Positions 1-64,000 of a stretch of 64,000 nt of DNA are shown in pieces; positions within the stretch are counted from its first letter, which is position 1; every line of letters begins with the position of its first letter. The notes beneath the pieces were generated by a model. The model had not been told where the DNA came from. It saw nothing but the letters and a program-made list of their open reading frames with translations, and did no database searches. The stretch covers positions 124,001 through 188,000 of the IMG/VR virus record IMGVR_UViG_3300032322_002561; one strand, written 5' to 3'. Made by a program: the position numbers and the translations under genes.

Positions 1-253
1 TCACTGTGGCATCTCCGTATTCTACACGATAATTTTCAACCTGTAGACTGGCCTGGCGATCCAACAGTTCATATCGTATTGTGTACTTACCGGGCCAGGC
101 TTCAATTTGAAAGCTCTCTTGCAGATAGACATTTTGCCAGGTCCAGGTGCGCTCGGTAAACAATTCGTCATCAACGAATGCACGGTACTGTGGCGGTGTC
201 ACAGTCCAGGCACAGTGTACATCGCAAACTATCTTGACGAACTTTTTTGTCAT
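1..253 (-). CDS. hypothetical phage protein, truncated at window edge (MTKKFVKIVCDVHCAW...)
   Basis: Open frame from ATG 253 to base 1, translated by hand (absent from track); TAAATA 5 nt upstream. Confidence 0.7.
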   Translation of the reverse strand, partial: MTKKFVKIVCDVHCAWTVTPPQYRAFVDDELFTERTWTWQNVYLQESFQIEAWPGKYTIRYELLDRQASLQVENYRVEYGDATV

Positions 254-291
254 AAACCTATTTATCATAATCTTAGCCTATAAATATGGCT

Positions 292-1344
292 ATGTTAAAG
301 CTGGCTGATATACGTCGAGTACACGTAGAACTTACAACTCGTTGCAATGCTCGCTGTCCCATGTGTCCTAGAAACTATCGAGGATTTGATTATAATTCTG
401 GATATCCTATAACCGAATTGAGTCTTGCACAATTCAGACACATTTTCCCCGCTAGTTTTCTTGAACAGTTGAGACCGCCACCGTTTCCCAACGATGGGTT
501 CGCGCACAAACACATGAAATTTTACGGTGTATTGTTCAACGGGAATCTAGGCGATTTTGCATTGGCCAAAGATGGTGTAGAAATCGTGGAATATCTAGTC
601 AGTCACGGAGTTCCGGTCAAAATCAGCACCAATGGCAGCATGCGATCTAGATCCTGGTGGAGTCGCCTGGCTCTACCAGATGTCACAATTGGATTTGCCT
701 TGGATGGCTTGGCAGACACGCACAATTTGTATAGACAGGACACTAACTGGCACACAGTCATTGACAATGCCATGGGTTTTATTGGCGCCGGTGGCCAAGC
801 CATATGGCGCTTTATTCCTTTTGAACACAACCAACATCAAGAACAACAATGTAAAGAACTAGCCAAAGAACTAGGCTTTGCAAAATTTGACAACATAGGT
901 GACGGTCGCAACAATTCTCCGGTGTTTACTAGAACTGGAGAATACAGTCATCAAATTGGACATGATCCTAGACCTGCAAATCATGTGCCCAATGTTCACG
1001 TCTTGCTGGACAATCATAAGTCTTGGTTCAATCATCGCACTATTCGAATTGAAAAAGACGAACCCAATCTGCGACTCATATGCGAGCACAAGCGACAAGA
1101 AGAAATATACGTGGCCGCAGACGGCAGTGTGTATCCTTGTTGTTTTTTAGGATACTATCCAGCCACTATGAATCACCCCGGTAACGAGCAGTTGAAAGAA
1201 ATGGTACATGAAAATAATGCCTTGCAATATGATTTGGCACACTGCATGAACTGGTTTGAAAAAATTGAACAATCATGGAAACAGGCCAGCATAGCTGAGG
1301 GAAGATTATATCAGTGTGTGAACACTTGTGGAGGACGATCTTGA
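292..1344 (+). CDS. radical SAM protein with C-terminal SPASM/twitch-like Cys cluster
   Basis: [13 protein letters not shown] (CxxxCxxC), [22 protein letters not shown]; second ATG (292) preferred because the late promoter overlaps ATG 286. Confidence 0.9.
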
Positions 1345-1952
1345 ATTTGCAGTTGCAGAGATTGTTCAGTTTGGCCTATACTCCTGAACAACAGGCTAGA
1401 GAGGACCGTGCCGCCAGTAGCATAGCACACACTCAAAAGTTGCGTGATGAATTACCCATGCTGTTTGCTCGGCACGGCATTGTGTCCATGTTTGATGCAG
1501 GCTGTAATGATTGTTCTTGGAGCAGTAGACTTGCCAACACAATTGAATATCATGGTGGTGATATCAGCCTGGCCATGGTGGCACGAGTTTGGCGCGAGCA
1601 TCCTGAACTTGATGTGGTCTTACATGACGTGACCACAGATGCCTTGCCCATGGTACATGTGTTGTTTGTGCGAGATGTAGCCATACATCTAAACAACCAA
1701 GACAAACTGCGCCTGTTACGTAACTGGTTGCTGAGTCAGATACCCTGGTTGATGATCACGCAGGACTATCATGAAACTTGCAATCGTGATTTTGACTATG
1801 ATAAAGTAGATTTTCCCTTGGGCTGGGTAAACTGGAGCCTGGATCCTTGGAATTTTCCTGAGCCCATGGATAGTATCTATGAATTCAATAACAATCAATC
1901 TGGTAGATGCATGGCTCTATGGCATCGTGATCAAATCCGGGGCATGCTATGA
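1341..1952 (+). CDS. class I SAM-dependent methyltransferase
   Basis: MFDAGCND motif I, YHGGDIS, RDVAIHL; probable TTG start overlapping upstream stop. Confidence 0.75.
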
Positions 1953-2824
1953 GTGTGGCTCGTGTGTTGTTTTTGGCTAGATATCGTGTGCCACATGCGT
2001 GTTTTGCTCTGCAGTGGGATCACAATCTTGTGGGCATTGATTATACCATAGTGGCCAGTCCGGTGCCCAAACAAGAATTGTGGCCAGTGTTTCACAAATA
2101 CGGTATTGATACCACACGCTTTGAATATGTTCCCGACAGTGTTATATTTGACAAATATCCCGAGGTTGATAACTGGGTATTTCCTGATGACTATCGTGGA
2201 TGGTGGTTGCGACAACAGGCCATAAAATTGAGCTTCCTGGATCACATACAAGAAGAAGTCATGCTCATGCATGATCCAGACACGTTCATGATTGAACCCT
2301 ATTGTTGCTATCGCAATGGCAAATTAAATTTGATGAGTTTAATGAATGTCACACAGGGCAGTTATGAAGGCGTGTTTGAAGCCATTACAGGATTCCCCAG
2401 ACAAACACCGCACTGTTTTGTGACGGAACTGGTTCCAGTTCGGCGCACCGACTGGGTCGCATTGCGAAATCATGTATGGAATCGTTGGCCTGACAAACAC
2501 TGGTTGGATGCCATTATTGATGCTGTACCAGGCATGCCCACAGTGCCACCCTGGGGTAACGGTAACATAATTAAATGGTTCAGCGAATACGAATTTTTAG
2601 GCAATTGGGCAGTGAAATCTGGACATGTGGAATACACTGCACAAAAAAGATTTGAATACGACAATCTAGAATTATTGTCCACACTTGATCCGCGGCAGTT
2701 CAATGCGGTGTGTGATGCAGTTCCAGACTTGAGTCGCAGCATGCAGTTTGACTGGAACACTCTCACAGTGATAGATTTTGATCGTTACAGACGCATGGTA
2801 GAAAAATGTTTAGGGCAAAACTAA
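1949..2824 (+). CDS. putative glycosyltransferase-like protein (paralog of 5213 and 11444)
   Basis: GWWLRQQAIKL, DPDT, FSEYE motifs shared with the other two. Confidence 0.55.
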   Translation: MSVARVLFLARYRVPHACFALQWDHNLVGIDYTIVASPVPKQELWPVFHKYGIDTTRFEYVPDSVIFDKYPEVDNWVFPDDYRGWWLRQQAIKLSFLDHIQEEVMLMHDPDTFMIEPYCCYRNGKLNLMSLMNVTQGSYEGVFEAITGFPRQTPHCFVTELVPVRRTDWVALRNHVWNRWPDKHWLDAIIDAVPGMPTVPPWGNGNIIKWFSEYEFLGNWAVKSGHVEYTAQKRFEYDNLELLSTLDPRQFNAVCDAVPDLSRSMQFDWNTLTVIDFDRYRRMVEKCLGQN

Positions 2825-3900
2825 AATTCAAACTCTGGGCCTATACACATGCTGTTAATTGTGCTGACGACTGGTTTATTGATCCAGACAGCGTAGGCAC
2901 ATACAACGAAGCCTTGTCTGCGGCTTTCAAAGTGGCGGCTGTGCCGGTCATGTTCAATCGATCTAATGATTTTTCATATCAACCCGGTAACGAACACATT
3001 GACATGAGCCAGTTTGATCTGGTACTGCTGAGCGACATAGAATATAGATCAATCGAATCCATAACCGATTGGGCCAACCAACACGGTATTCATAATTGGA
3101 TTTTGGCCACAGGCGGATATGATCTGAATACCCCATTTGATTATGATCGCTGGGTGTACCGAGCTTGGTGGATCTACAACAGAGATATTCCATTCAATCA
3201 ATATCAAGAAGTTCGTGACGGTAAAAAAACATTTGTGTGCGATGCTTTGTTGGGCAGTCGAAGACCCAATCGTGACTTTGTAATGTTGAGCATGCAAAAA
3301 CACAATCTGTTGCATCGTAATCTAGTGACTTATCGCGAAGTGTTTACTGGCAATCAAGTTACCGACGTGTCTATGTATGTAAAGCAACATTTTGATGGCA
3401 CAGAATTAAATTTTCCCTATGTGAGTCCCAATCTTGATCCAGCCTGGGAAGTCAGCGATGTGGTTCGCCATTCAGACAGTCAAACTGTACCCTGGGAAAT
3501 ATATCGTAGAAGCTGGATCAGTTTAGCTGTAGAAAGTGTCAGCTCAGGATCCACATTTTTCATGGCAGAAAAAATTTCCAAGCCCATGATGGCCGCTAGA
3601 CCATTTGTGGTATTTGGAATCAAGGGTTTTTTACACACACTACGAGTTTTGGGATTCAAGACATTTGAACCCTACATTGACGAAAGCTATGACATGATTG
3701 ACAATGATATTCTGCGTTGGGAAGCTGCTTTTGCTGAAATCCGTAGACTTCATGATGTAGATCTAGATAGACTTTACATGCACCTGGAAGAACGGCTCAC
3801 ACATAATTTTCGTTGGATCAAAACTCTAAAAGATCATGCCAATCACAATGTGGCCATGCTGTTGCGCAAACACATACACATCAGGTATTGGTTAAATTAA
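2806..3900 (+). CDS. putative glycosyltransferase-like phage protein
   Basis: C-terminal VES...EKISKP...PFVVFG...GFKTF...IDESYD resembles fucosyltransferase-like phage proteins. Confidence 0.5.
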   Translation: MFRAKLKFKLWAYTHAVNCADDWFIDPDSVGTYNEALSAAFKVAAVPVMFNRSNDFSYQPGNEHIDMSQFDLVLLSDIEYRSIESITDWANQHGIHNWILATGGYDLNTPFDYDRWVYRAWWIYNRDIPFNQYQEVRDGKKTFVCDALLGSRRPNRDFVMLSMQKHNLLHRNLVTYREVFTGNQVTDVSMYVKQHFDGTELNFPYVSPNLDPAWEVSDVVRHSDSQTVPWEIYRRSWISLAVESVSSGSTFFMAEKISKPMMAARPFVVFGIKGFLHTLRVLGFKTFEPYIDESYDMIDNDILRWEAAFAEIRRLHDVDLDRLYMHLEERLTHNFRWIKTLKDHANHNVAMLLRKHIHIRYWLN

Positions 3901-4704
3901 ACCAAAGTCTTTGGTAATTCTACGGTACCACTGATCAGCAATTATTTCCTGCCCGCGAGCACTTGAGTGATATCCGGGATCTTCACCTGTGAAAGGATTG
4001 TTACCGCATATGGCCTGCGGTGATTCAGACGAGTCTGTGAGCAGGTAGTGGTCTGGTATAACCGCAGGAAAGGTATCACGCCATTGCGTGGGACGAGCAC
4101 TGTCAAATGGCCACAACAAGTTTGGCAAAAACAAAAATTTTATACCAGCCGACCACATCTGCATGACCCCGTCACGCATGATCCACTCGTCGCATTGTTT
4201 TTTCCACTCGTTGTCATATATGGTATCGATCCAGGCTCGGATACCGCGTTGTGCGTCTTTGGATATTCTGGACATTCTGTAGGGGTGATCAAAATTTTCA
4301 GCCAGCGTAAAAATAGTCTCACAGATCATGTTTGATGGCTCTTGACCATAGTTTACATTACGTATGCCATCTTCACGACGATATCCCACACCCAAGTTGC
4401 GATTTTGCAAGTGGCGTTCCAGGGGCGGATTTTCCCCTGCGCTGGGTGCTTGATTCCAATCATATGGTGCCGAATTAGCGGGTATTTCCATGCGGTCCCA
4501 AAACGTTGCACTGACTATGGCAAAGTCTGGACGTTGGCGTATGATCTCGTCTATTTGAATCCTAATGCCACCATTGGAGCAACCCTGTCGGGCTAGATTT
4601 TCTAAGTCCCAGCCCAAACGACCGGCTAATACTTCGCTCCAGGAGGTGCCTGGTGCAGTTTTACTGACTGCACTAAAGCTACATCCAGCCACCATGAGTT
4701 TCAT
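3892..4704 (-). CDS. SGNH/GDSL-like hydrolase
   Basis: N-terminal AGCSFS, NLARQGCSN, C-terminal DPGYH. Confidence 0.65.
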   Translation of the reverse strand: MKLMVAGCSFSAVSKTAPGTSWSEVLAGRLGWDLENLARQGCSNGGIRIQIDEIIRQRPDFAIVSATFWDRMEIPANSAPYDWNQAPSAGENPPLERHLQNRNLGVGYRREDGIRNVNYGQEPSNMICETIFTLAENFDHPYRMSRISKDAQRGIRAWIDTIYDNEWKKQCDEWIMRDGVMQMWSAGIKFLFLPNLLWPFDSARPTQWRDTFPAVIPDHYLLTDSSESPQAICGNNPFTGEDPGYHSSARGQEIIADQWYRRITKDFGLI

Positions 4705-5216
4705 GACATTTCCTTGTAACTGTTTTGATGCCCGCTGGAGTGAAATCCCGCAATGACCGTGCCGTGCATGGGTAGCTCTTCTAAACTGTAGGCCGTGCTT
4801 GGTACAGAATATGTCACAGTGCCTTGTCCGGGCGGAGCAAAACTCACCAACCCGCGATGATTTTTCACGGCATCATGAATCAGTTGATGATGTATGTGTC
4901 CATAATCGCCGAACTGATCATGAGTCAACACCAGGTCGTATTCCTGTGCCAATTCCCAACATTTATGTTGTGCTTCCTCTGCTGACCAACGAGTGAATTT
5001 TTGTAGTTCCTGATCGTGCCAGTCATCTTCAAAACCAAGAAACACACAGGAAATTCCACGTCGGTTCCAAAAATTTTTAAGTTCTTGACTCCTTGCTTCG
5101 TGTTCTTGATAAGTCAAATATGCTATGGTCCATGTAAATTCTGGATGATGATATATGTAACCAAACGCAAAGATTACACAATCATCAGGATGAGCTACAA
5201 GACAGAGTGCGTTCAT
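4701..5216 (-). CDS. PIG-L/LmbE-family de-N-acetylase
   Basis: VAHPDD and GDYGHIHH motifs. Confidence 0.8.
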   Translation of the reverse strand: MNALCLVAHPDDCVIFAFGYIYHHPEFTWTIAYLTYQEHEARSQELKNFWNRRGISCVFLGFEDDWHDQELQKFTRWSAEEAQHKCWELAQEYDLVLTHDQFGDYGHIHHQLIHDAVKNHRGLVSFAPPGQGTVTYSVPSTAYSLEELPMHGTVIAGFHSSGHQNSYKEMS

Positions 5217-6058
5217 TTTAAATTGAAGGCCATGAACATGCGTTGATCAATCAACAACATGCGATAACTGTTGCGTTGGTCTTCATTGAGTTGTTGCCAT
5301 GCTTTTCGATGCACGCTGACTGTGAGAGTAAGGGGCGATCTCATCTCTTTTATCAGTCGATCAAATTCACCTACCTGTGTATGACATACGTTTATAACTT
5401 GTCCTAGAGTGTTGTCTCGAGTATACAACGCATCCAAACTACCATAATGCATCTGACAAAAAGCCGAGTACAACATGAACTCAGTCATGTTGCCCTGTTG
5501 TTGAAACCATAAAGCAAAAGTGGTGTTGGTGCGTTTTGTTACTTCAGCAATCATGAGACGAATGGTATCATTATGAAAAAAGAATGGAACCCCACCGGGA
5601 CCTGCTTGCAGTTGCATGTCAATGTCAAACAATCGATTGCATGTTTCACGTGCAGGTTCAAATACCGGGTAAATTGGCAATTGGCCCAGGGTCAGTTGCT
5701 TGTGACGGTTGAATAAATCATCCAACAACAGATCGCGAACAAACACAGTCTTGGCATCCAGTACCATGGTATAAACATTATAGCTCATGCTGGCCACCAG
5801 CATTTTCCATAACTGCTGTGTGACCCATCCATTATCGGTCCAAGGAGAGGAAAATGCAGTCCTGGGTATCACTAAAACTTTTTCACTAAGATGTCCCCAC
5901 CAAGCAGGATCAATTTTTTCTACCAAAGTTTCGTGGTCATTCAAGACCACATAGATATTTCGTATGCCTAGATTTTGACAGTACATGTCAATGCTGGCAG
6001 CTTGGATGCGCAGTATAGGTAATTCTTCTTCAAAAACCACGGTGCAGATATCAATCAT
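5213..6058 (-). CDS. putative glycosyltransferase-like protein (paralog family)
   Basis: GWVTQQLWKM, VLDAK, PFFF, TEFMLY. Confidence 0.55.
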   Translation of the reverse strand: MIDICTVVFEEELPILRIQAASIDMYCQNLGIRNIYVVLNDHETLVEKIDPAWWGHLSEKVLVIPRTAFSSPWTDNGWVTQQLWKMLVASMSYNVYTMVLDAKTVFVRDLLLDDLFNRHKQLTLGQLPIYPVFEPARETCNRLFDIDMQLQAGPGGVPFFFHNDTIRLMIAEVTKRTNTTFALWFQQQGNMTEFMLYSAFCQMHYGSLDALYTRDNTLGQVINVCHTQVGEFDRLIKEMRSPLTLTVSVHRKAWQQLNEDQRNSYRMLLIDQRMFMAFNLK

Positions 6059-6089
6059 GCACTTATGTATCTGTGTTTGCTAGTGATTA

Positions 6090-6584
6090 TTAAATTATTT
6101 TGTGCCACACGTTATCAGGCCCCACATCAAATTTGATTTGACAAATATCCAATGCTTGTTGCACTGAGGGGTAGTCAACATCGTGTCCAATTAACCCGCG
6201 ATCGGTTTTTAACAAAGGTTGATACGCTTCAATATCCCTAACCACACTTTTTGTGCCATGGCCAGCATCAATAAAACAAAAATCAATCCGGTGATTGATA
6301 CGTTTGGCCTGTTCCCAACTGGTACCTTCTAACACCATTAATCGATCACCGTATTTTGTTGCCACAGAGGAATTATAAAATTGAGAGATGTTGTTATCAA
6401 CCGCATACATTTTCAACGTGGGGTTATGATCTAATAGATAAAATAACACTCTTCCAAATCTTACACCAACTTCAACACCAATCATCCAATTATGTTTTTT
6501 GACCTGTTGATCAAGATATAGCTCGCGTTGAGCTGGCAGAGTCCAACTCACAGTCATCGGTAAAGGATTTTTTATTTTAGCCAC
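6090..6584 (-). CDS. class I SAM methyltransferase (Methyltransf_24-like)
   Basis: VEVGVRFG, FIDAGH, IGHD. Confidence 0.8.
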   Translation of the reverse strand: MAKIKNPLPMTVSWTLPAQRELYLDQQVKKHNWMIGVEVGVRFGRVLFYLLDHNPTLKMYAVDNNISQFYNSSVATKYGDRLMVLEGTSWEQAKRINHRIDFCFIDAGHGTKSVVRDIEAYQPLLKTDRGLIGHDVDYPSVQQALDICQIKFDVGPDNVWHKII

Positions 6585-6590
6585 GTAAAA

Positions 6591-7187
6591 TTATTTGCGT
6601 CCAATTACCATGAATCTTGTGTATTCGGTTTCGGGATCACGTAAACGCATACGTCCATGATATAAAACTTTGCTAAGTGGAAAACGGTCCACTATGTCTT
6701 GTGTGCTTTCAAAATTCTTGTTTGGATCATGATCTCGCGCTTGCATGGCCACCAAGGTGCCCGAGGGTATGTTCAAGAACCAAGCTCGACCAGGCATGTC
6801 AGTAAGGCTGGTATTGATCACACAGCCCTGATCGCCTAGCTGTCTATAATCTAGCCGGTTGCTGTCAGCCAACATATATTCTGCATTGTCGACGCCCACA
6901 CGATCCAGTATCTTCTTGCTGCTTGATAAAAATTTCTTGTTTTTTTCTACCAGGACGATTTTGTCTGCACTGATTCGGCCTTCCAAGGTCATGTACAAGG
7001 CAGTGTTGCCATACCAGGAACCCAGCATGTAGATGGTTGAGAAACGATCTTGAATGCGTTCCAGTTCTTTCAACAACCAGACTTTGCTGGCTGTGAGATC
7101 GCGTGTGAAACTGCCAGCAAGGCTGTAGCCACTGCTTTCGTCTAGGTTAGACTGGTGCGTAAGGAAGTCTTGGAGTATCACTGCCAT
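6591..7187 (-). CDS. class I SAM methyltransferase with putative cleavable leader (ILQDFL...NLDE)
   Basis: MLGSWYG motif I, INTS, C-terminal YTRFMVIG. Confidence 0.7.
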   Translation of the reverse strand: MAVILQDFLTHQSNLDESSGYSLAGSFTRDLTASKVWLLKELERIQDRFSTIYMLGSWYGNTALYMTLEGRISADKIVLVEKNKKFLSSSKKILDRVGVDNAEYMLADSNRLDYRQLGDQGCVINTSLTDMPGRAWFLNIPSGTLVAMQARDHDPNKNFESTQDIVDRFPLSKVLYHGRMRLRDPETEYTRFMVIGRK

Positions 7188-7214
7188 CGTCCTCAGGCCA
7201 TACTGGATAATCGT

Positions 7215-7784
7215 TCATAGACCTGCCTTGGCCAGTGCAGCGCCTTTGTTGAAACTGGGACTATAAGGACTGTTGCCATCAACACCACCACGTGCTTTTG
7301 ACCATGCATAGCCTGCACGATGACCCGAACAGTCTTTGGTGCATTCGCTACCCAAGAACTGTAGTTCGTCCAACTGTTGTTCAGTTACTGGACCACCTTC
7401 AACCCAGGCATCACAGGTACGCTTGGCAGCACATTTGAATTTCAAGAATTTACAGTAGCCCAAATCGCCTGCATCAATGGTGTCGTGCGGATCACTTCCA
7501 GGTTCAGTGCCAATGCCACGGGCAATACAATCTAACATATCTTCTGATATGTCAAAGGCCGCACAGTTGCCACAACGGTTTTGTTTTACTGATTCAATGT
7601 CGTCGGTGTTCCACTTGTCAGCCAATTCAACCCAGTATTCTTCATTGGGCTCGTTGGGGTTCAAGGGCCCATAGTGATATTCGTCTATGGCTTTTTGACG
7701 ATTACGTAAATTAAGATCGATGCTCTGTGTGGCCGGAGGACAACCTTTTTCCACTGCTTCGATCAAGTTAATTAAATCACGCAC
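7215..7784 (-). CDS. putative head-cargo protein with two Cys-rich modules
   Basis: Leader MRDLINLIE; CGNC..C..C..C module; LDE then LQFLGSECTKDCSGH module. Confidence 0.6.
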   Translation of the reverse strand: MRDLINLIEAVEKGCPPATQSIDLNLRNRQKAIDEYHYGPLNPNEPNEEYWVELADKWNTDDIESVKQNRCGNCAAFDISEDMLDCIARGIGTEPGSDPHDTIDAGDLGYCKFLKFKCAAKRTCDAWVEGGPVTEQQLDELQFLGSECTKDCSGHRAGYAWSKARGGVDGNSPYSPSFNKGAALAKAGL

Positions 7785-7899
7785 TTTCTTTTAACCTTTG
7801 ACGATAAATGTGCAAGGCCTCGGTGAGATTCGCAGCCTCTATAACTTCGACTCGTTTACTGCCGTCGGTATTGGTGTGGGTAAATGTATAAGTTTTCAT
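7777..7899 (-). CDS. 40-aa small protein MKTYTFTHTNTDGSKRVEVIEAANLTEALHIYRQRLKESA
   Basis: Fills the gap with overlaps to both neighbours; translated by hand. Confidence 0.6.
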   Translation of the reverse strand: MKTYTFTHTNTDGSKRVEVIEAANLTEALHIYRQRLKESA

Positions 7900-9995
7900 A
7901 GTGTCATGCTACGTGGTTGTCCAAACACACGAATGGCTGCTTGTAATTGACGACGAAATGGTTCACCACTGCGATCATATTCAATCATGAGCCAGTTGCC
8001 CAGGCGATCTTGCACAAGTCCATATTCTTGTGCGGTACGGGCACTGTCCACTGTGAAGTAGTGCAGACGTCGAGCTCGTGGTTTACCGGGTTGTTGTTCA
8101 CGTACCAATGTAAGTTTGGCCACTGCCTGTTGCACGTCTTGTGGAAGTTTTTGCAAGGGTATTGGTACTTGTGTATATTGTCCAGTGGCAGAGTCGGTGT
8201 GAACCAGGATCATGGTACCATTGGGTTTTTTGGTAAATCTATAACCCAGGCGTTGCATGTCATTGCGTAGATCGGGTATTAGGCCTTGGGGATCACCGCG
8301 CACAATAAGCGTGATCATGTTAAGGGCTTTTTGTATGGCTAGATCTTGTCCAGGCAATTTGGGTTGTGGTTCCATGGCTCCGGGCAATGGAACGATTTCC
8401 TCTTGTAGCATACTATACAATGCACGGAACACTGATTCTTTTGTACCTGTTTTCATAACTCTTGGATCCCATGGTGGTGTTTGACTTCTGGTAGGAAACT
8501 TTAAAACTGTTGCGTCTGTTGGTTGTGGTGTAGCAGGTGTTGTGGATTGCGGTATGTTGACCACGTTGCTGCCACCACGCAGCGGTAGCTCGGATTGTGT
8601 TGGTTGCGGCGTTATTGGTTCTGCAAACAGGTCGCCTTGTTCGGGGTCGGCAGTTAGATCTTTTGCCAGTTTGTCTAATGCCGGGGATCGTGTTGGTTCG
8701 GCCTTGACCTTGGGAGTTGGTTTACGTGCTTTGCGACGTTGGACTGGTTTTTCTTTACCGGTAGCAACTGCTGGTGTAGTGTCTGGTTCTGCTGGTGTGG
8801 CAGGTTTCTTTTTTGGCGCAGCTTTGGATCTCACAGCTGGCTTTTCATCAGACTTTGGTTTGGGAGTAGGCAATGCAGGCTTCTTACCAGCGGCAATGTC
8901 TGCGGCTGTGTCTTTGGTGTCTGTGGGAGTCATACCTTGATCTTTGGCCCAGGTATCAAGTTCTTGGAAACGTCGTTCTTTGTCTTGTAGATCAGCCACC
9001 AATTCGGCCTGTTGTTGACGCAGTTGGCGTTCTTGTGCCAAGAGATCTCGTATGTCTTCGCGATCCTGTGCCTGCGTTTTGCGATAGTCAAAAATCAAGG
9101 CTTCAAGGTCGCTTTGTGCTTCAGGATTTTCAGCTCGTAGTTGGCGCATGATTCTCTGCGTTCTAGGATTGTCAAAATCTGTTTCTCTTTTTTCAAGCAC
9201 CGTGCTCTTGCCTAACTGCACAGTGCGGTCAGGAGGCAAAGGCTTTTGGGGAGTGCGTAAGCGGTGCATGACAATGGTTTGTTCAATGCGTTTGGCCACG
9301 GCTTGGGCTGTATCTGCATCTTCTTGTTTGACAGCTTCTTGAAACTTTTCCAACAAGGGCTTGATTTCGGGATATATGTCATCAAAGCTGGTGATTTTAT
9401 TGGTCAAGGCCTTGACCACTTGATTGGTATTGTATATTTTCAAACGATTCCGAATGGTGTAATATGCACCCAGCGTAAATGCTGTGCCGCCCAAGATTGC
9501 AACAGCCAAGGCATCTCGTAAGGCATTGTCAAGAAAAGGATCTACTGCTTCCAGTGTTCGGGTGGGTGGTTTTATACGATCTATTCTTGGTGCAATGTTG
9601 GCTGTGACATCAGTAGCCGCCGGTGCTGTGCCGTATTTGGCTTGTTTTTTCTTTTCTTTGCTGAGTTTTTGTTGTGCGATCAAAGGAGCTAGCCTGCGAT
9701 CAAGATCGGCCAACTGTGCTCGCAGTTGTGGTAGTTGGCTTGGCTTGTATGGTATACCATAGATTTTGCTGGCCTGTTTGATAGCATCCTCGTAGTCCAA
9801 TACTATGCCTTCACGACCAGCATCTCGCATGGCCATGGCAGCTGCTTTGTACAGCAGTTGATTGGCAGTGATTTCTGGACCTACTTTGACTTCTTCCACA
9901 GGCACACAGTTGGGCACCTGACGATCGCCTTTTTTCTTCATGCCAGCTTGGCGGTAACCCTTCCAGCAACGTTCAGATAAATCTTGAAACTTCAT
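7896..9995 (-). CDS. multi-module putative head-cargo polyprotein
   Basis: Leader MKFQDLSE; CWKGY...PNCVP peptide; coiled-coil and Pro/Ala/Lys segments separated by [LV]xE. Confidence 0.65.
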   Translation of the reverse strand: MKFQDLSERCWKGYRQAGMKKKGDRQVPNCVPVEEVKVGPEITANQLLYKAAAMAMRDAGREGIVLDYEDAIKQASKIYGIPYKPSQLPQLRAQLADLDRRLAPLIAQQKLSKEKKKQAKYGTAPAATDVTANIAPRIDRIKPPTRTLEAVDPFLDNALRDALAVAILGGTAFTLGAYYTIRNRLKIYNTNQVVKALTNKITSFDDIYPEIKPLLEKFQEAVKQEDADTAQAVAKRIEQTIVMHRLRTPQKPLPPDRTVQLGKSTVLEKRETDFDNPRTQRIMRQLRAENPEAQSDLEALIFDYRKTQAQDREDIRDLLAQERQLRQQQAELVADLQDKERRFQELDTWAKDQGMTPTDTKDTAADIAAGKKPALPTPKPKSDEKPAVRSKAAPKKKPATPAEPDTTPAVATGKEKPVQRRKARKPTPKVKAEPTRSPALDKLAKDLTADPEQGDLFAEPITPQPTQSELPLRGGSNVVNIPQSTTPATPQPTDATVLKFPTRSQTPPWDPRVMKTGTKESVFRALYSMLQEEIVPLPGAMEPQPKLPGQDLAIQKALNMITLIVRGDPQGLIPDLRNDMQRLGYRFTKKPNGTMILVHTDSATGQYTQVPIPLQKLPQDVQQAVAKLTLVREQQPGKPRARRLHYFTVDSARTAQEYGLVQDRLGNWLMIEYDRSGEPFRRQLQAAIRVFGQPRSMTL

Positions 9996-10828
9996 TTTTT
10001 CTTGTTGCCCCAGTTGGCGGCACCTTTCTTACGACATTGCACAAGGGCACCCGATGCATAAGCTGACGGCCAGACCTTGTAACGACTTTTTACTTTTTGA
10101 TAGCAGGCGTCTTGTTTTTCATCAACTTGATCTCGGTTGACATGTTTTTCTAAACGATCAATAGCACCCTTCATGTCTTCGCGACCTTGCCGGGCTGCGG
10201 CCTGACGCTTTGCTTCTATTTCGTCGTGTTTGCGTTCGCGTTCAGCGGCAGCACGTCTAAATTTTTCCAGTGCAGTTTGACCTTTGCCTTCATCCATGTC
10301 ACGCTGACGACGCTTGCCAAAGTATCGTTGTATGGCAGGATCATCACGATCCACTGCTACCAGGCGCTCGGGACTGATATACCAGCCTTTACCGTCACGA
10401 TCTAGTATGCGAACTCTACGCTCGCTGGGATCACCACTCATGCGGAACACTTCCCCATATTCGCCATCCTGACTGTCACGCACATAATCACCGTCTCGCA
10501 AGCGGCTATCTTCGTCATCATACCAGTCATCGTCGTCTGTGTATTGTTCTTTTACTTTGGTGGCCACATTTTTAGCGGCTCCTCTACGTTCTGGATCGGG
10601 ATCTTCTCTGCGCTTCTTGGCCGCAGCTGACGCACGACCTTTTTTGCCCAGGGCATGTGCCTTGCTCTGTGGCAGGCATTTTGGTTTGCCTTCTGATTCT
10701 GATCCTCGGGCACAACTGCCACGGATTTTACCATCGGGGCCAAAACGCACCCATTTTTCCTTGAACCACTTGCGTAGGTTTTCTTCAACGGGGTCAACAG
10801 TGTTTTCAAATAAATCAGTCAAAATCAT
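9992..10828 (-). CDS. putative head-cargo polyprotein of basic Cys-paired peptides and an SH3/KOW-like module
   Basis: Leader MILTDLFE; junctions VEE/NLRKW, VKE/QY, MDE/GK, VDE/KQDAC. Confidence 0.65.
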   Translation of the reverse strand: MILTDLFENTVDPVEENLRKWFKEKWVRFGPDGKIRGSCARGSESEGKPKCLPQSKAHALGKKGRASAAAKKRREDPDPERRGAAKNVATKVKEQYTDDDDWYDDEDSRLRDGDYVRDSQDGEYGEVFRMSGDPSERRVRILDRDGKGWYISPERLVAVDRDDPAIQRYFGKRRQRDMDEGKGQTALEKFRRAAAERERKHDEIEAKRQAAARQGREDMKGAIDRLEKHVNRDQVDEKQDACYQKVKSRYKVWPSAYASGALVQCRKKGAANWGNKKK

Positions 10829-10859
10829 GGTTTTGTTCTCTCTGAATATTTATTGCGTT

Positions 10860-11447
10860 TTAACGCCCAGTCCACTGTGCAATCATGCTGGCATCACCCG
10901 AATATATGCTGCGACCCGGTCTCAAGGCCTTTATGCTGCGGCGTCCCGACTGTATGGGGAAAGTGTATGTGATCGTGTTGCGAGTTTCATGCACTATTTC
11001 GTCACCGGGCTGGGGGTTGTAATCCTGTTGAGACTGTTTGGCGATTCCGCTCACTTCCACACCAGGTATGCGGTTTAACTTTAACCACATGGCCTGCCCA
11101 TGCTTGGTTTGTGTTTTGCCGGCTCTCAGCGTTAATTTTAATATGCTGAGTGCTATGCCATACAGGGCCAAGCCCAGACCCTGTCCACGATAGTCAGGAT
11201 CAGTAGCCACAGTTTCCACACGATAACTGTCTAGCATATCTCCTGTGGGTAGCACATCTAATTCAGCTACCAAACTGTTTTGATCAAAGATCATGATTTG
11301 TTTGAGATCGCCCTCGTGTTGTACGGCATAACTGTAGCCACTGCCGCCGGGCAAAGGTCGGGCACCACGAGGGGTCTGCATGGGTGCAAGAGTATCCTTG
11401 TCGCCAAAGTCACCCTGTGGTATACGAGCTATTTCCATGATTTTCAT
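10860..11447 (-). CDS. GNAT-family acetyltransferase
   Basis: DPDYRGQGLGLALY acetyl-CoA motif, QTKHGQAMW; leader MKIMEI. Confidence 0.8.
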   Translation of the reverse strand: MKIMEIARIPQGDFGDKDTLAPMQTPRGARPLPGGSGYSYAVQHEGDLKQIMIFDQNSLVAELDVLPTGDMLDSYRVETVATDPDYRGQGLGLALYGIALSILKLTLRAGKTQTKHGQAMWLKLNRIPGVEVSGIAKQSQQDYNPQPGDEIVHETRNTITYTFPIQSGRRSIKALRPGRSIYSGDASMIAQWTGR

Positions 11448-12328
11448 GCTGGTTCCTGAACAGCCATAGACTGTAAACTCTGGCTGGCAATATTTACGTC
11501 AAATCCTTTGTTGACAAACCACTGTATCAATGTCAGACGTTGGTCATGGGATAAACTCTGCACCACATCTCTATGCACTGCCGATATCAAGTTTGTGGGC
11601 ACACTGTACCACTTGTCCAACATATTGTGCTCGATGTCTGCTTGGGTGATGTAGTATGTATCTGCCAACGACAAGTCTGATTTGGCTGTGATTTCAGCGG
11701 CAGTAATACAGTTATAAAAGTTGTGCGCAATCAAACTGTAAAAAATAAATTCAGATTCCCAATAATCAAACGGTTTTGATACTTCGTTGAAAAGATAGTC
11801 TATATCAAAACTCACACAGTGTTGAGCAATTACAGTGTTCATTACAAACGGAGTCAGGACTTCGTATGTGTGTGATGTAGAATTGAGACCAAGGATCTTG
11901 GCTACACTATCTAGCCAGGTTTGTCTGGGTCCAGTGGCACACACATCAGTTATGATGGGTCTGCCATTCAAGCAAGGCCAGTTTGACAATGATTGCTGAC
12001 GCCAGAAAAAATTCTTGCTGTCCAAGACCATGTAACGTTCATTTGAGATCAACTGTGATGCCATGAGTTTTAACAACTGTTGTCTACGATAACCGTGCCG
12101 ATCGGGTCGATGATAGTGTGTTTCTGGTAACAAAGTTGGAGACAGTTTTAATGTGTGTCGATGATAGAATGGAGTTAATTTTTCTCTCCAAATTTCTAAA
12201 TCACTTTGGTCCTGAACAATGATCCAGTGCGTGATAGGATTTGTAACAAAAAGATCAATACTGTGAGCTTGAAACAACAGTTGATTCAAGTCACTCAACT
12301 GTGATACAGTTACAACATCCTGAATCAT
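11444..12328 (-). CDS. putative glycosyltransferase-like protein (paralog family)
   Basis: GYRRQQLLKL, VLDSKN, TPFVM, SEFIFY. Confidence 0.55.
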   Translation of the reverse strand: MIQDVVTVSQLSDLNQLLFQAHSIDLFVTNPITHWIIVQDQSDLEIWREKLTPFYHRHTLKLSPTLLPETHYHRPDRHGYRRQQLLKLMASQLISNERYMVLDSKNFFWRQQSLSNWPCLNGRPIITDVCATGPRQTWLDSVAKILGLNSTSHTYEVLTPFVMNTVIAQHCVSFDIDYLFNEVSKPFDYWESEFIFYSLIAHNFYNCITAAEITAKSDLSLADTYYITQADIEHNMLDKWYSVPTNLISAVHRDVVQSLSHDQRLTLIQWFVNKGFDVNIASQSLQSMAVQEPA

Positions 12329-12504
12329 GATTTGACTTCTCTCACGTTGCTGACTATACTGTCAACGCCATATTGTGCTCTAAGCAGGCGTTTGGCCAAT
12401 TCATAATTGCGAGCAACCACCTGTGTGTCAATCAAGGTGGCACTGTTTTTAAGTTTGACTCTTGCATGAAAAGTCTTGAGATTTTCCAATTCTTTGACTT
12501 TCAT
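12325..12504 (-). CDS. small protein (MKVKELE...)
   Basis: ATGA overlaps with both neighbours; start at 12504 preferred. Confidence 0.65.
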   Translation of the reverse strand: MKVKELENLKTFHARVKLKNSATLIDTQVVARNYELAKRLLRAQYGVDSIVSNVREVKS

Positions 12505-15500
12505 TTCTTTTTGGATCTTCCTGACTTCATGTTGGCACACCAGTGATACATTTTGGCTTTCTCACCACTGGCATTTTTAGCTCGTTGACGTAGGCTTGTA
12601 ACTGAGCCATTGCAACTGGCCCCCGCACGTTTTACACGTCCAGGACGGCTCTTGCCTTTGACCTTGCCATCTGCAAAGTTTTCATTGACGTCATCACCTA
12701 GCTTGCGAGCCATTTGAATCTGCTGGGTCATGTTTTCTATGTCATGCTGATCAATGGCTTGCCCAATAGCGCTGCGAGATTTCAGCGAACGTACCACTGG
12801 CTCCACGGGTTCCACACGGTCCATGGATTTTTTCTTGATGACGGGTCTTGGTGGCACAGCACCTGCACCTGATACAGGATCTATGGCCTCGGCTACAATT
12901 CGGGTTCTAAGGAGTCCTGGTGGCATGCCCTCTTGTTCTTGTTGAGCTATCCAGGCACGCACTTCGTCAGCTGTGGCGTTACGCATGAAATGTATCACAC
13001 GGTCAGGATCATCATCCAGAACCAACTCGTAGTTCTGTCGCCGTGGCTCAAAGTTCTGTGCCACATCTGTGTTGACATCCTGCACACCCAGTCTGCGTTG
13101 TACGTCCACACTATCTCTTTGATCATCGGCGGCCTGCTGACCTTTTCTGTAGCCATAGTCAGCAGTGTCGTTGGGCAAGTCTTTCATCTTGAGCCACCGA
13201 TCAAACACACGACTGGCTTCCTGATCACTGTTGGCATGGAATCGGTCAACTACTCGCAAGTCTACAGTGCGTTGATCCACAATTTCATAGTTGTATTGAG
13301 TTGCTGTTGCGGGTTTCTTGACAATACGTTTGGCCACTTGTGCTCTGGGGCTGACTTTGGGCTCTGGCGTCTCATCAGGCCTGCGATATATGTTCCAGTC
13401 CAAGGACCGTTCTCCATATTCGTATTGGACCCGTTGCGTGGCTTTGTCAATGTCAGAAGCACGCATGGTCAGGAGCATTTTGCCCGTTGCATCAAACACA
13501 TCAAACCAGGGCTGTTTGATGCGCACATCAAGCTCATTAATGTCCCGACCGTATTGTCTCAAGAAAAGATCATAGGCTGAGTCATAGTCTTTAGCATACA
13601 GTGTGCCAACGATTCCGTCAGGGCTGTCTTTGTTGTCTCTGCGATAGACTTCGTATTCGTCTTTGCCTGTGCCAGGCAACTCTTTCTGTAGCACAGTATC
13701 AGCCCATTGTTTCTTTAACTGTTCTTTGTTGATGGTACCTGCTGAAAACTCCGAGAACAAGCGAAGTTGGTCCGCATATTGTTCGTTGTCTTGGGTAACC
13801 AACTTGTATAGTTTCTTGGCATACTCCTGGCGTTCGGCACTGGGATCACCGGCTATGGCCATGGCTCGGGCAAAACGCAACATGGTATTTTCTAATATGC
13901 CGATTTCTTCATCGCCTTTGGCCAACCAGTCGCCTCCGGGGCTACGGAATTCCACATAGCCATCTTGTAAATGTGCTGACGTATACTTGCTGGTGCCCAC
14001 ACCTTTTTGCAGTTCTCGGTAGGCCAACTCAGTGAGTCCATGACGCAACAATTCTACCACACCGGCTGGATCACTGCGTCCACCTTTGATGTTTTGTTTT
14101 AACTTGTCCAAGGCCGACGCACAATAGGTGTTAGCTGTACGACCAAACTGCTGTTGCACATACTTGTCGCCCATGAACAGGATCAACTTTACATAGTCTA
14201 TACCGACACTATCGTTGGCGTCTTCAGATTTGATCCGAGGCAAGCTCACGCCCATGTGCAGGCCTGTGGAACTATTGGTATAGGCGTTGCCACCGTTGGG
14301 ATCATTGGCCCAGTCTACCACTGCCTTTAATTTTTCTATGGCCATCAGCAAGGGCATGGGTGGGCTGACTATTTCAAGACCCATTTCTTCACTCTTGTCA
14401 TCGGGATCCAGGCTGCCATCGGGTTCTATGATCCAGGTGCCTTCTCTGCGTGCGGCACTGTGATAATTGGTGCTGACTTTGACAGGCATGTCCACTGCAT
14501 CTTGCAAGCTACTACCAATGTCGTCCCAATCACGGCTACCATTGTTGCTCTGGGCATCCATGTTCCACACAGGCCAGTCCAAGTTGTATTCGTTGGCAAT
14601 GTCACTCATCCAACGCAGTCCGACATCTGAAAAGAAGCTGTCACTGTCAGGACTATAGCTGTCACGGAAATCGTCCAGGGCCTGATCATAATAGCCGTCT
14701 TGTTTACGTATGCTGGTTTCTACTTCTTCGTCTAGGATGGCGTCGGCATCATCCACGGCTTCCATGTAAGTCCTGTAGTCAGGATTCTGTTCAGCAAAAG
14801 CTTCTTGTTCAGCTGAGGTCGTAAATTTGGGTGCGTCTGAACCCAGTCTAAATATCTTTTCGGCTTGATCGTCAGTGAGTTCCATGCCATCTGTTAGCAC
14901 GGCCAGTATACGCTCGCCCATGGGCACTTCGTCGAGATGCTGTTCACGCACTAGGTCTTCGGCTTCGTTGCCAAAATCTTCACGCACCCGCTCATCGTAC
15001 CAGTTCATGTAGGTTTCGTCTAAGTCGTTTTCCAGTCTGCTGACTCCGCGATCACTGAGTCCAAACCCATATTCATCGTTACTGAAAAACTCTATAACCT
15101 GCTGTATGCTGTAGGCACGCTCGTCGTAGTCGTAGTCGGGCTCAGGATCCATCTCATCACTTTCACCCTGTGTGTCACGGAATATGAGTTCAGCTTCAAA
15201 ACCAGCACGTATGCCCTTGGCTGCATCCGACGTGGCAAACTTTTCCAAGGCCGTGGGACTCATTTTGACTTCGTCAAGATCATCTTCATCTAGTTGTTTA
15301 CCTTGTGCTCGCGCTATGGCATCTTGCCCGGCAACAAAATCTTTTGCCGCAATGCCTTGGCCGGCTGACTGGCGTTGTTTGAGTCCTGGCAATAGTGGCA
15401 AGCCTTTTTTCTCGTGCGACTTCAGTTGTGCTTGCAATCGTTGTTGTAGAGCTGGTGTATCATAGAACAGGGCATCCACAGCATCTAGGATATAGACCCA

Positions 15501-17867
15501 GGGTGCGGCACTGTCGCTTTGTATGCTACGAGTGTCACCGGTCTGTAGATCCTGGATGTCCATGCTGTCTATGGCCAGTGGTCCAGCTACACCAGATCTG
15601 ATCATGTCTACTGGGCGCACCACAAAGTTGGCTGACTCACGACTGCGACGGTTTGTTAGCCGTACTTCATAGGTGGTGGGATTAATTTCGTCTACCAGTT
15701 CAGCACGCCATCCGTGTTGTGTTTCAGACTCGCCTTGTGCTGACTCGTCTACATGCCCATTCATGCCAAACTGATTGGCTGGAGCACGTTGATTGCGTGG
15801 GTCAATGTATTCATAGGGGTCGTCTTTGAACTGTGCCAGCTCTTGAGCCAGGCGTTCTTCCAGGGTGCTTTCGCGCAGGTTCACAGTTTTCATCAACAAG
15901 CCAGGTCGTCCTTGGCTGTCAGTTTTGAGTGCCATTTTGTTGGCTTGTCGACCAACTTCACCAGGCCGTATGTCTTGAGTCAAGGCCATGCTGTAGCGTG
16001 GATCTTTAGCCTGCTTTTTTGTGGGAATATATCCACTGGCATTCTCAGCCATTTTCCGTCTCATCTGTTGTGCCAGCTCATAATTTTGTAAAAATTCTAG
16101 TTCATTACGAGTCATTGGTTTATTGGCTACTTTTTTTGCTCTCAAAAATCGATAGTAGTCGTCTTTGTCTTTTTGACTTTGGTTGACGGCTATTTTTAGT
16201 TCTTCGTTTTGTTGGAACTGTTTGTCAAATTCTGCTTTTTTACGATAATATTCTTTTTTGTAGGCTTCAAAGTCAGCGGCCGCCTGTTCGGCACTTTGTG
16301 GTGGCACACGCGGTGCTGGTGGCAAAGTGCCCTGACGTTTTTGCATGCGATACAGCCAACTTTGATTTTGTGCATTGGCATCACCGCCCAGGGCGCGACT
16401 GTAGTTTATGATCTCTTGACGGAGATCTTCCTGAGCACCAGTCCAACCCATGCGTTTGAGTGTCTGTGCTGTGCGTGCCGCATCTACTGCACCACCAAGA
16501 GCTTGTCCTATTGTGCGATCTTGTGCTTGTGCACCACCGGCAGCCAGTGCAGCGGTCAAGGCACCGGCAGCCAACTTGCTTTTGATACCTTCGTCAACAC
16601 TTTCTTTTTCAAAGTATTCAGGGTAGGCATCGGTAAAGTCACGCATGATGATGCCGGCCACAGCATGTGCTTCGTTTTCCCAGTCACTGCCGGTTTCCCC
16701 GGCATCTGCAGGCAAGGGTTCAATTTCATGCTGGCGGCAGTGTGCCAGTTCATGTGCCGTGGTGCGCATGATGTCCAAGATATGTCGATTGGGCAGGCTC
16801 ACGTGCAAGGTATGTGTTTCAGGGTCAAATCTACCAAAGCTGGTGTTGCCTTCACTCCAGGCAGCATCAGAATGCAATTCTATCACAGGCAGTTTTTCAA
16901 TGCCCAGACGCTTGGCCACATAACGAACAAACCGTGATATGATTTTTTTGGTCAGTGGTGTTTCACTGAGAAACATTCTAGTTGATGGGCTGACCCCGTC
17001 CGGAGTAGAAGCTTCACGTATGTCCTGGCTCTCGCCACCACCGTCCCCTCCACCACCTTCTGAGCCGGCAGCATGATCTTGCCCAGCATAGCCAAAACCT
17101 GGATACCAGTAACCACCAAATGCACCGTAGCGAAACTTTTTCTTTTTGGCTTTCTTTCGGCGTTCGTTTAAGCTGAGTTCGCGATCCTTGAGTTCGTTGC
17201 GACGATCAAACAGGCGTTGGATATAGCTCTGACTGCGCAACATCTTGTAGGCCAAGTTTTCTGGACCAAATTCTCCGTTGGTTTCCAGTCCGGCCTTGCG
17301 CATCTGTTTGACTTTTTCTATGGTGGCTGTGACCTGTTCAAGGCTGTCACTCTCAATGGCCTGTTCAACTCTAGCACCAATGTCTTCGTACTTGTGTTGC
17401 ACGCTCATGTCGTCAATCTTGGCACGACGTCTTTTTGGCACTGAGATCCAGTCATCATTGAGCACGCTGTAGATGCCCTGACTCACGTGTGGTTGATCGG
17501 CATCTTGCACATACAGTTCCACATCATAGCCACCTATGCGAATGTCATGTTCATCGTTGTATTGATATTTTTTGGCATCAAACAGCTCGCGATAGACTTC
17601 GTCTTCGGGAACCTGCACCACTAGATGTAGATCAATGTCACTGTGTGGAGCATAACTGTAGGCGGCATTGCTGCCGCTGAGCGTGATGTCTTGGATTTGC
17701 AGATCGCTTACGCCAAGAAATTCTTGGAAATCTGCCGCAATTGCCAACAGTTTTTCACGCACTTCAGGAAGCAGTTTTTCGTCACTGCCAAAAATCCGTG
17801 GATTTAAGTTGTCGTGAAACTTTACAGCATCAGCAAGATTATAGGTCTGCAGCTCATGGATGTTCAT
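12501..17867 (-). CDS. 1788-aa polyvalent protein: Pol-beta-type nucleotidyltransferase, HExxH metallopeptidase, COOH-NH2 amidoligase and small modules
   Basis: GSNA...SDIDLH...VELYVQ; TTAHELAH...ENEA; GFEAEL...DGSL...LEIVSPP...STGLHMGVS...VEFRSPG. Confidence 0.8.
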   Translation of the reverse strand: MNIHELQTYNLADAVKFHDNLNPRIFGSDEKLLPEVREKLLAIAADFQEFLGVSDLQIQDITLSGSNAAYSYAPHSDIDLHLVVQVPEDEVYRELFDAKKYQYNDEHDIRIGGYDVELYVQDADQPHVSQGIYSVLNDDWISVPKRRRAKIDDMSVQHKYEDIGARVEQAIESDSLEQVTATIEKVKQMRKAGLETNGEFGPENLAYKMLRSQSYIQRLFDRRNELKDRELSLNERRKKAKKKKFRYGAFGGYWYPGFGYAGQDHAAGSEGGGGDGGGESQDIREASTPDGVSPSTRMFLSETPLTKKIISRFVRYVAKRLGIEKLPVIELHSDAAWSEGNTSFGRFDPETHTLHVSLPNRHILDIMRTTAHELAHCRQHEIEPLPADAGETGSDWENEAHAVAGIIMRDFTDAYPEYFEKESVDEGIKSKLAAGALTAALAAGGAQAQDRTIGQALGGAVDAARTAQTLKRMGWTGAQEDLRQEIINYSRALGGDANAQNQSWLYRMQKRQGTLPPAPRVPPQSAEQAAADFEAYKKEYYRKKAEFDKQFQQNEELKIAVNQSQKDKDDYYRFLRAKKVANKPMTRNELEFLQNYELAQQMRRKMAENASGYIPTKKQAKDPRYSMALTQDIRPGEVGRQANKMALKTDSQGRPGLLMKTVNLRESTLEERLAQELAQFKDDPYEYIDPRNQRAPANQFGMNGHVDESAQGESETQHGWRAELVDEINPTTYEVRLTNRRSRESANFVVRPVDMIRSGVAGPLAIDSMDIQDLQTGDTRSIQSDSAAPWVYILDAVDALFYDTPALQQRLQAQLKSHEKKGLPLLPGLKQRQSAGQGIAAKDFVAGQDAIARAQGKQLDEDDLDEVKMSPTALEKFATSDAAKGIRAGFEAELIFRDTQGESDEMDPEPDYDYDERAYSIQQVIEFFSNDEYGFGLSDRGVSRLENDLDETYMNWYDERVREDFGNEAEDLVREQHLDEVPMGERILAVLTDGMELTDDQAEKIFRLGSDAPKFTTSAEQEAFAEQNPDYRTYMEAVDDADAILDEEVETSIRKQDGYYDQALDDFRDSYSPDSDSFFSDVGLRWMSDIANEYNLDWPVWNMDAQSNNGSRDWDDIGSSLQDAVDMPVKVSTNYHSAARREGTWIIEPDGSLDPDDKSEEMGLEIVSPPMPLLMAIEKLKAVVDWANDPNGGNAYTNSSTGLHMGVSLPRIKSEDANDSVGIDYVKLILFMGDKYVQQQFGRTANTYCASALDKLKQNIKGGRSDPAGVVELLRHGLTELAYRELQKGVGTSKYTSAHLQDGYVEFRSPGGDWLAKGDEEIGILENTMLRFARAMAIAGDPSAERQEYAKKLYKLVTQDNEQYADQLRLFSEFSAGTINKEQLKKQWADTVLQKELPGTGKDEYEVYRRDNKDSPDGIVGTLYAKDYDSAYDLFLRQYGRDINELDVRIKQPWFDVFDATGKMLLTMRASDIDKATQRVQYEYGERSLDWNIYRRPDETPEPKVSPRAQVAKRIVKKPATATQYNYEIVDQRTVDLRVVDRFHANSDQEASRVFDRWLKMKDLPNDTADYGYRKGQQAADDQRDSVDVQRRLGVQDVNTDVAQNFEPRRQNYELVLDDDPDRVIHFMRNATADEVRAWIAQQEQEGMPPGLLRTRIVAEAIDPVSGAGAVPPRPVIKKKSMDRVEPVEPVVRSLKSRSAIGQAIDQHDIENMTQQIQMARKLGDDVNENFADGKVKGKSRPGRVKRAGASCNGSVTSLRQRAKNASGEKAKMYHWCANMKSGRSKKK

Positions 17868-17882
17868 AAGCTGTATTTACCG

Positions 17883-18749
17883 TTATTTTGTGCTTGTGGC
17901 TTCTTCCAGAACCGCAGGTTGTGTGCTGTCAGCAGGATCGCTAGATGCCAAGACTTCGGGTTCCTGTATGTCAACCGGCTGTTTTGCAGCCTCGTGAGCA
18001 CCGCCCACTTTGGGTTGAACCAGCGCATGCAAATCTTGATACAGTTTGTCCTGCGTGGCACCATCAAATATGTATGTGCCAATGTGTTTGAGCAAGATAC
18101 GTTTGTCAATGTAGACCTGACCACCTAGATCACGCCAGTTTTCACAAAAGGTCCAGTCTTCACTATAGTAACGACCTTCGCGCACGGCTGTGTCAAAATA
18201 GGTCTTCATGTAGGGATTGAGCTCTTCTGGCAAGCCAATGTCATTGGTAAACGGTTTCACAGCCGGATGTGCATCCAATTTTTCAAACACTTCGCGCTTG
18301 ATCAACAAGAATCCAGTACCAGTCTTGGTTACTTCAACCAAGTTGTCTTCGCCTTGTTCTTTGCCAGGAATACCATTCACACACCATTTGACCGGCAACG
18401 ATTTCATGGGATATAATCCGCCAATCACATCAACTCTGCGATCCAACAGCACCAACAAGTGCCATGGTTCCCAACCAATATCAGCATCAATAAACATAAG
18501 ATGTGTGCTGCCTTGTGTGTGCAAGAACTTGGCTGTGAGTGTGTTTCTAGCACGACTAATCAAGCTCTCATTGGTCATAGTTTCCACGGTCCAGTCAATG
18601 CCCAGTTGCCGACAGGCATTACTCCACTTGATAAAACTCATAAAAGTTTGCTCACTCAACATGCCACCATAACAGGGCATGCAAATGTGTACTCGTGTGG
18701 TTTTTAGATATTCTAGATCAACATTGATTTGTATCTGCTGTTCAGGCAT
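17883..18749 (-). CDS. GT-A fold glycosyltransferase-like protein
   Basis: SLISRARN, FIDADI (DxD), GTGFLLI, SEDWTFC. Confidence 0.75.
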   Translation of the reverse strand: MPEQQIQINVDLEYLKTTRVHICMPCYGGMLSEQTFMSFIKWSNACRQLGIDWTVETMTNESLISRARNTLTAKFLHTQGSTHLMFIDADIGWEPWHLLVLLDRRVDVIGGLYPMKSLPVKWCVNGIPGKEQGEDNLVEVTKTGTGFLLIKREVFEKLDAHPAVKPFTNDIGLPEELNPYMKTYFDTAVREGRYYSEDWTFCENWRDLGGQVYIDKRILLKHIGTYIFDGATQDKLYQDLHALVQPKVGGAHEAAKQPVDIQEPEVLASSDPADSTQPAVLEEATSTK

Positions 18750-18799
18750 TCGGGCTCTCCATAAAATAGTCTTCTATTTACAGAGTATAGCAGTTGTGA

Positions 18800-19798
18800 T
18801 TATTTTTTACGACCAGCGCAGTGCGCTTTTTGGCTAAAGCCCCTGGGGTTGTTGCAGTTGATTGAACGCTTGTATTTGGCAGACCACTTTTCGTCTATGT
18901 AGTCATCGCTCTCATTGTATGTGGCGGCCCAGCCTTGATTTTCGTCCATTTCTTTTTGTTTTTTAGCCACGTAATTTGTGATACGGCTCTTGGTCACACT
19001 GTGCTGTGCTTTTGTGGGATTGGCATAATTGCCTGGTTTGGAGTAAACCAGCTTATCGCCGCGATATATTTCTACTCGATCAGGATGATATTTGATAGTG
19101 TACCCTTGATACGCAAAAGATTTCACATCGTAGGTAGAAGTTGACACTGGTCGAGTCATGGTTTTTTTCTGTTTGGCCACTGCTTCGGGATTGGAGGGGA
19201 ATGATTCTTCCATGCCCAATATAGCAGTGTCTAGTAACTTTACTACATTTTGTGCCAATGCAGGATTCTTTTGTGTGATGGGGTACAGGCTCATGACAAG
19301 AGCCTGTTTGCGTCGGTCATTTAATCGAGGCCATGCCGCACGTATTTCTGTAGCCGAAGTCATACCAGGACCAAATTCCACAGTGGGCAAATAGGCCATA
19401 TAAGCATGTTGAGCAAATGGTGCTAGATCCTGTTGTCCTTTGTAGGGCTGTAGATAACTGGGCGATCCATCTTTTTTGACGCCACCTGCTTGTGGCGGTT
19501 TGTCAGCATCTTTTTCACTGCGCACAAAGATCAACTGATCGGTTTCAGGGTCAAATCCAGCAGTGATTTCCTTGGCTTGGAACGGGCTTTTGACTTGTAC
19601 AAAATGGCCGGGTTCAACACCGGCCAACTTGGCCAGCTTTTCTTTTACAGCAAATGGAAAAGGTCGTGCTGACGTATCATTTGTGGCTGCCACAAACACT
19701 TCAGCATTGGGGAACGCTTTGCGTGCAGAGTTATACAGGGCATAATGACCTGCATGAAAAGGATGGAACCCACCGGGCATAACGACAATTTGCTTCAT
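18800..19798 (-). CDS. HIGH-family nucleotidyltransferase with C-terminal small modules
   Basis: PGGFHPFHAGH, SATEIR; C-terminal IDE/KWSAKYKRSINCNNP...C. Confidence 0.75.
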   Translation of the reverse strand: MKQIVVMPGGFHPFHAGHYALYNSARKAFPNAEVFVAATNDTSARPFPFAVKEKLAKLAGVEPGHFVQVKSPFQAKEITAGFDPETDQLIFVRSEKDADKPPQAGGVKKDGSPSYLQPYKGQQDLAPFAQHAYMAYLPTVEFGPGMTSATEIRAAWPRLNDRRKQALVMSLYPITQKNPALAQNVVKLLDTAILGMEESFPSNPEAVAKQKKTMTRPVSTSTYDVKSFAYQGYTIKYHPDRVEIYRGDKLVYSKPGNYANPTKAQHSVTKSRITNYVAKKQKEMDENQGWAATYNESDDYIDEKWSAKYKRSINCNNPRGFSQKAHCAGRKK

Positions 19799-19804
19799 AC
19801 CCAG

Positions 19805-19810
19805 TATTTA
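19805..19810 (-). promoter_or_regulatory. T4-like late promoter TAAATA, example of a leaderless class
   Basis: TAAATA or variant 4-7 nt before ATG at 10 or more genes. Confidence 0.8.
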
Positions 19811-19822
19811 TCGAGGTGGTGT

Positions 19823-20188
19823 TTAGTAGGAAATAGTGACTGAATTGATGGTACCACCGCTGAAACCGGTCACACGTACCCGCATCCATGTGAAGTTTCC
19901 TATCACAGTTTCAGGGTGTCTGTCGGTCAACGGAGTTGTAGAACCATCACCAAACGTAAACGTATTGAACCATGTGGCAGTTTCAGGCACTGTGTCTAGT
20001 GTAGCTTCCAAGTGCATGATGCCTTCGAAACCTGTGACATCAAAAGTCACAGTTTGGATCCCGCCGCGACCGCGGTAATAATTAGCGGCCTTGACTGCAT
20101 CTGATATCCAGTCCTGGCTGCTACCATCGTAATTGCCCGAGGCATCGCCATAAACTGTACGGTTCAATATGGTTTGCGTGGTGATCAT
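19823..20188 (-). CDS. hypothetical beta-rich protein (possible virion protein)
   Basis: ORF in late operon; beta-strand-like pattern. Confidence 0.6.
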   Translation of the reverse strand: MITTQTILNRTVYGDASGNYDGSSQDWISDAVKAANYYRGRGGIQTVTFDVTGFEGIMHLEATLDTVPETATWFNTFTFGDGSTTPLTDRHPETVIGNFTWMRVRVTGFSGGTINSVTISY

Positions 20189-20352
20189 TTTGCTGATTCT
20201 ACTTCCACAATCACACCAGAACCGGCTAATTCTTCTGCGACCTGACCCAAAGCTGTCACAACTTCTGCTGTGGCAATGGGCGCAGGATTGTCAGAATCTT
20301 TAACCAATTTACTGAGTTTGATCACTACTACTTCTTCATGTATTTTTGCCAT
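20185..20352 (-). CDS. 55-aa protein MAKIHEEVVVIKLSKLVKD...VEVESAK
   Basis: Translated by hand; TATAAATA 7 nt upstream; ATGA overlap with next gene. Confidence 0.75.
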   Translation of the reverse strand: MAKIHEEVVVIKLSKLVKDSDNPAPIATAEVVTALGQVAEELAGSGVIVEVESAK

Positions 20353-20362
20353 AGTGACTTAT

Positions 20363-21067
20363 TTATAGCCGTTTGATCACGGGCACGCTTTTGCGTATTG
20401 CACCAGGTGCCAGTATGGCCAGCATGGTTTCGTACTGTAGATTGTTGTGTTCGATATAAAAGTAACGCTGACACCAATCACTGCGCCAGGTCTTGCCAGG
20501 TTGATTCAACCAGTGCCATAAAGCTCGACTGGCTTGTGCCTGTACAGATTCCTGATCTTGTTGAGCCACAATCCAGGCCTTTAATTGCGACTTGGTATCC
20601 AGTGATATCTTGCGCTCGCGGAAAAAAGTTCTATATTTGAATTTTGGATTATTGATCACTATGCTGTCTTTTGGTTTATCTACCACAGCTTGTCTTATAA
20701 CTCTACCAAATTCTACCTGCGGGCAACGATACAAGGCATGGCACAGATTTGCATCGTTGGTATAAACCGTGGCCCAATCCATGCTGACCACCAATTTGAA
20801 CTCGGCTGGCCAATTCAACAATAGGTCTCGAGTGGCGCACAAATTTTCTACTGATTCCTGTGTAAAACACTTGCTCTTGCCATCAGAACGATTATTTAGA
20901 TGTATGCTCCAGCTGCGTCGTAGGTTGATGAATTTGTTCAAGGTTTGCGGGCTAGGCATGCCACGCAAGGCAAAAATTTCAGTTTGTTTAAATGTAAAAG
21001 CGTAACTGTATAGATCATAATACAGTCGATCTCGATGTTCAATCTTGATTGCTAATTGAGTCAACAC
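20363..21067 (-). CDS. hypothetical protein
   Basis: Long ORF in operon order. Confidence 0.65.
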   Translation of the reverse strand: MLTQLAIKIEHRDRLYYDLYSYAFTFKQTEIFALRGMPSPQTLNKFINLRRSWSIHLNNRSDGKSKCFTQESVENLCATRDLLLNWPAEFKLVVSMDWATVYTNDANLCHALYRCPQVEFGRVIRQAVVDKPKDSIVINNPKFKYRTFFRERKISLDTKSQLKAWIVAQQDQESVQAQASRALWHWLNQPGKTWRSDWCQRYFYIEHNNLQYETMLAILAPGAIRKSVPVIKRL

Positions 21068-23315
21068 AGATAATTCCTTCGCTGTTTAGGCCCGGCAATA
21101 GATGCGTTTCAGTAACAAATTCTATGTGATCTTCGACTAGGTTCACAATGATTGTGCAGTCTCTCAATTGATCAAACAGAATTTTTTTACTAAGTGGCAC
21201 ACGGATCAATTCGTCAATCTTGCGGCTCAAGGGTCTGGCCCCCATTTTAGAATCATAGCCTTTGTCGGCCAAGTATTCTATCACGGGTTCTGTGATGTTG
21301 AGTCTTATGTTTTTGGCCTGCAAACTTCCACGCAGTTCATCCACAAACTTGACCACAATTTTTTTGATGGCCAATGTGTCCAGTTTCTTGAATTTGACAA
21401 TGGCATCTATTCGATTGCGTAGTTCAGGACGGAAAAAATCTTTTAGGGCCTTGTCTTCACTTCCGGTACGTTCAAGTTCAGTACCAAAACCAATATTGTT
21501 GTTTTCATTGTCCCTGGCACCAAGATTGGAAGTCATGATTATGATACAATTTTTAACATCTACCCGTTTGCCATTGGCCGATGAGATATGACCTTCGTCC
21601 AGCATCTGCAACATGATGTTGATGACATCGGGATGAGCTTTTTCAATTTCGTCAAACAGCAATATAGCAAAAGGGTTTTTGCTCACATCGCTGATTAATT
21701 TACCGCCGCCCACATTGCCATCTTCAAAGCCCACATAGCCGGGCGGTGCGCCAATGAGACTGCTCACAGTGTGACGTTCTTGATACTCACTCATGTCATA
21801 TCGCAACAGTTTCATGTCAAGATTTTCCGCCAGGAGTTTGGCCAATTCGGTCTTGCCAGTACCAGTGGGACCAAGGAACAAGAAACTGCTCATGGGTCTA
21901 GCACTGTTGCCTATGCCAGCAAAACTGATGTACACACGATCCAACACAGTGTCCACGGCTGACTCCTGACCATACAGGCGCTGTTTGATATTGCTGTCCA
22001 GTTCCACAATCTTGGCACTGCGTTCATTTTGCAGTTTGTCTGTGGGTACACCTGTGAATCTGGCCACTTGTTCCTGAATCATTGTTCTGGTAATAGTCAC
22101 AGTGCCTTGATCTTTTACTCGTTCTCTGGCACAGGCAGCATCAATAAGATCAATGCTCTTGTCAGGATTTTTGCGATCATGTATGTAGCGGTTGGCATAT
22201 TCCACAGCAGCTGTCATGGCCTCGGTGTCAATTAACACGTCATGAAACTGTTCTAGCCTTGGACTCAATCCAATCAGGATCTGTTCCGTGGTGGCGGCAT
22301 CGGGCTCATCAATGGCCAACCTATAAAATCTACGCATGAGTGCTCGATCTTTTTCAAAGCTTTCGTAGTATTCTTCCCAGGTGGTTGAAGCAATGACCTT
22401 GAGATTGCCTCGTGTGATGGCCGGCTTGAGCATGTTGGCAAAATCCAAGGTACTGTTGCTGCCTGCGCCAGCACCCTTCATGGTATGTGCTTCGTCAATG
22501 AACAGGATGCACTTTTTCTTGGTTTCCAAGGCTGCTATCACGGCCTTGAATTTTTCTTCAAATTCGCCACGATATTTTGACCCAGCCAGCAAAGAGCCTA
22601 TTTCTAGACCCCAGACTTCATAGCCTTGAATAAATCGTGGCACACGTGCGGCCACAATTTCCTGTGCCAGACCATCCACAATGTGTGTTTTGCCTACGCC
22701 AGGATCGCCTACCATGAGCACGTTGGCCTTGAATCTGCGTGCCAGCACTGTGATTAGTTCCTGCACTTCTTCGGCTCGTCCTATCATGGGTTCTAACTTG
22801 TTGGCCTGAGCCAAGGCAGTGAGATTGGTACAGTATTCTTCTAGAATCTCTGTGGCCTGATTGTTGGTGAGCTTTGCATCGTTGTGATTGTAATGTTTTT
22901 GCCAGAACTCTACAAATTCTTGTTTTTTTACTCCGTGCTTGAGCATGAAATACTGTGCATGGCTGTGTGCTTCACTCATGATGCTGAGATATAAATCCAC
23001 AGTGGCCATGCTGCGTCGACCTGTAAACATGACCTGCACATTGGCACGATTGAAAAGACGTTCCAAGGCTTGAGTTTTTCTTGGCTGTAGATTGGGATCT
23101 TCATTAATCAGATTAACAAGACTGCGCAGATAGGCCTGTATTTCAGTTTCCAAAATATCAACTGCTACACCAAATTTTTCCAAGACTTTTCTAAAAGGTG
23201 CATGTTTGATCAAGGCCAGCAACAGATGTTCGGTTAGAACATATTCGTGTTTGAGATCACGGGCTATGCGCACCGCTTCTTCTACAATTGCTTCTATTTC
23301 AGGATTGTTTTGCAT
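21039..23315 (-). CDS. clpA: ATP-dependent Clp protease ATP-binding subunit ClpA
   Basis: Clp N-domain; two AAA+ modules (GDPGVGKT/LFIDEAH; GPTGTGKT/LLFDEIEKAH); IGF loop; 758 aa. Confidence 0.9.
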   Translation of the reverse strand: MQNNPEIEAIVEEAVRIARDLKHEYVLTEHLLLALIKHAPFRKVLEKFGVAVDILETEIQAYLRSLVNLINEDPNLQPRKTQALERLFNRANVQVMFTGRRSMATVDLYLSIMSEAHSHAQYFMLKHGVKKQEFVEFWQKHYNHNDAKLTNNQATEILEEYCTNLTALAQANKLEPMIGRAEEVQELITVLARRFKANVLMVGDPGVGKTHIVDGLAQEIVAARVPRFIQGYEVWGLEIGSLLAGSKYRGEFEEKFKAVIAALETKKKCILFIDEAHTMKGAGAGSNSTLDFANMLKPAITRGNLKVIASTTWEEYYESFEKDRALMRRFYRLAIDEPDAATTEQILIGLSPRLEQFHDVLIDTEAMTAAVEYANRYIHDRKNPDKSIDLIDAACARERVKDQGTVTITRTMIQEQVARFTGVPTDKLQNERSAKIVELDSNIKQRLYGQESAVDTVLDRVYISFAGIGNSARPMSSFLFLGPTGTGKTELAKLLAENLDMKLLRYDMSEYQERHTVSSLIGAPPGYVGFEDGNVGGGKLISDVSKNPFAILLFDEIEKAHPDVINIMLQMLDEGHISSANGKRVDVKNCIIIMTSNLGARDNENNNIGFGTELERTGSEDKALKDFFRPELRNRIDAIVKFKKLDTLAIKKIVVKFVDELRGSLQAKNIRLNITEPVIEYLADKGYDSKMGARPLSRKIDELIRVPLSKKILFDQLRDCTIIVNLVEDHIEFVTETHLLPGLNSEGIICVDSISNQD

Positions 23316-23362
23316 GGATGTCAGTTAGTTTGTGTTTAGTATATAGCAGGCCAAAGGTTTTG

Positions 23363-24136
23363 TCAAACTCTATGCTTTTTTATTGCGGCAATTATTTCTG
23401 GAGCAATCTGGGATGGCAAATAGGTACCAAGCCTCACAAACACGTCGCCTTGATTATTGTTGCGATCTCGCAGACCTTGACCACGCAAACGCAACAATGT
23501 GCCGGGTTGAGTTCCTGCTGGAATAGCGGCCGACAACGAGGCATTGGTTATACTGGTAAGATTCAAGGAGCCGCCCAAGATCAAGTCCCACACTGGAACC
23601 TTTTGATCAATTATGAGATTGAGACCGTGTCGTTCCCACTGCTGATGTGGATGCACTCTGAATTGTACTACCAAATCAGATCCACCAGGACCAATTCCAG
23701 CATATTGAACGTTGTCACCGTCATTGATGCCCACGGGTATATCTATAGACACTGTGCTGGTGCCAGACGTGGTGCCAAGATTGACAGTTCTTGAGCCGCC
23801 CAGGGCCACATCATTCAGAGTTATCCATAGTGTCAATCTAACATGACCTGGACCTCTGCGTGACTGATGATGGAAATTTTGTCCAAACATGCTGAACAAA
23901 TCGTTGAAGTCAAACCCAGCATTGCCAAATCCTGCAAAATTGGTTTGTGGATTATCGTAACCAGATCGTCGTTGCGGGTCACTCAAGACATCGTAGGCTT
24001 CTTGAATTTCTTGAAATTGTTTGGTATCACCACCTCGGTCCGGATGGTGTTGTGCAGCCAAACGCCGATAAGCACGTTTTATGTCATCGGCATTGGCTGT
24101 ACGATCTACGCCTAAAGTTTGATAGTAATTTTTCAT
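23363..24136 (-). CDS. DnaJ-class co-chaperone without Zn finger (CbpA-like)
   Basis: J-domain HHPD, G/F region, DnaJ C-terminal LRLRGQG. Confidence 0.9.
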   Translation of the reverse strand: MKNYYQTLGVDRTANADDIKRAYRRLAAQHHPDRGGDTKQFQEIQEAYDVLSDPQRRSGYDNPQTNFAGFGNAGFDFNDLFSMFGQNFHHQSRRGPGHVRLTLWITLNDVALGGSRTVNLGTTSGTSTVSIDIPVGINDGDNVQYAGIGPGGSDLVVQFRVHPHQQWERHGLNLIIDQKVPVWDLILGGSLNLTSITNASLSAAIPAGTQPGTLLRLRGQGLRDRNNNQGDVFVRLGTYLPSQIAPEIIAAIKKHRV

Positions 24137-24184
24137 TGCTTCACAAGTAATTATACAACTTATACTTGGTGAGAGCGATATTTT

Positions 24185-24370
24185 TTATTTCTTTTTGTCA
24201 GGAACCGGAGTACCTTCAAGTTTTTTATGAACCTTGATGTCTTTGCACACTTCTTTTTTGGTTTTTTCATCCTTTTTGCAAACACGTTTGGTCTCACCAG
24301 CGGCATTGGCCACGGTAATAAAACTCACAGCTATAACTGTGGCCCAACAAATTTTTACGATTGCGTTCAT
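24185..24370 (-). CDS. small exported protein
   Basis: Signal peptide ending ANA; Cys pair; SD AAGGA. Confidence 0.65.
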   Translation of the reverse strand: MNAIVKICWATVIAVSFITVANAAGETKRVCKKDEKTKKEVCKDIKVHKKLEGTPVPDKKK

Positions 24371-24382
24371 GATTGTTTCCTT

Positions 24383-24844
24383 TTAGATTTCAGGGTGTGG
24401 CGGCTGTTGTGGAGCCGCAAAGGGTGAAGGCTTTGGTGCCGGTGCGGCAAAGGCGGGTGCTGTACTCATGCTATTGCCACCTAATGGTACTGAGCCAAAA
24501 CTGGGTGCAGGAGCCGCCACCGGTGCGCCAAATGCAGGCGCAGGACCACCGGCCTTGTCATTTAGCTTTTCTTGTGTGCGACCATATGCGGCAATACCCA
24601 ATATGGCACCCATGGCGATGTGGAACAGGCCAGCACCTTGAAGTGTGATAGGCATCCACTGACTTTCTACTTTGCCATCACCCAAGGTCTGGACCAGGCT
24701 CCATAATATAGGAAATATCACAAAGTCCATGGTACACACCAACATGTACATCCAACCCATGGCTGGACGCCATTTTTTGTTCATCCAATCTTCTTTGGCT
24801 TTGTCTGAATCAGACATTTTTGCATACTCTTCGGCTGTGGCCAT
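24383..24844 (-). CDS. 3TM holin-like membrane protein
   Basis: KWRPAMGWMY, hydrophobic helices, GRTQEK. Confidence 0.7.
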   Translation of the reverse strand: MATAEEYAKMSDSDKAKEDWMNKKWRPAMGWMYMLVCTMDFVIFPILWSLVQTLGDGKVESQWMPITLQGAGLFHIAMGAILGIAAYGRTQEKLNDKAGGPAPAFGAPVAAPAPSFGSVPLGGNSMSTAPAFAAPAPKPSPFAAPQQPPHPEI

Positions 24845-24881
24845 TTGTTGCTCCTTTTATAATTTTTATTATGTGCTACTA

Positions 24882-25142
24882 TTATACTGCACTGGCTATA
24901 GCAACCAAGGCAGTTATAGCTGTATTTAACCTTTGCTTGGTTTCAAATTCGGACATGTTTTCTGTGATAGTGATCTGACGCTGTAGATCTAATAAGAGTT
25001 CTGCGTATTCTGCTTGACTGATGTTGCCGGCACGCAGTTCTTCGCCATAGGCCGCTGTGGCCGTGGCTACCATACGAGTATTTTCATCGTCGGGATTGTT
25101 CAAGATATGTAGCACTTCCGTTTCCCATTGTTGCCAAGTCAT
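24882..25142 (-). CDS. hypothetical protein (MTWQQWE...)
   Basis: SD AAGGAG before ATG 25142; track start is over-extended. Confidence 0.7.
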   Translation of the reverse strand: MTWQQWETEVLHILNNPDDENTRMVATATAAYGEELRAGNISQAEYAELLLDLQRQITITENMSEFETKQRLNTAITALVAIASAV

Positions 25143-25152
25143 TGTGTTCTCC

Positions 25153-26028
25153 TTATTCAGTGGGTTGTGGTCGTAACAAACGACTCCAGCGTTGTAACCA
25201 GCTGGGTTCTTTTTTGATCTCGGGTTCTGGTCGCTTTTCGGGCTCGGGCGGAGGCTTGGGCATGTCTTTGAATTCCGTCTCGCGACCTTGACCAGCACCA
25301 CCCTTCCAAAAAGCCTGACCCATGGCTGTTTGTGCTGTGCCTGGCACGATGTCATTGCCTAATTTTCTGGCAAAGTTATACATGGCCGATGCTAACCCTT
25401 GTCTTCTGTAGCGTTCATCAACATTTAGCATGACTGGCCTTAAATTCCAGTCATTGGTTTCTTTGTTGAATCGAGCATAGAAGCGCACTTCGGCTATGCC
25501 ATAGCGTTGGGCCATCCAGTTTTTGTCAGCAGGATCAAATATTCTTATACTGATACCGCGGCTGTCTCGCATGGCTGGATCTGGGTCATTCTTCCAGGGT
25601 TCCATGCCTGTGGCACGAATTGTGAATCCATTGGGCAGTTGACGCTCTATTTCAAAGCCATCTTTAACTGTGTCAGGATTGATTTTTTCTTGTAGATATT
25701 CATTGTCTTCCCATACCGTGGCTTCTGCGCCGCGATGTTTATCCCAAAAGCTCCGACCAGCGTCAGTCTGATCCCAACTGCGGACGATGGTATAGCCTTG
25801 GCTTTTTAAATAATCATACATGGCGGCCGCAATGCCTTGACCGTGATAGCGTTCATCTACCCATACCGTTTGTGGATCTAATCTACCTTCATCATCGTAG
25901 AAAAATTCTGCCATGCCCAATTCTCTGGCACCATCTGCACCATAGGCTCGTATGGCCACACCATCCGCATCCTTGCTTATTTTAAGGCTCATGCCTTCAT
26001 AATCTTTCACAAACTCTTGGGCTCTCAT
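25153..26028 (-). CDS. tandem GNAT acetyltransferase polyprotein
   Basis: Two units VDERY[HR]xQG[IL]AxAMY...QTxxGxxFW; leader MRAQEF; linker VWE/DNEYLQE. Confidence 0.8.
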   Translation of the reverse strand: MRAQEFVKDYEGMSLKISKDADGVAIRAYGADGARELGMAEFFYDDEGRLDPQTVWVDERYHGQGIAAAMYDYLKSQGYTIVRSWDQTDAGRSFWDKHRGAEATVWEDNEYLQEKINPDTVKDGFEIERQLPNGFTIRATGMEPWKNDPDPAMRDSRGISIRIFDPADKNWMAQRYGIAEVRFYARFNKETNDWNLRPVMLNVDERYRRQGLASAMYNFARKLGNDIVPGTAQTAMGQAFWKGGAGQGRETEFKDMPKPPPEPEKRPEPEIKKEPSWLQRWSRLLRPQPTE

Positions 26029-27869
26029 AGGCTGTAGGGATCCACTATAACAAGATGACCGTTGTTGCGTCGGCCAAGATTTTCCACTGCTGATAAATCC
26101 AGGGGTGCCTGCCCACCCAGAGCTTGGATCATGTGTTCGGTGGCCTGCAACAAGCCTGCCAGTTGTTGTTGTCCAATTTCATCGGGCACAGGATTCTGTT
26201 TCACAAACTCTGGACCCTGACCTCGATCCACGGCACTCATTAGTTTTTCAATGTAGTCCAAGGTAGCTTCTTCGTTGGCCACGTAGTTCACACGTTCCAT
26301 TTCATACACAAAGTAGGTTTCACCGTCCACTGTGAAGTTGCCTGAGTTGTAGATCCTGGGATAGAAAGGATTGCGTTGATTTTGCTCAAAGAAACGCACA
26401 TAGTTTTTTACAATCTGTTCACGTTCTGGATCACCAGTGCCTAGCACTTTGACTATGGTACCTCGCGGACTTTCAAACGCCATCTGGTCGCGTCCTTCAC
26501 CAGCTAACTCATAGCCACGCTGGAAAAAATATTCTTGTATTCTATCACTGACAGTGAGTTCGTCAGGATAGTTGACTTCATTTACCTGTGCCACGGGTCT
26601 CCAGGCCTGGATATAGTCACGATTCAATAGATACTTTGCGGCCCAAGCACGATGATTGCCATCTATGATGTAGCGATCAGCATCTATTACAATGGGTTTC
26701 CGGTCTACCAAGTGAGCACTGACTTCGCCAGCATGGCCAGGTTCTACCATCATTACTCTGCCGTAGGGATCACTTTCAGGTTCGTCGTCATCGTAGTCCA
26801 CGTCATCGTATTCTTGATCAGGTATGTTAAGGTTAAGTAGTGGAACTTGAACCAGTTCCCACTGTGGGTGTGCTAACACAGCTCGGGCTAACTTGTCTGT
26901 CATGGGTTCGTGATGTGTCTTGTTTATGTAAGCCAGGACTTGTTTCGCTGTGGCTTGCTGTGCTTCTTGAATAGGTTGCCGTTTTCTAAATATGCTGTAT
27001 AGAATAGGAAAATCTTCGTCGCCTACCATGTCCTGTACCAAGGGTCGGGCACCACCTTCACGCTGGATAAAATCCTGATACACCTGTTGATACACAGCTT
27101 CAGGATCTCTGCGATAGTCTGCACTGCTTTTACAGTCGCTGGTGAATCCTTCAAAGTGTATGCGATAGGCTCCTATGTCTTCCACACCACAGTCGTCAGG
27201 ATTTAGGCTGTCTAGGAACTGTTCTATGGCTCTAGGTATGCGTGCTTCTTTGAGATTTTGTTGTCGATCCAGGTAGTACAAATTCCAGCCAGGAGGATGT
27301 TCAGTCGATGCCCGCCATTCTGGGCCCAGGACACGCTGTAGCAAAGGCAGTAATCGGTCATAGAGTTTCGCACGGCTGGTGTCAGTGCCTATGGACTTGT
27401 ACCAAACTCGCTTGGGTTTGTAATAAGCCACTGCTTCGGGCAATCTAGCAAGTATCACATTGATAGCAGACATCAAGGTCTGGGTACTGCCTGGTTTGCC
27501 CTTGTCTTTTTCCAATGCAAATCCACGACCGTCCACACTGAAGTTTATTTCTAATCCCTTGGCGGTATTTTTAAAAAACACTTCTAGGTTGTGTTCACCA
27601 GCCTTGGTCTTAAATCTACTACGACTCTGGTGTGCGGCAGGTTCACTTTTTACTGGGCGATCAAATATTTCTTCTAGATTTTTAAAATCGCGAATCCAGG
27701 TCCATCTTGTGTCGGCGTCAATCCATTTCACACCCATGCTATTACGTTTATGCGGTTCGGTATCTATCAGCCAGTCACCCTTTTCGTCTCTGCGGAGGAT
27801 TCTTACCACCTGGCCTGTGCGTTCTAATTTACCCATGCGAAATGGTGCGGCAAATTCTTCAGCTCTCAT
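26025..27869 (-). CDS. multi-module protein with ParB/Srx-like and protein-kinase-like domains
   Basis: Leader MRAEEF; IIDGNHRAWAA; GEGRD..VKV..YEMERV..DL...NLG..IVDP. Confidence 0.7.
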   Translation of the reverse strand: MRAEEFAAPFRMGKLERTGQVVRILRRDEKGDWLIDTEPHKRNSMGVKWIDADTRWTWIRDFKNLEEIFDRPVKSEPAAHQSRSRFKTKAGEHNLEVFFKNTAKGLEINFSVDGRGFALEKDKGKPGSTQTLMSAINVILARLPEAVAYYKPKRVWYKSIGTDTSRAKLYDRLLPLLQRVLGPEWRASTEHPPGWNLYYLDRQQNLKEARIPRAIEQFLDSLNPDDCGVEDIGAYRIHFEGFTSDCKSSADYRRDPEAVYQQVYQDFIQREGGARPLVQDMVGDEDFPILYSIFRKRQPIQEAQQATAKQVLAYINKTHHEPMTDKLARAVLAHPQWELVQVPLLNLNIPDQEYDDVDYDDDEPESDPYGRVMMVEPGHAGEVSAHLVDRKPIVIDADRYIIDGNHRAWAAKYLLNRDYIQAWRPVAQVNEVNYPDELTVSDRIQEYFFQRGYELAGEGRDQMAFESPRGTIVKVLGTGDPEREQIVKNYVRFFEQNQRNPFYPRIYNSGNFTVDGETYFVYEMERVNYVANEEATLDYIEKLMSAVDRGQGPEFVKQNPVPDEIGQQQLAGLLQATEHMIQALGGQAPLDLSAVENLGRRNNGHLVIVDPYSL

Positions 27870-28453
27870 GTTCTATGATACTCCGACGCTTGGCCATTGG
27901 GATCCACATGCCAGGCATAGAATCGGCTCCAAGGATATTCTTGTTTGAGGCTTAGGAACGCATTCAAGTTGGGCACTGAATCATCGTACATGATCAGCTT
28001 GTCAAAGTGTTCCTTGCCCAACAAGTGCCGTAGTATGATCTTTTTCTTTTCTTCTGTGGCGGCCTTGATGGCCAGGTTGCCAGCACGATACACATGTACT
28101 TTGTCCATGTTGATACCAAAGCGTCTAAAGGTATCTAGGAATATGTCTCGATCGTTGAAGTCCGATCTGGCAGTGAGCATGATCACTCGATTGCCCGTGG
28201 CTATGTCGTGCTTGAGTTGTTTGATCATGCCAGGTATGGGTCGTGCCTTGGTAAAAAACTCTCGGGCATCTTGAAACTCACCAAAGTCAAATGTTTCACC
28301 GGGTTGTAGTCGGTAGTGTGTGAAGTCGTGACTGTTTAATTTTTTGACAATTTTCCCATCACGAACTACACCTACCTGGGTGTCGGTGTTGACCAAGGTA
28401 TCGTCAATGTCAAATATGACTAGTTTTTCGTTTCCAAGTTCGCTGGCTCTCAT
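27866..28453 (-). CDS. HAD-superfamily phosphatase
   Basis: IFDIDDTL, LTAR, K, YDDS; leader MRASEL. Confidence 0.85.
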   Translation of the reverse strand: MRASELGNEKLVIFDIDDTLVNTDTQVGVVRDGKIVKKLNSHDFTHYRLQPGETFDFGEFQDAREFFTKARPIPGMIKQLKHDIATGNRVIMLTARSDFNDRDIFLDTFRRFGINMDKVHVYRAGNLAIKAATEEKKKIILRHLLGKEHFDKLIMYDDSVPNLNAFLSLKQEYPWSRFYAWHVDPNGQASEYHRT

Positions 28454-28457
28454 ACAC

Positions 28458-28865
28458 TTATTTACGCGGCCTGCCGGCTGTTACTCGCTGTATGAGCATG
28501 GCACTGTTTTCTATGCTCACATACTTTAATCTGCAGAATGTGGCACTTACTGTGCCTTTAGCATAGGCTGTGTTGAGTCCTTGGGCTATTTCGTTGAGTG
28601 CCTGGGCACTTTTGTAGCCATTCTCATTGCGGGGTATTTGCTGACTGTATTTTTCATACAAGTTGGTCTTGCGAGCCATGGCTTCGGCATTGACCGGAGC
28701 CAGTACTGGGTTGGCACACTGCTCGCGATACTGACCTGCGTCCACACGTATTTCTGTAATCAGCAGGTATTCGTTGGCGTCGTAGGGTGCCATGAAGTAG
28801 GCATCCCACAAGGCACAGCCACTGAGGACAGTGGCTGTGATCAAGGCTAAAACAAATTTACGCAT
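28458..28865 (-). CDS. lipoprotein
   Basis: Lipobox LSGC after a basic/hydrophobic signal. Confidence 0.75.
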   Translation of the reverse strand: MRKFVLALITATVLSGCALWDAYFMAPYDANEYLLITEIRVDAGQYREQCANPVLAPVNAEAMARKTNLYEKYSQQIPRNENGYKSAQALNEIAQGLNTAYAKGTVSATFCRLKYVSIENSAMLIQRVTAGRPRK

Positions 28866-30142
28866 CAGTGAAACTGCTCCTCCTCTGTGCTTCCTTTTAA
28901 TGCCTGGGTACTTGCATCCGCTTCGATGGTTGTGGTGAGCCGGTCAAAGTATCCCGTTCCCACTTCTCGTTGATGCTTGACCGCTTCAAAGCCTCGGGCA
29001 CCGTCTGTGAATTCTTTTTGTTGTAGTTCCACAAACGCAGACATGCCACGGCGAGCATACCCATGAGCCAGATCAAACATGCCGTGATTAAGAGCATGAA
29101 ACCCAGCCAGAGTAATGAATTGGAACTTGTAGCCCATTGCACCCAGCTCTCGCTGGAAAATAGATATTGTTGTATCATCTAGGTTTTTCTTCCAGTTAAA
29201 CGATGGTGAGCAGTTGTATGCCAACATCTTGTTGGGATATTTGTCATGTATCGCATCTGCGAAACGTTTGGCAAAATCCAAATCTGGTGTACCTGTTTCG
29301 CACCAGATCAAATCAGCATAGGCCGCATAAGCTAGGCCACGACTGACTGCTTGTTCAAAGCCGTTGCGTGTGACGTAGAAGCCTTCCACGGTGCGCTCGC
29401 CTGTGAGGAACGGTCGGTCATTTTCATCCACATCAGTTGTGACAAGTCCAGCGGCTTCGGCATCAGTGCGTGCCAACAACACAGTAGGCACACCACACAC
29501 ATCAGCGGCTAATCTTGCCGCATTGAGCTTGTTGACTGCTTCACGTGTGGGTATCAGGACCTTGCCGCCCATGTGTCCACATTTCTTGGCTGATGCAAGT
29601 TGGTCTTCAAAATGCACGCCCGCGGCACCGGCTTCGATCATGCTTTTCATTAATTCATATGCGTTAAGCACACCACCAAATCCAGATTCAGCATCGGCCA
29701 CGATGGGTTGGAAAAAATCCGTCTCGCCTGAGTCTTCCATCCACTGGATCTGATCAGCACGTGTGAATGTGTTGTTGATCTTGCGCACCATCTCGGGCAC
29801 TGAATTCACTGCATATAGACTTTGATCCGGATACATCTGTCCCGACGTGTTGGCGTCAGCAGCCACTTGCCAACCACTTAGGTAAATTCCCTTGAGTCCG
29901 GCCTTGACCTGTTGTAGTGCCTGCATGCCTGTGAGCGCACCCAAGGTGGCCACATAGGGTTCTTCCAGGAGACTCATCCATAGTTTGTCGGCACCACGTT
30001 GTGCTAGACTGTATTCCACAGGATTTGATCCTTGTAGGTCAACAACTTGTTCTGCTGTATAATTTCTCTTGATGTGATCCCAACGTGGATTGGTTTCCCA
30101 TTCTTTTTTGATTACTGCTGCTCGGGCCTTTTTGTTAGGCAT
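28865..30142 (-). CDS. aceA: isocitrate lyase
   Basis: [57 protein letters not shown]. Confidence 0.97.
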
Positions 30143-30143
30143 T

Positions 30144-30482
30144 TTACTTCTCCTCTTCTTTGCGTGTCATGTACTTGTCCATGATGGCGTTACCGACCCA
30201 CACGGCCATGTAACCTACAAAATACCATTCTGGAAAGTTACCTGGATTGTTTATCAATATGTAGATAAATCCCCAGGTGCTGATTACCCAAGCGCCGAAT
30301 CTTGTGAATTTCTTCTCGTCGAGTTTGCCCTCAGTCGATACCAGATCTTTTAGGTCCAGCTCATCATTGGGATTACGTGTCATTGTTACCAAGGTAATGA
30401 TAATAATGAGCACCATCAGAGCCAACAACAATTCCATGGTGTTGGCCGCTGTAAAATAGTTCATGAAAGTTTCAAAGGTCAT
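30144..30482 (-). CDS. membrane protein, putative holin
   Basis: Three hydrophobic segments and charged C-terminus; follows spanins; start 30482 overlaps upstream stop. Confidence 0.55.
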
Positions 30483-30781
30483 TTGCTGATACTTTCGTAG
30501 ATTTTTCGTTGTTCGTCGTACCACTGTTGCCAGCCGTCAGTACGGTTCTTGCACTCGTAGTAGAGCGCATAGTTGGCCACAACCACTTCTAACAGGCTAC
30601 TTAGCTGGTGGTCTTGTGGGTTGACTTGTGCTAGGGCGGGGCAAGGTTCCCGTAGTTCCTGTGGAACTTCCGGAAACTTTATTTTGACTGGCGCTGTTGA
30701 GCAACTCGATAGCAACATCAGGCACACGACACTCAGCATCAATCTTACTTGCATTAGCCCTAATAGCGGCTTGGTTTGCAT
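30479..30781 (-). CDS. o-spanin (Rz1-like lipoprotein)
   Basis: Lipobox LSSC, Pro-rich, overlaps the i-spanin in another frame; exact start uncertain. Confidence 0.75.
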   Translation of the reverse strand: MQTKPLLGLMQVRLMLSVVCLMLLSSCSTAPVKIKFPEVPQELREPCPALAQVNPQDHQLSSLLEVVVANYALYYECKNRTDGWQQWYDEQRKIYESISK

Positions 30782-31124
30782 TTTTTACTTCCTGTGTTAA
30801 ACGTTTGTTTTGAGACAACTGATCCGACAACTTCTTGTTGGCTTCAGCACTTTGTTTCTCTGCCGTGGCGACCCGGGCTTCTAGTTCCTTCACACGCTCG
30901 CGCCAACTACGTTCTACATCAGCGCCGCCCTTGAAGTACACACCTAATACTAAACATACAACTCCGATGAGCTGTATGGGTCCGCGATATAAATTAAAAT
31001 AAGGTACCCAGCGAGCAATCCATGAAGCACTGATGCCCACCAGACCCACTATGATCAGACCATTGACTAAAACAGTGATCAGCCAGTCAGGTATCAAACT
31101 CCAAAGGAACGCCAGTTGCCACAT
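30597..31124 (-). CDS. i-spanin (Rz-like)
   Basis: N-terminal TM helices, coiled coil, C-terminal Cys; directly after endolysin. Confidence 0.75.
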   Translation of the reverse strand: MWQLAFLWSLIPDWLITVLVNGLIIVGLVGISASWIARWVPYFNLYRGPIQLIGVVCLVLGVYFKGGADVERSWRERVKELEARVATAEKQSAEANKKLSDQLSQNKRLTQEVKNANQAAIRANASKIDAECRVPDVAIELLNSASQNKVSGSSTGTTGTLPRPSTSQPTRPPAK

Positions 31125-31750
31125 CAGTGACCACCAAATACTTCTAGGGCATGAGCATAGTGTTTCATTCTATCCTCAAGGCCAATGGTTCCCCCGTTTA
31201 TTCTTTTTGTCATTGTGAGAATATCGTTTGTGTCAGCAAAACGATTTAAGTTGTTGGTTTCCCAGAACCAGCAGGCACTTTGTACTGCGCCTTCAAAGGT
31301 TTCTAGATATGCAGCGGCTTCCTCTACAGGTGTTTCAATACTTTCGGCAAAATTTTCATAATTGCTCTTGCCTGTGAGCTGTATGAGTCCACGTCCGCAA
31401 TATCTGTAGCCATCGCCTGAGGCTTCGTCGCCGTTGCCCATCCTATTGGCATAGATACGGTTGGCTATGGCTTCGGCCTTGTTGGGCAAGCTGGCATATT
31501 GATTGGCCAGCTCATCTGTGGGGAAATACTTGGGAAATATTTTACGCAGGCTGGCCGCACGATAATTCAAATTTTCTTTAAGGAACATGAATCCGCCCGA
31601 CTCATGCGCACACTGGGCCAAAAAGGCAGCCACACGCTGTGGCGTGTCAATACCATAATCAGGTAACAATTTGTTTAGTGCGTCACACCATTGATCAATG
31701 TAGGGATTTTTGGGTATGATCTGTGCCAGTTGTTCACGGGTAATTTGCAT
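31124..31750 (-). CDS. glycoside hydrolase family 19 endolysin
   Basis: AFLAQCAHES, ENLNY, GRGLIQLTG, TKRINGG. Confidence 0.92.
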   Translation of the reverse strand: MQITREQLAQIIPKNPYIDQWCDALNKLLPDYGIDTPQRVAAFLAQCAHESGGFMFLKENLNYRAASLRKIFPKYFPTDELANQYASLPNKAEAIANRIYANRMGNGDEASGDGYRYCGRGLIQLTGKSNYENFAESIETPVEEAAAYLETFEGAVQSACWFWETNNLNRFADTNDILTMTKRINGGTIGLEDRMKHYAHALEVFGGH

Positions 31751-31779
31751 GGGTAAAGTCCTTTAAGTACCCATATTTA
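31749..31779 (-). promoter_or_regulatory. late promoter overlapping a start-codon-sequestering hairpin of the endolysin
   Basis: TAAATA 31779-31774; inverted repeat ATGGGTA/TACCCAT 31774-31768 with 31755-31749. Confidence 0.65.
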
Positions 31780-31782
31780 GCA

Positions 31783-32460
31783 CTAACTCACATGCAACAT
31801 GTTTGCTGTGGCAGTGGGAAGATTTGTAATCATATAATTGGCTGCGGCTTTATGTGCAGTTTCTAGGGGATGAAGCTTTGGACTTATTTCGTAACCTTTT
31901 TGCCTGGACCACTCCAAAAAGGTCATGTCTTCAAACATTGTAAAATAAGGGCGTAAAAAATTCTGTAGACTGGCTGTCACCGAGCTGTTGTTCCAGGTTT
32001 GATCCAGCAACAAAGGGTCAATATAGGTCATGACAAAGGGTTGTTTTTTTTGGTGCAACATGTCCACAACAGATTTTACGTAAATCAAGCTGGTTAATTT
32101 GTCTTTGTATTCAGATTGTAATTGTGCAAAATAATTCACAGCCAAAGGATCAGGGTCTGCAGGCCGCAGTGTTTGCCATTCCGAGTGTTTGTATTTGATA
32201 TGCGGTACCGAAATGTAATCAAAACGATCGATCCAGGTCCAACTAATCACATACAGGGCTTGGTCATTGATGTAAAGTTGTTTTAGAACTTGTTCAGCAA
32301 TGCGAAGATTTCCGCATCCAGCTGACGCCCAACATTGATATTCAAACCCTAAATTTTCTGCAAGTCTGGCTGGCCATGTCTGCGTGCTGCCATTGAGAGG
32401 ATCATAGTCAGATAGATCTGAACCTTGTATAAAACTACAACCAAAACTTTTGAGTTTCAT
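31783..32460 (-). CDS. SGNH/GDSL-like hydrolase
   Basis: FGCSFIQGSD, GCGN, SWTWIDR, HP near C-terminus. Confidence 0.65.
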   Translation of the reverse strand: MKLKSFGCSFIQGSDLSDYDPLNGSTQTWPARLAENLGFEYQCWASAGCGNLRIAEQVLKQLYINDQALYVISWTWIDRFDYISVPHIKYKHSEWQTLRPADPDPLAVNYFAQLQSEYKDKLTSLIYVKSVVDMLHQKKQPFVMTYIDPLLLDQTWNNSSVTASLQNFLRPYFTMFEDMTFLEWSRQKGYEISPKLHPLETAHKAAANYMITNLPTATANMLHVS

Positions 32461-32490
32461 GCTGTAATTTAGCGCCGGCCCAACTGAGTT

Positions 32491-33330
32491 TTATTTTTCT
32501 AGTCCCAAGGATTTTCTTATCTTGGTTGCACTGATAGAATGTGTGGCCTCATCAAAGGTTTCTTGTTCAATCCGATATCCCACATCACGCCCGTAGGTAA
32601 TGTTTACGATGTTGGGCACTACCTGTATTTCGTACTGCCCTTGATACAAGGGATCCAGATCTCTGCGTATATAACTCTTGACCTGATCTATGGCAAAGGG
32701 ATTTGATCCTTGCCAGCCCTGGCAATCACGTATTTGTATCACAACCTGACCGGTCTTGGCAATGGCACGTTCAAACAAGGCTCTATGACCGGCATGCCAA
32801 GGTTGCCAGCGACCCAGCATCTGCACAGTTTCCTGTTGCCAGTTAAATGTAGGACGTCGGCGACGGTCTATGATGTGACTACCAACAAATTCAGCCCATT
32901 TTTCTGCGTTCTTTTCTGTGATGCGAAAATCATACACTTCGGGTGGCACAAACATCTTGTTGGTATCTTCAAATCTGCCGGCTTCGATGGTGTCCATCCA
33001 AATGGTCCAGTCAGCCTTGAAGTTATTGCGCATTTCTGGTATGGGTGCCACAAAGTCACAGATCACGTAGTCCGTGGTAGTGGCCAAAGCAAACTCCAAC
33101 ATCCTTAAACTCTGTCGTATGCGACCTTCCTTTGAGAAGTCCCAGTCGTTGTATTTGCGTCGCACATCGTCGGCATTGAACCAGGACACTGTGGCATCCA
33201 TGCCAGTGATGGGCAACATTTCAGGTATGTTGCTTCTGGTGCCATGTTTTTCTAGATAGGTTTTGAGATGTTCTGCAAAGTAGGTCTTACCTGATCCAGG
33301 CAGGCCCATGATCAAAATTCTTTGTGACAC
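32491..33330 (-). CDS. APS-kinase-like P-loop kinase fused to HIGH nucleotidyltransferase
   Basis: GLPGSGKT, NADDVR, DFSKEGRIRQ; GRWQPWHAGH, SATKIR. Confidence 0.8.
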   Translation of the reverse strand: MSQRILIMGLPGSGKTYFAEHLKTYLEKHGTRSNIPEMLPITGMDATVSWFNADDVRRKYNDWDFSKEGRIRQSLRMLEFALATTTDYVICDFVAPIPEMRNNFKADWTIWMDTIEAGRFEDTNKMFVPPEVYDFRITEKNAEKWAEFVGSHIIDRRRRPTFNWQQETVQMLGRWQPWHAGHRALFERAIAKTGQVVIQIRDCQGWQGSNPFAIDQVKSYIRRDLDPLYQGQYEIQVVPNIVNITYGRDVGYRIEQETFDEATHSISATKIRKSLGLEK

Positions 33331-33342
33331 TGTGATGCTTTC

Positions 33343-33918
33343 TTAAAAGTTAATGCCGGCTGCGGATTTTAATTCTTCAATTTCGGGTGTAGTTTTGGTG
33401 TAGATCTTTTTTGTTTCTAATCCAGCAGCTTCGCGAATTTCGTTGAGATCTTTTTCTTTTTTCATTCTATAACTATCTGGGGTCAGTGGTACCGTGGCAG
33501 AAAATGATTCTTCACTAAATGGGATAGTTTTGCCTTGATAGTGTATCATCCAATCGTCTGGTTGAAATTCGGTCAATGTGCTCAAATCGTCCACGAGCTC
33601 AAACACATTTTTTGCAGCCGCAGTTCTACGACGTATTTCTACATACACCAAATATCGGCCAGGTTTTATTTCGCCTGGGCTGACTTCAGAATCCAACACA
33701 AAGTCATAGCCTTTTTCAAACCAGCTCATGAGATCTCGAGCTGCCTGTTTGTCACGAACAAAAAAACTCAGCACAATGATGTCTTCGTCGTCGCCCATTT
33801 TGGAACTGAATTCGTCCACGTGAATAGTTGACTTCATGATTCCATCAAGATCTTTGTACTGCAATCCCTCTAACAAGGATTCAGAATTATTGTGCCTGTT
33901 GTAAATTTTGTTGTGCAT
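33343..33918 (-). CDS. hypothetical phage protein
   Basis: Long ORF coupled to upstream gene; start uncertain. Confidence 0.65.
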   Translation of the reverse strand: MHNKIYNRHNNSESLLEGLQYKDLDGIMKSTIHVDEFSSKMGDDEDIIVLSFFVRDKQAARDLMSWFEKGYDFVLDSEVSPGEIKPGRYLVYVEIRRRTAAAKNVFELVDDLSTLTEFQPDDWMIHYQGKTIPFSEESFSATVPLTPDSYRMKKEKDLNEIREAAGLETKKIYTKTTPEIEELKSAAGINF

Positions 33919-34453
33919 CTTGTGCCTGTTCATCGCTTTGATATTCTTGTTTGTCTAGATCCTGCTCGTAGGCATCGTCTAGATCCTTCAAATCAATTTC
34001 TTGATCTTCCATTTCAATTGAGCCGGTCCGAATTTCGCTCATGAGCCGTTTGGGCATGACAATTTCTACAAGCCAAACATTTTTTTCAATAATTCTAGCC
34101 TTGTGGGTGCCAGGAATGTAGTCACTGGGATCTGTGATCTTGATAGGTATTTTAATCTTGTTTTTCTTGTATTGTACTTCGCAATCAAAAGGCAATAATC
34201 TACGTCCACCGCGTGGATCGGGCATGAGTTTTTCAGGCCACATAAAAATACAAGTCACGCGATATTTGTCAATCTGGGGACCAGACACTAGCTCGCCAAT
34301 TTCCCAGTTTTTGTAGGCATAGATATCTAGTTCGTCCAATACTCGTTCAAAGTCCAAGAGAGTGGTCAGACTTCCATCGCTCATGTAAATGTCACGAATG
34401 TTATCGGCCACCTGCCAGTAATCTTCGTGATTTTTGAATATCTCTTTGTCCAT
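33887..34453 (-). CDS. hypothetical phage protein (MDKEIF...)
   Basis: TATAAATA 5 nt before ATG 34453. Confidence 0.7.
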   Translation of the reverse strand: MDKEIFKNHEDYWQVADNIRDIYMSDGSLTTLLDFERVLDELDIYAYKNWEIGELVSGPQIDKYRVTCIFMWPEKLMPDPRGGRRLLPFDCEVQYKKNKIKIPIKITDPSDYIPGTHKARIIEKNVWLVEIVMPKRLMSEIRTGSIEMEDQEIDLKDLDDAYEQDLDKQEYQSDEQAQDAQQNLQQAQ

Positions 34454-34621
34454 GCAATTATTTATACAGGATGCACAAGCTGGCAAGTTAGTGGAAAAAT
34501 GCCCTGGTCAATATTTATTGTTAAAAAATAAAAAATTCAACTGTGATTGATTTTGCATGTGTTTGATCGTAAATATCTTGGTCCAAAGTCTGGGCAATCA
34601 AACACACAAGGAGAATAGCTC

Positions 34622-35356
34622 TTGAGCAGAAATCGCGCACAAAAAGCACAAAAACGTATGACTCAGCAAGAAAACACAATTTCATTTCAACAGGTCAAAA
34701 AGATTCATAATCCGCGACCAGTTGATTTGGTACCAAGAACTCGCAATCAAGAACGCTTGGTCTTGGCCTTGCAAGATAGTGCTCAACATATTGTGGTCAC
34801 TGTGGGACCCGCAGGCACAGGCAAAACCTACTTGGCCATGCAGGCCGCAGTACGAGCCTTGAGAGAAGGCCGCACAGAACGCATAGTAATGACCCGCCCC
34901 GCAGTGGGAGTAGAAGATGAACGGCACGGATTCCTGCCGGGAAATCTTGTGGCAAAAATGGAACCATGGACTCGCCCACTTTTAGATGTCCTGCGCGAGT
35001 ATTACCGCCCTCAAGACATTAGTGCGATGATTGAGGATCAGGTCATAGAAATAGCACCTTTGGCATTCATGCGCGGTAGAACTTTCAAACAGGCCTGGAT
35101 CATTGCCGACGAGATGCAGAACGCTACACCTGCTCAGTGCAAAATGTTGATGACACGCATAGGCGATAATTCAAAAGTTATAATCACGGGCGATATAGAG
35201 CAGGCCGATCGCAGTCATGGCGACAACGGGTTGTTGGATCTGTGTCAGCGACTGGCAAAAAATCAAACCACGGGCATTGCAGTGTGTGAGTTGCAGACTC
35301 GAGATGTTCAAAGACACAAAATTATAGGAGATGTTCTTAAACTCTATCAGGATTGA
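34622..35356 (+). CDS. phoH: PhoH-family ATPase
   Basis: GPAGTGKT, RPAV, GFLPG, FMRGRTF, DEMQN, TGDIEQ. Confidence 0.95.
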   Translation: MSRNRAQKAQKRMTQQENTISFQQVKKIHNPRPVDLVPRTRNQERLVLALQDSAQHIVVTVGPAGTGKTYLAMQAAVRALREGRTERIVMTRPAVGVEDERHGFLPGNLVAKMEPWTRPLLDVLREYYRPQDISAMIEDQVIEIAPLAFMRGRTFKQAWIIADEMQNATPAQCKMLMTRIGDNSKVIITGDIEQADRSHGDNGLLDLCQRLAKNQTTGIAVCELQTRDVQRHKIIGDVLKLYQD

Positions 35357-35372
35357 TAGCTATAAGTAGTTG

Positions 35373-36005
35373 ATGAATCTCGGTAGTCAATTACATTCAC
35401 CTATAGTGCTGAGTTATGGTAGGACTGGATCAGTCCTACTGGCAGCTAATCTGGAAAAAAGTCTCAACGGGGTTGATGCCAGAGCAGACAAAATCAAATA
35501 TGTCAAAGAATTACCGTTTGATTTCACTGCCGAACACCCCACGGTGTTTCACAGTCATTTGAAGCTAGATAGAAGCATCATACCCGGACTCACACGAGTA
35601 TTTTCTCTACGCTTGAATCCCATTGAACACATCCTGTCATTTGTCATGGTAGACAAGTTCAAGCATTATCATCTGCGCAATACCTGGGCCAAATTTGAAC
35701 TAGAACCTTTTGTGTTTGATCAATGGCACATGATAGATCAACTATGTAGAGACATCAAAGATTGGCATGAATACTATGTTGCCGATCTTGCCGCAGAAGA
35801 TTTTGTTATCAATTATGAAGTAATGATTCGCGGTCTAAAGCCTGACCAACCTTGGCAAAAAATTTATCCTGACAAACATTGCGTAATCCAAAATCACATG
35901 GACGTGGTGAATTATATCGTGACTAGATTTAACTGGCAACCGGAATTAGATGTGTTTGCCAAGCACCGGGCTAGATTTGACTTATACCCTTACGCTACTG
36001 GGTAA
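35373..36005 (+). CDS. sulfotransferase-like (Stf0-type) protein
   Basis: SYGRTGSVLL PAPS-loop-like motif, INYE. Confidence 0.5.
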   Translation: MNLGSQLHSPIVLSYGRTGSVLLAANLEKSLNGVDARADKIKYVKELPFDFTAEHPTVFHSHLKLDRSIIPGLTRVFSLRLNPIEHILSFVMVDKFKHYHLRNTWAKFELEPFVFDQWHMIDQLCRDIKDWHEYYVADLAAEDFVINYEVMIRGLKPDQPWQKIYPDKHCVIQNHMDVVNYIVTRFNWQPELDVFAKHRARFDLYPYATG

Positions 36006-36594
36006 CATGTTCAAATATTTCCCGCCAATTTTTGACCAATTTAACACCGGGATGATAAAAGTGCATGTTGTGACCGTGTTCCAAGAGCAGGCATCGTAGT
36101 CCTGCTCGGTAGCCGGCTTCGGCATTTTCAGGCTTGTCTTCGATCCACCAACATCCAGTGCCTTCATATTCCTCTAGTGCTTCGTCCTTGTGAGCCCCAG
36201 TGTCCAGGCACACTAGGCGTTCAAAGGCTGTGGATCCAAACAGTTTGTGTATGTTCATTTCACGCAGTTTCTGCGCATTGGGATCCAGGCTCAGGCTGGT
36301 TATAGCATGGAATCTGAATCCGTACTCTTCATGCAGGCGTTTGATGTAGTACATGGCATCACGCTGGGCTGGTAAGAATCCAATTGCGGCGCTTTCATTG
36401 AATACCTTGATCAATTTACGGATCTGTTCTTTGCTGACTCCATACCGAATGCTCATGTCATACTGTAGTTTTGACCCCGGCACTTCTTCAAAGCCGTGTT
36501 CCTGCATCCATACATTGAATGCCCATTCCCAGTCTAAACAAACACCGTCGCAATCGGTAAGGATTAACCGATCCAGATTTTTCCATTTCTTCAT
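35995..36594 (-). CDS. HAD-like 5'(3')-nucleotidase
   Basis: TDCDGV, ITS, K, IEDKPEN. Confidence 0.8.
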   Translation of the reverse strand: MKKWKNLDRLILTDCDGVCLDWEWAFNVWMQEHGFEEVPGSKLQYDMSIRYGVSKEQIRKLIKVFNESAAIGFLPAQRDAMYYIKRLHEEYGFRFHAITSLSLDPNAQKLREMNIHKLFGSTAFERLVCLDTGAHKDEALEEYEGTGCWWIEDKPENAEAGYRAGLRCLLLEHGHNMHFYHPGVKLVKNWREIFEHVTQ

Positions 36595-36606
36595 AGCACG
36601 ATTATA

Positions 36607-37377
36607 CTATGATTCGCTTTTTTGGTCAACCTGCGTTAGTTTTTTTATGATTTTTTCCGCCATAATTTTATGACTTTCAATTCCAGGATGTACATCGTCG
36701 TTGGCATAATCTACAGAGAAAGACTCAAAGCTGTCAAACAAATTAACCCATTTTTCTTTATCTAGTGATTTAAATTTTTCCTGTAACTTAGAAAAATAAA
36801 AAATTATTTCTTGATCATTTCTGTTATCAAAATCTAAAATTGTTTTTGAATACAAGGACAAACTTTGAGACAAATTGTCAGATAAAGGGTTGATCAAGTC
36901 TTGAGTCCAAGGCACCAGTCCATTTATAAAATATAACTTGATCGAACATGATTTTGCTAATTCGCACAATATGGCACAGTACTCAATTAAATCAAGTATG
37001 TTTTGATAATCATGATTAAGCAACAACAACAAATTTTTTAATTTTTGAGTATCCTTTGATGTAATGTACAAATCTCTATAGGTAAAATCTGAAAATTTTG
37101 CGTTGTGTGAATTAAAAAAAACTTCTGGTCCTGGCGATAACCAAATTCTATTCAATGCAGACCACTGTATAAAAACTATTTGATATTTTTTTTCTAGTAT
37201 TGCATTGGCAGATCTTAAAAAAATCTCATAATTACCAGATCCAGGTACTGCTATGTTTGTTTTTTTGAAATTAAAATAATCTGCAACAATTTGATCGTAA
37301 AGATACTTTGTTCGCTCATGATTATCAAACCCATTACCAAATGTAAGAGAACATCCATCAAAACAAACATTAGTCAT
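36607..37377 (-). CDS. SGNH/GDSL-like hydrolase in an AT-rich gene
   Basis: DGCSLTFG, NIAVPGSGN, QWS, DDVHPG. Confidence 0.7.
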   Translation of the reverse strand: MTNVCFDGCSLTFGNGFDNHERTKYLYDQIVADYFNFKKTNIAVPGSGNYEIFLRSANAILEKKYQIVFIQWSALNRIWLSPGPEVFFNSHNAKFSDFTYRDLYITSKDTQKLKNLLLLLNHDYQNILDLIEYCAILCELAKSCSIKLYFINGLVPWTQDLINPLSDNLSQSLSLYSKTILDFDNRNDQEIIFYFSKLQEKFKSLDKEKWVNLFDSFESFSVDYANDDVHPGIESHKIMAEKIIKKLTQVDQKSES

Positions 37378-37403
37378 TTTTTGCCAGGTCTAATTTCTTA
37401 GAT

Positions 37404-37694
37404 TTAATTTTGTTGGTCAACGGCTTCGGCTGTGATGTTTATGGGGTGTCCGTTTTCATTGAACAATCGTTCTATCACATTGGGATAGTGCTGATAGTAG
37501 TAACTCACAATACGATCCCAATTCTTAGGAACAATAACTCCATCCATGCTACAAGTTACCACTTTCTGTTCTTTGAAGTCGAGAATTACATTACAAGTCT
37601 GAATATCCTTGTTTCGAAGACGTTTGCTAACAACCATGCCCTCGTCAATTTTTCCAGAGGGAGTTTTATAGTAAGTTAAAAGTAAGTATCTCAT
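37404..37694 (-). CDS. hypothetical protein
   Basis: ATGA overlap with clamp-loader gene. Confidence 0.7.
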   Translation of the reverse strand: MRYLLLTYYKTPSGKIDEGMVVSKRLRNKDIQTCNVILDFKEQKVVTCSMDGVIVPKNWDRIVSYYYQHYPNVIERLFNENGHPINITAEAVDQQN

Positions 37695-38614
37695 TTGATT
37701 TGTCCCAACTCAATCAGTGTTGCACTCAAATTAATTTCAGTATCGGCTACCTGGGTATTGTTGACCAGACCATTGCGTATGATCACAATGGCTTGATCTT
37801 GTTGTTCCACTGTTTTACCAAACAAATCAATGTTGTCATACATCCAACGAAAAATTTCTTCGGCTTCTTCCGGAGTTGAACTTTGACACAATAGAGTACG
37901 AGCTTCGCGAATTCGACCGTGTTTGAAAAGATCCACACAGTCTAAACGCCAGTCACGTGCGCTGCGATCTGCGGTACCAGGTTCAACCAAGCGACCAGTT
38001 TGACTGTTTAGTTGCACAAGATTTAGACACTTGCGCAAGTCTGGATAAGTGGCCTTGACATAACTGTCTAGCACATCCAAGTCAAATTCTATGCCTTCAC
38101 TTACCAGCACTGTGGCCACTCGAGCTGTGAATTCTGTATGATCAGTTTTGACAATATGAAATCCTTGACAACGACTGTGCAGTGGAGGAATAATCTTGTT
38201 GGGATAATTGCAGGTAAGAATAAAACGCACGGTCTCACTGTAATCCTCCATGAGATTACGCATGGCTGGTTGTACAGAATTAGGATTCAAATAGTCAGCT
38301 TCATCAATCAAAACTACTTTGAAATTTCCATACGGCATGGTTTGACAAAAACTGATCAGCTTGTCCACCCACTCGATTTTGCGACCTTCTTTGGAGCCAT
38401 TGGCCCACAACACATCATATTCATCAACTTTCAGCTCGTTGATCAGCATCTTGGCCATGGTTGTTTTGCCAGTACCTGGACTGCCGCTCAACAACAAGTG
38501 AGGAATAGTACCGTCTCGAATCCACGCTGAGACCTGTTGCCGTTGATTGTCGTCAACAAACACATAGCCATCCATGCTGCTGGGACGATATTTTTCAACC
38601 CATAATTCTTTCAT
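37691..38614 (-). CDS. sliding-clamp loader ATPase subunit (T4 gp44/RFC-like)
   Basis: LWVEKYRP, GSPGTGKTT, IDEAD, SRC, PDLRK. Confidence 0.93.
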   Translation of the reverse strand: MKELWVEKYRPSSMDGYVFVDDNQRQQVSAWIRDGTIPHLLLSGSPGTGKTTMAKMLINELKVDEYDVLWANGSKEGRKIEWVDKLISFCQTMPYGNFKVVLIDEADYLNPNSVQPAMRNLMEDYSETVRFILTCNYPNKIIPPLHSRCQGFHIVKTDHTEFTARVATVLVSEGIEFDLDVLDSYVKATYPDLRKCLNLVQLNSQTGRLVEPGTADRSARDWRLDCVDLFKHGRIREARTLLCQSSTPEEAEEIFRWMYDNIDLFGKTVEQQDQAIVIIRNGLVNNTQVADTEINLSATLIELGQIK

Positions 38615-38743
38615 TTAAACCATCCTTTGATTGACTGTATTAAATTATAATATCTTTCGCGATAAAGATCAACAGGAGCCGGCAGATGAGGACAACGACC
38701 CTGCCGCCAATCACAATTGAGCTGAATTGACTCACCGCAGGTG

Positions 38744-38983
38744 TTACATTTTTTTGAGTCGTTGCCAGACCTGTTGTTTTTCATGTTCTTTTAAAAATTC
38801 CTCTTCTCCGGTGAAAGTGGGTGAGTTTTCGAGGATACGGTCTAGCTCAAACTTGATAAGATACAAATCTTGTTTGATCATCCATGACGTCCAACCGTCA
38901 TTGTAAGAACTGTTTAATTCTATTGACATACGTTGAAGCTGACTGTGTATGTCAGTTTTGTCCCATAATTGTTGAAAACCCAT
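38744..38983 (-). CDS. hypothetical protein (MGFQQL...)
   Basis: ATG immediately after groES stop. Confidence 0.6.
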   Translation of the reverse strand: MGFQQLWDKTDIHSQLQRMSIELNSSYNDGWTSWMIKQDLYLIKFELDRILENSPTFTGEEEFLKEHEKQQVWQRLKKM

Positions 38984-38984
38984 G

Positions 38985-39386
38985 CTACGAGTGTAGCATG
39001 TTGTCGGGCTTTTTGTCAACATGTATGGCGTCAGAAAATGTTTCGTCCTCCATACGATTATCACTGACCAAGAGAATATCTTTGGGATCCACACGGCGTA
39101 TGGTGTGCTTGCCTGATTCGTCCTCTATATCTAGGCCACGAGTCCAACGTCCGTGTGCTACCAAGATCCACTGTCCCACAGTGACTTCATTTTGATCCGG
39201 TCCCACTGCATAGACCTGGGCCCATCTGGGTCGAATGCCCTTGGTGGTTCCATTATCACCAGGCAGTATGATACCGCCTTGGCTGAGTCTAGTTTCAAAA
39301 TTCATTTCGGCCACAATGACATGATCCTTGAGAGCTCGCAGTTGTTGTTTGGAGATTTGATGAGGTTGGAATGCTAATTTGGTCAT
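38985..39386 (-). CDS. groES: co-chaperonin GroES-like
   Basis: LRALKDHVIV, GGIILP, VYAVGP, VGQ, DIL. Confidence 0.85.
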   Translation of the reverse strand: MTKLAFQPHQISKQQLRALKDHVIVAEMNFETRLSQGGIILPGDNGTTKGIRPRWAQVYAVGPDQNEVTVGQWILVAHGRWTRGLDIEDESGKHTIRRVDPKDILLVSDNRMEDETFSDAIHVDKKPDNMLHS

Positions 39387-39387
39387 G

Positions 39388-39597
39388 TTATTTTTTTCTT
39401 GGATTGATTACTTGACGATTGTACTGAGTGTTGACTTGATTGGGTTTTGAACGAATTACGTTGTTCAAGTCATCGACTTCGTCGCCGCGAGCATTGACCT
39501 TCATGTTGCCCACAGCACGTACTTTTTCATTCTGCAACATGAGTTTGCCCATGTCAAGAGTTTTACCTTGTGCAGTTTTGTATGTTTTTTGTGTCAT
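39388..39597 (-). CDS. small basic hypothetical protein
   Basis: SD AGGAG and TAAATA upstream. Confidence 0.7.
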   Translation of the reverse strand: MTQKTYKTAQGKTLDMGKLMLQNEKVRAVGNMKVNARGDEVDDLNNVIRSKPNQVNTQYNRQVINPRKK

Positions 39598-39618
39598 TGC
39601 TGTCTCCTAAAACAGTAT

Positions 39619-40140
39619 TTAACGCAGAAATTCCGCAGGATCTAAATCATAATACAGGCTGTCAATTTTATGAACGCCCAGTTTGTACAGCACATAACTG
39701 GCCACACTGCTTCCACGTCCCACTCCCCAAATCAGATTGTGGGCATGCATCACATCCATGAGATACTTGAGATATCGTAAAAGGTCAAACAGATTGCGTT
39801 CTTGATACAGCAACAGTTCTTGACCGCAACGTTGTAGTTCAGCATTGTTGTTGCACAGGCCCAACACATGTTCGGCTATGTCCAAATTCTTGTATTCTTC
39901 AGGCATGAACCACTGGCTTTGACAAATTTGGTCAAATTCTTGCACAGTTATGTGTTGGTTTTTTTCGTGTTGCCAAGTCTTGAATTTGTCATGATCAAGA
40001 CCTATCTGAGTCAAACTGTCAAGGTCAATTGTGGCATCAGTCAAGACATTTTCAAGTTTGCACAGATCATGTCCTTGCATGGCTAGATTGAACAGATCTG
40101 TTTCTCCAAAAACTATTTCACCGTATGGAGTCGTCTTCAT
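39619..40140 (-). CDS. dnaE: DNA polymerase III alpha-like fragment (split DnaE)
   Basis: GVGRGSSVASYVLYKLGVHKID...EFLR; ends before the catalytic PDIDxD; start uncertain (40140 or 40158). Confidence 0.8.
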   Translation of the reverse strand: MKTTPYGEIVFGETDLFNLAMQGHDLCKLENVLTDATIDLDSLTQIGLDHDKFKTWQHEKNQHITVQEFDQICQSQWFMPEEYKNLDIAEHVLGLCNNNAELQRCGQELLLYQERNLFDLLRYLKYLMDVMHAHNLIWGVGRGSSVASYVLYKLGVHKIDSLYYDLDPAEFLR

Positions 40141-40732
40141 TTTTTCCAAAATTAGCATATACTATAATGTTACCGGTATGATCCACGTGATTGTCCGGCC
40201 ACATGAGATCATACTCAGCCCAGGTGTTGGGAGTTACCTTGACAATTTTTTCTTCACTTTCGGACACAATTTCTATGTTGTGATTGAGAGTGCCTGCATT
40301 GTTCCACCAACCTGGGGCCTGAAACGGTCCAAGATTTTCTTCACTGTCGTGTTGATACCATACCCCGTCACTGACACTGCTGGTAATGTCCACACTGGTC
40401 ACAGTTAATCTACCTTCCATGATGGCATTGAGTTTACAGTGTAACATCATTCCAATGATTTGTTCAATGGGTTCGTCTGGCAAAGTGGTGACATTCACAC
40501 CCATGATTCTCAAAAGTTGTGCATGATCCTTGTGTTTTTCGTGTATGAACACAGCGTCTTGCAATATGCTGTTGATAAAACATCTAAGGCGTTCCATGGC
40601 AGTATTGAGTTCTTGCTTGTTTTCAGTATTGGTGATCATTTGCATGACTGCTGTATAGCTGTTGATCATCAATCCAGATTCTGTGTAAACTGCTGCCAAA
40701 AATTCGCTGTCGTACTGGATTCTTACATTCAT
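40118..40732 (-). CDS. hypothetical protein
   Basis: Long ORF in operon. Confidence 0.7.
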   Translation of the reverse strand: MNVRIQYDSEFLAAVYTESGLMINSYTAVMQMITNTENKQELNTAMERLRCFINSILQDAVFIHEKHKDHAQLLRIMGVNVTTLPDEPIEQIIGMMLHCKLNAIMEGRLTVTSVDITSSVSDGVWYQHDSEENLGPFQAPGWWNNAGTLNHNIEIVSESEEKIVKVTPNTWAEYDLMWPDNHVDHTGNIIVYANFGKNEDDSIR

Positions 40733-40968
40733 TCTATTTTGATTTTGCTGTCAAAGTCTATGTTGCCAGGATTTTGCTTGCGATAAGATTCTGACAGTTT
40801 TTCCTGGTACTTGTTTTTAAAAGTTTCTATGGCCATTTGTAACTGATTTATCAGCTGACCGTTTCCGGTGTTATAAGCTATGTTGAGTTTTTTGGTTAGG
40901 TCGTTGATTTTATCTGACAGTTCATCAATAGTCAGCTGATCAATACTGCCAATCAAAGGATGTTCCAT
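40729..40968 (-). CDS. small coiled-coil protein
   Basis: TTGACA-17-TAAAAT promoter 6 nt upstream of ATG. Confidence 0.7.
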   Translation of the reverse strand: MEHPLIGSIDQLTIDELSDKINDLTKKLNIAYNTGNGQLINQLQMAIETFKNKYQEKLSESYRKQNPGNIDFDSKIKIE

Positions 40969-41012
40969 GTTGTTATTTTATAGAATCCAAACGGATTTGT
41001 CAAGAGATTTGA

Positions 41013-42509
41013 CTAGGACCAGTTGCCTACCGAAGTGACCGAGCTGGTGCCCATGGGGGTCAATCTAAAATAACTGTTGCGCAACACTGTGGGGGCGCCA
41101 CCGGGTGCAGCACTAAATTGGAATTGTGGAATAAAAGTACCTCCAACATTGGTACGCAGAGCTCCGGTAATTTTTATGGTTATAAATTCTGTAGTGGTTG
41201 ACACAGCCCCAGTTACTACCACAGATCCAATACTGGTTCCAATAATGCGATTTACTGCGCCCAACGTATTGGTTGTAGTGGTACTTGCTTCAGCCAAATA
41301 AGTGATACTGGTCAAGGTAGCTGTACCGCCAAAGTTTATGGCTGTGGTATGACTTGTGGTACCGGCACTGCGACTGATAAAATACAGGCCTTCAAACATG
41401 TAAGTGGTTGCACTTGGCAATGTTATACTACCGCTGGCTGGCGTGTTAAAAACTCGTTGTGCTGCGGCGCTGTTGGCAGCAGTGTAGTCTGAAGACAAAC
41501 ACACAAACGGTGTTGAAGGAAGTATTCCGCGCTGACTAGCAATTGGAGCCGAATAAAATACAGTGCCATCATACTCCACGGTCCCAGCACCCACGGTAGA
41601 GGTCAATCCCCCTGCGGTAAAGGTCATGGACGGAGTCAAACTGGTTCCTGCTGTGGGTCTGATAAAACCCAAAACGCTGCTGGTAGTTACAAGATTGCCC
41701 ACGGTTGACAACAGTCCCACGGTCAATATATTGCCGCCGCGCACGTTGCCTGCAATACTGATTTGGCCATTAGAAAGCACATTGCCACCAATGATGTTGC
41801 CGGTGATGCTGGCTAGGCCAGGGGAGTTAATATTGCCACCTATGACGTTGCCCACAGCCGACACAAAGCCTGTTGCTGAAACATCATCTGTGGTGATGTC
41901 CGCACTGTTGAAGTTGGTCAAAGCGCGGTTCAAGTCAAACAAGGTAATGGCTACGCCACCATCGCTGGTGCTAAAACCAAATTCATAGCGGCCTGTGGCG
42001 CCAAAAGTTATAGTGTTTGAAACACCGGCTGTGCCTGGACTGATGCCTTGAATGCCACTCAAGCCCAGACTGACCGAGGCCGGTATGGTCAAAGTATGTG
42101 CAATGTTGGTTATATTGATTTGTATGCGTAGGTATCCATAGCTTCCGGCTGATGGAAAGTTGGTAAAGTTCAGTGACACACTGCCCGAAGTTGTGATCAG
42201 TTGATAATGTCCCAGGGCATAATTCAATAACACCGTACCTGAGGTAGTACCTACTGTCACTGCTGTAGCTGAAAAATCCTGTATCTTTGCGGCAAAGATC
42301 AAATTGTCATTCATGTTGTTGTCAAGAGTGCCGCCAATCAAGGCAGCCTTGAGCACAGCTTTGTTTTGTAAGTCATTGATTTCGTTTTCAGCGTACTGGA
42401 AATTTTGCTTGGTATTGGTGAAGTTGTCACGAAAACCCTGACTGTTGTTGTCTTGACCAGCTACCGGGTACGCACCATCAATGTTGTTTGGATTAATTTG
42501 ACTTGCCAT
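41013..42509 (-). CDS. tail fibre/baseplate-associated structural protein
   Basis: N-terminus paralogous to 42526 (INPNNID..YPVAGQDN..QGFR); GN-rich repeats. Confidence 0.75.
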   Translation of the reverse strand: MASQINPNNIDGAYPVAGQDNNSQGFRDNFTNTKQNFQYAENEINDLQNKAVLKAALIGGTLDNNMNDNLIFAAKIQDFSATAVTVGTTSGTVLLNYALGHYQLITTSGSVSLNFTNFPSAGSYGYLRIQINITNIAHTLTIPASVSLGLSGIQGISPGTAGVSNTITFGATGRYEFGFSTSDGGVAITLFDLNRALTNFNSADITTDDVSATGFVSAVGNVIGGNINSPGLASITGNIIGGNVLSNGQISIAGNVRGGNILTVGLLSTVGNLVTTSSVLGFIRPTAGTSLTPSMTFTAGGLTSTVGAGTVEYDGTVFYSAPIASQRGILPSTPFVCLSSDYTAANSAAAQRVFNTPASGSITLPSATTYMFEGLYFISRSAGTTSHTTAINFGGTATLTSITYLAEASTTTTNTLGAVNRIIGTSIGSVVVTGAVSTTTEFITIKITGALRTNVGGTFIPQFQFSAAPGGAPTVLRNSYFRLTPMGTSSVTSVGNWS

Positions 42510-42525
42510 TTATGTTCTCTCAGTG

Positions 42526-43422
42526 TTATGCAAACACGGCTCCATTATTGCCAATACAGAACCACTTGTTGTTGATGTATTGCAAGGTACAGGCTTCACC
42601 AATGTTGGCAAATGTAATTGTTCCTGAACCCGATGTTTTCCAACCCGCATTGGTCACAGTGATCACCATGTTGCCCAAGTCAGCATACATGGCCAGGGTC
42701 TTGATTTGTCCAGACACTCCTGCAGCCAAGGTAGCAGTTTCACTGGCCGCAGTAGAAAAATAACTCGTGGTCTTGGCCAAGCTCACAGCGGCACTGGCAG
42801 CAAGATCTTCACTGGAATTGTTAAGGGGCGACAGTGCTTTATTAGCATCAATCACTGTGATGGTACTACCACTGGTGTAGGTTTCAAATGTGAATTCGTA
42901 CACACCAGTACTGGCAAAAGCAATGGTACTAACCCCAGTTATGCCGTTGACTGACAGGCCTTGAATACCCACATTGTTCACGGTAACCGCAGATGGTAAC
43001 AGTAGAGTATGACTGGTTGAAGCCACAGTGACTTCAACCTTGACAATGGCTGCTGTACCTGCAGCCGGAAAGTTCACAAAAGACAGTGTAACAGCACCAT
43101 TTGTGGTCAAGGTATGATAGTGTGCAGAAGCATAGTTGATGTCTACAACACCGCTCACTGAACCCAGAGCCACTCTTGACAGGCTGAAATCTTGTATTTG
43201 ACCGTTGTAGATCAGTGTGGCTCCAAGATCGTTATTGAGTGTTCCTCCAGTCAGTGCGGCCTTGAGCAAGACCTTGTTTTGTAAGTCGTTGATTTCGTCT
43301 TCCGCAGCCTGAAAATTGCTGCGAATATTGGTGAAATTGGTACGAAATCCCTGAGTGTTGTTGTCCTGTCCGGCAACGGGGTATTCGATATCAATGTTGT
43401 TTGGATTAATTGCACTGGTCAT
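42526..43422 (-). CDS. tail/baseplate structural protein
   Basis: Same N-terminal domain as 41013; beta-rich. Confidence 0.75.
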   Translation of the reverse strand: MTSAINPNNIDIEYPVAGQDNNTQGFRTNFTNIRSNFQAAEDEINDLQNKVLLKAALTGGTLNNDLGATLIYNGQIQDFSLSRVALGSVSGVVDINYASAHYHTLTTNGAVTLSFVNFPAAGTAAIVKVEVTVASTSHTLLLPSAVTVNNVGIQGLSVNGITGVSTIAFASTGVYEFTFETYTSGSTITVIDANKALSPLNNSSEDLAASAAVSLAKTTSYFSTAASETATLAAGVSGQIKTLAMYADLGNMVITVTNAGWKTSGSGTITFANIGEACTLQYINNKWFCIGNNGAVFA

Positions 43423-43434
43423 CTTGAGTCCTGA

Positions 43435-46400
43435 TTATTCAACAATTTGCGCTTTGGGAAACACGAGATATTTATCATTAGCATCGCTGGTATCGTACAT
43501 ATCAACTGGCTCAACCCACTGCACACTGTCCTTGTCAAACGTGGTTTCTTGACTGGTGGTTGTAGTGGCTGAAATCAAGGGCAACCAACTGACTCGGGTC
43601 AATTCAGGTCCTGGGGCCACTGGTCTGTACAGATTGGTGCCTGCTGCATAGGTTTCGCCCTGACTGGATACCACGTAGTCGTTGGCCACAGTTTCTTGAC
43701 TCAGAGTCAAGGTGAACACACCGTCTAGGCCAATGCTTACAGTCCAGATTGCCATGCGATCATTTTCGTAATTCACAGTCATGGTGCCTGTGGCATTTGA
43801 CAAGGCCACGGGTGCACCGCCGGGCAACAAGCTGACCTGGAACCGTCCCAAGACCATGCGCATGATACCATTGGCATTGCTAAGTTGCAGTGGTAACCCA
43901 CCGGAAGTTTCACTGACTTGAAATTGTGTGGCGCTGAACACTTCCACAATATAATAGGGCTTGGACAAGCCGCTGGGGAGAATATTTTCAATGTTGCCAA
44001 ATGTGCCGCCTGCTGTAAACTGCATGTCGCCTGTGGCATCAATCACAGTGTAAATTGAACCCAAATATGTGGCACTTATGGTAATCTTTTTAAGGGCAGT
44101 GTTTACCCCAGCCACATAGTAGGTAACACCAGAATTTATGTTGCCAAAGTTTACACCGTCAAACACAATGGGCTGACCTATTTCTATACCAGTCACAGAA
44201 TCGCATACCAATTGGTTGCCAAGAGCTTCGGTGCGAGTGATTCGAGACTGTAGACGTCCGGCTGTAAACCATACTTCGTCACCTAGGGTCAATCCCGAGG
44301 TACTGGTGCAGGTCAAACGATCTGTGGCTGATGCTGATGCTGTGCAATTTACTGTGGCTATGTTGGTGACATAGTACACTTGAGTAAGTCCCAAACCTGT
44401 TTCAGCTGTGATACCACCAAACGTGGTTCCTGTAAAGTATATCTTGTTTCCTACCTGCATGTCTATAGTGGTGTCACATGTGATAAAATCTGTAGAGGCC
44501 GAGGTTGATGTACAGGCACTGGTAAAGCCAGGAAATACTGGCCTAGCATAGTCAAATGTGCCCGGAAACGCAATATCATTACCAAAATCAAATCCAATTT
44601 CATCGAATGGTTGAAGGAACTGACTCCACGCACCTTCAGCATCTACGGTACCGTAATTTTCTTGGCGCACAAAAATTATCTTGCTGCCGTTTCTTATCAC
44701 AACCTTGGTGCCTGGTGGTGGACTTTGGCCGCCTACTGCTACCCAAGTCACTCCATCTAGTCCGCCCAGTTCGTTTATGAATTCAACTGTGCGACCATTT
44801 ACCTCGCTAAATGCCAGTTCAGTACAGGCATTGACTATGCCAAGGTCGGTGTATCCTGTGGCATTGATACGATCAAACGTGGTTTGATTGGCCTCAGGTG
44901 TCCAATTCTGTGTTTCTGGATCCCAATTTTGACTGAGTGCCGCATCAACTTCGTAACGATCAACCTTGAAATCGATTTGATTGAGATTGAGACCGTACTG
45001 ACTGAGATAGTAGGCAATTTGACTGCTGCGTCCTGGATTGGTATAACAGATTACCCAGGCTGGTGTGAATCCCAACACACGACCATCAGTTTGTTTGCTG
45101 GTCATCCATAAAGGAAGTTCTGTGGAGATTTGACCCACAACATCAATGACTTGATCACGCATGTTGACCAGGCTGTTGGGATAGACTTCGGTTACTACGG
45201 TGCCATCGTCCAAGGTTATTGAATAGGGCAAAGTCACAATCTTGCTCACACTGGCACCTTGTGCATTAACTAGATTGTCAATGATTTGACTGTAAACGAC
45301 TTCATAAATCACCTCGCCGGTCTCAGGATCAAGAGCTTGTGCAGTTTCGATACTGCCCAAGATCAAGTTTTTCCAGTAGTGATTCTCGTACAGACTAGAC
45401 ACATAGGTTTCCAGGGTTTCTGGCGCTAGACCAAATGCGTGTTGGTACTTGACCTGTGTACTGAGTCCAAAATTTGCATCAGTGGGTCTATATATAAACT
45501 CTGGCGGGAATATTTCGGTGTTGGTCAACAAGGCATTTAACTGCGCACGATCATTCTGTGGCGGCATGGCCAACACAAAAAGATTTTGATAGGGTTTGTT
45601 GTACCTTCTTACCAGCTTGATTGTGAATTCTTTGAAAACACTGACAATTTCTTTTTGTCCGGTCAACCGCATGTTGGCTTGCAATTGCGCACCAGATCCG
45701 CCGTAGCCTTGAGCCACAAAAGCTATGGCTGGACTAATGTAGCCGGCACCGGGATTGGCAATATCAACTGAAACTATGCTGGTTCCCAGTATGGTCACAG
45801 TGCCGGCTTCGGCAGTTTCAGTTTGCGCACCCTTGGGTTCGCTGAACTGTATGACCGGCGTCAAGTTTCCGCTTTGATAGTTCAAACCGCCATTGAGCAC
45901 GGTCACACTGGCCACTTCGTAAATCAACTGCAAGGGATCTGTGGCAAAAGCGTTGACTGTGAACAAAAATGTAAGGTCAAACGTGGTGTCATTAACTCCC
46001 AACAGATCACTCTGTGAAACGTCAATTGTGGTGGTTCCTAGATCCAAACTAAAGGTATTAAAGCTGGCACGTCCAGCGATCTCGCCCGAGGTCAACAAGC
46101 GCAGACCCTGCGGCAATTGATTGAAATCGCCACTGCCCAATCTGTAAAACAGTTGCCTGCCACCGCGATTTACTGCTTCGACCTTGAAGATACTGGTTTG
46201 ACCGTTTTCTAATTCACCCAAAAATGCATCAGTGATCCAAGTTACTTCTTGGTCGGTGGCACCGGTCACAGTCAAGGTAAACGGATACAGCGTGCTTTGC
46301 GGAAGATCCTTGGGAACAGCCAACATTTCTCCTGTGGCTGTGGTCAAGGCCAATATAGAGCCACCCAGGGTGGCTGTTATGGAAAAATGTGTGTCATCCG

Positions 46401-47811
46401 GTATAGATAACACATAATAGATCTGTCCCGCTACAATACCACCAAAGGTTTCACCTTCGAATACTACTTCGGTTCCCACATAGAAGTCAGCACGTGTGGA
46501 TGTGTCGCACGTGATCAAGTTTGTGACACTGCTGGTTTCACTGCACACCAGAGTACGAGCACGCACCTGTATGTTGAAACTGTAGTCAATTTCGGTGGTA
46601 CCTTGATCAGGTATGTAGCCGTAGTACCAACCTGTGTATCGATCCAGTTGTAGGCCCGGTGGCAAACCATTTCCAAGGTTGACTGTGATGGCGTATTCAA
46701 CCTGGCTGGTGTCATAGTCTTGACCCACAAAACGATAAGCATAGTAGTTGTCACTGCGCACCCTTCCCAGAGTGCTGGGTTCAAAGTTCAACAAGAATGG
46801 TGCACGCTCAGTGGTTTCGTCTGCGGTAACCTCGCTGTTGTCGGCTGTGATGGTAGTATTGTCGCCGGTAAGATCATCGCGGTTGTACACAAATATGGTA
46901 TAGGTGCGCAGGTTGCTGCTTTTTCCGTCAGTGACTTCAAGCGTAAACTGATAATTCTTGCTTATGGCCGATACCACAAAGTCGTAGGGAAAATTTTCAC
47001 TAGGCGTTAAATCATAACCCACAGGTTCGTTGACATTTCTGGCAGGTTGAATATAGCCACTGATCAGGCCATCGGTGCTGACCGTGGTTCCTGGGGGCAA
47101 GGCACCAGCCACCAAGCGCACAATGTTGGTTTCACCAGGATCCACACCTTGTACTTCCACCTGCACATTGGCATAGTCACCATCATAGTATATGGCCAAT
47201 TGTCCAGCTGGTGTCACAAATTCAGGAATATCATTGCCGGTTATGGTCAAGGTAAATGTGCGATCAGCAATTCTATCAATGGCACCGCTGGGTGTCAAGG
47301 TGTATGCTCTAATCACAAACTTGCTAACGATGTCTGTGGCCACTGGTGTGGGAACGCCTTGAATCAAGGTTTGTGCTTGTGGTACACCTGTAATATTGCC
47401 ACTAGCGTTGATTTGCATGCCATTAGGCAAGGTACCAGCTATGAGTTGATACAAAATTGGCTGATAAAAATTTGTTACAAAATATCCCGTGGCCGTGGTC
47501 AAGGTCACACTGGTGGTGCTGTCGGCCGTGGCAGCAACTGTGAATGTTGTTGCACTGTCTACTGTGAGCACATAGTAAGGCACGTTGGCCTGTAGGCCAC
47601 CAAACGGACTACCACTGAATATCACACGATATCCTGGTCTAGCTCCAGCAGTAGTGTTGCAAGTAATTAAATTGGTACCTGCTGTGGTCTCACTCACAAT
47701 TGAAGCCGGAGCCGCGGGCGGAACTTCGGCCAAGAGTGGATTTTGGTAGAATACCTCTTCGGGTATAACCCCTAGGCTACCTGCGGGTGTAATCCAAATT
47801 GGTTGTGCCAT
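43435..47811 (-). CDS. large baseplate wedge/Ig-repeat structural protein
   Basis: W.TPAG.L and LP.GL.L..G.I.G Ig-like repeats; GG....YYV repeats; C-terminal DKYLVFP. Confidence 0.75.
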   Translation of the reverse strand: MAQPIWITPAGSLGVIPEEVFYQNPLLAEVPPAAPASIVSETTAGTNLITCNTTAGARPGYRVIFSGSPFGGLQANVPYYVLTVDSATTFTVAATADSTTSVTLTTATGYFVTNFYQPILYQLIAGTLPNGMQINASGNITGVPQAQTLIQGVPTPVATDIVSKFVIRAYTLTPSGAIDRIADRTFTLTITGNDIPEFVTPAGQLAIYYDGDYANVQVEVQGVDPGETNIVRLVAGALPPGTTVSTDGLISGYIQPARNVNEPVGYDLTPSENFPYDFVVSAISKNYQFTLEVTDGKSSNLRTYTIFVYNRDDLTGDNTTITADNSEVTADETTERAPFLLNFEPSTLGRVRSDNYYAYRFVGQDYDTSQVEYAITVNLGNGLPPGLQLDRYTGWYYGYIPDQGTTEIDYSFNIQVRARTLVCSETSSVTNLITCDTSTRADFYVGTEVVFEGETFGGIVAGQIYYVLSIPDDTHFSITATLGGSILALTTATGEMLAVPKDLPQSTLYPFTLTVTGATDQEVTWITDAFLGELENGQTSIFKVEAVNRGGRQLFYRLGSGDFNQLPQGLRLLTSGEIAGRASFNTFSLDLGTTTIDVSQSDLLGVNDTTFDLTFLFTVNAFATDPLQLIYEVASVTVLNGGLNYQSGNLTPVIQFSEPKGAQTETAEAGTVTILGTSIVSVDIANPGAGYISPAIAFVAQGYGGSGAQLQANMRLTGQKEIVSVFKEFTIKLVRRYNKPYQNLFVLAMPPQNDRAQLNALLTNTEIFPPEFIYRPTDANFGLSTQVKYQHAFGLAPETLETYVSSLYENHYWKNLILGSIETAQALDPETGEVIYEVVYSQIIDNLVNAQGASVSKIVTLPYSITLDDGTVVTEVYPNSLVNMRDQVIDVVGQISTELPLWMTSKQTDGRVLGFTPAWVICYTNPGRSSQIAYYLSQYGLNLNQIDFKVDRYEVDAALSQNWDPETQNWTPEANQTTFDRINATGYTDLGIVNACTELAFSEVNGRTVEFINELGGLDGVTWVAVGGQSPPPGTKVVIRNGSKIIFVRQENYGTVDAEGAWSQFLQPFDEIGFDFGNDIAFPGTFDYARPVFPGFTSACTSTSASTDFITCDTTIDMQVGNKIYFTGTTFGGITAETGLGLTQVYYVTNIATVNCTASASATDRLTCTSTSGLTLGDEVWFTAGRLQSRITRTEALGNQLVCDSVTGIEIGQPIVFDGVNFGNINSGVTYYVAGVNTALKKITISATYLGSIYTVIDATGDMQFTAGGTFGNIENILPSGLSKPYYIVEVFSATQFQVSETSGGLPLQLSNANGIMRMVLGRFQVSLLPGGAPVALSNATGTMTVNYENDRMAIWTVSIGLDGVFTLTLSQETVANDYVVSSQGETYAAGTNLYRPVAPGPELTRVSWLPLISATTTTSQETTFDKDSVQWVEPVDMYDTSDANDKYLVFPKAQIVE

Positions 47812-47820
47812 AGCAAGTGT

Positions 47821-50634
47821 TTATATTGTGAACCAACCACCGTTCCACATACGTAAGCGGTTGGTTGAATTGTTAAAATACATTGAGCCCACAGATCCGG
47901 TGGCAGGATCTGAAGTTCTTGACGGTATAACCATGTATTGTCCGTTGTTGAAGAAAGGAATACCACTCACAGAAAGTCCGGTCAAGGTTCCCAGGCTGGT
48001 TATAGCGGGTTGGCTGGCACCGGTCACAGTGAACGCATTGGTAGCATTTGTGGCGCTACTGGCAAAAGAAGCAGACCCCACGGTGCCTGTCACTTGTGCA
48101 CCAGGAATATTGGTGAGTCCAGCACCAGAGCCATTAAACTGGCTGCCACTGATTTGTCCTGTAGCGTTTATAGCGCCGCCGGTGGTGATACTGCCCGCGC
48201 TGACTGCGGCGCCAGTCACTGTGCCTGTAGCACTTAGGGTGGTACCAATTATGGTACCACTCAGACTCATTGACGATCCGGTGTATCCTGAAGCCAAGAC
48301 ATTGCCACCTTGAATGTTGCCTGTAGCACTTATTATGCCTGCTGTGCGCAAATTACCACCTTGAATGTTGCCTGTAGCACTGAGTGTGCTGGTCACACCC
48401 ACGGCCACTGCGGTTACGTTGCTGATCAAACCACCGTCGCCTAGCAAGAACGAAGAAGCCGCTACGTTGCCATTACTGGACACTGTGCCAAATGAATTAA
48501 TGTTACCGCCAATCACGTTGGCCGAGCTCTGTATTGCGCCCACTGCACTTATGATACCACTGGTGGTGATTGCGCCCGTGCTCACTATGTTTCCACCAAT
48601 CACGTTGCCCGTGGCACTGACAGTGAGTCCTTGAACCACCACTGCGGCCAAGACATTGCCACCATTGACATTGCCTGTAGCAGTGATCAATCCTGTTGTG
48701 CGTATGTTGCCGCCCTGAACGTTGCCGGTGGCAGTAAAGGTGGCTGTTTGCACAACACCAGCTGTGATCAAGTTGGCACCGGTGATATTTCCGCCAGCAC
48801 TGACTGTGCCGCTGGTGGCAATATTACCACCGGCCACGTTGCCCACGGCACTGACTGCGCCTTGCGCTTCAAGATTACCTACAACCAAGTTACCATAGCT
48901 GTTGATGGAAACAATTTCGTTTGTGATAGTGGCCGAAGTCACAGCCAACAGTTTACCTGAAGATGCTTGAAATCCTATAAAGCTACTGCGTTCCTGAGTG
49001 TCAAAATACCAAAGTTGTTCGCCACGGTCCTTGCCATCATTACTGATCAAAGGTGTATTGTTGGCACCGCGGCCAATGCCAATTATGGGATCTTCAATGG
49101 CCAAGGTGGATACATTGGTGTATTCGGCTGTGCCGTTGACAGTGAGATTACCGTTGACCACTGCATCGCCTGTTACAGACATGCTGCCTGGTGTGCTGAT
49201 GTTGCCGCTGGTCAGAGTGCCAATCACTGTGACAGCATTACTGATTTTGTTGAATGTGAATCCAGCCGTGGCATTTGCATTACCACCATCGTTGAATAGG
49301 ACCTGAGTGTTACTACCGCTGACATTTAAGTTACCTGAAATGTTACCAATAACGTTACCAAAGAAAGTTGTGGCTGTGACATTGCCTACAGCAGTGATGT
49401 TGGCCGATGCCAACAAATTGACCCCACGCACATTGGCCGTGGATACCACGTCATTTGTGGAGTTGATGTTGCCACCTGTGACGTTGCCTGTGGCGCTGAT
49501 TGCGGCAATAGTAGTAAAACCAAACACAGCATTGGCACTACCAGCCAGAATTATGTTATTGCCGGAGATGTTTCCAGCAGCACTGACCACACCGCCTGTT
49601 ATGACATTACCACTGGTGATGTTGCCTGACGCACTAATTCTTGCGGCAGTGACCAAAGTTGTTGCGTTGATGTTGTTGGCAGCCACGTTGCCATCCACAA
49701 GACCGGCCGTGATGTTACCGCCAGTGATGTCACCAGTGGTGCTGATACTGGCACCTGTGACCACACCTAGACTTACTAAATTGGCACCAATTACATTGCC
49801 ACCAGCACTGACTGTAATGCCCACAGATATATTGTTGCTGGTGATATTTCCTGTGCCGCCCAGACTGTTGGCTACCACTAAACTGTCAAGTGTGCCCACG
49901 GTCTGCAACGAACTGTTGACCACGTTGGCACTTATTGTGGTACCAGTCAACAGCGCCGCGGCTGTTGTGGCTTGAATACCGGTCAAAAGACTGCCGTTGC
50001 CCACAAAAAAGTTGCCGCTGATGTTGCCTAATGTGCTAATGTTACCAGTGGCTATCAAAGCACCGGTTAGAGTGGCATCTGCACCAAAAATATCGCCTGT
50101 AGCACTCATAACACCGCCGGTGTTTAGATTCTGGGAAATTAGGTTTCCTGAAGCAGAAATGGTTCCAGCAGTGAGCAAGTTACCGCCAGTGACATTGCCG
50201 CCTACAACCAGCTGCGTGAGTGTGCCCACAGATGTCAGGGTGGAATTCACCACGTTTGCACTCAGCGTGGTTCCTGTGAGTTGTGCCGCATTGGCCTGAC
50301 TTACCACCCCAGTCAACAAACTACCATTGCCTATGTAAAATCCACCTGCAGTGATGTTGCCCGTGGCTGAAATTGCAGTGTTAGCTAGAAAAGTGCCTTG
50401 GGCAGTAACGCCTGTACCAGACACAACCAACACGTTGGCTATGTTGGCCGCACTCATGCTTATGGTGCTGTCTTGTACAATATTGATGTTTGATGTACCA
50501 TTGGCAATACCCGAAATACCACCAATGTTGTAGAGTTCGCTAAAATTATCGTTTGTGATGGTAAACGCGGTTCTTAACGGATCACCAGTGCCATCGTTGG
50601 CAGTGTTTCCAATATCTATAAACTGTTGTGGCAT
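47821..50634 (-). CDS. tail fibre-like protein with T4 gp9/gp10-type N-terminus
   Basis: IDIGNTANDGTGDPLRTAF..N.NFSELY; many SATGN[IV]xGGN repeats. Confidence 0.8.
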   Translation of the reverse strand: MPQQFIDIGNTANDGTGDPLRTAFTITNDNFSELYNIGGISGIANGTSNINIVQDSTISMSAANIANVLVVSGTGVTAQGTFLANTAISATGNITAGGFYIGNGSLLTGVVSQANAAQLTGTTLSANVVNSTLTSVGTLTQLVVGGNVTGGNLLTAGTISASGNLISQNLNTGGVMSATGDIFGADATLTGALIATGNISTLGNISGNFFVGNGSLLTGIQATTAAALLTGTTISANVVNSSLQTVGTLDSLVVANSLGGTGNITSNNISVGITVSAGGNVIGANLVSLGVVTGASISTTGDITGGNITAGLVDGNVAANNINATTLVTAARISASGNITSGNVITGGVVSAAGNISGNNIILAGSANAVFGFTTIAAISATGNVTGGNINSTNDVVSTANVRGVNLLASANITAVGNVTATTFFGNVIGNISGNLNVSGSNTQVLFNDGGNANATAGFTFNKISNAVTVIGTLTSGNISTPGSMSVTGDAVVNGNLTVNGTAEYTNVSTLAIEDPIIGIGRGANNTPLISNDGKDRGEQLWYFDTQERSSFIGFQASSGKLLAVTSATITNEIVSINSYGNLVVGNLEAQGAVSAVGNVAGGNIATSGTVSAGGNITGANLITAGVVQTATFTATGNVQGGNIRTTGLITATGNVNGGNVLAAVVVQGLTVSATGNVIGGNIVSTGAITTSGIISAVGAIQSSANVIGGNINSFGTVSSNGNVAASSFLLGDGGLISNVTAVAVGVTSTLSATGNIQGGNLRTAGIISATGNIQGGNVLASGYTGSSMSLSGTIIGTTLSATGTVTGAAVSAGSITTGGAINATGQISGSQFNGSGAGLTNIPGAQVTGTVGSASFASSATNATNAFTVTGASQPAITSLGTLTGLSVSGIPFFNNGQYMVIPSRTSDPATGSVGSMYFNNSTNRLRMWNGGWFTI

Positions 50635-50654
50635 AAAATCCTGTCCTTGTATGC

Positions 50655-50685
50655 TATTTACCAAAACTTAGTAGACCGCTAAATA
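50655..50685. promoter_or_regulatory. back-to-back late promoters of divergent tail genes
   Basis: TATTTA 50655-50660 (minus) and TAAATA 50680-50685 (plus), each followed by SD and ATG. Confidence 0.7.
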
Positions 50686-50704
50686 CACAAGTTCGGAGCA
50701 ATCA

Positions 50705-52735
50705 ATGTCATATATCATTAATAACAGTCGGGGTCAGGTTGTAGCTGTCGTTGCAGACGGCACTATCAATACTTCTGCCACCAGTTTGGCACTTGTGGGA
50801 CGTGCTGTCAGCGGTTATGGCACCAGTGAAAATGAAAATTACTTGTTTTTGTTGGAGAATTTTGCCAATTCCACCGAGCCCAACAACCCAATTCTAGGAC
50901 AACTATGGTACAATTCCAGTACCGATATTCTAAGCGTGTATGCCAGTGATAACAACTGGGCGGCTTTGGCCAGTGAACAGTACGTGGAAGATTCCAAAAT
51001 TTCGCCAATATTTACAGGCATACCCGAAGCACCCACAGCGGCCCCTGGCACTGCTACAACACAGATTGCAACCACGGCTTTTGTGACCTCAAGTCCGCAA
51101 TTTTTGGGAGTGCCACGAGCACCCACTGCCGTGGCCGGTACTGCTAACACACAAATAGCCACCACAGCCTTTGTCACAAACAGCCCACAACTGGCAGGCA
51201 CACCCACAGCACCCACAGCGGTTCCCGGAACCAATACCGCACAGATAGCCACCACAGCGTTTGTGACATCGGGTCCAGATTTTGCTGGCTCGCCCACAGC
51301 ACCCACACTGCCCACGGTAACCAACAGCACGCAGTTGGCCACTACAGCATTTGTGCAGAACAACAAAGTGAGTCCGGCCTTGTCGGGCACACCCACAGCA
51401 CCCACCGCCTCAGCAGGTACAAATACCACACAGATAGCCACCACGGCCTTTGTGCAAGGTGAAAAAGTCAGTCCAGCCTTTTCTGGCACACCCACAGCAC
51501 CCACAGCGGCTCCTGGAACCAATACCACACAGATAGCCACCACAGCTTTTGTGCAAGATGTGGCAGGAAACTTGGGCACCATGAGCACTCAGAATGCCAG
51601 TTCGGTCAACATCACTGGAGGCACCATTTCTGGCATCACACCTTTGCCTGTGTCGTCGGGCGGTACCGGTGCAAGTAACCCGGCTGGTGCACGAAGCAAC
51701 CTGGATCTTGGTACCATATCACAACAAAATGCCAACGCGGTGTCCATTTCAGGCGGGGAAATTACAGGTATTGTGGATCTATCTGTGGCCGATGGTGGAA
51801 CTGGTGCCAGCACAGCCGCTGGCGCACGTACCAATCTTGGGGTTGGAACGTTAGGCACACAAAATTTCAACAATGTAAACATCACTGGCGGAACAATTAC
51901 AGGTATTTCGCCCTTGCCGTTATCTGCAGGCGGCACAGGCGCACCCAATGCCGCACAGGCCAGAACCAATCTTGGACTGGGCGACTTGGCCACCCAATCT
52001 GCCAATAATGTATCAATTTCTGGTGGAGTCATAGAAGGAGTAAATTTACAAAATCTTGCTGGTCCTTTAGACATCATCTGCGGCGGTACAGGTGCAATCA
52101 ACGTGGTGCAGGCTCGCCTTAATTTAGGTCTTGATTCAATGTCCTTGCAGGCCAGCAACGCCGTCAACATCACCGGTGGTAACATCAGCGGTATCAATCC
52201 CTTGCCCATTTTGTCAGGTGGCACTGGAGCTTCAACAGTGGTGCAAGCACGTACTAATCTAGGTCTTGGCAGCATGGCCTTGCAAAACAGTAGCAACGTC
52301 AGCATTGGTGGCGGATTTATCAACACCTTGAGTGCGCCTTTGAACATTGCAGATGGTGGTACTGGAGCCACCACAGCTGAGCAGGCTAGAAACAATCTTG
52401 GACTAGGTACAGGCGCCACCGCCAATATTGGTACCATGGCTGGTCAAAATCAAAATGCAGTAACAATAACCGGCGGAACCATTGCTGGCATCACAGATCT
52501 TGCTGTGGCCGATGGCGGCACAGGTGCTTCTAGTGCTTCACAAGCAAGAATCAATTTGGGAGTACCGTCAACTGGTATTACAATATCGGCTGGCGCAGGT
52601 TTGTCGGGCGGTGGAGACCTAAGTGCCAACCGCACCTTAAGCATTGCATCAAACAGCAACGGATTTGGTGTTAGATACATTTCACCAGCATCGCCCACGG
52701 GTGGTAACAACGGCGATATCTGGTATCAGATTTAA
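50705..52735 (+). CDS. tail fibre protein
   Basis: N-terminal ENFA...P..GQLWY; about 7 PTAPTA..GTNTTQIATTAFV repeats; about 7 GGTGA...ARxNLGLG repeats; GDIWY end. Confidence 0.85.
   Translation: MSYIINNSRGQVVAVVADGTINTSATSLALVGRAVSGYGTSENENYLFLLENFANSTEPNNPILGQLWYNSSTDILSVYASDNNWAALASEQYVEDSKISPIFTGIPEAPTAAPGTATTQIATTAFVTSSPQFLGVPRAPTAVAGTANTQIATTAFVTNSPQLAGTPTAPTAVPGTNTAQIATTAFVTSGPDFAGSPTAPTLPTVTNSTQLATTAFVQNNKVSPALSGTPTAPTASAGTNTTQIATTAFVQGEKVSPAFSGTPTAPTAAPGTNTTQIATTAFVQDVAGNLGTMSTQNASSVNITGGTISGITPLPVSSGGTGASNPAGARSNLDLGTISQQNANAVSISGGEITGIVDLSVADGGTGASTAAGARTNLGVGTLGTQNFNNVNITGGTITGISPLPLSAGGTGAPNAAQARTNLGLGDLATQSANNVSISGGVIEGVNLQNLAGPLDIICGGTGAINVVQARLNLGLDSMSLQASNAVNITGGNISGINPLPILSGGTGASTVVQARTNLGLGSMALQNSSNVSIGGGFINTLSAPLNIADGGTGATTAEQARNNLGLGTGATANIGTMAGQNQNAVTITGGTIAGITDLAVADGGTGASSASQARINLGVPSTGITISAGAGLSGGGDLSANRTLSIASNSNGFGVRYISPASPTGGNNGDIWYQI
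51010..51560 (+). repeat. coding tandem repeats (about 90-100 bp unit) in tail fibre
   Basis: Recurrent gcacccacagc and acagatagccaccacagc. Confidence 0.8.
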
Positions 52736-52744
52736 AGACACTAG

Positions 52745-54091
52745 ATGGCACAGACAATTATCAGAGCTCTAGGATATGTAGGAGCTAGACAAGTTTTTAC
52801 TTGGCCTAGCAGTGCCAGTTTCAACAATTCAATCACAGCCTATCTGTGGGGTGGAGGTGGGGGTGGTGGCGGTTATGATGCTGGCAATTCGGGTGGTTCA
52901 GGCAGCGGTGGTGGTTACAGCCAAGTTACATTTAGTGCCAGCCCTGGCGATGTAATAGAAGTCAGCGTGGGTGGCCCAGGCACGGGTGGTGCCAGCAGTA
53001 GAAGCGGAGCTCCTGGCGGTAGTCCTGGCTTGAGCCTGGTCTTAGCAGGCACTGTGTTTACCACTCTAGACATAGCTGGAGTATTTAGAGTCACCAACGG
53101 AGCATATTGCACGTTCTTGAACAATTTTGGAGTCTGGAACGAGCCCGGTGGCGGCAGTGCCAGTTTTGGTCGCGACATTACTGTAAACTTCCCCAGTTCA
53201 GGTTTTTACACATTTGAGTTTTCAGTAGACAATGCAGGTCAAGTTTATCTCGACGGCGCTACAATTTTCAATCTCCAGGGCGAGTACAATTATGGTAACT
53301 CTGTTACTACAAGAGTGTTTGTTGCTGCCGGTAATCGCTTGTTGCAACTGCGTGGACAAAATTTTCATGGACCGGGCAGTTTTGGCCTGACCATTGCGGG
53401 CGGATTGGCCTTCAGTGGCGGTCGTGGAGGCAATGCGGGTGGTTCGGGCAGTTCTGGCGGAGGTGGCGGAGGTGGCGGTGCCACAGTGTTGAGGAAAAAT
53501 GGCACAGTGTTGGCCGTGGCCGGCGGTGGAGGTGGTGGAGGTGGTGCAGGTATCACATCGGGCACTGAGCCTGGAAACGCACCTGGACCATCAGGACAAA
53601 CCACACCCGGTATTTCAAACGGCAGTGATGGTGGCGACCGCGGTGGTGATGGCGGAGGTGGCGGAGGTGGCGGAGGTGGCAATGCCGGCGGTAACGGCGG
53701 ACCACAGGCTCCCTATGATACCTGGGGCTATGCGGGTTTTTATGGTGGTAATTTAGGAAACCGCAGCGCCAATCCACAAGGAACCACTGCTGGTTTCACA
53801 ACCAGTCCATATTATCCTGGCGGCGTTGGTAGAGGTGGCGGTCCCACAGCATCTGGGACTCCTGGCTATGCAGTGTTAGAATTTGAAATAACCGGAAGTT
53901 TTGTTAGGAATGGTGGAATATGGAATCCAATACAACAAACCTGGGTCAAACAAGATGACATATGGCAACCCGTGCAAGGAGTCTATGTCAAGTCAGGTGG
54001 GGAATGGCAACCTGTGGACGGCACCTTGGCTCCAAATTTCTCAGTGACAGGTGGTTCTTTTGGATACAGTTCTAGACCACAGGGTGGTTAG
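52745..54091 (+). CDS. glycine-rich tail fibre tip/receptor-binding protein with PA14-like insert
   Basis: WGGGGGGG poly-Gly tracts; [17 protein letters not shown]; C-terminal VKxGGxWxP repeats. Confidence 0.7.
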
Positions 54092-54411
54092 ACACTGAAA
54101 CTGCTTCCGCATCCGCATGTGGTTGTGGCTTGAGGATTTTTTATACTGAAAGCGGCACCGTATTGATCTTCTTTATAATCAATTTCAGCACCTTGCAAAT
54201 ACTGGCTGCTCATGCCGTCAACTAGGACATTTACTCCGCCTACGTCTAGATCAAAGTCGTCTTCGTTAGTGATTTCGTCTAGAGTAAAGCCATACTGAAA
54301 TCCTGAGCAACCACCACCTTGTACAAACACACGCAATTTCAAAGCAGGATTTTGTTCTTCGGCCAAGATGTCTCGCAGTTTGGCCACTGCTGATTCACTT
54401 ACTGTTATCAT
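54088..54411 (-). CDS. erpA: Fe-S cluster insertion protein ErpA/IscA
   Basis: [24 protein letters not shown]. Confidence 0.93.
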
Positions 54412-54962
54412 AATCTTTCGTTGCAAACATTCCAGTCAATAATTTTCCAGATGTTATCGAGATATTTTTCTTTGTCTGATTGATAATCCAGGGCCCAGGC
54501 ATGTTCCCACCAGTCCACTAACACACATATATCTGTTCTTACCGCATGGTTGGCTATGGTTTTGATGGTACCAGCAGTGCTCAAGTAAACCCACCCAGAA
54601 CCTTGGATCTTCATTGCTTCTGTTTTAAACGCTTCCTTGAAATCTTCCCAGGTTTTGAAGTTGCTTTCAATGAGTTCTAGCACAGCACCTCGAGGACGAT
54701 TGGCACCTCGCGGTGGTTGCAGTTGTGGAAAAAACTTGTTGTGTAAAAAACTGCCAGCACGATTGAAGTTTGCGTTGCCTTCGCCAGCATTGTATCTTTT
54801 TGCATAGCCCCGAGCCAGGTGTTCATAGTGATAGTCTATGGTTTCCTTGCTCATCACAGGATGCAAGTCACCAGGACCATAGGGCAAGGGCGTGGTTTCC
54901 AACTTGGCTGGACGTGTGCTGGCTTCTAATAGTTCTAGATCTTTGCGGATGTCGTGTTGCAT
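54408..54962 (-). CDS. Fe/Mn superoxide dismutase with N-terminal extension
   Basis: PLPY..L.P.MS.ET..YH, GSGW, DWWEHAW.LDY. Confidence 0.9.
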
Positions 54963-54970
54963 CTTGATAT

Positions 54971-55189
54971 TTACCTACGGCGTGTGACCCTGCCACGGGT
55001 GAGATCATATGGACTGAATTCTATTTCAACGCGATCTCCCAGGAGTATTTTGATGTTGTGCTGTCGCATCTTGCCAGAAATCACACCAGTTACCAAGGTA
55101 TCACTCACATCTAATTTGATTCTAAACATGGCATTGGGCAAAACATCTACCACAGTGCCTTCCATTTTGAAACCTTCTTCTTTGGCCAT
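54971..55189 (-). CDS. infA: translation initiation factor IF-1
   Basis: MAKEE...LPNAMFR...[22 protein letters not shown]. Confidence 0.97.
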
Positions 55190-55192
55190 GTG

Positions 55193-56173
55193 CTAGTTCA
55201 ACCAGTCGCCAATGATCTGCATGGTGGTAACATTTGTGGTATCAAACAACACGGATTTTTTGTTGTTGCTGTAGAAGCAGGTAAAGTTGTTGTCCACCCA
55301 GGGCATCAAGAGTTCTAGATTGACCGGATCTTTGACATCAAACAACCACAAATACAAGTCGGTTCGTTTGACCGGGCTGTCGCTTTTTCTATAGGCGCCC
55401 ACCAAGCGTCCGTAGTTCCACTCCCACTCACCAGTTTTTTCTGTCACAACATTGCAATGAAACAGTTCACTGGGCTGTATCAGTTTGGCCACGTCTTCGG
55501 TGCAGTGAACTTCAAGGCTGATTTTTCCGTAGTTTTTGATATTCTTTTGCCAGAAATTATGCACAGTTACACCAGCATTGATGTGTGGCAAGGCCTGATC
55601 TTGTTTGTCGTAAATGGTGTGTCTGATCACACTGCGACAAAATTTTGGCAGGCTTTGTTCACGTTCTTCCAGACTGATTTCATAGTCAAGATTAGTGAGA
55701 TGAAACATGGCGTCAAATTCTTGTGTGCTGGAAATACGTTGACACGAATGCAACAAAGGCATGCTGTGTCCCTTGGGTACCAACAACACCAGACTACCAA
55801 GAGCCAGACCACTGCAGGCAAGAGCCGCAAATCTGGTTGCACCTGCACCAAGCTCAAGTTCACCTGCCGAGTTCAAGGTAGCAAACAAAGGCAACAGAAA
55901 CTCTTCGTGTTGGCGTGTCTGACAGAGATGTTGAACAAAACCCAGATGTTTGTAGTCGGTATTCATGTAGGCCTGTTTTATGGCCTGGATTGTTTGATTG
56001 CGCCAGCGCAGATTCAAGTCATGATCAAGATGCCGACACACATAGAGATCACCCAGTGTCAGACAGTATTCAACCCAACCAAACTGTGCGCCATCAACTT
56101 CGGTGCTGAGAGTCTTGCCTTCTTGACTGTCAGAACGATAGCTGATTTTGGTTTTTATGCTAGTATTATTCAT
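55193..56173 (-). CDS. hypothetical protein
   Basis: 326-aa ORF in operon order. Confidence 0.65.
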   Translation of the reverse strand: MNNTSIKTKISYRSDSQEGKTLSTEVDGAQFGWVEYCLTLGDLYVCRHLDHDLNLRWRNQTIQAIKQAYMNTDYKHLGFVQHLCQTRQHEEFLLPLFATLNSAGELELGAGATRFAALACSGLALGSLVLLVPKGHSMPLLHSCQRISSTQEFDAMFHLTNLDYEISLEEREQSLPKFCRSVIRHTIYDKQDQALPHINAGVTVHNFWQKNIKNYGKISLEVHCTEDVAKLIQPSELFHCNVVTEKTGEWEWNYGRLVGAYRKSDSPVKRTDLYLWLFDVKDPVNLELLMPWVDNNFTCFYSNNKKSVLFDTTNVTTMQIIGDWLN

Positions 56174-56177
56174 GTTG

Positions 56178-56705
56178 TTATTTAATCAGTCTCCAGCCTA
56201 GGTCTGCAACAGTTTGCCATAGCAGGGTGTCATTTTTAACATCTACAGGTTCAAGCCCAGTTAAATCCTGTTTGAGCACACAGTCACAGTTTATGTAAAA
56301 CTCTTCCGTGGTGCGTTGGCGCACAATATTGGTCAAACCCATGGGCCTGGTATGCAAACACATTTGCCAACTCAAGCCCACCACTAACCAATGCTGTATA
56401 TTCCAGACCTTGTTGTATTCAAAAAAACGCACAGGATCAGTCACATCAGCAATCAAGCACTGGCGTGCCACCAAGTGGTCACGCAGAACCGGACTGAGTG
56501 GGCCAAAATCATACATGGCACTACCATAGCATGCGCTTACAGCTATGTCAAACTTGAATTTTTCCAGCACCGGCAACATGTTACGACAGAATCTATCTAG
56601 ATGGGGATTGTAATCATTTGAGGGCCAACAGTCAATCATGATTAGTCCGCGTATGTCAGGACAGGGTTCTTGATATTGTTGTAGTAGACTGGGAAGTGTA
56701 AGCAT
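56178..56705 (-). CDS. isochorismatase-family cysteine hydrolase-like protein
   Basis: IMIDCW (catalytic Asp-like) and VVGLSWQMCL (Cys-nucleophile-like). Confidence 0.5.
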   Translation of the reverse strand: MLTLPSLLQQYQEPCPDIRGLIMIDCWPSNDYNPHLDRFCRNMLPVLEKFKFDIAVSACYGSAMYDFGPLSPVLRDHLVARQCLIADVTDPVRFFEYNKVWNIQHWLVVGLSWQMCLHTRPMGLTNIVRQRTTEEFYINCDCVLKQDLTGLEPVDVKNDTLLWQTVADLGWRLIK

Positions 56706-57103
56706 TAGCGACGCATTTTACTTATATCGCGAGCCTCATCATCGGTAAAAATTGGCACAGCATTGGACTTGTGCATGGTACCAATGCCCTTGATCTTGGT
56801 GCCTGTATAGGCTTGATCGGTGTGTTTTACACAGGCCACCCAGCCGGTGTCGCGACTCTCAATGTGCGGAGTTTCACGACCTGGAGGAGGTGTCAGTTTA
56901 ACTGAAAGTGTACCCCGGGGCTTGGGCGGTGGTGCCGGGGTACGGCTGAATCGTGGCGCCATCTTTTTGAAGTTGCCCAGGCGTTGTTCCCATTCTTCTT
57001 GTAACAGTTCTGCACGTCGTTTGGCTTCAGCACTGGCCCATTTGCGTGGCCCACGCTTCTTACCAGTGGTGCTTAACCAGGGACCTTCAAGATGCATAGT
57101 CAT
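56705..57103 (-). CDS. conserved basic phage protein
   Basis: C-terminal YTG...GIGTMHKSNAVP; own promoter and SD. Confidence 0.75.
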   Translation of the reverse strand: MTMHLEGPWLSTTGKKRGPRKWASAEAKRRAELLQEEWEQRLGNFKKMAPRFSRTPAPPPKPRGTLSVKLTPPPGRETPHIESRDTGWVACVKHTDQAYTGTKIKGIGTMHKSNAVPIFTDDEARDISKMRR

Positions 57104-57164
57104 AAAAAGACTCCTATTTCACTATACTAGTATTATAACACGATAGGAGTTTTTGGTCAACCGT

Positions 57165-57479
57165 TTATTTGAACAGGATCATGGCCATGATAACCGCCTG
57201 GGTTATAAAGCCCAAGCCAATGGTTATGATGTTCAGCATGTCACGCTGGACTACTGCACGGAAGAACAACAAGATCAGGCCGGCCCACATGAACAACACA
57301 ATGTCTAGATTTGGAACAGTGTCCGAAAGTCCTGTGAGCAAGGCCAGTAGTGTGGGTATGGTGGCACAGTGTATGACCACTACTGCCAACCAGCCCAGAG
57401 TTTCAGCACTTACTTTGGGCAAGTGTTGTTCTAACCAGGTTCTTGAAGAATTCAACCAAGCGTCTAATTTGATTATCAT
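57165..57479 (-). CDS. membrane protein
   Basis: Three hydrophobic helices. Confidence 0.7.
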   Translation of the reverse strand: MIIKLDAWLNSSRTWLEQHLPKVSAETLGWLAVVVIHCATIPTLLALLTGLSDTVPNLDIVLFMWAGLILLFFRAVVQRDMLNIITIGLGFITQAVIMAMILFK

Positions 57480-57481
57480 GT

Positions 57482-58042
57482 TTAGATTTTTTCCGCATAA
57501 AAAATGTGTCTCCCAAATTTACCTACCACGGGTTTGCCCCATTGTGGTTTCACATAGTCTGCATGAAAATAAAGTGCGTTTTTCATGCTGGGCAGTCTGA
57601 AACCTTCTAGTAGGACCTTTTTCGCTACTTCTTCTGCTTCTTTCCAGTGTGCTGGATATATGGGTCGGATCTTGCTGGATCCATCACAGAACCAGGAAAA
57701 CTGACATACTACCTTGTCATACACAATGTTCTTTTGATAAACCACACCGCAGATGTCTCGGGCAAAACGTCCCGACTCCACACGGTTGATGGTGACCTGT
57801 GCCACAGCGACCTTGCCTTCAAAGGGCTCGGTTGCGGCTTCCCAGTAGATGTTGCGTGTCAAGCAATCCAACTGCTTGGCTCGATCAGCGGCACTGACAA
57901 AGCCTTGACGTGCCGCTTCGTTGGTGGCACGCAGAGTTTCTAATTTTGTGTCGGTGACAAACAGCACTGCCACGACCACGGCCATGAAACTGATGGCCTT
58001 TACTACTATACTGCCTAGATTGGACTTTGAAGTTGCCTTCAT
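57482..58042 (-). CDS. SleB/Hydrolase_2 cell wall hydrolase with N-terminal membrane anchor
   Basis: CLTRNIYWEA, VAQVTINRV, CQFSW, ALYFHADYV.P.W, HIFY. Confidence 0.9.
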   Translation of the reverse strand: MKATSKSNLGSIVVKAISFMAVVVAVLFVTDTKLETLRATNEAARQGFVSAADRAKQLDCLTRNIYWEAATEPFEGKVAVAQVTINRVESGRFARDICGVVYQKNIVYDKVVCQFSWFCDGSSKIRPIYPAHWKEAEEVAKKVLLEGFRLPSMKNALYFHADYVKPQWGKPVVGKFGRHIFYAEKI

Positions 58043-58321
58043 AGTTTTCTCCCGTCAGCTTAGTGAGCTGTTCACCGGAGTGCCCAGGATGGGCGCATTG
58101 ACAAAGATTTGGGCAAAAGAAAAGACCTCGGGCCTCCTTTGGCATACTCTCCGAGCGCGGCTTTGTTTCTCACCGGGCCTGTACCATTTGTCAATGAAGA
58201 GGATTTCCGAAGTCCTCTTTGATCAGCTTTGCGGCACTGACCGATCCGTTGTGGAGTAGAAGTTGGGTGTAATCCTCCGCTGATCGATTCTACGACAGCC
58301 TGAACTGGTGTTCTACTCCAT
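58043..58321 (-). ncRNA. about 280-nt structured 5' leader RNA of the cell wall hydrolase
   Basis: 10-bp stems 58311-58320/58252-58261 and 58187-58196/58096-58105; hairpin 58197-58219; SD-pairing stem 58049-58080. Confidence 0.6.
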
Positions 58322-58422
58322 AAAATACTTAGTAACTGATCAATATCAGAAACAAATAAAGTCATTTTTTTAACACTTTTTACCATAATATACACATATT
58401 ATAGCACGACTAAGTTTTAAAG

Positions 58423-58749
58423 TCAATCTCGTTCAATTAGATGTCTTTTTTGCTCGATCTTACTCCAATGATCAGCATCAGGCAAAGCATCAACTCGTTT
58501 GGTCATAGACGGCCATAATTGAGCTAACTCTGCATTGAGCGCAATAAATTCTTGTTGATCTCCAGGAACATCATCTTCGGCATAAATCGCATTTACTGGA
58601 CATTCTGGTACGCAAACAGCACAATCGATACACTCGTTGGGATCAATTACAAGAAAATTTGGCCCTGCTCGAAAACAATCTACTGGACACACATCTACAC
58701 AATCAGTGTAACGGCATTTGACACAGGCTTCGGTTACAACAAAAGTCAT
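58423..58749 (-). CDS. fdxA: 7Fe ferredoxin FdxA
   Basis: [31 protein letters not shown]. Confidence 0.93.
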
Positions 58750-58750
58750 A

Positions 58751-59512
58751 TTACTCCTCGAATTTACAAACTGGGATTGGCGTCATTTTGTGCATGTTTT
58801 GGGCACGCAGTTCTCGATAACGTTTTAATTTTTTCCTGTCTTGTGGCGCGGCTCCAAATCCCGCCGCATCCAACTGCATCATGGTTTCCAGTTCAGGATA
58901 GGTCATGCCCAACTGATCTTCATCGGTGCGTCCATCAGCCCAGAGTCCGTCTGTGGGTGCGGCATCAATGATTTCCGGCATGATGCCAAGCTCGCGACCC
59001 ATGGACCATACGTCGGTCTTCATGCAGTCGCCAATGGGGCTGATGTCCACACCACCATCGCCATACTTGGTAAAAAAGCCCACACCAAAATCCTCGACCC
59101 GGTTACCGGTGCCAACAACAATGCCACTATTGCACTGTGCAATTTGATACAAGGTCATCATGCGTAATCGACTACGGCTGTTGGCAAAGGCCAACTCGTT
59201 GTCAAACACTGTGCCCATGGCTCGTTCAAATTGTTTAAAAGTAGGTGTAAGATCCAAGGTGTAGTTTTCAGCATTGGGATATTGTGTGGTCAACCAGTAA
59301 GCATGCCCTACGCTGAGTTCATGAGTGTGTTTGCTCTGTTTTATGGGCATGCACACAGCCATGGTAGGGATACCGGTGCGAGCACACAAGGTGGATACCA
59401 CAGCTGAGTCAATGCCGCCCGATACTCCCACCACAAGAGTTTTGATCTTGTTTTTGGTGGCGTAGCTTTTGATCCACTTTGTAATATAATTAATTCTTTG
59501 TTTGGGCGTCAT
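58751..59512 (-). CDS. nadE: NH3-dependent NAD+ synthetase
   Basis: [39 protein letters not shown]. Confidence 0.95.
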
Positions 59513-60042
59513 TCTATTTCTGGAGCGGGCATGGCTTTGATACGATCCCAAGTGGCCTGTTTATCCTTAATATGCTGTTCTAGCTTGCGATATTGTTCAC
59601 CCAGCTCACGCAGGTCCTCCCACTCCTTTTCCAATTCTGGATTGGGTTGGAACAGGCTCAAGCGTTCTTCGATCCTTTTGACCGCTGCTACCAGACTCCA
59701 GCCATTGACTTCTACATCAGCGCCTTCACCGTTGAGTTGGATTCGGCCGCTGGTAGGACTTTGTGTGAACCAAGGTGTTGCGTTGGTTCCAGTGGAGTAA
59801 ATGGTGTTGGACAACGAAAGATTACCAAAGGTAACCGAAGGTGAAATACTGGCTCCAATAGCACCAGTCACAGTGTATGGACTGGTCAGGCTCATGTTGT
59901 CCAAAGCCGAGGTAATGGTTATGGTATCATTTGCAATGTCACTGGCAGTGGGAGTGCTCTCGTACAAGGCAAAGTTGTTGTTTAGGTCCCACTCCTTGAC
60001 AATTTCCTCCAAGCGAGTGGGTGCAGATATTTTGGGTTCCAT
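59509..60042 (-). CDS. hypothetical protein
   Basis: ORF overlapping both neighbours. Confidence 0.7.
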   Translation of the reverse strand: MEPKISAPTRLEEIVKEWDLNNNFALYESTPTASDIANDTITITSALDNMSLTSPYTVTGAIGASISPSVTFGNLSLSNTIYSTGTNATPWFTQSPTSGRIQLNGEGADVEVNGWSLVAAVKRIEERLSLFQPNPELEKEWEDLRELGEQYRKLEQHIKDKQATWDRIKAMPAPEIE

Positions 60043-60227
60043 TACTTGGCGCTCAAGGCTTCTTTTTCTGCTGTGATTTCTTTGCGTCGCTCTTTGATGG
60101 CTTTGGACATTTCTTGCAGGGCTTTTCTAGCGCGAGCAGCAGATGCTTTAACGCCTTTGCCTGTGAACTTGTCATTTTCGGCGATGTAGGTTTCGAATGC
60201 GGTTTTGATTGCTTCATGATTGGTCAT
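60042..60227 (-). CDS. histone H1-like/Hc1-type small basic protein
   Basis: KF..KGVKASAARARKAL.E....KE.RK. Confidence 0.65.
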   Translation of the reverse strand: MTNHEAIKTAFETYIAENDKFTGKGVKASAARARKALQEMSKAIKERRKEITAEKEALSAK

Positions 60228-60289
60228 TTTTGTTCCTTGATTAAATGTGCAGAATGCACTTTGTAATTATACGGCAAAAGTGCAGGGTG

Positions 60290-60553
60290 TCAAATATTAA
60301 TATGCCGTTTTAGCCAAGGATCCCAAACTGCCAGATTGTCCCAACCATGAGTCCAGGTCACAATAAACAAACTTAAAGTATTGTGATCAAATATGTGCAT
60401 GCGGTTGTCCTCCACTCTTGCAGATATAGATTTGCTGGTTTGGGTCCATCGGATCAGGCGATCACGGGCTGAGCTGTCTCGGTAAATCACTGTGAAAAGA
60501 GGTTGTTCGCTTCTGTAAGTTGATAAGGTCATGCTAGTGTATGGTTTGATCAC
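60290..60553 (-). CDS. hypothetical protein
   Basis: ORF in operon. Confidence 0.6.
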   Translation of the reverse strand: MIKPYTSMTLSTYRSEQPLFTVIYRDSSARDRLIRWTQTSKSISARVEDNRMHIFDHNTLSLFIVTWTHGWDNLAVWDPWLKRHINI

Positions 60554-60770
60554 TGCTCCTTGGTTCAGTGATCTCGTTTACATACTTAGCAAACTTGTCG
60601 TCCAAAATGACCATTTCATCGTCGTGCTCGGCAGCACGGTCGGGGTCTACACCCATGACACGCATGAGACCGCCCACGTGTACTTCGGTGATGCCATGAT
60701 GATACAACACCATCATGAGCTCGTACATGAGCACACGAACTTCTTGTTCCAATTTTGGATCGTCTAGCAT
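60534..60770 (-). CDS. hypothetical protein
   Basis: TAAATT 5 nt upstream of ATG. Confidence 0.7.
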   Translation of the reverse strand: MLDDPKLEQEVRVLMYELMMVLYHHGITEVHVGGLMRVMGVDPDRAAEHDDEMVILDDKFAKYVNEITEPRSSDQTIH

Positions 60771-60786
60771 ACTATAATTTATGCTT

Positions 60787-61112
60787 GAAAGAAAGTGCCC
60801 GGCTACCTTATGTCAAAAGGCCCCGGGCTGGAGTATCATCGTTATCTAGTTCCGCACTAGCCGCGTAGTAGGTTTTAGTCTAACCTACCCAACCCCACAC
60901 CGTTCTGGTTGATGCGTTACCCCAGGTATAACCCCCTGGACGGGTGACATTGGTTTTGCTACTGGACTATTTGCTGTAGATCATATGCGTTACTCGAGTT
61001 TACATCTTATCTCTACAGTTACTCAGGTCTGATCAAACCCATGGCTTCCAATAGCAAAACCAATATCAGGGGACTTATGGTCTGGGCCTACACCCAGCGT
61101 CCGGCCCCTGAG
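60787..61112 (-). ncRNA. about 325-nt structured non-coding RNA of unknown family
   Basis: 20-bp stem 61047-61066/60947-60966 (two U-G wobbles on minus strand), at least 6 further stems, U-rich 3' end. Confidence 0.7.
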
Positions 61113-61115
61113 CAA

Positions 61116-61451
61116 TTAGGCTACTACTGCATCTACAGACTTGACAGCGGCCTTGGCTTTTAAACCTTTGCCAGCTACTTTGACTTCGCCTTTCTTGGCA
61201 ACTTTGGTCTTTTCTGCCAGCTTGTTGGCTACTGCATAACCTGCATCGCCACTCTGACCCAAGCTCTGCAAGTGCTGGAGAGCTTCCAACTTGGTCATTG
61301 CACGTGGCAATTCGATCAAGTTGATGTCAGTGCAACCTGCCTTGTTTAGGATCTTGATACGAGCTACCAAGTCGTTTGCAAAACGTGCCTTAACAGTACC
61401 GTTAGGGTTTTTTGCTGTGCCTGCTACTGTGAATAATTTTTCTGCTGCCAT
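61116..61451 (-). CDS. basic protein with Lys/Ala-rich tail (paralog of 62868)
   Basis: AG...G..K.R.A...R...L...G...TK..A pattern; own sigma70-like promoter 61515-61543. Confidence 0.75.
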   Translation of the reverse strand: MAAEKLFTVAGTAKNPNGTVKARFANDLVARIKILNKAGCTDINLIELPRAMTKLEALQHLQSLGQSGDAGYAVANKLAEKTKVAKKGEVKVAGKGLKAKAAVKSVDAVVA

Positions 61452-61577
61452 TTTGTGTTGCCTTTCTAAGTTGCCGTACTAGTTGATTAAATTTACTACC
61501 TTACTACAATAACCATTATACTTGATATTGGTGTCAATGTCAACCATAATAGCTATATCTGGTTAGCCAAAACTGCC

Positions 61578-61706
61578 TTATTTGGCAGCTTCACGGCTGT
61601 ACTCTTGTACTTTGGTCACGCCAGCATCCAGCATTCTTGCTATACCAGTGAATCCCACTGTGGCAATGACCAAACCAAAAATAGTTCCAATTATGAAGTT
61701 TTTCAT
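61578..61706 (-). CDS. 42-aa membrane peptide MKNFIIGTIFGLVIATVG...
   Basis: Translated by hand; ATGA overlap with upstream gene. Confidence 0.6.
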   Translation of the reverse strand: MKNFIIGTIFGLVIATVGFTGIARMLDAGVTKVQEYSREAAK

Positions 61707-61912
61707 TTGGTGTTCGTTCCTTGGTTGGTGGTTGATGAAGTTTTAGAGCCTGACATTTTGTCCCGTGTCCACTCGGCTGATTTGGTAATGTCGGTGCCCA
61801 TACCGGCCACAGTATTGCAACCGGTCAATAACACCACTGCTACCACAATCAGAGCCATGACTCCCAGGGTTGGCATGTTCAGTGCCAAAAAAGCCAATAT
61901 ACGATCTTTCAT
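61703..61912 (-). CDS. entericidin EcnA/B-like lipoprotein
   Basis: LLTGCNTVAGMGTDI; SD GGAGG. Confidence 0.75.
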   Translation of the reverse strand: MKDRILAFLALNMPTLGVMALIVVAVVLLTGCNTVAGMGTDITKSAEWTRDKMSGSKTSSTTNQGTNTK

Positions 61913-61924
61913 GTTGCCTCCTGC

Positions 61925-62197
61925 TTATCTACTCAAATTGATCACACGACCTTGGAAATCCATGAAGCTGGTTCTCCAAGGAACAAACACAATCTTGCCA
62001 ACTCGGCTGTGTTCACCTTCGGCCAATACCTCGCCGCCAAACACGTCTCGGGTGACACGAATTTTATAGGCTTGGTAACCTTGGGTTGTGTCGCCACTGT
62101 CAATGACTTCGCCCTCTACAAAACAGTCTTCACGACCCACCATGGGTTTGAAATCATAGCCACGAATTACATCACCGTTTACGATTGTTAGTTCCAT
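61925..62197 (-). CDS. small early protein (SH3-like)
   Basis: Promoter and AAGGAG SD upstream. Confidence 0.75.
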   Translation of the reverse strand: MELTIVNGDVIRGYDFKPMVGREDCFVEGEVIDSGDTTQGYQAYKIRVTRDVFGGEVLAEGEHSRVGKIVFVPWRTSFMDFQGRVINLSR

Positions 62198-62228
62198 TTT
62201 CTAGCTCCTTTTTAATTACTATACATAT

Positions 62229-62259
62229 ATTATAGCAAAATGAGCTTTTTTGGTCAACC
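62229..62259 (-). promoter_or_regulatory. sigma70-like early promoter GGTTGACCAAAAA..TATAAT (also at 36601, 57132, 63291)
   Basis: TTGACC-17-TATAAT (TACAAT at 63291) with identical 13-nt 5' block in four copies. Confidence 0.85.
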
Positions 62260-62262
62260 GTT

Positions 62263-62427
62263 TTATAGGGGCTGTAAGTCACTGATTTTAAACTCCAAAA
62301 TGCTGTCTGGATAGTCAAATTCGCTGGAATCGTCAATAATTACTGCTTTATTTCCATGCAATTCAATGACTTGCCCTGTAATGCCGGGCTGATCTACTAC
62401 TTGCACAAAATCGCTGATGTTGATCAT
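62263..62427 (-). CDS. 54-aa KOW/SH3-like protein MINISDFVQVVDQPG...
   Basis: Translated by hand; GGAGG SD; ATGA overlap. Confidence 0.6.
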   Translation of the reverse strand: MINISDFVQVVDQPGITGQVIELHGNKAVIIDDSSEFDYPDSILEFKISDLQPL

Positions 62428-62696
62428 GCTACCTCCAAAAGATTTGCTGGTACATTGTAACGGCCTTGGGCGGTATCTACCAAGACATATTTCTGTTTGA
62501 TTCGGTTCACTGTGCCCTGAACATCACGTCCTTGTTTGGGATGATAGAATTTCACACTCAAACCCGGACGTAGATCACGTTTGACTTCGTTGCCCAACTG
62601 GCTACGGGCAAACTTGAGAGCACGGGCCACCATTTCCAATTCACGGTTGTCCAGGCGACCACTTGTGAGTTCTGCAACAATTTGATTGACATTCAT
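62424..62696 (-). CDS. small SH3-like protein
   Basis: G.V..I..KY..V......VP..LL; SD GGAGG. Confidence 0.7.
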   Translation of the reverse strand: MNVNQIVAELTSGRLDNRELEMVARALKFARSQLGNEVKRDLRPGLSVKFYHPKQGRDVQGTVNRIKQKYVLVDTAQGRYNVPANLLEVA

Positions 62697-62866
62697 TCTG
62701 CGGCCTCCCAGGCTAAAAATCTACGTTCCATTTCTGCTTGATAACACTCAAGTATGACCTCGTCCGTGATGCCACGACTCTGCGATTCTTGATAAAGTTC
62801 AATTTTGGCTTCAAGTTGTTGAGTGGTCAACTGGCGTATTTGTTGTCTAAATTCATTGAGACTCAT
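62693..62866 (-). CDS. small hypothetical protein (MSLNEF...)
   Basis: ATG just after upstream stop; overlap with next gene. Confidence 0.55.
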   Translation of the reverse strand: MSLNEFRQQIRQLTTQQLEAKIELYQESQSRGITDEVILECYQAEMERRFLAWEAAE

Positions 62867-62867
62867 G

Positions 62868-63260
62868 TTAGTTGGCCTCATATGCTTGACGAACACGCTC
62901 ACAGAACTCGGCACGAATCCGGGCTGCCTGTTTGGGTGTTAGTCGGACATTGTCGTCAACTGCAAGTTCAGAACGCTTGATTTTTACTGTGCGAGCTTTC
63001 TTGGGTTTTGCAAACGGATTTTCATCACGAACTTGTGCGGTATAAAATGCTTCAAGTTCTCGGGCACCGTTGGCATGATCCAAACGAAGCAGTTCTTTGG
63101 CAGCATCAGATTTGGTGTAAACATCATTGATAATACGCATGTAAACTTCTTCGCCCAAGGCTTCTAACTGTTCAACACGTTTTTGAGTTGTAGCAGTGCG
63201 GAAACGCATCTTGCCTGTTTTGTCACGACTGTAACCTGCGTATATAATTGCGTCTTTCAT
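62868..63260 (-). CDS. basic early protein (paralog of 61116)
   Basis: AAGGAG SD before ATG 63260; promoter 63291-63319. Confidence 0.75.
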   Translation of the reverse strand: MKDAIIYAGYSRDKTGKMRFRTATTQKRVEQLEALGEEVYMRIINDVYTKSDAAKELLRLDHANGARELEAFYTAQVRDENPFAKPKKARTVKIKRSELAVDDNVRLTPKQAARIRAEFCERVRQAYEAN

Positions 63261-63332
63261 ATCAGCTCCTTTATCAATTACTATACCAATATTGTAACAA
63301 ATCGGGCATTTTTGGTCAACCAAAATACAGTG

Positions 63333-63387
63333 TGCTAAGTCATTGATTCTATTAGAAAAAATATCTTTATAGATCAATGACTTAGCA
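63333..63387. repeat. 15-bp perfect inverted repeat TGCTAAGTCATTGAT-N25-ATCAATGACTTAGCA
   Basis: Arms 63333-63347 and 63373-63387. Confidence 0.85.
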
Positions 63388-63395
63388 GATACCCC

Positions 63396-63944
63396 TTAGA
63401 TATTGAAATATTCGTAATGTTTGGCTAGATCCCAGACGCTTTGATCAACTGGAGTGCCATCATATGTTTCAATATCAATGTTCAACAGTTGATATCGTTG
63501 CCAAAACATCCAAGGATTTGGAGTTTTCTTTGTGAGTTTGTTAGACCCCAAAACAGCATTGGCATCGGGCCGGATCAAACACGTAGGCGCATTCAACGCC
63601 TGCTCGATAGTGATCACGCCACCGATCAACATGTTGCGAACAGTACGCAAAGGTATTACATGCTCAAACACATTACCTTTCTTTTCGTACACGCCCACCT
63701 GGCGGTAGTGTGCTTTGATCTTGCCGGCAATGACATAGTCATGGTATCTACGTATCAAGTCATCAATTTCATCGCGTATCAATCTGCCACGTTGCGTGAT
63801 CTTGGTCAGTTTGCGATAGGTTGCCAAATGCCGTTCAAGTTCACTGGTAATAAAATCAGTGGTTTCAACATAGGCCTGACCATTCCTTACCACACGATCC
63901 GGTTCAACATCACGAAATGATTCTATTTGTTCTCTGATCAACAT
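63396..63944 (-). CDS. hypothetical protein with HNH-like EHVIP motif
   Basis: FEHVIP...N; SD AAGGA. Confidence 0.55.
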   Translation of the reverse strand: MLIREQIESFRDVEPDRVVRNGQAYVETTDFITSELERHLATYRKLTKITQRGRLIRDEIDDLIRRYHDYVIAGKIKAHYRQVGVYEKKGNVFEHVIPLRTVRNMLIGGVITIEQALNAPTCLIRPDANAVLGSNKLTKKTPNPWMFWQRYQLLNIDIETYDGTPVDQSVWDLAKHYEYFNI

Positions 63945-64000
63945 TAGAATAGGTCCTTTTTAGCTGGGCTGAACGAGGTTGAAATATTCAATCTAGGCAA

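What the first reader, a model, noticed from the sequence alone, without database searches (positions are those of the whole stretch)
253..60781. Leaderless late genes throughout the window, alongside a phage-encoded IF-1
Seen: TAAATA (or TAAATT/TAAGTA) lies 4-7 nt upstream of the ATG with no room for an SD at starts 253, 292, 17867, 19798, 20352, 32460, 34453, 35373, 54962 and 60770. Two sigma70-type -10 boxes are 6 nt from the ATG (36594, 40968). Established: T4 late promoters (TATAAATA) start transcription a few nt downstream, and leaderless mRNAs use 70S initiation that is sensitive to initiation-factor balance. Inference: an 11-13-bp promoter+ATG unit makes genes portable cassettes and could keep late translation independent of anti-SD pairing. 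The phage infA (54971-55189) may tune this.
Basis: partly seen in the sequence, partly recalled or inferred. Interest (0 to 1): 0.62.

Follow-up and report, generated by a model that had tools for sequence, protein, structure and literature searches.

The report
Late promoters fused to start codons
In this uncultured giant phage and its relatives, a six-base late-promoter box (TAAATA) sits 4-7 bases before the ATG of about 7% of genes, so these messages probably start at or within three bases of their start codon; the link to the phage's own initiation factor IF-1 is untested.

Summary
All 12 sites exist, and two more were missed (ATG 28453 and 56173). The window is part of a 236-kb IMG/VR jumbo-phage record.

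- **Distance to ATG:** pooled with two complete relatives (344 and 337 kb), the TAAATA-to-ATG distance is bimodal. Spacers 4-7 give 72 gene starts, only one with an SD-like word. Spacers 10-16 form a trough. Spacers 17-26 give 73 starts, 53 with an SD-like word.
- **Specificity:** one-mismatch variants are flat, as are T4 and PA5oct.
- **Promoter identity:** the genome encodes a gp55-family late sigma. T4 geometry puts +1 on the A of ATG at spacer 5.
- **Start-site signature:** the base before the ATG is a pyrimidine in 76/82 such genes, against 227/490 SD-led genes.
- **Conservation:** orthologues keep the arrangement.
- **Early genes:** full sigma70-type promoters abut ATG at exactly 6 nt (36594, 40968), also conserved.

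The most likely reading is leaderless or near-leaderless mRNAs from T4-type late promoters. No transcript data could be obtained.

infA is a real, clade-conserved IF-1, but its link to leaderless translation is speculative. Most genes keep an SD, so late translation is not SD-independent. I rate this a new variant of known kinds: T4 late promoters, and the leaderless late genes of Thermus phage phiYS40.

The parts
259..264 (-). TAAATA late-promoter core, 5 nt before ATG 253. The gene (93 aa) runs off the window start.
   Evidence: Orthologues in G1 and G2 keep TAAATA at spacer 4. It forms a back-to-back pair with 281-286; the two ATGs are 38 nt apart.
281..1344 (+). TAAATA (281-286) 5 nt before ATG 292, followed by a radical-SAM/SPASM gene (292-1344, 350 aa).
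   Evidence: The CxxxCxxC motif starts at residue 18. Orthologues have spacer 4 and 5.
12501..17879 (-). TAAATA (17874-17879) 6 nt before ATG 17867, followed by a 1788-aa gene with amidoligase and nucleotidyltransferase-like domains.
   Evidence: G1 and G2 orthologues have TAAATA at spacer 5.
18800..19810 (-). TAAATA (19805-19810) 6 nt before ATG 19798, followed by a cytidylyltransferase-like gene (332 aa).
   Evidence: The N-terminal GxFxPxHxGH motif lies at residues 9-18, so the start is right. Orthologues have spacer 7.
20185..20365 (-). TAAATA (20360-20365) 7 nt before ATG 20352, followed by a 55-aa gene. There is an A at position 5 after the box, so a 3-nt leader is possible.
   Evidence: Orthologues in G1 and G2 also have spacer 7.
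27866..28464 (-). TAAATA (28459-28464) 5 nt before ATG 28453, followed by a HAD-type phosphatase gene (195 aa).
   Evidence: The DxDxT motif lies at residues 15-19. A related G2 gene at 130798 (249 aa) has the same box and spacing and shares the first three codons; the best tblastn match in G2 is a paralogue at 146212 without the box.
33887..34464 (-). TAAATA (34459-34464) 5 nt before ATG 34453, followed by a virion structural protein gene (188 aa).
   Evidence: (phrog_12928, 1.4e-28). Orthologues have spacer 5.
54408..54973 (-). TAAATA (54968-54973) 5 nt before ATG 54962, followed by an Fe/Mn superoxide dismutase gene (184 aa). The TAA of the box is the stop codon of infA.
   Evidence: JGI's own gene call uses the same ATG. 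G1 and G2 orthologues have spacer 5.
54971..55189 (-). infA, a full-length translation initiation factor IF-1 (72 aa). Its ATG lies 3 nt after the stop of the upstream 326-aa gene, so translation is probably coupled.
   Evidence: PF01176, 7e-19. End-to-end match to solved bacterial IF-1 structures, 6.6e-23. Present in G001, G002 and G003. Sequence context.
55193..56184 (-). TAAATA (56179-56184) 5 nt before ATG 56173, followed by a 326-aa gene of unknown function that heads the infA operon.
   Evidence: The JGI gene call uses the same start.
31783..32471 (-). TAAATT variant (32466-32471) 5 nt before ATG 32460, followed by a 225-aa gene. The promoter class is uncertain.
   Evidence: TAAATT is not enriched as a class. 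Orthologues carry TATAAT or TATATA-like boxes at the same place.
35363..36005 (+). TAAGTA variant (35363-35368) 4 nt before ATG 35373, followed by a 210-aa gene. Weakest case.
   Evidence: TAAGTA is mildly enriched. No orthologue was found in G1 or G2.
60534..60781 (-). TAAATT variant (60776-60781) 5 nt before ATG 60770, followed by a 78-aa gene.
   Evidence: Orthologues carry TAAGTA 6-7 nt before the ATG.
35995..36629 (-). Sigma70-type promoter TTGACC-N17-TATAAT (36601-36629) ending 6 nt before ATG 36594, followed by a 199-aa gene.
   Evidence: G1 and G2 orthologues keep TTGAC(A/C)-N17-TATAAT-N6-ATG.
40729..41003 (-). Sigma70-type promoter TTGACA-N17-TAAAAT (40975-41003) ending 6 nt before ATG 40968, followed by a 79-aa gene.
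   Evidence: G1 and G2 orthologues keep TTGACT-N17-TACAAT-N6-ATG.
31124..31779 (-). Leadered late promoter: TAAATA (31774-31779) 23 nt before the endolysin ATG 31750, with an AAAGGA SD in between.
   Evidence: (phrog_181, 2e-77).
50655..50685 (.). Two divergent leadered late promoters. TAAATA 50655-50660 (-) lies 20 nt before ATG 50634 of the 937-aa tail-fibre-like gene. TAAATA 50680-50685 (+) lies 19 nt before ATG 50705 of the 676-aa tail-fibre gene.

Best explanation
TAAATA is the -10-like core of late promoters. They are read by host RNA polymerase carrying the phage's own gp55-family sigma factor (encoded at G000:7983-8891, outside the window).

The promoters come in two forms:
- **Leadered form (about half of those next to a gene start).** The box lies 17-26 nt before the ATG, and a Shine-Dalgarno sequence sits in a very short leader.
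- **Leaderless form (the other half, about 7% of all genes).** The box lies 4-7 nt before the ATG. Transcription then starts on the A of the ATG (spacers 4-5) or up to 3 nt before it (spacers 6-7). The mRNA has no ribosome-binding site and must be translated by the leaderless route, that is, recognition of a 5'-terminal AUG.

A second, smaller set of genes uses complete sigma70-type promoters placed exactly 6 nt from the ATG, which gives leaderless mRNAs from the unmodified host polymerase.

What is shown: the sequence anatomy, the statistics, the conservation across relatives and the presence of the sigma factor. What is inferred: the transcription start sites, the late timing and the mode of translation.
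For: 1. **Cognate factor.** T4 gp55 matches one ORF (E 2e-7). That ORF scores 9.6e-75 against phrog_12791 'sigma factor for late transcription'. The gp55 DNA-pocket residues N13, F86, Y97 and T99 are conserved.
2. **Geometry.** In the T4 open complex, the adenines at -12, -9 and -8 enter gp55 pockets. TATAAATA therefore spans -13 to -6, and TAAATA-N5-ATG puts +1 on the A.
3. **Bimodal spacing in three genomes**. Spacers 4/5/6/7 give 20/30/8/14 gene starts, 1 with an SD-like word. Spacers 10-16 give 1-2 each. Spacers 17-26 give 73 starts, 53 with an SD-like word. The 18 one-mismatch variants are flat.
4. **Start-site signature.** The base before the ATG is a pyrimidine in 76/82 such genes against 227/490 SD-led genes (P 7e-17). 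In the spacer-7 class, position 5 after the box is A in 12/14.
5. **No alternative SD-led start** within 30 codons: 8/82 against 597/1051 (P 1e-17). Only ATG occurs at this distance; no GTG or TTG is among the frequent triplets there.
6. **Correct starts.** Catalytic motifs begin 8-25 residues after these ATGs. JGI's gene calls agree for three of the genes.
7. **No -35 or upstream conservation** (at most 0.16 bit), as in T4.
8. **Late-type genes follow the box.** These include gp25-like baseplate wedge, virion proteins, tail fibres and endolysin.
9. **Conservation.** Orthologues in genomes of 40.5% and 46.2% G+C keep box and distance while the spacer letters change. Ten relatives were scanned against the reversed pattern: five with TAAATA-N5-ATG, all with more matches than the control, and five with N{4,7}, four of them with more.
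10. **Own promoter required.** 21 of 82 sites have a divergent upstream neighbour, so they cannot be served by read-through or coupling.
11. **Negative controls.** With the same script, T4 gives 0 at spacers 4-7 with a mode at 28, and PA5oct is flat.
Against: - There is no transcript evidence. No RNA run holding this sequence was listed, and the clade has no cultured member in the phage collection.
- gp33 and gp45 homologues were not found by sequence. The record is only about 68% complete and these proteins diverge fast.
- The T4 positions -13 and -12 are not conserved here, so recognition differs from T4 in detail.
- Spacer 6 is oddly rare relative to 5 and 7.
- For spacers 6-7, the exact 5' end (0 to 3 nt of leader) cannot be told from sequence.
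- The late sigma gene itself, dnaK and a ligase also carry the box. 'Late' may therefore be 'middle and late'.
Confidence: 0.78

Rival explanations
1. TAAATA next to the ATG is a translation signal rather than a promoter. It would act as an A/U-rich, non-SD ribosome-loading or enhancer element on longer read-through transcripts.
For: The box is A/U-rich and sits where an SD would sit. 61 of 82 sites have a co-directional upstream gene, and in 27 of them that gene ends within 15 nt of the ATG.
Against: - The same hexamer lies 17-26 nt upstream of SD-bearing starts, with a trough in between.
- One-mismatch A/U-rich variants such as TAAAAA, AAAATA and TAAATT are not enriched.
- The box matches the promoter of a sigma factor that the phage encodes.
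- There is a pyrimidine/purine start-site signature.
- Complete -35/-10 sigma70 promoters abut ATG in the same way.
- 21 of 82 sites face a divergent gene.
Confidence: 0.06
2. The genes are translated by termination-reinitiation, or by 70S scanning from the upstream gene. On this view the TAA inside TAAATA is simply that gene's stop codon.
For: The infA stop is the TAA of the SOD box. One third of sites have the upstream gene ending within 15 nt. A review describes IF1 as strongly stimulatory for 70S scanning.
Against: - Other TAA-containing hexamers (TAAATT, TAAAAA, TAAACA, TAAAGA, TAAATC, TAAATG) show no enrichment.
- Many sites are divergent or more than 60 nt from the upstream gene.
- Coupling may add to expression at some sites, but it does not explain the motif.
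Confidence: 0.06
3. TAAATA marks an RNA-processing site. An endonuclease would cut there to produce AUG-proximal 5' ends from long transcripts.
For: A/U-rich single-stranded sites are typical targets of RNase E-type enzymes (general knowledge). A review lists a 5' phosphate as enhancing leaderless translation.
Against: - There is no evidence for such an enzyme or such specificity.
- A promoter explains the sigma factor, the lack of -35, the T4-like geometry and the divergent pairs.
Confidence: 0.04
4. The pattern is chance or an artefact of start-codon calling.
For: My gene calls are crude. Some sites have an alternative upstream ATG (268 versus 253, 286 versus 292).
Against: - The histograms do not depend on gene calls.
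- The pattern recurs in twelve genomes: G000, G1 and G2 in the script histograms and nine of the ten relatives in the pattern scans.
- Orthologue N-termini and JGI calls agree with these starts.
- T4 and PA5oct controls are flat.
Confidence: 0.01

Closest known systems
Bacteriophage T4 late promoters (TATAAATA at -13 to -6, read by gp55 with gp33 and the gp45 clamp)
   Same: A gp55-family sigma is encoded. The promoter is a -10-like A/T box with no -35 element, upstream of structural and lysis genes. The distance from the box to the predicted +1 is the same.
   Different: The core is 6 bp; -13 and -12 are not conserved. Half of the gene-proximal boxes abut the ATG. In T4, none of 32 TATAAATA lies 4-7 nt from a gene start, and the modal distance is 28 nt. 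gp33 and gp45 were not identified. The sigma is 302 aa, with about 125 extra residues.
Thermus thermophilus phage phiYS40: leaderless middle and late transcripts, with an IF2/IF3 shift
   Same: It is a large phage whose middle and late mRNAs mostly lack leaders. The proposal is that the balance of initiation factors favours their translation (review PMC3594737).
   Different: phiYS40 uses host-type extended -10 promoters in a Deinococcus-Thermus host, where leaderless genes are common. It changes host IF2 and IF3 levels (this from the review; the promoter class from my memory of Sevostyanova et al. 2007, which could not be opened). Here the promoters are gp55-type, only about 7% of genes are affected, and the factor in question is a phage-encoded IF-1.
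'TA-led' or '-10 region adjacent to the ORF' leaderless genes of Actinobacteria and Deinococcus-Thermus
   Same: A -10-like signal lies about 10 bp upstream of the start codon, with no SD. This is taken as the genomic mark of leaderless genes (PMC3160421; PMC12340547). The sigma70-type cases at 36594 and 40968 are exactly of this kind.
   Different: Those are cellular genes read by the housekeeping sigma. Here most cases use a phage-specific late box. The host is unknown.
IF-1 genes of very large phages (Lak phages, huge-phage records LR756511 and LR756508, Sinorhizobium phage Phosso, Bacteroides DAC/SJC phages)
   Same: A full-length infA homologue sits in a phage genome.
   Different: Identity is only 40-55%. 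Phosso shares the sigma family but shows no TAAATA-ATG pattern. None of these has a described link to leaderless mRNAs, as far as my searches went.
Cultured relatives by sigma factor: Pseudomonas phage PA5oct, Agrobacterium phage Atu_ph07, and Asteriusvirus (121Q/RaK2-like) phages
   Same: Same sigma family (39-42% identity), with synteny to the gp47/gp46-like nuclease genes in those phages.
   Different: TAAATA-N4-7-ATG is not enriched over the reversed control. The PA5oct histogram is flat. The published PA5oct promoters are TTGAC/TATAATA types (PMC7318152).

Membership tests
T4-type late transcription system | A gp55-family late sigma factor is encoded. | tested here: met
   T4 gp55 against the genome gives E 2e-7. 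phrog_12791 9.6e-75 and phrog_234 7.9e-24. Pocket residues N13, F86, Y97 and T99 are conserved; H95 is F.
T4-type late transcription system | An 8-bp TATAAATA box at -13 to -6. | tested here: inconclusive
   The six 3' bases (TAAATA) are highly specific. The positions equivalent to -13 and -12 are not conserved. Only 7 exact TATAAATA occur in the genome, no more than the reversed control.
T4-type late transcription system | No conserved -35 element. | tested here: met
   Information content is at most 0.16 bit at every position from -51 to -12 in 72 aligned sites.
T4-type late transcription system | The gp33 co-activator and the gp45 sliding clamp are present. | tested here: inconclusive
   No significant match to T4 gp45 or gp33. 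A gp44-like clamp loader is present (window 37691-38614, phrog_168, 2e-75). The record is only 68% complete.
T4-type late transcription system | The box precedes structural and lysis (late) genes. | tested here: met
   Endolysin, tail fibres, virion structural proteins and gp25-like baseplate wedge. Many auxiliary genes also carry it.
Leaderless (TA-led) genes | A -10-like signal about 10 bp before the start codon, and no SD. | tested here: met
Leaderless (TA-led) genes | The transcript 5' end lies at, or within a few nt of, the start codon. | not testable with these tools
   No RNA run was listed. Indirect support comes from the pyrimidine at -1, the A at position 5-6 after the box and T4 geometry.
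Leaderless (TA-led) genes | AUG start codon. | tested here: met
   72 ATG at spacers 4-7, and no GTG or TTG among the frequent triplets there.
Bacterial IF-1 (PF01176, S1-like OB fold) | A full-length match to the family and to solved IF-1 structures. | tested here: met
   PF01176 7e-19, residues 8-71 of 72. PDB 2n78_A 6.6e-23, aligned 1-71.
Sigma70-type promoters (sites 36594 and 40968) | TTGACA-like and TATAAT-like hexamers 17 bp apart. | tested here: met
   11 of 12 matches each, the top score (shared by five sites) in the tool's scan. Conserved in G1 and G2.

The most novel reading that the evidence does not exclude
This clade of abundant uncultured jumbo phages, about 340 kb each, carries its own initiation module: a conserved IF-1, and in at least two genomes an initiator-type tRNA-Met. 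The module would bias ribosomes towards 5'-terminal-AUG (70S-type) initiation. A defined regulon of leaderless early and late genes would then keep being translated, or be translated only from its own promoters, while SD-dependent host translation is shut down or attacked. The 14-bp promoter-plus-ATG unit would also act as a timing lock, because the same ATG inside a read-through transcript has no ribosome-binding site.
Probability: 0.12. Interest if true: 0.8.

Novelty: new variant of a known kind. Interest (0 to 1): 0.52.

Why it matters
If the predicted start sites are right, this is a family-wide and evolutionarily maintained use of leaderless mRNAs from T4-type late promoters. T4 and PA5oct clearly lack this. 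In pattern scans, Atu_ph07, an Asteriusvirus and Phosso show no enrichment either.

It would show that a 6-bp box plus an ATG is enough to express a gene in these phages. That matters for annotating metagenomic giant phages, where gene callers expect an SD. It also matters for understanding how auxiliary genes are wired into the late programme.

It also gives a concrete set of genes on which to test whether phage-encoded IF-1, and a phage initiator tRNA, act on leaderless initiation. The role of translation genes in huge phages is still an open question.

Tried and rejected
- **Megablast of 12 kb against the phage collection:** no match. The clade has no close sequenced isolate.
- **Pfam Gp23 in the genome:** nothing found, and the control was silent too, so this is uninformative.
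- **RNA evidence:** no RNA run holding the sequence was listed.
- **T4 gp45 and gp33 searches:** nothing significant. The 256-aa gene next to the clamp loader gave only a sub-threshold GDSL-lipase hit, so it is not shown to be a clamp.
- **Host inference from IF-1:** the best bacterial matches are 63-68% identical and mostly Desulfobulbales.
- **TAAATT as a promoter variant:** rejected as a class (1.5% against 17.6%).
- **IF-1 as a marker of the leaderless pattern across phages:** Phosso has infA but shows 8 pattern matches against 6 in the control. No association can be claimed from the few cases available.
- **Literature:** searches for a described link between gp55-type promoters and leaderless mRNAs found none. 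The phiYS40 primary paper could not be opened.
- **Portable cassettes:** the leaderless genes keep the same order in three genomes. Examples are the 55-aa gene, the nucleotidyltransferase and the 1788-aa gene, and also infA with SOD. Nothing points to mobility.

Full report
**What the window is.** The window is bases 124,001-188,000 of a 236,309-bp IMG/VR virus record, estimated 68% complete. It has about 45% G+C. No close relative exists among 50,697 deposited phage genomes.

The genome encodes a 302-aa homologue of the T4 late sigma factor gp55:
- T4 gp55 finds it at E 2e-7.
- It scores 9.6e-75 against phrog_12791 'sigma factor for late transcription'.

Its nearest cultured relatives, at 39-42% identity, are Pseudomonas phage PA5oct, Agrobacterium phage Atu_ph07, Sinorhizobium phage Phosso and the Asteriusvirus (121Q/RaK2-like) phages. 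At least 577 IMG/VR contigs encode a relative of this sigma; the 80 best are 77-85% identical. They include two complete genomes with terminal repeats, G001 (344 kb) and G002 (337 kb). I fetched both in full as comparators, called G1 and G2 below.

**Checking the observation.**
- TAAATA lies 5 nt before the ATG at 253, 292, 34453 and 54962.
- It lies 6 nt before the ATG at 17867 and 19798, and 7 nt before it at 20352.
- TAAATT lies 5 nt before 32460 and 60770. TAAGTA lies 4 nt before 35373.
- 36594 and 40968 are preceded by complete sigma70-type promoters, TTGACC or TTGACA, then 17 bp, then TATAAT or TAAAAT, then 6 nt. These are two of the five sites with the top score, 11 of 12, in the tool's own scan of that region.

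**Is it more than chance?**
- In the genome, 12 ATGs lie exactly 5 nt after a TAAATA. All 12 open ORFs of at least 40 aa. Neighbouring spacers hold 0-5.
- TAAATA at spacer 5 is the single most enriched hexamer/position combination upstream of crudely called gene starts, ahead of every Shine-Dalgarno (SD) hexamer.
- Over the three genomes, 81 of 459 TAAATA (17.6%) lie 4-7 nt before an ATG that opens an ORF of at least 60 aa. The 18 one-mismatch variants give 0.7-2.4%. TAAGTA reaches 5.4% and TAAATT 1.5%.
- The pooled distance distribution is bimodal. Spacers 4/5/6/7 hold 20/30/8/14 gene starts, 1 with an SD-like word. Spacers 10-16 hold 1-2 each. Spacers 17-26 hold 73 starts, 53 with an SD-like word. 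The one-mismatch control is flat.
- With the same script, T4 has no TATAAATA at 4-7 nt from a gene start, with a mode at 28 nt. PA5oct is flat.
- Pattern counts in Atu_ph07, an Asteriusvirus, T4 and Phosso do not exceed the reversed control.
- Ten relatives were scanned against the reversed pattern. Five were scanned with TAAATA-N5-ATG and all exceed the control. Five were scanned with TAAATA-N{4,7}-ATG and four exceed it.

**Why TAAATA is a promoter.**
- The cognate factor is encoded. Its residues matching the gp55 DNA pockets are largely kept: N13, F86, Y97 and T99, with H95 replaced by F (read).
- Nothing is conserved upstream of the box. Information content is at most 0.16 bit from -51 to -12. 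This matches T4 late promoters, which have no -35 element (PMC2988020).
- The box precedes late-type genes through short SD-bearing leaders:
  - endolysin at 31750;
  - both tail-fibre genes at 50634 and 50705;
  - virion structural proteins.
- It precedes a gp25-like baseplate wedge gene and a virion protein directly.
- The hexamer is 6-8-fold over-represented in the 6-7% of the genome that is intergenic. It is rarer overall than most of its variants.

**Why the mRNAs should be leaderless.** In the T4 open complex, the adenines at -12, -9 and -8 enter gp55 pockets (PMC7892883). This fixes TATAAATA at -13 to -6. TAAATA followed by five bases and ATG then puts +1 on the A. Four independent sequence features agree with that.
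1. The base before the ATG is a pyrimidine in 76 of 82 such genes, against 227 of 490 SD-led genes (P 7e-17). This is the usual pyrimidine(-1)/purine(+1) preference of start sites.
2. In the spacer-7 class, position 5 after the box is A in 12 of 14. Positions 5-7 are A-rich at the leadered promoters. Initiation therefore seems to occur 5-6 nt after the box. That gives a true 5'-terminal AUG at spacers 4-5 (50 of 72 sites) and a leader of up to 3 nt at spacers 6-7.
3. Only ATG is used at this distance.
4. These genes have no SD-bearing alternative start within 30 codons: 8 of 82, against 597 of 1051 for other genes (P 1e-17).

The ATGs are the real starts:
- Catalytic motifs begin within 8-25 residues. 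These are the nucleotidyltransferase HxGH, the metallophosphatase DxH, the HAD DxDxT and the radical-SAM CxxxCxxC motifs.
- In-frame stops lie a few codons upstream.
- Orthologues align from residue 1.
- JGI's gene calls use the same ATGs for the 326-aa gene, infA and SOD.

The trough between the two modes is what one expects if the box fixes the 5' end. A leader of 5-11 nt is too long for 5'-terminal AUG recognition and too short to hold an SD.

**Conservation.** Orthologues in G1 (40.5% G+C) and G2 (46.2%) keep the box and a 4-7-nt distance while the letters between change. This holds for the following genes:
- SOD;
- the 1788-aa gene;
- the radical-SAM gene;
- the 93-aa and 55-aa genes;
- the nucleotidyltransferase;
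- the virion protein;
- the gp25-like gene;
- two metallophosphatases;
- the CHASE2 cyclase.

Both sigma70-type cases keep -35, 17 bp, -10, exactly 6 nt, then ATG in all three genomes. TATAAT shows its own peak at spacer 6 in each genome.

About 7% of genes are late-leaderless: 20 of 285, 33 of 446 and 29 of 402. A further 3-6% are candidates for the sigma70 type.

21 of 82 sites face a divergent neighbour, so read-through or translational coupling cannot serve them. The pair at 253/292 has only 38 nt between its two ATGs. A similar pair of different genes occurs in G1.

**The rivals.**
- A translational enhancer or a stop-codon/reinitiation effect fails, because other A/U-rich or TAA-containing hexamers are not enriched and because of the divergent sites.
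- An RNA-processing site cannot be excluded without 5'-end chemistry, but it explains none of the promoter-like features.
- Chance and gene-calling artefacts are excluded by the call-independent histograms and the controls.

**The IF-1 part.** The gene at 54971-55189 is a full-length IF-1 (PF01176 7e-19; solved bacterial IF-1 structures 6.6e-23 end to end).
- Its ATG lies 3 nt after the stop of the 326-aa gene, which is itself headed by a leaderless late unit at 56173.
- Its TAA stop is the first half of the SOD promoter box.
- infA is present in all three relatives that are at least 89% complete. It was not found in the two relatives that are 66-72% complete.
- It is next to SOD in G2 and about 1 kb from it in G1, and it has diverged to 52-57% identity.
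- Phage infA genes are rare but known: Lak phages, two huge-phage records, Phosso and some Bacteroides phages.
- A review states that IF1 and IF2 stimulate leaderless translation in vitro, and that IF1 strongly stimulates 70S scanning (PMC9031893).
- Against a specific link: Phosso has infA without the motif pattern. The sigma70-type leaderless genes also imply that host ribosomes translate such mRNAs in any case.

I therefore treat the link as an untested hypothesis.

The claim that late translation becomes independent of anti-SD pairing is not supported, since most genes keep an SD. The portability idea is not supported either, because gene order around the leaderless units is conserved.

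**Comparison with what is known.**
- **Nearest mechanistic precedent:** Thermus phage phiYS40. Its middle and late mRNAs are mostly leaderless, and its infection is reported to raise IF2 and lower IF3 (PMC3594737).
- **Genomic signature:** a -10-like signal next to the ORF is an accepted mark of leaderless genes in bacteria (PMC3160421; PMC12340547).
- **What is new:**
  - a gp55-type late box fused to the start codon;
  - its maintenance across a large uncultured jumbo-phage clade;
  - its clear absence from T4 and PA5oct, with no enrichment in pattern scans of three other cultured relatives;
  - the co-occurrence with a conserved phage IF-1.

My literature searches found no description of this. 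I rate it a new variant of a known kind.

**Limits.** No transcript data could be obtained. The host is unknown. gp33 and gp45 were not identified. My gene calls are home-made. Exact 5' ends at spacers 6-7 are inferred only.

Noticed in passing
G000:88016-88089 (-), outside the window; also G1:331282-331355: A phage tRNA-Met(CAT) with the determinants of a bacterial initiator tRNA: a C1xA72 mismatch, G2:C71, C3:G70 and A73. The GGG:CCC run in the anticodon stem is incomplete or shifted. No such tRNA was found in G2. A review says that extra initiator tRNA strongly enhances leaderless translation, so this may belong with IF-1.
   Followed up: partly
G000:90377-90819 (-), outside the window; also in G1 and G2: A phage-encoded permuted tmRNA (Rfam tmRNA_permuted, 107.7 bits, with a partial alpha_tmRNA match). 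The tag is ANAANDEVFALAA, and ANASNDETFALAA in G2. It sits beside a cluster of 11 tRNAs at 82-91.5 kb. It is a possible clue to the host lineage.
   Followed up: partly
window 54088-56184 (-): A compact late operon: a 326-aa gene of unknown function, then infA, then Fe/Mn SOD, then an IscA-like Fe-S assembly gene (PF01521). The last overlaps the SOD stop by 4 nt. The stop of one gene, a promoter and the next start are packed into 14 nt.
   Followed up: partly
window 251-294; G1:141242/141281: Back-to-back late promoter pairs with only 38 nt between the two divergent ATGs. The two polymerase footprints must overlap. The same layout recurs in G1 with different genes.
   Followed up: no
three genomes, pooled: Spacer 6 is under-used (8 sites) compared with spacers 5 (30) and 7 (14). 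The spacer-7 class keeps an A at position 5 after the box. I have no firm explanation for the dip at 6.
   Followed up: partly
G000:7983-8891 (-), outside the window: The late sigma gene itself carries TAAATA 20 nt upstream, followed by an AGGAG SD. This suggests positive autoregulation. The protein has about 125 residues inserted between the gp55-like N-terminal segment and the sigma region 2 core.
   Followed up: no
window 21039-23315 (-) and 12501-17867 (-): A ClpA/ClpB-like AAA+ ATPase (phrog_4871, 2.6e-238; about 40% identical to those of Atu_ph07 and Phosso). Also a 1788-aa protein with amidoligase and nucleotidyltransferase-like domains, expressed from a leaderless late unit.
   Followed up: no
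G000 outside the window: 223240-225144 (-), 208239-208682 (+), 212926-214941 (-), 214969-215319 (+), 206406-207116 (-), 20304-35501 (+): A rich auxiliary gene set, mostly behind TAAATA boxes: DnaK (PF00012, 1.9e-260), a CsgF-like curli protein, a CHASE2-adenylate cyclase, SAM decarboxylase and a fatty-acid desaturase. There is also a 5065-aa giant ORF.
   Followed up: no
whole genome and relatives: TAAATA is rarer (459 in three genomes) than most of its one-mismatch variants (for example TAAATT 880 and AAAATA 1166). 35-51% of copies lie in the 6-7% of sequence that is intergenic. This looks like selection against stray late promoters.
   Followed up: partly

Follow-up and report, generated by a model that had tools for sequence, protein, structure and literature searches.

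Polyproteins of an uncultured jumbo phage joined at putative head-protease sites

Why would unrelated enzymes encoded by a jumbo phage share the same few N-terminal residues, and why should a similar short motif recur between the modules of its polyproteins? The question arises from a 64,000-nucleotide stretch (hereafter, the window) covering positions 124,001 to 188,000 of IMG/VR record IMGVR_UViG_3300032322_002561, a 236-kb uncultured jumbo phage whose clamp loader is 50% identical to that of Pseudomonas phage PA5oct. A sequence-only reading of the window proposed that these proteins are modular strings, in which one N-terminal tag loads many domains into the head and a T4-like prohead protease frees them by cutting after [LIVM]-x-Glu, so that they could act on the next host. 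As discussed in the following sections, the observation is confirmed and the interpretation is supported. These results suggest that the phage loads an exchangeable set of enzymes into its head, frees them by cleavage, and injects them with its DNA. However, cleavage, packaging, and injection of these particular proteins, as well as what they modify, are inferred, and a probability of about 0.65 is assigned to this reading.

An aliphatic-x-Glu motif at N-termini and module borders

All nine N-termini noted in the sequence-only reading are present on the minus strand (Table 1). The pattern ^M.{2,4}[DE][LFIM] fits 8 of 17 genes in the region, in contrast to 2 of 53 elsewhere in the window (Fisher p = 9e-5). 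In related loci, it fits 26% of 1,554 genes, compared with 7.9% at internal Met residues, and its presence is all-or-none per protein family. Codon use is ordinary and shows that the motif is selected at the protein level rather than the RNA level. Notably, the Glu of [LIVM]xE peaks at positions 5, 8, and 9 (76, 76, and 68 cases, respectively, over a background of about 10-15). Three of the tags (MRA.E) nevertheless have Ala, not an aliphatic residue, at P3. The region also contains untagged, unrelated genes, including a ClpA-like ATPase, DnaJ, a holin-like gene, DUF6492, and others. Its earlier description as a late region is not shown, and no T4-type late promoters were found around the genes.

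Table 1. Tagged and modular genes in the region (window coordinates; residue numbers refer to the encoded protein).
Position (strand)	Feature	Motif and module organization	Support
12501..17867 (-)	1788-aa polyprotein, starts MNIHEL	Modules delimited by conserved [LIVM]xE at Glu 235, 285, 302, 426, 608, 671, 866, 1660, and 1729	27 orthologues with variable module content
17163..17867 (-)	Module 1 (residues 1-235), nucleotidyltransferase	Ends in the invariant L-S-L-x-E; stand-alone homologues end exactly there	phrog_36119 at 3e-38; Pfam NTP_transf_2 weak; Foldseek hits AadA/AAD(9); pLDDT 70-93
16962..17162 (-)	Residues 236-302, disordered Lys-rich then Gly-rich peptide and short DGVxPST..FLxE peptide	Cut into pieces by two further conserved sites (E285, E302)	pLDDT below 50 for residues 242-303
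16590..16961 (-)	Module 2 (residues 303-426), zincin-like metallopeptidase	AHELxH...ENEA motif invariant in 27 orthologues	Foldseek hits minigluzincins abylysin and jannalysin at probability 0.99-1.0; pLDDT 81-94; no Pfam hit
15855..16043 (-)	Residues 609-671, highly conserved ~60-aa 'SGYIP' peptide of unknown function	Bounded by [IVLM]xE on both sides (E608, E671)	Preceded by the motif in 27 of 30 distinct contexts
13680..15269 (-)	Residues 867-1396, amidoligase module	Preceded by the invariant L-x-E / [VI]-x-M-[SG]; stand-alone homologues carry an N-terminal tag followed by the same junction	Pfam Amidoligase_2 at 32-35 bits (cut-off 22); motif in 26 of 26 contexts
12504..12680 (-)	Residues 1730-1788, C-terminal basic Cys-containing 'NFADG...HWCANMK' module	Preceded by [VI]xE	80-93% identical in dozens of otherwise unrelated contigs; motif in 62 of 71 contexts
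26025..27869 (-)	614-aa polyprotein, starts MRAEEF	Borders at E67, E208, E302, and E431; residues 303-431 ParB_N-like (a lead), residues 432-614 protein-kinase-like (a lead)	A relative keeps residues 1-68 plus 422-614, and the other modules occur alone elsewhere; atlas searches; no Pfam or PDB sequence hit
9992..10828 (-)	278-aa protein, starts MILTDLFE; chain of small modules (KWV..PKC, a middle domain, a helical part, DUF5872)	All five [LIVM]xE sites (E8, 16, 94, 180, 237) lie at the tag or at module borders	Homologous to Syn9 gp114
7896..9995 (-)	699-aa protein, starts MKFQDLSE	CWxGY..PNCVP module ending at V-E-E35; the rest Lys/Pro-rich with a membrane-like helix	Fused to the 278-aa protein in relatives
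7215..7784 (-)	189-aa Cys-rich protein, starts MRDLINLIE (GTG start) followed by AVEKGCPPATQ	Same module internal in relatives, after SVTE or GVAE, fused to the cytidylyltransferase	Motif in 16 of 16 contexts
10860..11447 (-)	195-aa GNAT-like protein, starts MK-IME followed by IARIP	In five relatives, C-terminal half of a 394-aa HAD-GNAT fusion with junction VME followed by IARIP	Weak GNAT hit
27866..28453 (-)	195-aa HAD-family phosphatase, starts MRASEL	N-terminal half of the HAD-GNAT fusion in relatives	
25153..26028 (-)	291-aa protein with two GNAT domains, starts MRAQEF		Pfam Acetyltransf_7 at 36.9 bits; internal repeat seen in BLAST
18800..19798 (-)	332-aa cytidylyltransferase-like protein, no N-terminal tag	[LIVM]xE at its domain end (E198) and before its C-terminal 'INC..P.GFSQ.AHC' module (E303)	Motif in 25 of 25 contexts
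12325..12504 (-)	Small ~59-aa protein, starts MKVKELE	Overlaps the end of the polyprotein gene by 4 bases	Internal ATG at 12504 of ORF 12325-12540; homologues start there
6591..7187 (-)	198-aa protein, class-I methyltransferase-like fold (a lead)	No clear tag; membership of the set doubtful	No Pfam hit

All 16 border sites proposed for the 1788-, 614-, and 278-aa proteins also exist. Because [LIVM]xE occurs about once per 60 residues, such sites could have been picked by eye from a chance pattern. Indeed, the 1788-aa protein has no overall excess of the motif (30 sites against 26.6 expected), and a loose N-terminal pattern (Glu of [LIVM]xE anywhere up to residue 11) fits about 15% of genes anywhere in the genome. 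However, the proposed sites coincide with independently defined borders, namely the ends of modules identified by BLAST and the transitions between fold and disorder in the AlphaFold model at residues 241/242, 303/304, 420/421, and 606. Across 1,624 proteins from 80 related contigs, the motif was found at 40.8% of 346 N-side junctions (null 16.2 +/- 1.9%) and at 67% of 191 C-side junctions (null 18.4 +/- 2.7%). These values stand 13 and 18 standard deviations above position-shuffled nulls, although the junctions are partly homologous and the z-scores thus overstate independence. The enrichment is 2.9-fold and 4.35-fold for LIVMxE at N- and C-side junctions, respectively, whereas the control motifs are flat: LIVMxD gives 0.77/0.69, LIVMxQ 1.0/0.48, LIVMxK 1.0/0.5, AGSxE 1.2/0.7, and FYWxE 0.94/0.99. 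Moreover, ten unrelated module families carry the motif at a fixed offset in 60-100% of distinct upstream contexts, nine of them at 87% or more. Together with the conservation described below, these tests reject a chance origin.

Conservation and module exchange at the motif

In 27 orthologues of the 1788-aa protein, the P3 aliphatic residue and the P1 Glu are kept at the borders, whereas P2 takes 6-10 residue types. Of the eight sites originally proposed in this protein, six are conserved at 0.75-0.96, and the other two at 0.57 and 0.43. Most interior [LIVM]xE sites are not kept. However, one interior site (E1148, in the amidoligase core) is as conserved as the border sites, so conservation alone does not prove cleavage.

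Modules are shuffled, fused, and split exactly at these sites. Examples include HAD with GNAT, the cytidylyltransferase with the CPPATQ module, the 699-aa with the 278-aa protein, and the loss of the middle of the 614-aa protein. Notably, the N-terminal tag MK-IME/IARIP equals the internal junction VME/IARIP. One refinement of the sequence-only reading is needed: the tag is not a separate signal that loads many domains but the same [LIV]xE unit that precedes every module. In its usual form, it is an 8-9-residue T4-like propeptide, M-[KR]-x-x-[ED]-[LIF]-x-E, followed by a small residue. The domain identities are confirmed for the nucleotidyltransferase, amidoligase, GNATs, HAD, cytidylyltransferase, and zincin, whereas the kinase, ParB_N, and methyltransferase remain leads only.

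Because fusion and fission between tagged genes is frequent, internal copies of the motif could have arisen passively, as scars of repeated fusion, with the N-terminal motif serving another purpose such as folding, docking, or translation and no cleavage taking place. This explanation is unlikely. Scars would decay, yet L and E are kept across orthologues that are 35-70% identical while neighboring residues and P2 vary. The motif also marks the C-terminal ends of modules where stand-alone homologues simply stop. Furthermore, codon use excludes an RNA-level signal, and the purpose of the N-terminal motif would remain unexplained.

Candidate proteases and evidence from virions of a cultured phage

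The inferred specificity matches that of T4 gp21. T4 Alt, gp24, gp22, and gp21 start MELITELFDE, MAKINELLRE, MLKEQLIAE, and MNEPQLLIE, respectively, and both the function of capsid-targeting sequences and gp21 cleavage are established (PMC3012670, PMC5694885). After E8/E9 and at internal junctions, P1' is A/G/S/D/N, as in T4. The closest cultured relative, PA5oct, has a gp21-family protease that is 37% identical to T4 gp21 and contains the catalytic motifs. In PA5oct-like head modules, the gp67-like protein, scaffold, protease, and major capsid protein all start M-x(1-9)-[LIVM]-x-E. However, tblastn identified no gp21-like protease, portal, or capsid gene in contig 49.8-236.3 kb, which is 79% of the genome and excludes the first ~50 kb.

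Experimental support exists for one homologous module. Agrobacterium phage Atu_ph07 gp196, a homologue of the amidoligase module (30% identity over 243 aa, E = 3e-24), starts MRWQDISSKKLTE/LKMNSS, lies next to the portal gene, and gave 14 unique peptides at 30% coverage in purified virions. That phage has a gp21-like gp204. In contrast, the neighboring nucleotidyltransferase, gp195, was not in the virion list.

Alternatively, the zincin-like metallopeptidase within the 1788-aa protein, rather than the prohead protease, may cut the [LIVM]xE junctions in cis and in trans, in the head or after injection. The invariance of its motif and its minigluzincin-like fold support this possibility, and exactly this role was proposed for such domains in injected multidomain proteins (Iyer et al. 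2017, PMC5512222). Nevertheless, it appears improbable. The same motif heads the capsid, scaffold, and protease proteins of related phages, which are gp21 substrates in T4, and it occurs in Atu_ph07 gp196 and in S-CRM01 g125 and g129, which have no zincin neighbor. In addition, Glu-P1 specificity does not appear to be known for any minigluzincin.

Against the packaging reading, several tags have only the E5 unit, a 5-residue 'propeptide' that is shorter than any known capsid-targeting sequence. After E5, the next residue is L, I, or F in 69 of 76 family representatives, and the genome encodes ClpS, a ClpA-like unfoldase with an IGF loop, and two cellular-type ClpP. Cutting M-x-[LI]-x-E before L/F could expose Leu or Phe for recognition by the ClpS-ClpA-ClpP system of the phage or host, timing the destruction of these enzymes rather than their packaging. 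This pro-N-degron reading is very doubtful because P1' is small or polar at E8/E9 tags and internal junctions, the hydrophobic residue after E5 is usually P3 of the E8 site, and an endoprotease is still required. Moreover, Ile is probably not a classical ClpS substrate.

The best explanation is that these genes encode head-internal cargo of a T4-lineage jumbo phage. In the inferred mechanism, the precursors join the scaffolding core of the prohead, where the head protease, which is active only there, cuts after each Glu. This would release separate enzymes, including a nucleotidyltransferase, a zincin peptidase, an amidoligase, GNATs, a HAD phosphatase, and kinase-like and ParB-like domains, as well as small Lys/Cys-rich modules, which stay in the head with the DNA and enter the next host with it. 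Action before phage gene expression, as the sequence-only reading proposed, likewise remains an inference.

Comparison with known head-processing and polyvalent systems

Atu_ph07 gp196 shares the L-x-E / [LVI]-K-M-[SN] junction after a 13-residue N-terminus, but it is a single-module 500-aa protein annotated as hypothetical. The ejection and inner-body proteins of phiKZ-like phages (201phi2-1, phiKZ, SPN3US), processed by gp175/gp245, are also comparable. They involve a gp21-related protease cutting after x-x-Glu, many head-internal proteins, multiple sites per substrate, and conserved N-termini on diverged paralogues. However, they belong to a different phage lineage, their motif is S/A/G-x-E, which is not enriched here, their propeptides are longer than 100 residues and are discarded, and no multi-enzyme polyproteins have been described there.

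The T4 internal head proteins processed by gp21 (IPI-III, Alt, gp67, gp68, gp22, gp24) share with the proteins described here a short N-terminal propeptide rich in E-[LF] and ending in [LI]-x-E, which resembles the capsid-targeting sequences of IPIII, Alt, gp24, and gp22. In both cases, otherwise unrelated, fast-evolving proteins share only that start, and a gp21-family protease is present in the lineage. T4 packages and injects enzymes (the Alt ADP-ribosyltransferase) and basic DNA-associated proteins. In T4, multiple cutting only destroys scaffold proteins or removes one propeptide, whereas here the site also joins up to about nine modules in one chain, so cleavage would release several different enzymes. 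The tags are also shorter (5-9 residues, against 10-20), and the repertoire differs, comprising nucleotidyltransferase, amidoligase, GNAT, HAD, kinase-like, and zincin domains.

Polyvalent proteins of phages and conjugative elements (Iyer, Burroughs, Anand, de Souza, Aravind 2017, PMC5512222) similarly unite many disparate enzymatic domains in one polypeptide, include a zincin-like metallopeptidase, undergo extensive domain shuffling, and are predicted to be packaged and injected with the DNA. That work proposes processing by the embedded zincin or by assemblin-like peptidases, defines no junction motif, and mentions no amidoligase, capsid-targeting sequence, or cyanophage. The system described here probably combines T4-type capsid targeting and processing with polyvalent proteins: each module carries a T4-type head-protease site, and the same modules also exist as tagged single-domain genes.

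Genomic context and distribution of the N-terminal motif

The genes considered here lie on the minus strand of a jumbo phage with a T4-type core, whose clamp loader is 50% identical to that of Pseudomonas phage PA5oct. The genome also carries a gp31/GroES-like gene and tail-fibre genes, whereas no tRNA genes were found in the window and no near-identical match was found in the phage collection searched at the nucleotide level. The window occupies positions 124001-188000 of contig Ga0335305_1402472 from JGI metagenome 3300032322 (IMGVR_UViG_3300032322_002561, 236,309 bp). The same phage occurs as a 238,257-bp, differently permuted ENA scaffold, and it is also 100% identical over 12 kb to a contig from another sample. 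The genome is therefore probably complete at about 236-238 kb. Notably, a second jumbo phage is present in the same sample (IMGVR_UViG_3300032322_001765, 220,867 bp), and its capsid gene belongs to a very abundant PA5oct-like environmental clade, with a 34-base word of that gene being identical in 89 contig stretches. Features with coordinates are collected in the table below.

Features of the window and of the wider contig or retrieved loci (positions are those of the window unless prefixed with L, which denotes a numbered locus read separately)
Location	Feature	Remarks
10860-11447	GNAT-like gene, 195 aa	separate gene here
27866-28453	HAD gene	separate gene here
25153-28453	Three MRA-tagged genes	overlap by ATGA
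15855-16043 and 16962-17162	Two conserved peptides within the 1788-aa protein	a ~60-aa 'SGYIP...DPR..MALT.D..PG' segment and a Lys-rich/Gly-rich 'YGFGGYWYPG...GGGDGGGES' segment
7896-7990, 9992-10828, 12504-12680, 18800-18900; L166:5851-7182	Small Lys/Arg-rich modules with paired Cys	CWxGY..PNCVP, KWV..PKC, DUF5872, NFADG..HWCANMK and INC..P.GFSQ.AHC
21039-23315 and 23363-24136; L256:4103-4684 and 6274-6918; L258:731-4996	Proteostasis genes	ClpA-like unfoldase with an IGF loop (domains labelled ClpB-type by Pfam), DnaJ, two cellular-type ClpP, ClpX, ClpS, Hsp70/DnaK, Hsp20, ribosomal protein S21
38985-39386	GroES/gp31-like gene	grouped with the proteostasis genes
24383-24844	Holin-like gene (GTA_holin_3TM, phrog_3427)	in the middle of the block, between the chaperone genes and the tagged genes
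28865-30142	Full-length isocitrate lyase gene	344 bits to PF00463; directly upstream of the tagged gene block
37691-38614	Clamp loader	
39619-40732	Two short ORFs (179 and 204 aa)	the first matches a DNA-polymerase PHROG
L165:4958-7618	Complete 886-aa family-B polymerase	
L165:3250-3972, 4023-4961, 8377-9072 (contig 117.5-123.4 kb, just upstream of the window)	Three genes next to the DNA polymerase gene	start with T4-like 8-10-residue motifs (MKDYLLDLVE, MTLSDLIE, MSNNIHDILE)
L257:2751-9423 (contig ~208-215 kb)	Bacterial-looking genes	CsgG and CsgF curli-secretion components, a FecR-like gene, a CHASE2-guanylate/adenylate cyclase, with UvdE nearby

The nine tagged N-termini and the sixteen hydrophobic-x-Glu border sites on which the sequence-only reading rested are all present, although three of the nine tags (MRA.E) have Ala at P3. 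These three genes are joined by overlapping stop and start codons, an arrangement that forces an A-initial second codon and suggests translational coupling. The N-terminal pattern is concentrated in the region, being found in 8 of 17 genes compared with 2 of 53 elsewhere in the window (p = 9e-5). In 80 related loci fetched with the 1788-aa protein, 26% of 1,554 genes start this way, against 7.9% at internal Met residues, and families are either almost all tagged or not tagged at all. Among 875 family representatives, the Glu of [LIVM]xE peaks sharply at residues 5, 8 and 9 (76, 76 and 68 cases, respectively, against a background of about 10-15), whereas [LIVM]xK is flat and [LIVM]xD shows only a smaller bump at residue 5 (40 cases). 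Glu and Leu codons at the tag follow ordinary usage, so selection acts on the protein. In contrast, a loose version of the pattern, with the Glu of [LIVM]xE anywhere up to residue 11, fits about 15% of genes genome-wide and does not discriminate. The three genes next to the DNA polymerase gene may represent either further cargo or chance matches.

The sequence-only reading had placed these genes in a late region. This designation is not supported by the neighbours, which are a ClpA-like gene, DnaJ, a holin-like gene and isocitrate lyase. The T4 late-promoter sequence TATAAATA has 3 matches, no more than expected by chance, and counts of sigma-70 promoters and terminators are near shuffled expectation.

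Module borders, shuffling and domain identities

The 1788-aa protein has no overall excess of [LIVM]xE (30 sites against 26.6 expected), and position and conservation are decisive instead. In an alignment of 27 orthologues that are 35-70% identical and have different module sets, the motif is kept at E235 (0.96), E302 (0.76), E426 (0.75), E608 (0.88), E671 (0.93), E866 (0.92) and E1729 (0.90), while the middle residue takes 6-10 different identities at the well-sampled sites. Interior sites mostly score 0-0.58, with one exception, E1148, in the amidoligase core. Stand-alone nucleotidyltransferases end exactly at L-S-L, whereas stand-alone amidoligases start with a tag followed by the same L-x-E / [VI]-x-M-S junction. 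In an AlphaFold model of residues 1-700, predicted fold/disorder transitions fall at 241/242, 303/304, 420/421 and 606, next to the sites. The two conserved peptides that the predicted cuts would release have no known relatives.

Modules are also exchanged at these positions. For example, the separate HAD and GNAT genes of the window are one 394-aa protein in five relatives; the window GNAT begins MK-IME/IARIP, and the fusion reads ...GQ-VME/IARIP at that point. Similarly, the MRDLINLIE/AVEKGCPPATQ start of the 189-aa protein is internal elsewhere, as SVTE/AVKKCPPATQ and GVAE/AEKKCPPATQ, fused to the cytidylyltransferase. A relative of the 614-aa protein keeps only residues 1-68 and 422-614, and the other modules occur alone elsewhere. 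All five [LIVM]xE sites of the 278-aa protein are at its tag or its module borders. The N-terminal tag and the internal junction are therefore the same unit.

To test this association without bias, junctions were defined purely by BLAST as places where the sequence of a homologue starts or ends inside a longer protein, using representatives at 70% identity. [LIVM]xE lies in the expected window at 40.8% of 346 N-side junctions, against 16.2 +/- 1.9% for random positions in the same proteins, and at 67% of 191 C-side junctions, against 18.4 +/- 2.7%. This enrichment is specific: LIVMxE is enriched 2.9-fold and 4.35-fold at N-side and C-side junctions, respectively, whereas LIVMxD gives 0.77/0.69, LIVMxQ 1.0/0.48, LIVMxK 1.0/0.5 and FYWxE about 1. 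The small-residue motif expected of phiKZ-type protease substrates (S/A/G-x-E) can be set aside on the same grounds, as AGSxE gives only 1.2/0.7. Because the junctions are partly homologous, z-scores derived from them overstate independence. However, this does not affect the observation that ten unrelated module families (CWxGY, DUF5872, NFADG, SGYIP, CPPATQ, GNAT, amidoligase, INC..GFSQ, KWV..PKC and the DGVxPST peptide) carry the motif at a fixed distance in 60-100% of distinct upstream contexts, nine of them at 87% or more. The small Lys/Arg-rich modules with paired Cys recur at protein ends and are 80-93% identical between otherwise unrelated contigs; their function is unknown, and a role in tethering cargo to DNA is only a guess.

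Several of the domains could be assigned. Amidoligase_2 (PF12224) scores 32.4 and 34.7 bits against a cut-off of 22 over residues 1120-1261. Two GNAT domains are present in the 291-aa protein, with a weak GNAT hit in the 195-aa protein, and HAD and cytidylyltransferase-like domains were also confirmed. The nucleotidyltransferase is identified by PHROG, a weak Pfam hit and Foldseek matches to AadA/AAD(9), and the zincin by an invariant HExxH...E motif and Foldseek matches to minigluzincins. In contrast, the kinase-like (residues 432-614) and ParB_N-like (residues 303-431) regions of the 614-aa protein and the methyltransferase fold of the 198-aa protein are leads only. Pfam and PDB sequence searches for kinase, ParB, methyltransferase and zincin gave nothing usable, and single-chain-antibody (scFv) hits are an artefact of the Gly-rich linker. 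The 614-aa protein has no cultured homologue.

Relationship to head assembly

T4 Alt, gp24, gp22, gp21, gp67 and gp68 start with short stretches ending in [LIV]-x-E (NC_000866), and their role as capsid-targeting sequences removed by gp21 is established. The head maturation protease of PA5oct is 37% identical to T4 gp21 and has the His and Ser motifs. In PA5oct and in IMG/VR head modules of that group, the gp67-like protein, scaffold, protease and major capsid protein all begin M-x(1-9)-[LIVM]-x-E, as in MMLFE/F, MFDAIKPLLE/S and MSKVLLE/SRW. After E8/E9 tags and at internal junctions the next residue is A, G, S, D or N, as in T4, whereas after E5 it is L, I or F, usually because it is P3 of an E8 site.

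Indirect experimental support comes from Agrobacterium phage Atu_ph07, whose gp196 is homologous to the amidoligase module. This protein begins MRWQDISSKKLTE/LKMNSS, lies beside the portal gene and is listed among the proteins of purified virions, with 14 unique peptides and 30.2% coverage (Supplementary Table S5 of Attai et al., 2018; PMC6102473). Atu_ph07 also has a gp21-like prohead core protein, gp204. In the freshwater T4-like cyanophage S-CRM01, a tagged nucleotidyltransferase, a cytidylyltransferase and a kinase are neighbouring single genes, and Syn9 gp114, a chain of the small Cys/Lys modules, sits between the terminase genes. Virion data for RsoM2USA are uninformative, as only the ten strongest bands were analysed.

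A head protease was not identified in the part of this genome that was searched. Searches by tblastn with T4, PA5oct and 46 metagenomic proteases revealed no protease, portal or capsid gene in contig 49.8-236.3 kb, the first ~50 kb being unread, and no head genes lie within the window. Pattern scans with a PA5oct+T4 protease alignment and a 17-sequence capsid alignment returned other, very abundant phages, and a conserved capsid 34-mer hit the second, 221-kb phage from the same sample. Likewise, no head genes were seen in 12 exact-protein look-ups covering 56-236 kb of the contig or in an exact-word scan reaching 49.8 kb. The possibility that one of the two ClpP proteins acts as the head protease was rejected, since one scores 272 bits full-length to cellular ClpP (PF00574) and ClpX, ClpS and a ClpA-like gene accompany them.

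There is also a further, unlikely possibility. The aliphatic-x-Glu unit might be a portable 'cassette grammar', such that any domain placed behind it is taken into the prohead and cut free, and these phages would evolve their injected arsenal by cutting and pasting modules at the sites. Where cleavage occurs at the E5 unit, Leu or Phe would be exposed, and the injected enzymes would then be pro-N-degron substrates of ClpS-ClpAP, a system the phage itself also encodes. That would give the cargo a built-in lifetime in the next host.

Comparison with known systems

The proposed mechanism of head packaging and processing is well supported by comparative evidence and one proteomic anchor, although cleavage, packaging and injection of these particular proteins have not been demonstrated. 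If it is right, a large and environmentally abundant group of T4-lineage jumbo phages (relatives turned up in hundreds of metagenome contigs) delivers a changeable mix of protein- and nucleotide-modifying enzymes ready-made with its DNA. A six-to-nine-residue sequence rule would then predict which gene products are cargo and where the mature proteins begin, giving the annotation of 'hypothetical' jumbo-phage and cyanophage genes a concrete handle and offering short natural tags and linkers for packaging foreign proteins into phage heads. It would also link T4 capsid targeting and polyvalent proteins by one mechanism.

Each of these two known ideas covers part of the system. As in T4-type capsid-targeted proteins, a short N-terminal sequence ending in aliphatic-x-Glu is shared by otherwise unrelated proteins. 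As in polyvalent proteins (Iyer et al., 2017; PMC5512222), domains of disparate biochemical activity occur in one polypeptide: the 1788-aa protein holds a nucleotidyltransferase, a zincin, an amidoligase and small modules, and the 614-aa protein holds ParB_N-like and kinase-like modules. The embedded zincin-like metallopeptidase thought to process such chains is present and conserved. However, the polyvalent-protein study proposes zincin- or assemblin-mediated processing and does not mention amidoligases, capsid-targeting sequences or cyanophages. Work on phiKZ-like phages describes S/A/G-x-E sites in long discarded propeptides, and a 2026 review of jumbo phages mentions no such polyproteins. 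What is new here is a single head-protease-type site that serves both as N-terminal tag and as universal linker between exchangeable enzyme modules, across an abundant uncultured phage group.

What the first reader, a model, noticed from the sequence alone, without database searches (positions are those of the whole stretch)
7215..18889. Library of 25-75-aa basic peptides with paired cysteines released from the polyproteins
Seen: at least six short Lys/Arg-rich modules with two Cys, each flanked by an xxE site or a terminus. They are LQFLGSECTKDCSGH.. (7215-7364), RCWKGY..PNCVP (about 9895-9971), KQDACY..VQCRKK (9992-10117), NLRKWF..SC..PKCLP (about 10550-10780), NFADG..SC..HWCANM (12501-12680) and KWSAK..NCNNP..HCAGRKK (18800-18889). 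Inference: after cleavage they would be disulfide- or metal-stapled mini-proteins, acting as DNA-condensing internal peptides or as injected inhibitors of host defence in the manner of T4 IPI*.
Basis: partly seen in the sequence, partly recalled or inferred. Interest (0 to 1): 0.7.

Follow-up and report, generated by a model that had tools for sequence, protein, structure and literature searches.

The report
Shuffled basic cysteine-pair mini-domains of phage head proteins
Six short, basic, two-cysteine peptide modules at the ends of five neighbouring phage genes belong to widespread, freely shuffled mini-domain families that sit behind T4-type head-protease cutting motifs, so they are probably released inside the capsid, although their job there is still unknown.

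Summary
All six peptides are on the minus strand at the stated places. Each has exactly two Cys, a pI of 9.2-11.2, and a [ILV]-x-E tripeptide or an ORF end on each side.

They are not chance. Each belongs to a conserved module family with hundreds of copies in uncultured phage contigs. M5 alone occurs in 2,203 protein clusters at 50% identity. The modules occur in at least 32 arrangements, as stand-alone mini-ORFs, or fused to many unrelated enzymes.

The Cys pairs are nearly invariant. When lost, both go together (M5: 81 with both, 10 with neither, 0 with one).

A [ILVMF]-x-E site precedes the module core in 73% of copies, against 6% background. 31% of module ORFs start with a leader like the T4 capsid-targeting sequence MKTYQEFIAE.

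T4-like cyanophages carry the same modules in one protein between the terminase genes. That protein was found by mass spectrometry in S-SM1 virions (Sullivan 2010).

This contig (68% complete) holds no head genes. Complete relatives encode a T4 gp21-type protease.

Most likely these are protease-released internal head peptides. Cleavage, disulfide or metal stapling, and function are all inferred. The strong conservation argues against IPI*-like arms-race inhibitors.

The parts
7215..7784 (-). 189-aa ORF (GTG start, leader MRDLINLIE). Residues 1-135 are a Cys-containing domain annotated as high-potential iron-sulfur protein in related phage records. M1 is fused at the C-terminus.
   Evidence: The N-part is 86-90% identical to stand-alone ORFs in L035, L084, L159, L014 and L008, where M1 sits on another ORF.
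7218..7364 (-). M1: 49 aa beginning LQFLGSECTKDCSGH, preceded by LDE, ending at the ORF end.
   Evidence: Both Cys are present in 54/54 unique copies. L-x-E precedes 65/65 copies. 61/63 copies are C-terminal. 407 relatives were found in IMG/VR.
7896..9995 (-). 699-aa ORF: leader MKFQDLSE, then M2, then a conserved region with a hydrophobic segment, a Pro/Lys/Ala/Thr-rich stretch and a C-terminal domain.
   Evidence: It is the only ORF of 843 in the contig that fits the strict CTS-like leader pattern.
9891..9971 (-). M2: 27 aa (RCWKGY...PNCVPVEE) between LSE and VEE.
   Evidence: Both Cys are present in 72/73 copies.
9992..10828 (-). 278-aa ORF: leader MILTDLFE, M4, an unrelated acidic/beta middle part, then M3. 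Its stop overlaps the start of the 699-aa ORF (ATGA).
9995..10117 (-). M3: 41 aa (KQDACY...WPSAYASGALVQCRKK...), preceded by VDE, ending at the ORF end. It gives a weak, sub-threshold match to Pfam DUF5872.
   Evidence: 96 copies have both Cys and 4 divergent copies have neither. In the AF2 model it forms three short helices with pLDDT 67-80.
10547..10780 (-). M4: 78 aa (NLRKWFKEKWVRF...SC...PKCLP...KKRR...NVATKVKE) between VEE and VKE.
   Evidence: 110/115 copies have both Cys.
12501..17867 (-). 1788-aa multidomain ORF: a conserved N-terminal region, an HExxH motif, Amidoligase_2 at residues 1120-1261, and M5 at the C-terminus.
12504..12680 (-). M5: 59 aa (NFADGK...ASC...HWCANMKSG...), preceded by VNE, ending at the ORF end.
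   Evidence: 81 copies have both Cys, 10 have both replaced and none has one alone. It occurs in 2,203 clusters. 137/155 copies are C-terminal. The AF2 core has pLDDT 74-88 and three helices.
18800..19798 (-). 332-aa ORF: a cytidylyltransferase-like (NMNAT-type) N-domain, a middle part, and M6 at the C-terminus.
   Evidence: The fusion to M6 is kept in syntenic relatives.
18803..18889 (-). M6: 29 aa (KWSAKYKRSINCNNPRGFSQKAHCAGRKK), preceded by IDE, ending at the ORF end.
   Evidence: Both Cys are present in 95/95 copies. [ILVMF]-x-E precedes 99/102 copies. It stands alone as a 51-aa ORF in phage Bellamy.

Best explanation
The six peptides are copies of six unrelated, autonomously evolving mini-domain families. 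A seventh family, DUF6321, occurs in relatives.

In T4-like marine and freshwater phages and related jumbo phages these families form the ends of a set of head-internal proteins.

Proposed mechanism:
- The precursors are made late.
- They are taken into the prohead. Many carry an N-terminal leader like the T4 capsid-targeting sequence.
- A T4 gp21-type prohead protease cuts after the Glu of the [ILV]-x-E that precedes each module.
- This frees 3-9 kDa, strongly basic peptides and, where present, the enzyme domain that lay between them.
- The peptides stay with the packaged DNA as charge-neutralising or DNA-bound partners and leave with it at infection.
- The two Cys act as a pair, forming a disulfide once the virion is in oxic water or a small metal site together with the adjacent invariant His. 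The pair stabilises a fold that can exist without it.

Shown here: module autonomy and shuffling, Cys-pair covariation, the conserved site and leader, protein-level purifying selection, restriction to phages, virion presence of one multi-module homologue, and a gp21-type protease in complete relatives.

Inferred: cleavage itself, retention in the head, stapling chemistry, and DNA binding.
For: Module families and shuffling:
- At least 600 stretches each for M3, M6 and M5, and 434 for M1, were found in IMG/VR.
- There are 473 unique module ORFs in 32 architectures.
- M5 occurs in 2,203 clusters at 50% identity.
- Partners include NT5C, Zeta-toxin/AAA kinases, cytidylyltransferase, Pterin_4a, FMN reductase, GH19+LysM, dCMP deaminase, Sigma70_r4, GNAT and DUF192.
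- The stretch between M4 and M3 is a swappable cassette.
- M1 is fused to different ORFs in relatives whose neighbouring domain is 90% identical.
- Leader+M6 and leader+M6+M5 exist as whole ORFs.

Cys pairs:
- M1 54/54, M6 95/95, M2 72/73, M4 110/115.
- M3 has 96 copies with both and 4 with neither.
- M5 has 81 with both, 10 with neither and 0 with one.

Cleavage-type site:
- [ILVMF]-x-E ends within 3 residues of the module core in 463/633 copies, against a background of 6.0%.
- It is 65/65 for M1 and 99/102 for M6.
- T4, phiKZ and SPN3US proteases cut after Glu. T4 Alt is cut at ITE-6 and LTE-619 (PMC5694885).

Leader:
- 70/229 module ORFs fit the leader pattern, against 46/800 same-strand neighbours and 0/372 opposite-strand ORFs.
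- 60/137 M5 representatives fit it.
- Examples are MRATEFITE and MKTYQEFISE, against the T4 CTS MKTYQEFIAE (PMC8442874).

Virion evidence:
- T4-GC119 is SSM1_115 (M4-M3-M2-DUF6321).
- It was detected in S-SM1 virions with 13 counts (PMC3037559 Suppl. Table 8).

Protease:
- Peptidase_S77 is present in 5 of 10 large module-bearing records, including all 3 that are at least 90% complete.
- In G006 it lies between an acidic core-like protein and a coiled-coil scaffold.
- G007 is syntenic with this window.

Selection: aa identity is 86-89%, but only 39-46% of conserved residues share the codon.

Phage-restricted: only 26 loci in 185,579 species genomes, all on MAG contigs. Atlas look-alikes are all Uroviricota.
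Against: - No prohead protease, capsid, portal or terminase gene was found on this contig. It is only 68% complete, so this is uninformative rather than negative.
- Only the 699-aa ORF has a strict CTS-like leader here. The 332-aa ORF has none.
- Syn9 proteomics did not detect its homologue.
- [ILV]-x-E is present in only 53-68% of M2, M3 and M4 copies.
- A conserved hydrophobic-x-Glu could be part of each fold.
- No structural or sequence match indicates DNA binding.
- The AF2 models have low to moderate confidence.
- The T4 late-promoter motif is not enriched.
Confidence: 0.5

Rival explanations
1. Loading handles rather than payload. The modules bind the scaffolding core, the portal or the DNA so that the attached enzyme is packaged. 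Cleavage then discards or inactivates them, and the functional product is the cargo.
For: - The modules are constant while the cargo varies.
- They sit at termini.
- The same junction E|NFADGK flanks the cargo on both sides in 13/150 representatives.
- Their high conservation fits a conserved assembly partner.
Against: - Whole ORFs consist only of a leader plus modules, with no cargo.
- Many module ORFs already carry a separate CTS-like leader.
Confidence: 0.2
2. Uncleaved nucleic-acid-binding or localisation tails of cytoplasmic phage enzymes. The [ILV]-x-E is simply the first structural element of each module, and the proteins are not virion components.
For: - The partners are mostly nucleotide and cofactor enzymes that work in the cytoplasm.
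- The 332-aa ORF has no leader.
- Syn9 gp114 was not detected in virions.
- No head genes lie nearby in this contig.
Against: - The same tripeptide precedes six unrelated modules, 73% against 6% background.
- CTS-like leaders are enriched five-fold.
- The S-SM1 homologue is in virions.
- In cyanophages the gene lies between the terminase subunit genes, among structural genes.
Confidence: 0.17
3. Injected inhibitors of host defence in the manner of T4 IPI*. Each peptide would block a specific host nuclease or sensor.
For: - The route (leader, Glu-site trimming, small basic compact product) matches IPI*.
- Neighbouring cargo includes enzymes plausibly aimed at host nucleotide or NAD pools.
Against: - T4 internal proteins are highly diverse, with only the CTS conserved (PMC3012670).
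- These modules are 86-89% identical between very different phages infecting different hosts, under purifying selection.
- No PADLOC or anti-defence evidence was gathered.
Confidence: 0.08
4. DNA-level recombination linkers. The conserved stretches would be kept as shared homology that lets phages exchange gene cassettes, with the peptide sequence incidental.
For: - The modules flank swappable cassettes.
- Duplicated junctions occur.
- The distribution is mosaic even among close relatives.
Against: - Synonymous sites are largely randomised: nt identity is about 70% with aa identity 86-89%, and fewer than half of conserved residues share a codon.
- The paired Cys covariation is a protein-level signal.
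Confidence: 0.03

Closest known systems
[quoted passage not shown]
   Same: - They are small basic proteins.
- They have an N-terminal ~10-aa leader (MKTYQEFIAE) ending in [IL]-x-E, removed by prohead protease gp21.
- They are packaged with the DNA and ejected.
- Leaders here are near-identical in form (MKTYQEFISE, MRATEFITE).
   Different: - There is no sequence similarity in the mature parts.
- These modules are much smaller (27-78 aa), carry a conserved Cys pair and are strongly conserved rather than hypervariable.
- They occur as multiple beads per ORF, with predicted internal and C-terminal cuts as well as the N-terminal one.
- They were found only in cyanophage, marine or freshwater lineages among isolates.
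Cyanophage gene cluster T4-GC119 (Syn9 gp114, S-SM1 SSM1_115), a virion 'structural protein' of unknown role
   Same: - It is a true homologue of the 278-aa ORF plus the start of the 699-aa ORF: M4, M3 and M2 in the same order.
- tblastn against Syn9 gives E 5e-12 over 87% of the query.
- It was detected in S-SM1 virions.
   Different: - In cyanophages it is one ORF between the terminase small and large subunit genes, and it ends in DUF6321.
- Here it is split into two overlapping ORFs, lacks DUF6321, carries other middle and C-terminal parts, and is not next to terminase genes.
Ejection and inner-body proteins of phiKZ-like and SPN3US giant phages
   Same: Many head-internal proteins are trimmed after Glu at a short x-E motif by a gp21-related protease, sometimes at several sites and at both ends.
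   Different: The motif there is A/S/G-x-E, not [ILV]-x-E. No shared modules or Cys-pair mini-domains are reported.
Polyvalent proteins of phages (Iyer et al. 2017)
   Same: The 1788-aa ORF strings several enzyme-like domains plus an HExxH motif. It fits the idea of a multi-effector protein delivered with the DNA and cut into units.
   Different: That paper does not mention cysteines, cyanophages or Synechococcus. The processing proposed there is by the protein's own metallopeptidase, not the prohead protease.
Pfam DUF5872, DUF6321 and DUF5661
   Same: They are uncharacterised viral domains. DUF6321 and DUF5661 co-occur with the modules in cyanophage proteins. M3 weakly resembles part of DUF5872.
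   Different: M3 scores 20.6 bits, below the 27.5-bit cut-off. M1, M2, M4, M5 and M6 have no Pfam model at all.

Membership tests
T4-type CTS-directed, gp21-processed internal head proteins | An N-terminal ~10-residue leader of the CTS type ending in [IL]-x-E | tested here: met
   The 699-aa ORF (MKFQDLSE) fits the strict pattern, the only one of 843 ORFs in the contig to do so. The 278-aa ORF (MILTDLFE) and the 189-aa ORF (MRDLINLIE) fit loosely. The 332-aa ORF does not fit. Family-wide the rate is 31% against 5.8%.
T4-type CTS-directed, gp21-processed internal head proteins | A gp21-type (Peptidase_S77) prohead protease encoded by the same phage | tested here: inconclusive
   It is absent from this 68%-complete contig, which also lacks capsid, portal and terminase genes. 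It is present in all three module-bearing relatives that are at least 90% complete, and in two fragments.
T4-type CTS-directed, gp21-processed internal head proteins | Cleavage after Glu at the predicted sites | not testable with these tools
   Only motif conservation is available: 463/633 against a 6% background. The protease-substrate co-fold gave no answer.
T4-type CTS-directed, gp21-processed internal head proteins | Presence inside the mature virion | not testable with these tools
   A published virion mass-spectrometry study detected the S-SM1 homologue (13 counts) but not the Syn9 homologue. No data exist for this uncultured phage.
Cyanophage T4-GC119 (Syn9 gp114-like) | Sequence homology over most of the length, with M4-M3-M2 in order | tested here: met
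Cyanophage T4-GC119 (Syn9 gp114-like) | A single ORF between terminase small and large subunit genes, ending in DUF6321 | tested here: not met
   The gene is split by an ATGA overlap. The window proteins have no DUF6321. The contig has no terminase.
Pfam DUF5872 | A score above the gathering cut-off (27.5 bits) | tested here: not met
   M3 scores 20.2-20.6 bits and covers only profile positions 11-44 of 116.
Classical zinc finger, ribbon or knuckle | Four conserved metal ligands (Cys/His) within the module | tested here: not met
   Each module has only two conserved Cys, plus one invariant adjacent His in M1 and M6 and a mostly conserved one in M5. Cys-less M5 and M3 variants exist.
Polyvalent proteins (Iyer 2017), for the 1788-aa ORF only | Several unrelated effector or enzyme domains in one phage protein, with a processing peptidase | tested here: inconclusive
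   Amidoligase_2 is significant. The HExxH motif is seen in the sequence, but no peptidase profile matched. The other regions are unassigned.

The most novel reading that the evidence does not exclude
An ocean- and lake-wide natural cargo-loading system in T4-like and related jumbo phages, not described before. A small alphabet of protease-released, Cys-stapled basic mini-proteins would take the place of T4's internal proteins as DNA-packing partners. These mini-proteins would also serve as universal cassette ends, between which almost any enzyme can be inserted, packaged in the capsid, cut free and injected.
Probability: 0.3. Interest if true: 0.8.

Novelty: new variant of a known kind. Interest (0 to 1): 0.62.

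Why it matters
Internal head proteins are known in detail only for T4 and a few giant phages. For the abundant marine T4-like phages, what travels with the DNA is essentially unknown.

If these modules are what the motifs suggest, thousands of 'hypothetical' phage ORFs would gain a common reading: leader, cut sites, basic peptides, injected enzyme.

Virion peptidomes of cultured cyanophages become a direct test. The conserved leader and junctions would also give a natural blueprint for loading proteins into the capsids of non-model phages.

Cys-pair covariation in six unrelated mini-folds raises a further question: whether virion-internal peptides use the oxic-outside, reducing-inside switch as a release signal.

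Tried and rejected
- Near-identity DNA search of the region in the phage collection found no match.
- tblastn of M5 in isolate phages found no match. M5 is known only from metagenomic contigs.
- tblastn with Syn9 gp18-gp23 against the contig found nothing. The best hit turned out to be a radical-SAM-like ORF.
- Pfam gp21, gp23, portal and terminase profiles found no match on the contig.
- The 332-aa ORF's nucleotidyltransferase domain has no detectable relative among marine cyanomyophages. It therefore cannot be equated with the virion cytidylyltransferase T4-GC190.
- The T4 late-promoter motif TATAAATA occurs 3 times against about 1 expected, which is not informative. The sigma-70 promoter and terminator scans were not informative either.
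- The AF2 model of the 278-aa ORF has mean pLDDT 52, too poor for a fold search.
- Foldseek of the M5 model against the PDB found no match below E 7.
- A mixed M6+M5 alignment (A7) was mis-aligned by MAFFT and dropped.
- The co-fold of a relative's gp21-type protease with the M6 junction gave no answer, and counts neither for nor against.
- The polyvalent-protein paper does not mention cysteines, cyanophages or Synechococcus, and the jumbo-phage paper does not mention cysteine-rich regions, disulfides or internal proteins. The only paper naming DUF5872 merely lists it.
- Recombination-linker and chance explanations were rejected on codon and family evidence.

Full report
**What is there**

The window is part of a 236,309-bp IMG/VR virus contig judged 68% complete. 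The genes in 6-21 kb all lie on the minus strand. They are the ends of five ORFs:
- M1 is the last 49 residues of a 189-aa ORF.
- M2 follows an 8-residue leader in a 699-aa ORF.
- M4 and M3 are the N-terminal and C-terminal parts of a 278-aa ORF.
- M5 is the last 59 residues of a 1788-aa multidomain ORF.
- M6 is the last 29 residues of a 332-aa cytidylyltransferase-like ORF.

Each module has exactly two Cys and a pI of 9.2-11.2. Each is preceded by LDE, LSE, VDE, VEE, VNE or IDE. M2 and M4 are also followed by VEE and VKE. Each motif occurs once in the whole contig.

**They are conserved module families, not chance**

tblastn of the 278-aa ORF found 365 phage records, nearly all T4-like cyanophages. 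In these phages one protein lies between the terminase small and large subunit genes and carries the same modules in the same order:
- Syn9 gp114 and the S-RIM50 homologue carry M4-M3-M2-DUF6321.
- S-SRM01 gp206 carries M6-M4-M3-M2-DUF6321.
- In Bellamy, M6 is a separate 51-aa ORF just upstream.

Profile searches over the 352 fetched loci scanned (358 held, six annotation-derived ones set aside) gave 473 unique module-bearing ORFs in 32 different module orders.

A full HMMER scan of 1.84 billion cluster representatives found M5 in 2,203 clusters at 50% identity, which means about that many different host proteins.

Pfam has no model for M1, M2, M4, M5 or M6. M3 is a sub-threshold match to DUF5872.

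In 185,579 prokaryote species genomes, M3 occurs in only 26 loci. All are MAG contigs of scattered marine phyla, most simply read as mis-binned phage contigs. ESM Atlas look-alikes are all tailed-phage clusters named 'hypothetical protein'.

**The modules are autonomous**
- In an alignment of 20 homologues of the 278-aa ORF, M4 and M3 are conserved. The stretch between them is unrelated: DUF192 in most, something else here.
- The N-domain of the 189-aa ORF is 86-90% identical to stand-alone ORFs in relatives, where M1 sits on a different ORF behind M6.
- Whole ORFs consist of a leader plus M6, a leader plus M6 plus M5, or a leader plus M2 plus M4.
- A Pfam tally of 61 partner clusters shows nucleotidases, Zeta-toxin-like kinases, cytidylyltransferases, a pterin dehydratase, FMN reductase, GH19 with LysM, dCMP deaminase, a sigma-70 region 4 and GNAT.
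- M1 and M5 are almost always the extreme C-terminus (61/63 and 101/107). M6 and M2 often sit right behind the first Met.

**The cysteines**

| Module | Unique copies with both Cys | Other states |
|---|---|---|
| M1 | 54/54 | none |
| M6 | 95/95 | none |
| M2 | 72/73 | 1 truncated copy |
| M4 | 110/115 | 1 copy with one Cys replaced, 4 truncated |
| M3 | 96/100 | 4 divergent copies with neither |
| M5 | 81/92 | 10 with both replaced (K/Q, T/M, R/Q), 1 truncated, none with a single loss |

Paired loss says the two Cys work together and that the fold survives without them.

A His next to one Cys is invariant in M1 (C-x2-D-C-S-G-H) and M6 (A-H-C), and mostly conserved in M5. A disulfide and a small Cys2His metal site therefore both remain open.

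**Selection**

M3, M5 and M6 copies are 86-89% identical in protein to the window's copies. Only 39-46% of the conserved residues use the same codon. This is protein-level purifying selection. It is neither recent transfer nor DNA-level conservation.

**The junctions**

A [ILVMF]-x-E tripeptide ends within three residues of the module core in 463 of 633 copies (73%). At other positions of the same ORFs the rate is 6.0%. By module:

| Module | Copies preceded by the site |
|---|---|
| M1 | 65/65 |
| M6 | 99/102 |
| M5 | 86/106 |
| M4 | 78/114 |
| M2 | 68/119 |
| M3 | 67/127 |

Six unrelated folds share the same preceding tripeptide. This reads as a signal rather than as part of each fold.

It is the motif cut by T4-type prohead proteases:
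- The T4 CTS ends in IAE.
- Alt is cut at ITE-6 and LTE-619.
- phiKZ and SPN3US proteases also cut after Glu (PMC8442874 and PMC5694885).

**The leaders**

Of module ORFs with a recognisable start, 70/229 begin with M-[KR]-x(1-3)-[DEQN]-[FILVM]-x-(x)-E. Examples are MRATEFITE, MRAKEFISE and even MKTYQEFISE. The rate is 46/800 for same-strand neighbours and 0/372 for opposite-strand ORFs. Among M5 representatives it is 60/137.

The T4 capsid-targeting sequence is MKTYQEFIAE.

In the window, the 699-aa ORF (MKFQDLSE|RCW) is the only one of 843 ORFs in the contig that fits the strict pattern. The 278-aa and 189-aa ORFs fit loosely. The 332-aa ORF does not fit.

**Experimental anchor**

Sullivan et al. 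2010 (PMC3037559, Suppl. Table 8) list T4-GC119 as detected in purified S-SM1 virions with 13 peptide counts. It was not detected in Syn9 and is absent from S-PM2. T4-GC119 is SSM1_115. Its translation is an M4-M3-M2-DUF6321 protein.

**The protease**

This contig has no Pfam match to gp21, gp23, the T4 portal or the large terminase. The head module therefore lies in the missing third.

Of ten large module-bearing IMG/VR records, five have Peptidase_S77. These include all three that are at least 90% complete.
- G006 is 354,959 bp with terminal repeats and is 100% complete. It has an acidic core-like protein, the protease and a coiled-coil scaffold in a row.
- G007 is 320 kb and 92% complete. 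It is syntenic with window 12.5-20.3 kb at 65-83% nucleotide identity.

Seven further contigs share the gene order around the M6 and M5 ORFs.

**Interpretation**

The most economical reading is that these are internal head proteins of the T4 kind, built from a small alphabet of basic mini-domains with optional enzyme cargo. The prohead protease would then release 27-78-residue peptides of 3.2-8.6 kDa.

What the peptides do is not shown. Their charge and their occurrence as cargo-free ORFs favour a role of their own with the packaged DNA.

Their extreme conservation contrasts with the hypervariable T4 internal proteins (PMC3012670). It argues against host-specific defence inhibitors and for a universal partner: DNA, or the assembly or ejection machinery.

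The loading-handle variant and the uncleaved-tail variant remain live.

**Structure**

AF2 gives M3 as three short helices (pLDDT 67-80). M4 comes out as a helix, a hairpin and two helices (pLDDT 55-65), within an otherwise poor model. M5 is a three-helix unit with a core pLDDT of 74-88 and has no PDB match.

**Verdict**

This is a new variant of a known kind: CTS-targeted, gp21-processed internal proteins. It is widespread and essentially undescribed, and it is directly testable in cultured cyanophages.

Noticed in passing
window 9992-9995 (minus strand): The stop of the 278-aa ORF overlaps the start of the 699-aa ORF (ATGA after an A-run, AAGAAAAAATGAAG). In cyanophages M3 and M2 lie in one ORF, so here the ancestral gene is split into two translationally coupled ORFs. 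The second one gains a CTS-like leader.
   Followed up: partly
P0011, P0012, P0015 and 10 other representatives: In 13 of the 150 best M5-bearing representatives, the junction E|NFADGK occurs twice. It appears right after the N-terminal leader and again at the start of the C-terminal M5, so the same junction flanks the cargo. This looks like cassette insertion into a leader+M5 mini-gene, or an extended protease recognition site.
   Followed up: partly
window 7377-7784 (minus strand), residues 1-135 of the 189-aa ORF: A Cys-containing domain is annotated as 'high potential iron-sulfur protein' in related phage records (55% identity to an Actinomycetia phage). Pfam gave no match. It is 86-90% identical in several uncultured relatives.
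   Followed up: partly
L012, L022, L023, L026, L032, L159, L164 (M5 copies): There is a Cys-less M5 subfamily in which G-x-x-C becomes G-I-P-K and H-W-C becomes [HR]-W-Q, always both together. It is a natural control for what the Cys pair does.
   Followed up: partly
window 21039-23315 (minus strand): A 758-aa ClpA/ClpB-like ATPase (phrog_4871, E 2.6e-238) is about 40% identical to genes of Rak2-like and Atu_ph07-like jumbo phages.
   Followed up: partly
window 7896-9995 (minus strand), 699-aa ORF: Behind M2 lie a hydrophobic, membrane-helix-like segment (about residues 165-185) and a long Pro/Lys/Ala/Thr-rich stretch (about residues 380-520). This would suit an ejection or conduit protein. 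The stretch also causes a strong local GC and AT skew at 8-10 kb.
   Followed up: no
window 20360-20367 (minus strand): One exact T4-type late-promoter motif, TATAAATA, lies in the only sizeable intergenic gap upstream of the minus-strand run of genes that carries the modules. There are 3 matches in the window against about 1 expected.
   Followed up: no
L247 (G006:234752-238198): A complete 355-kb relative with terminal repeats has a very acidic 303-aa protein, a 212-aa Peptidase_S77 protease and a 366-aa coiled-coil protein in a row, the T4 order of core protein, gp21 and scaffold.
   Followed up: partly
L333-L358: All 26 matches to M3 in prokaryote species genomes are on contigs of MAGs from unrelated marine phyla, bacterial and archaeal. 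They are probably phage contigs binned by mistake.
   Followed up: no
contig position 51158-52375 (outside the window): A 406-aa radical-SAM/SPASM-like ORF sits in a run of plus-strand ORFs of similar size. It was seen while chasing a false protease lead.
   Followed up: no
window 10860-12328 and 17883-18749 (minus strand): The module-bearing ORFs are interleaved with a weak GNAT-like ORF (195 aa), a DUF6492 ORF (294 aa) and a conserved 288-aa ORF with no family match. The 288-aa ORF is 73-88% identical in relatives. None of the three carries a module.
   Followed up: no
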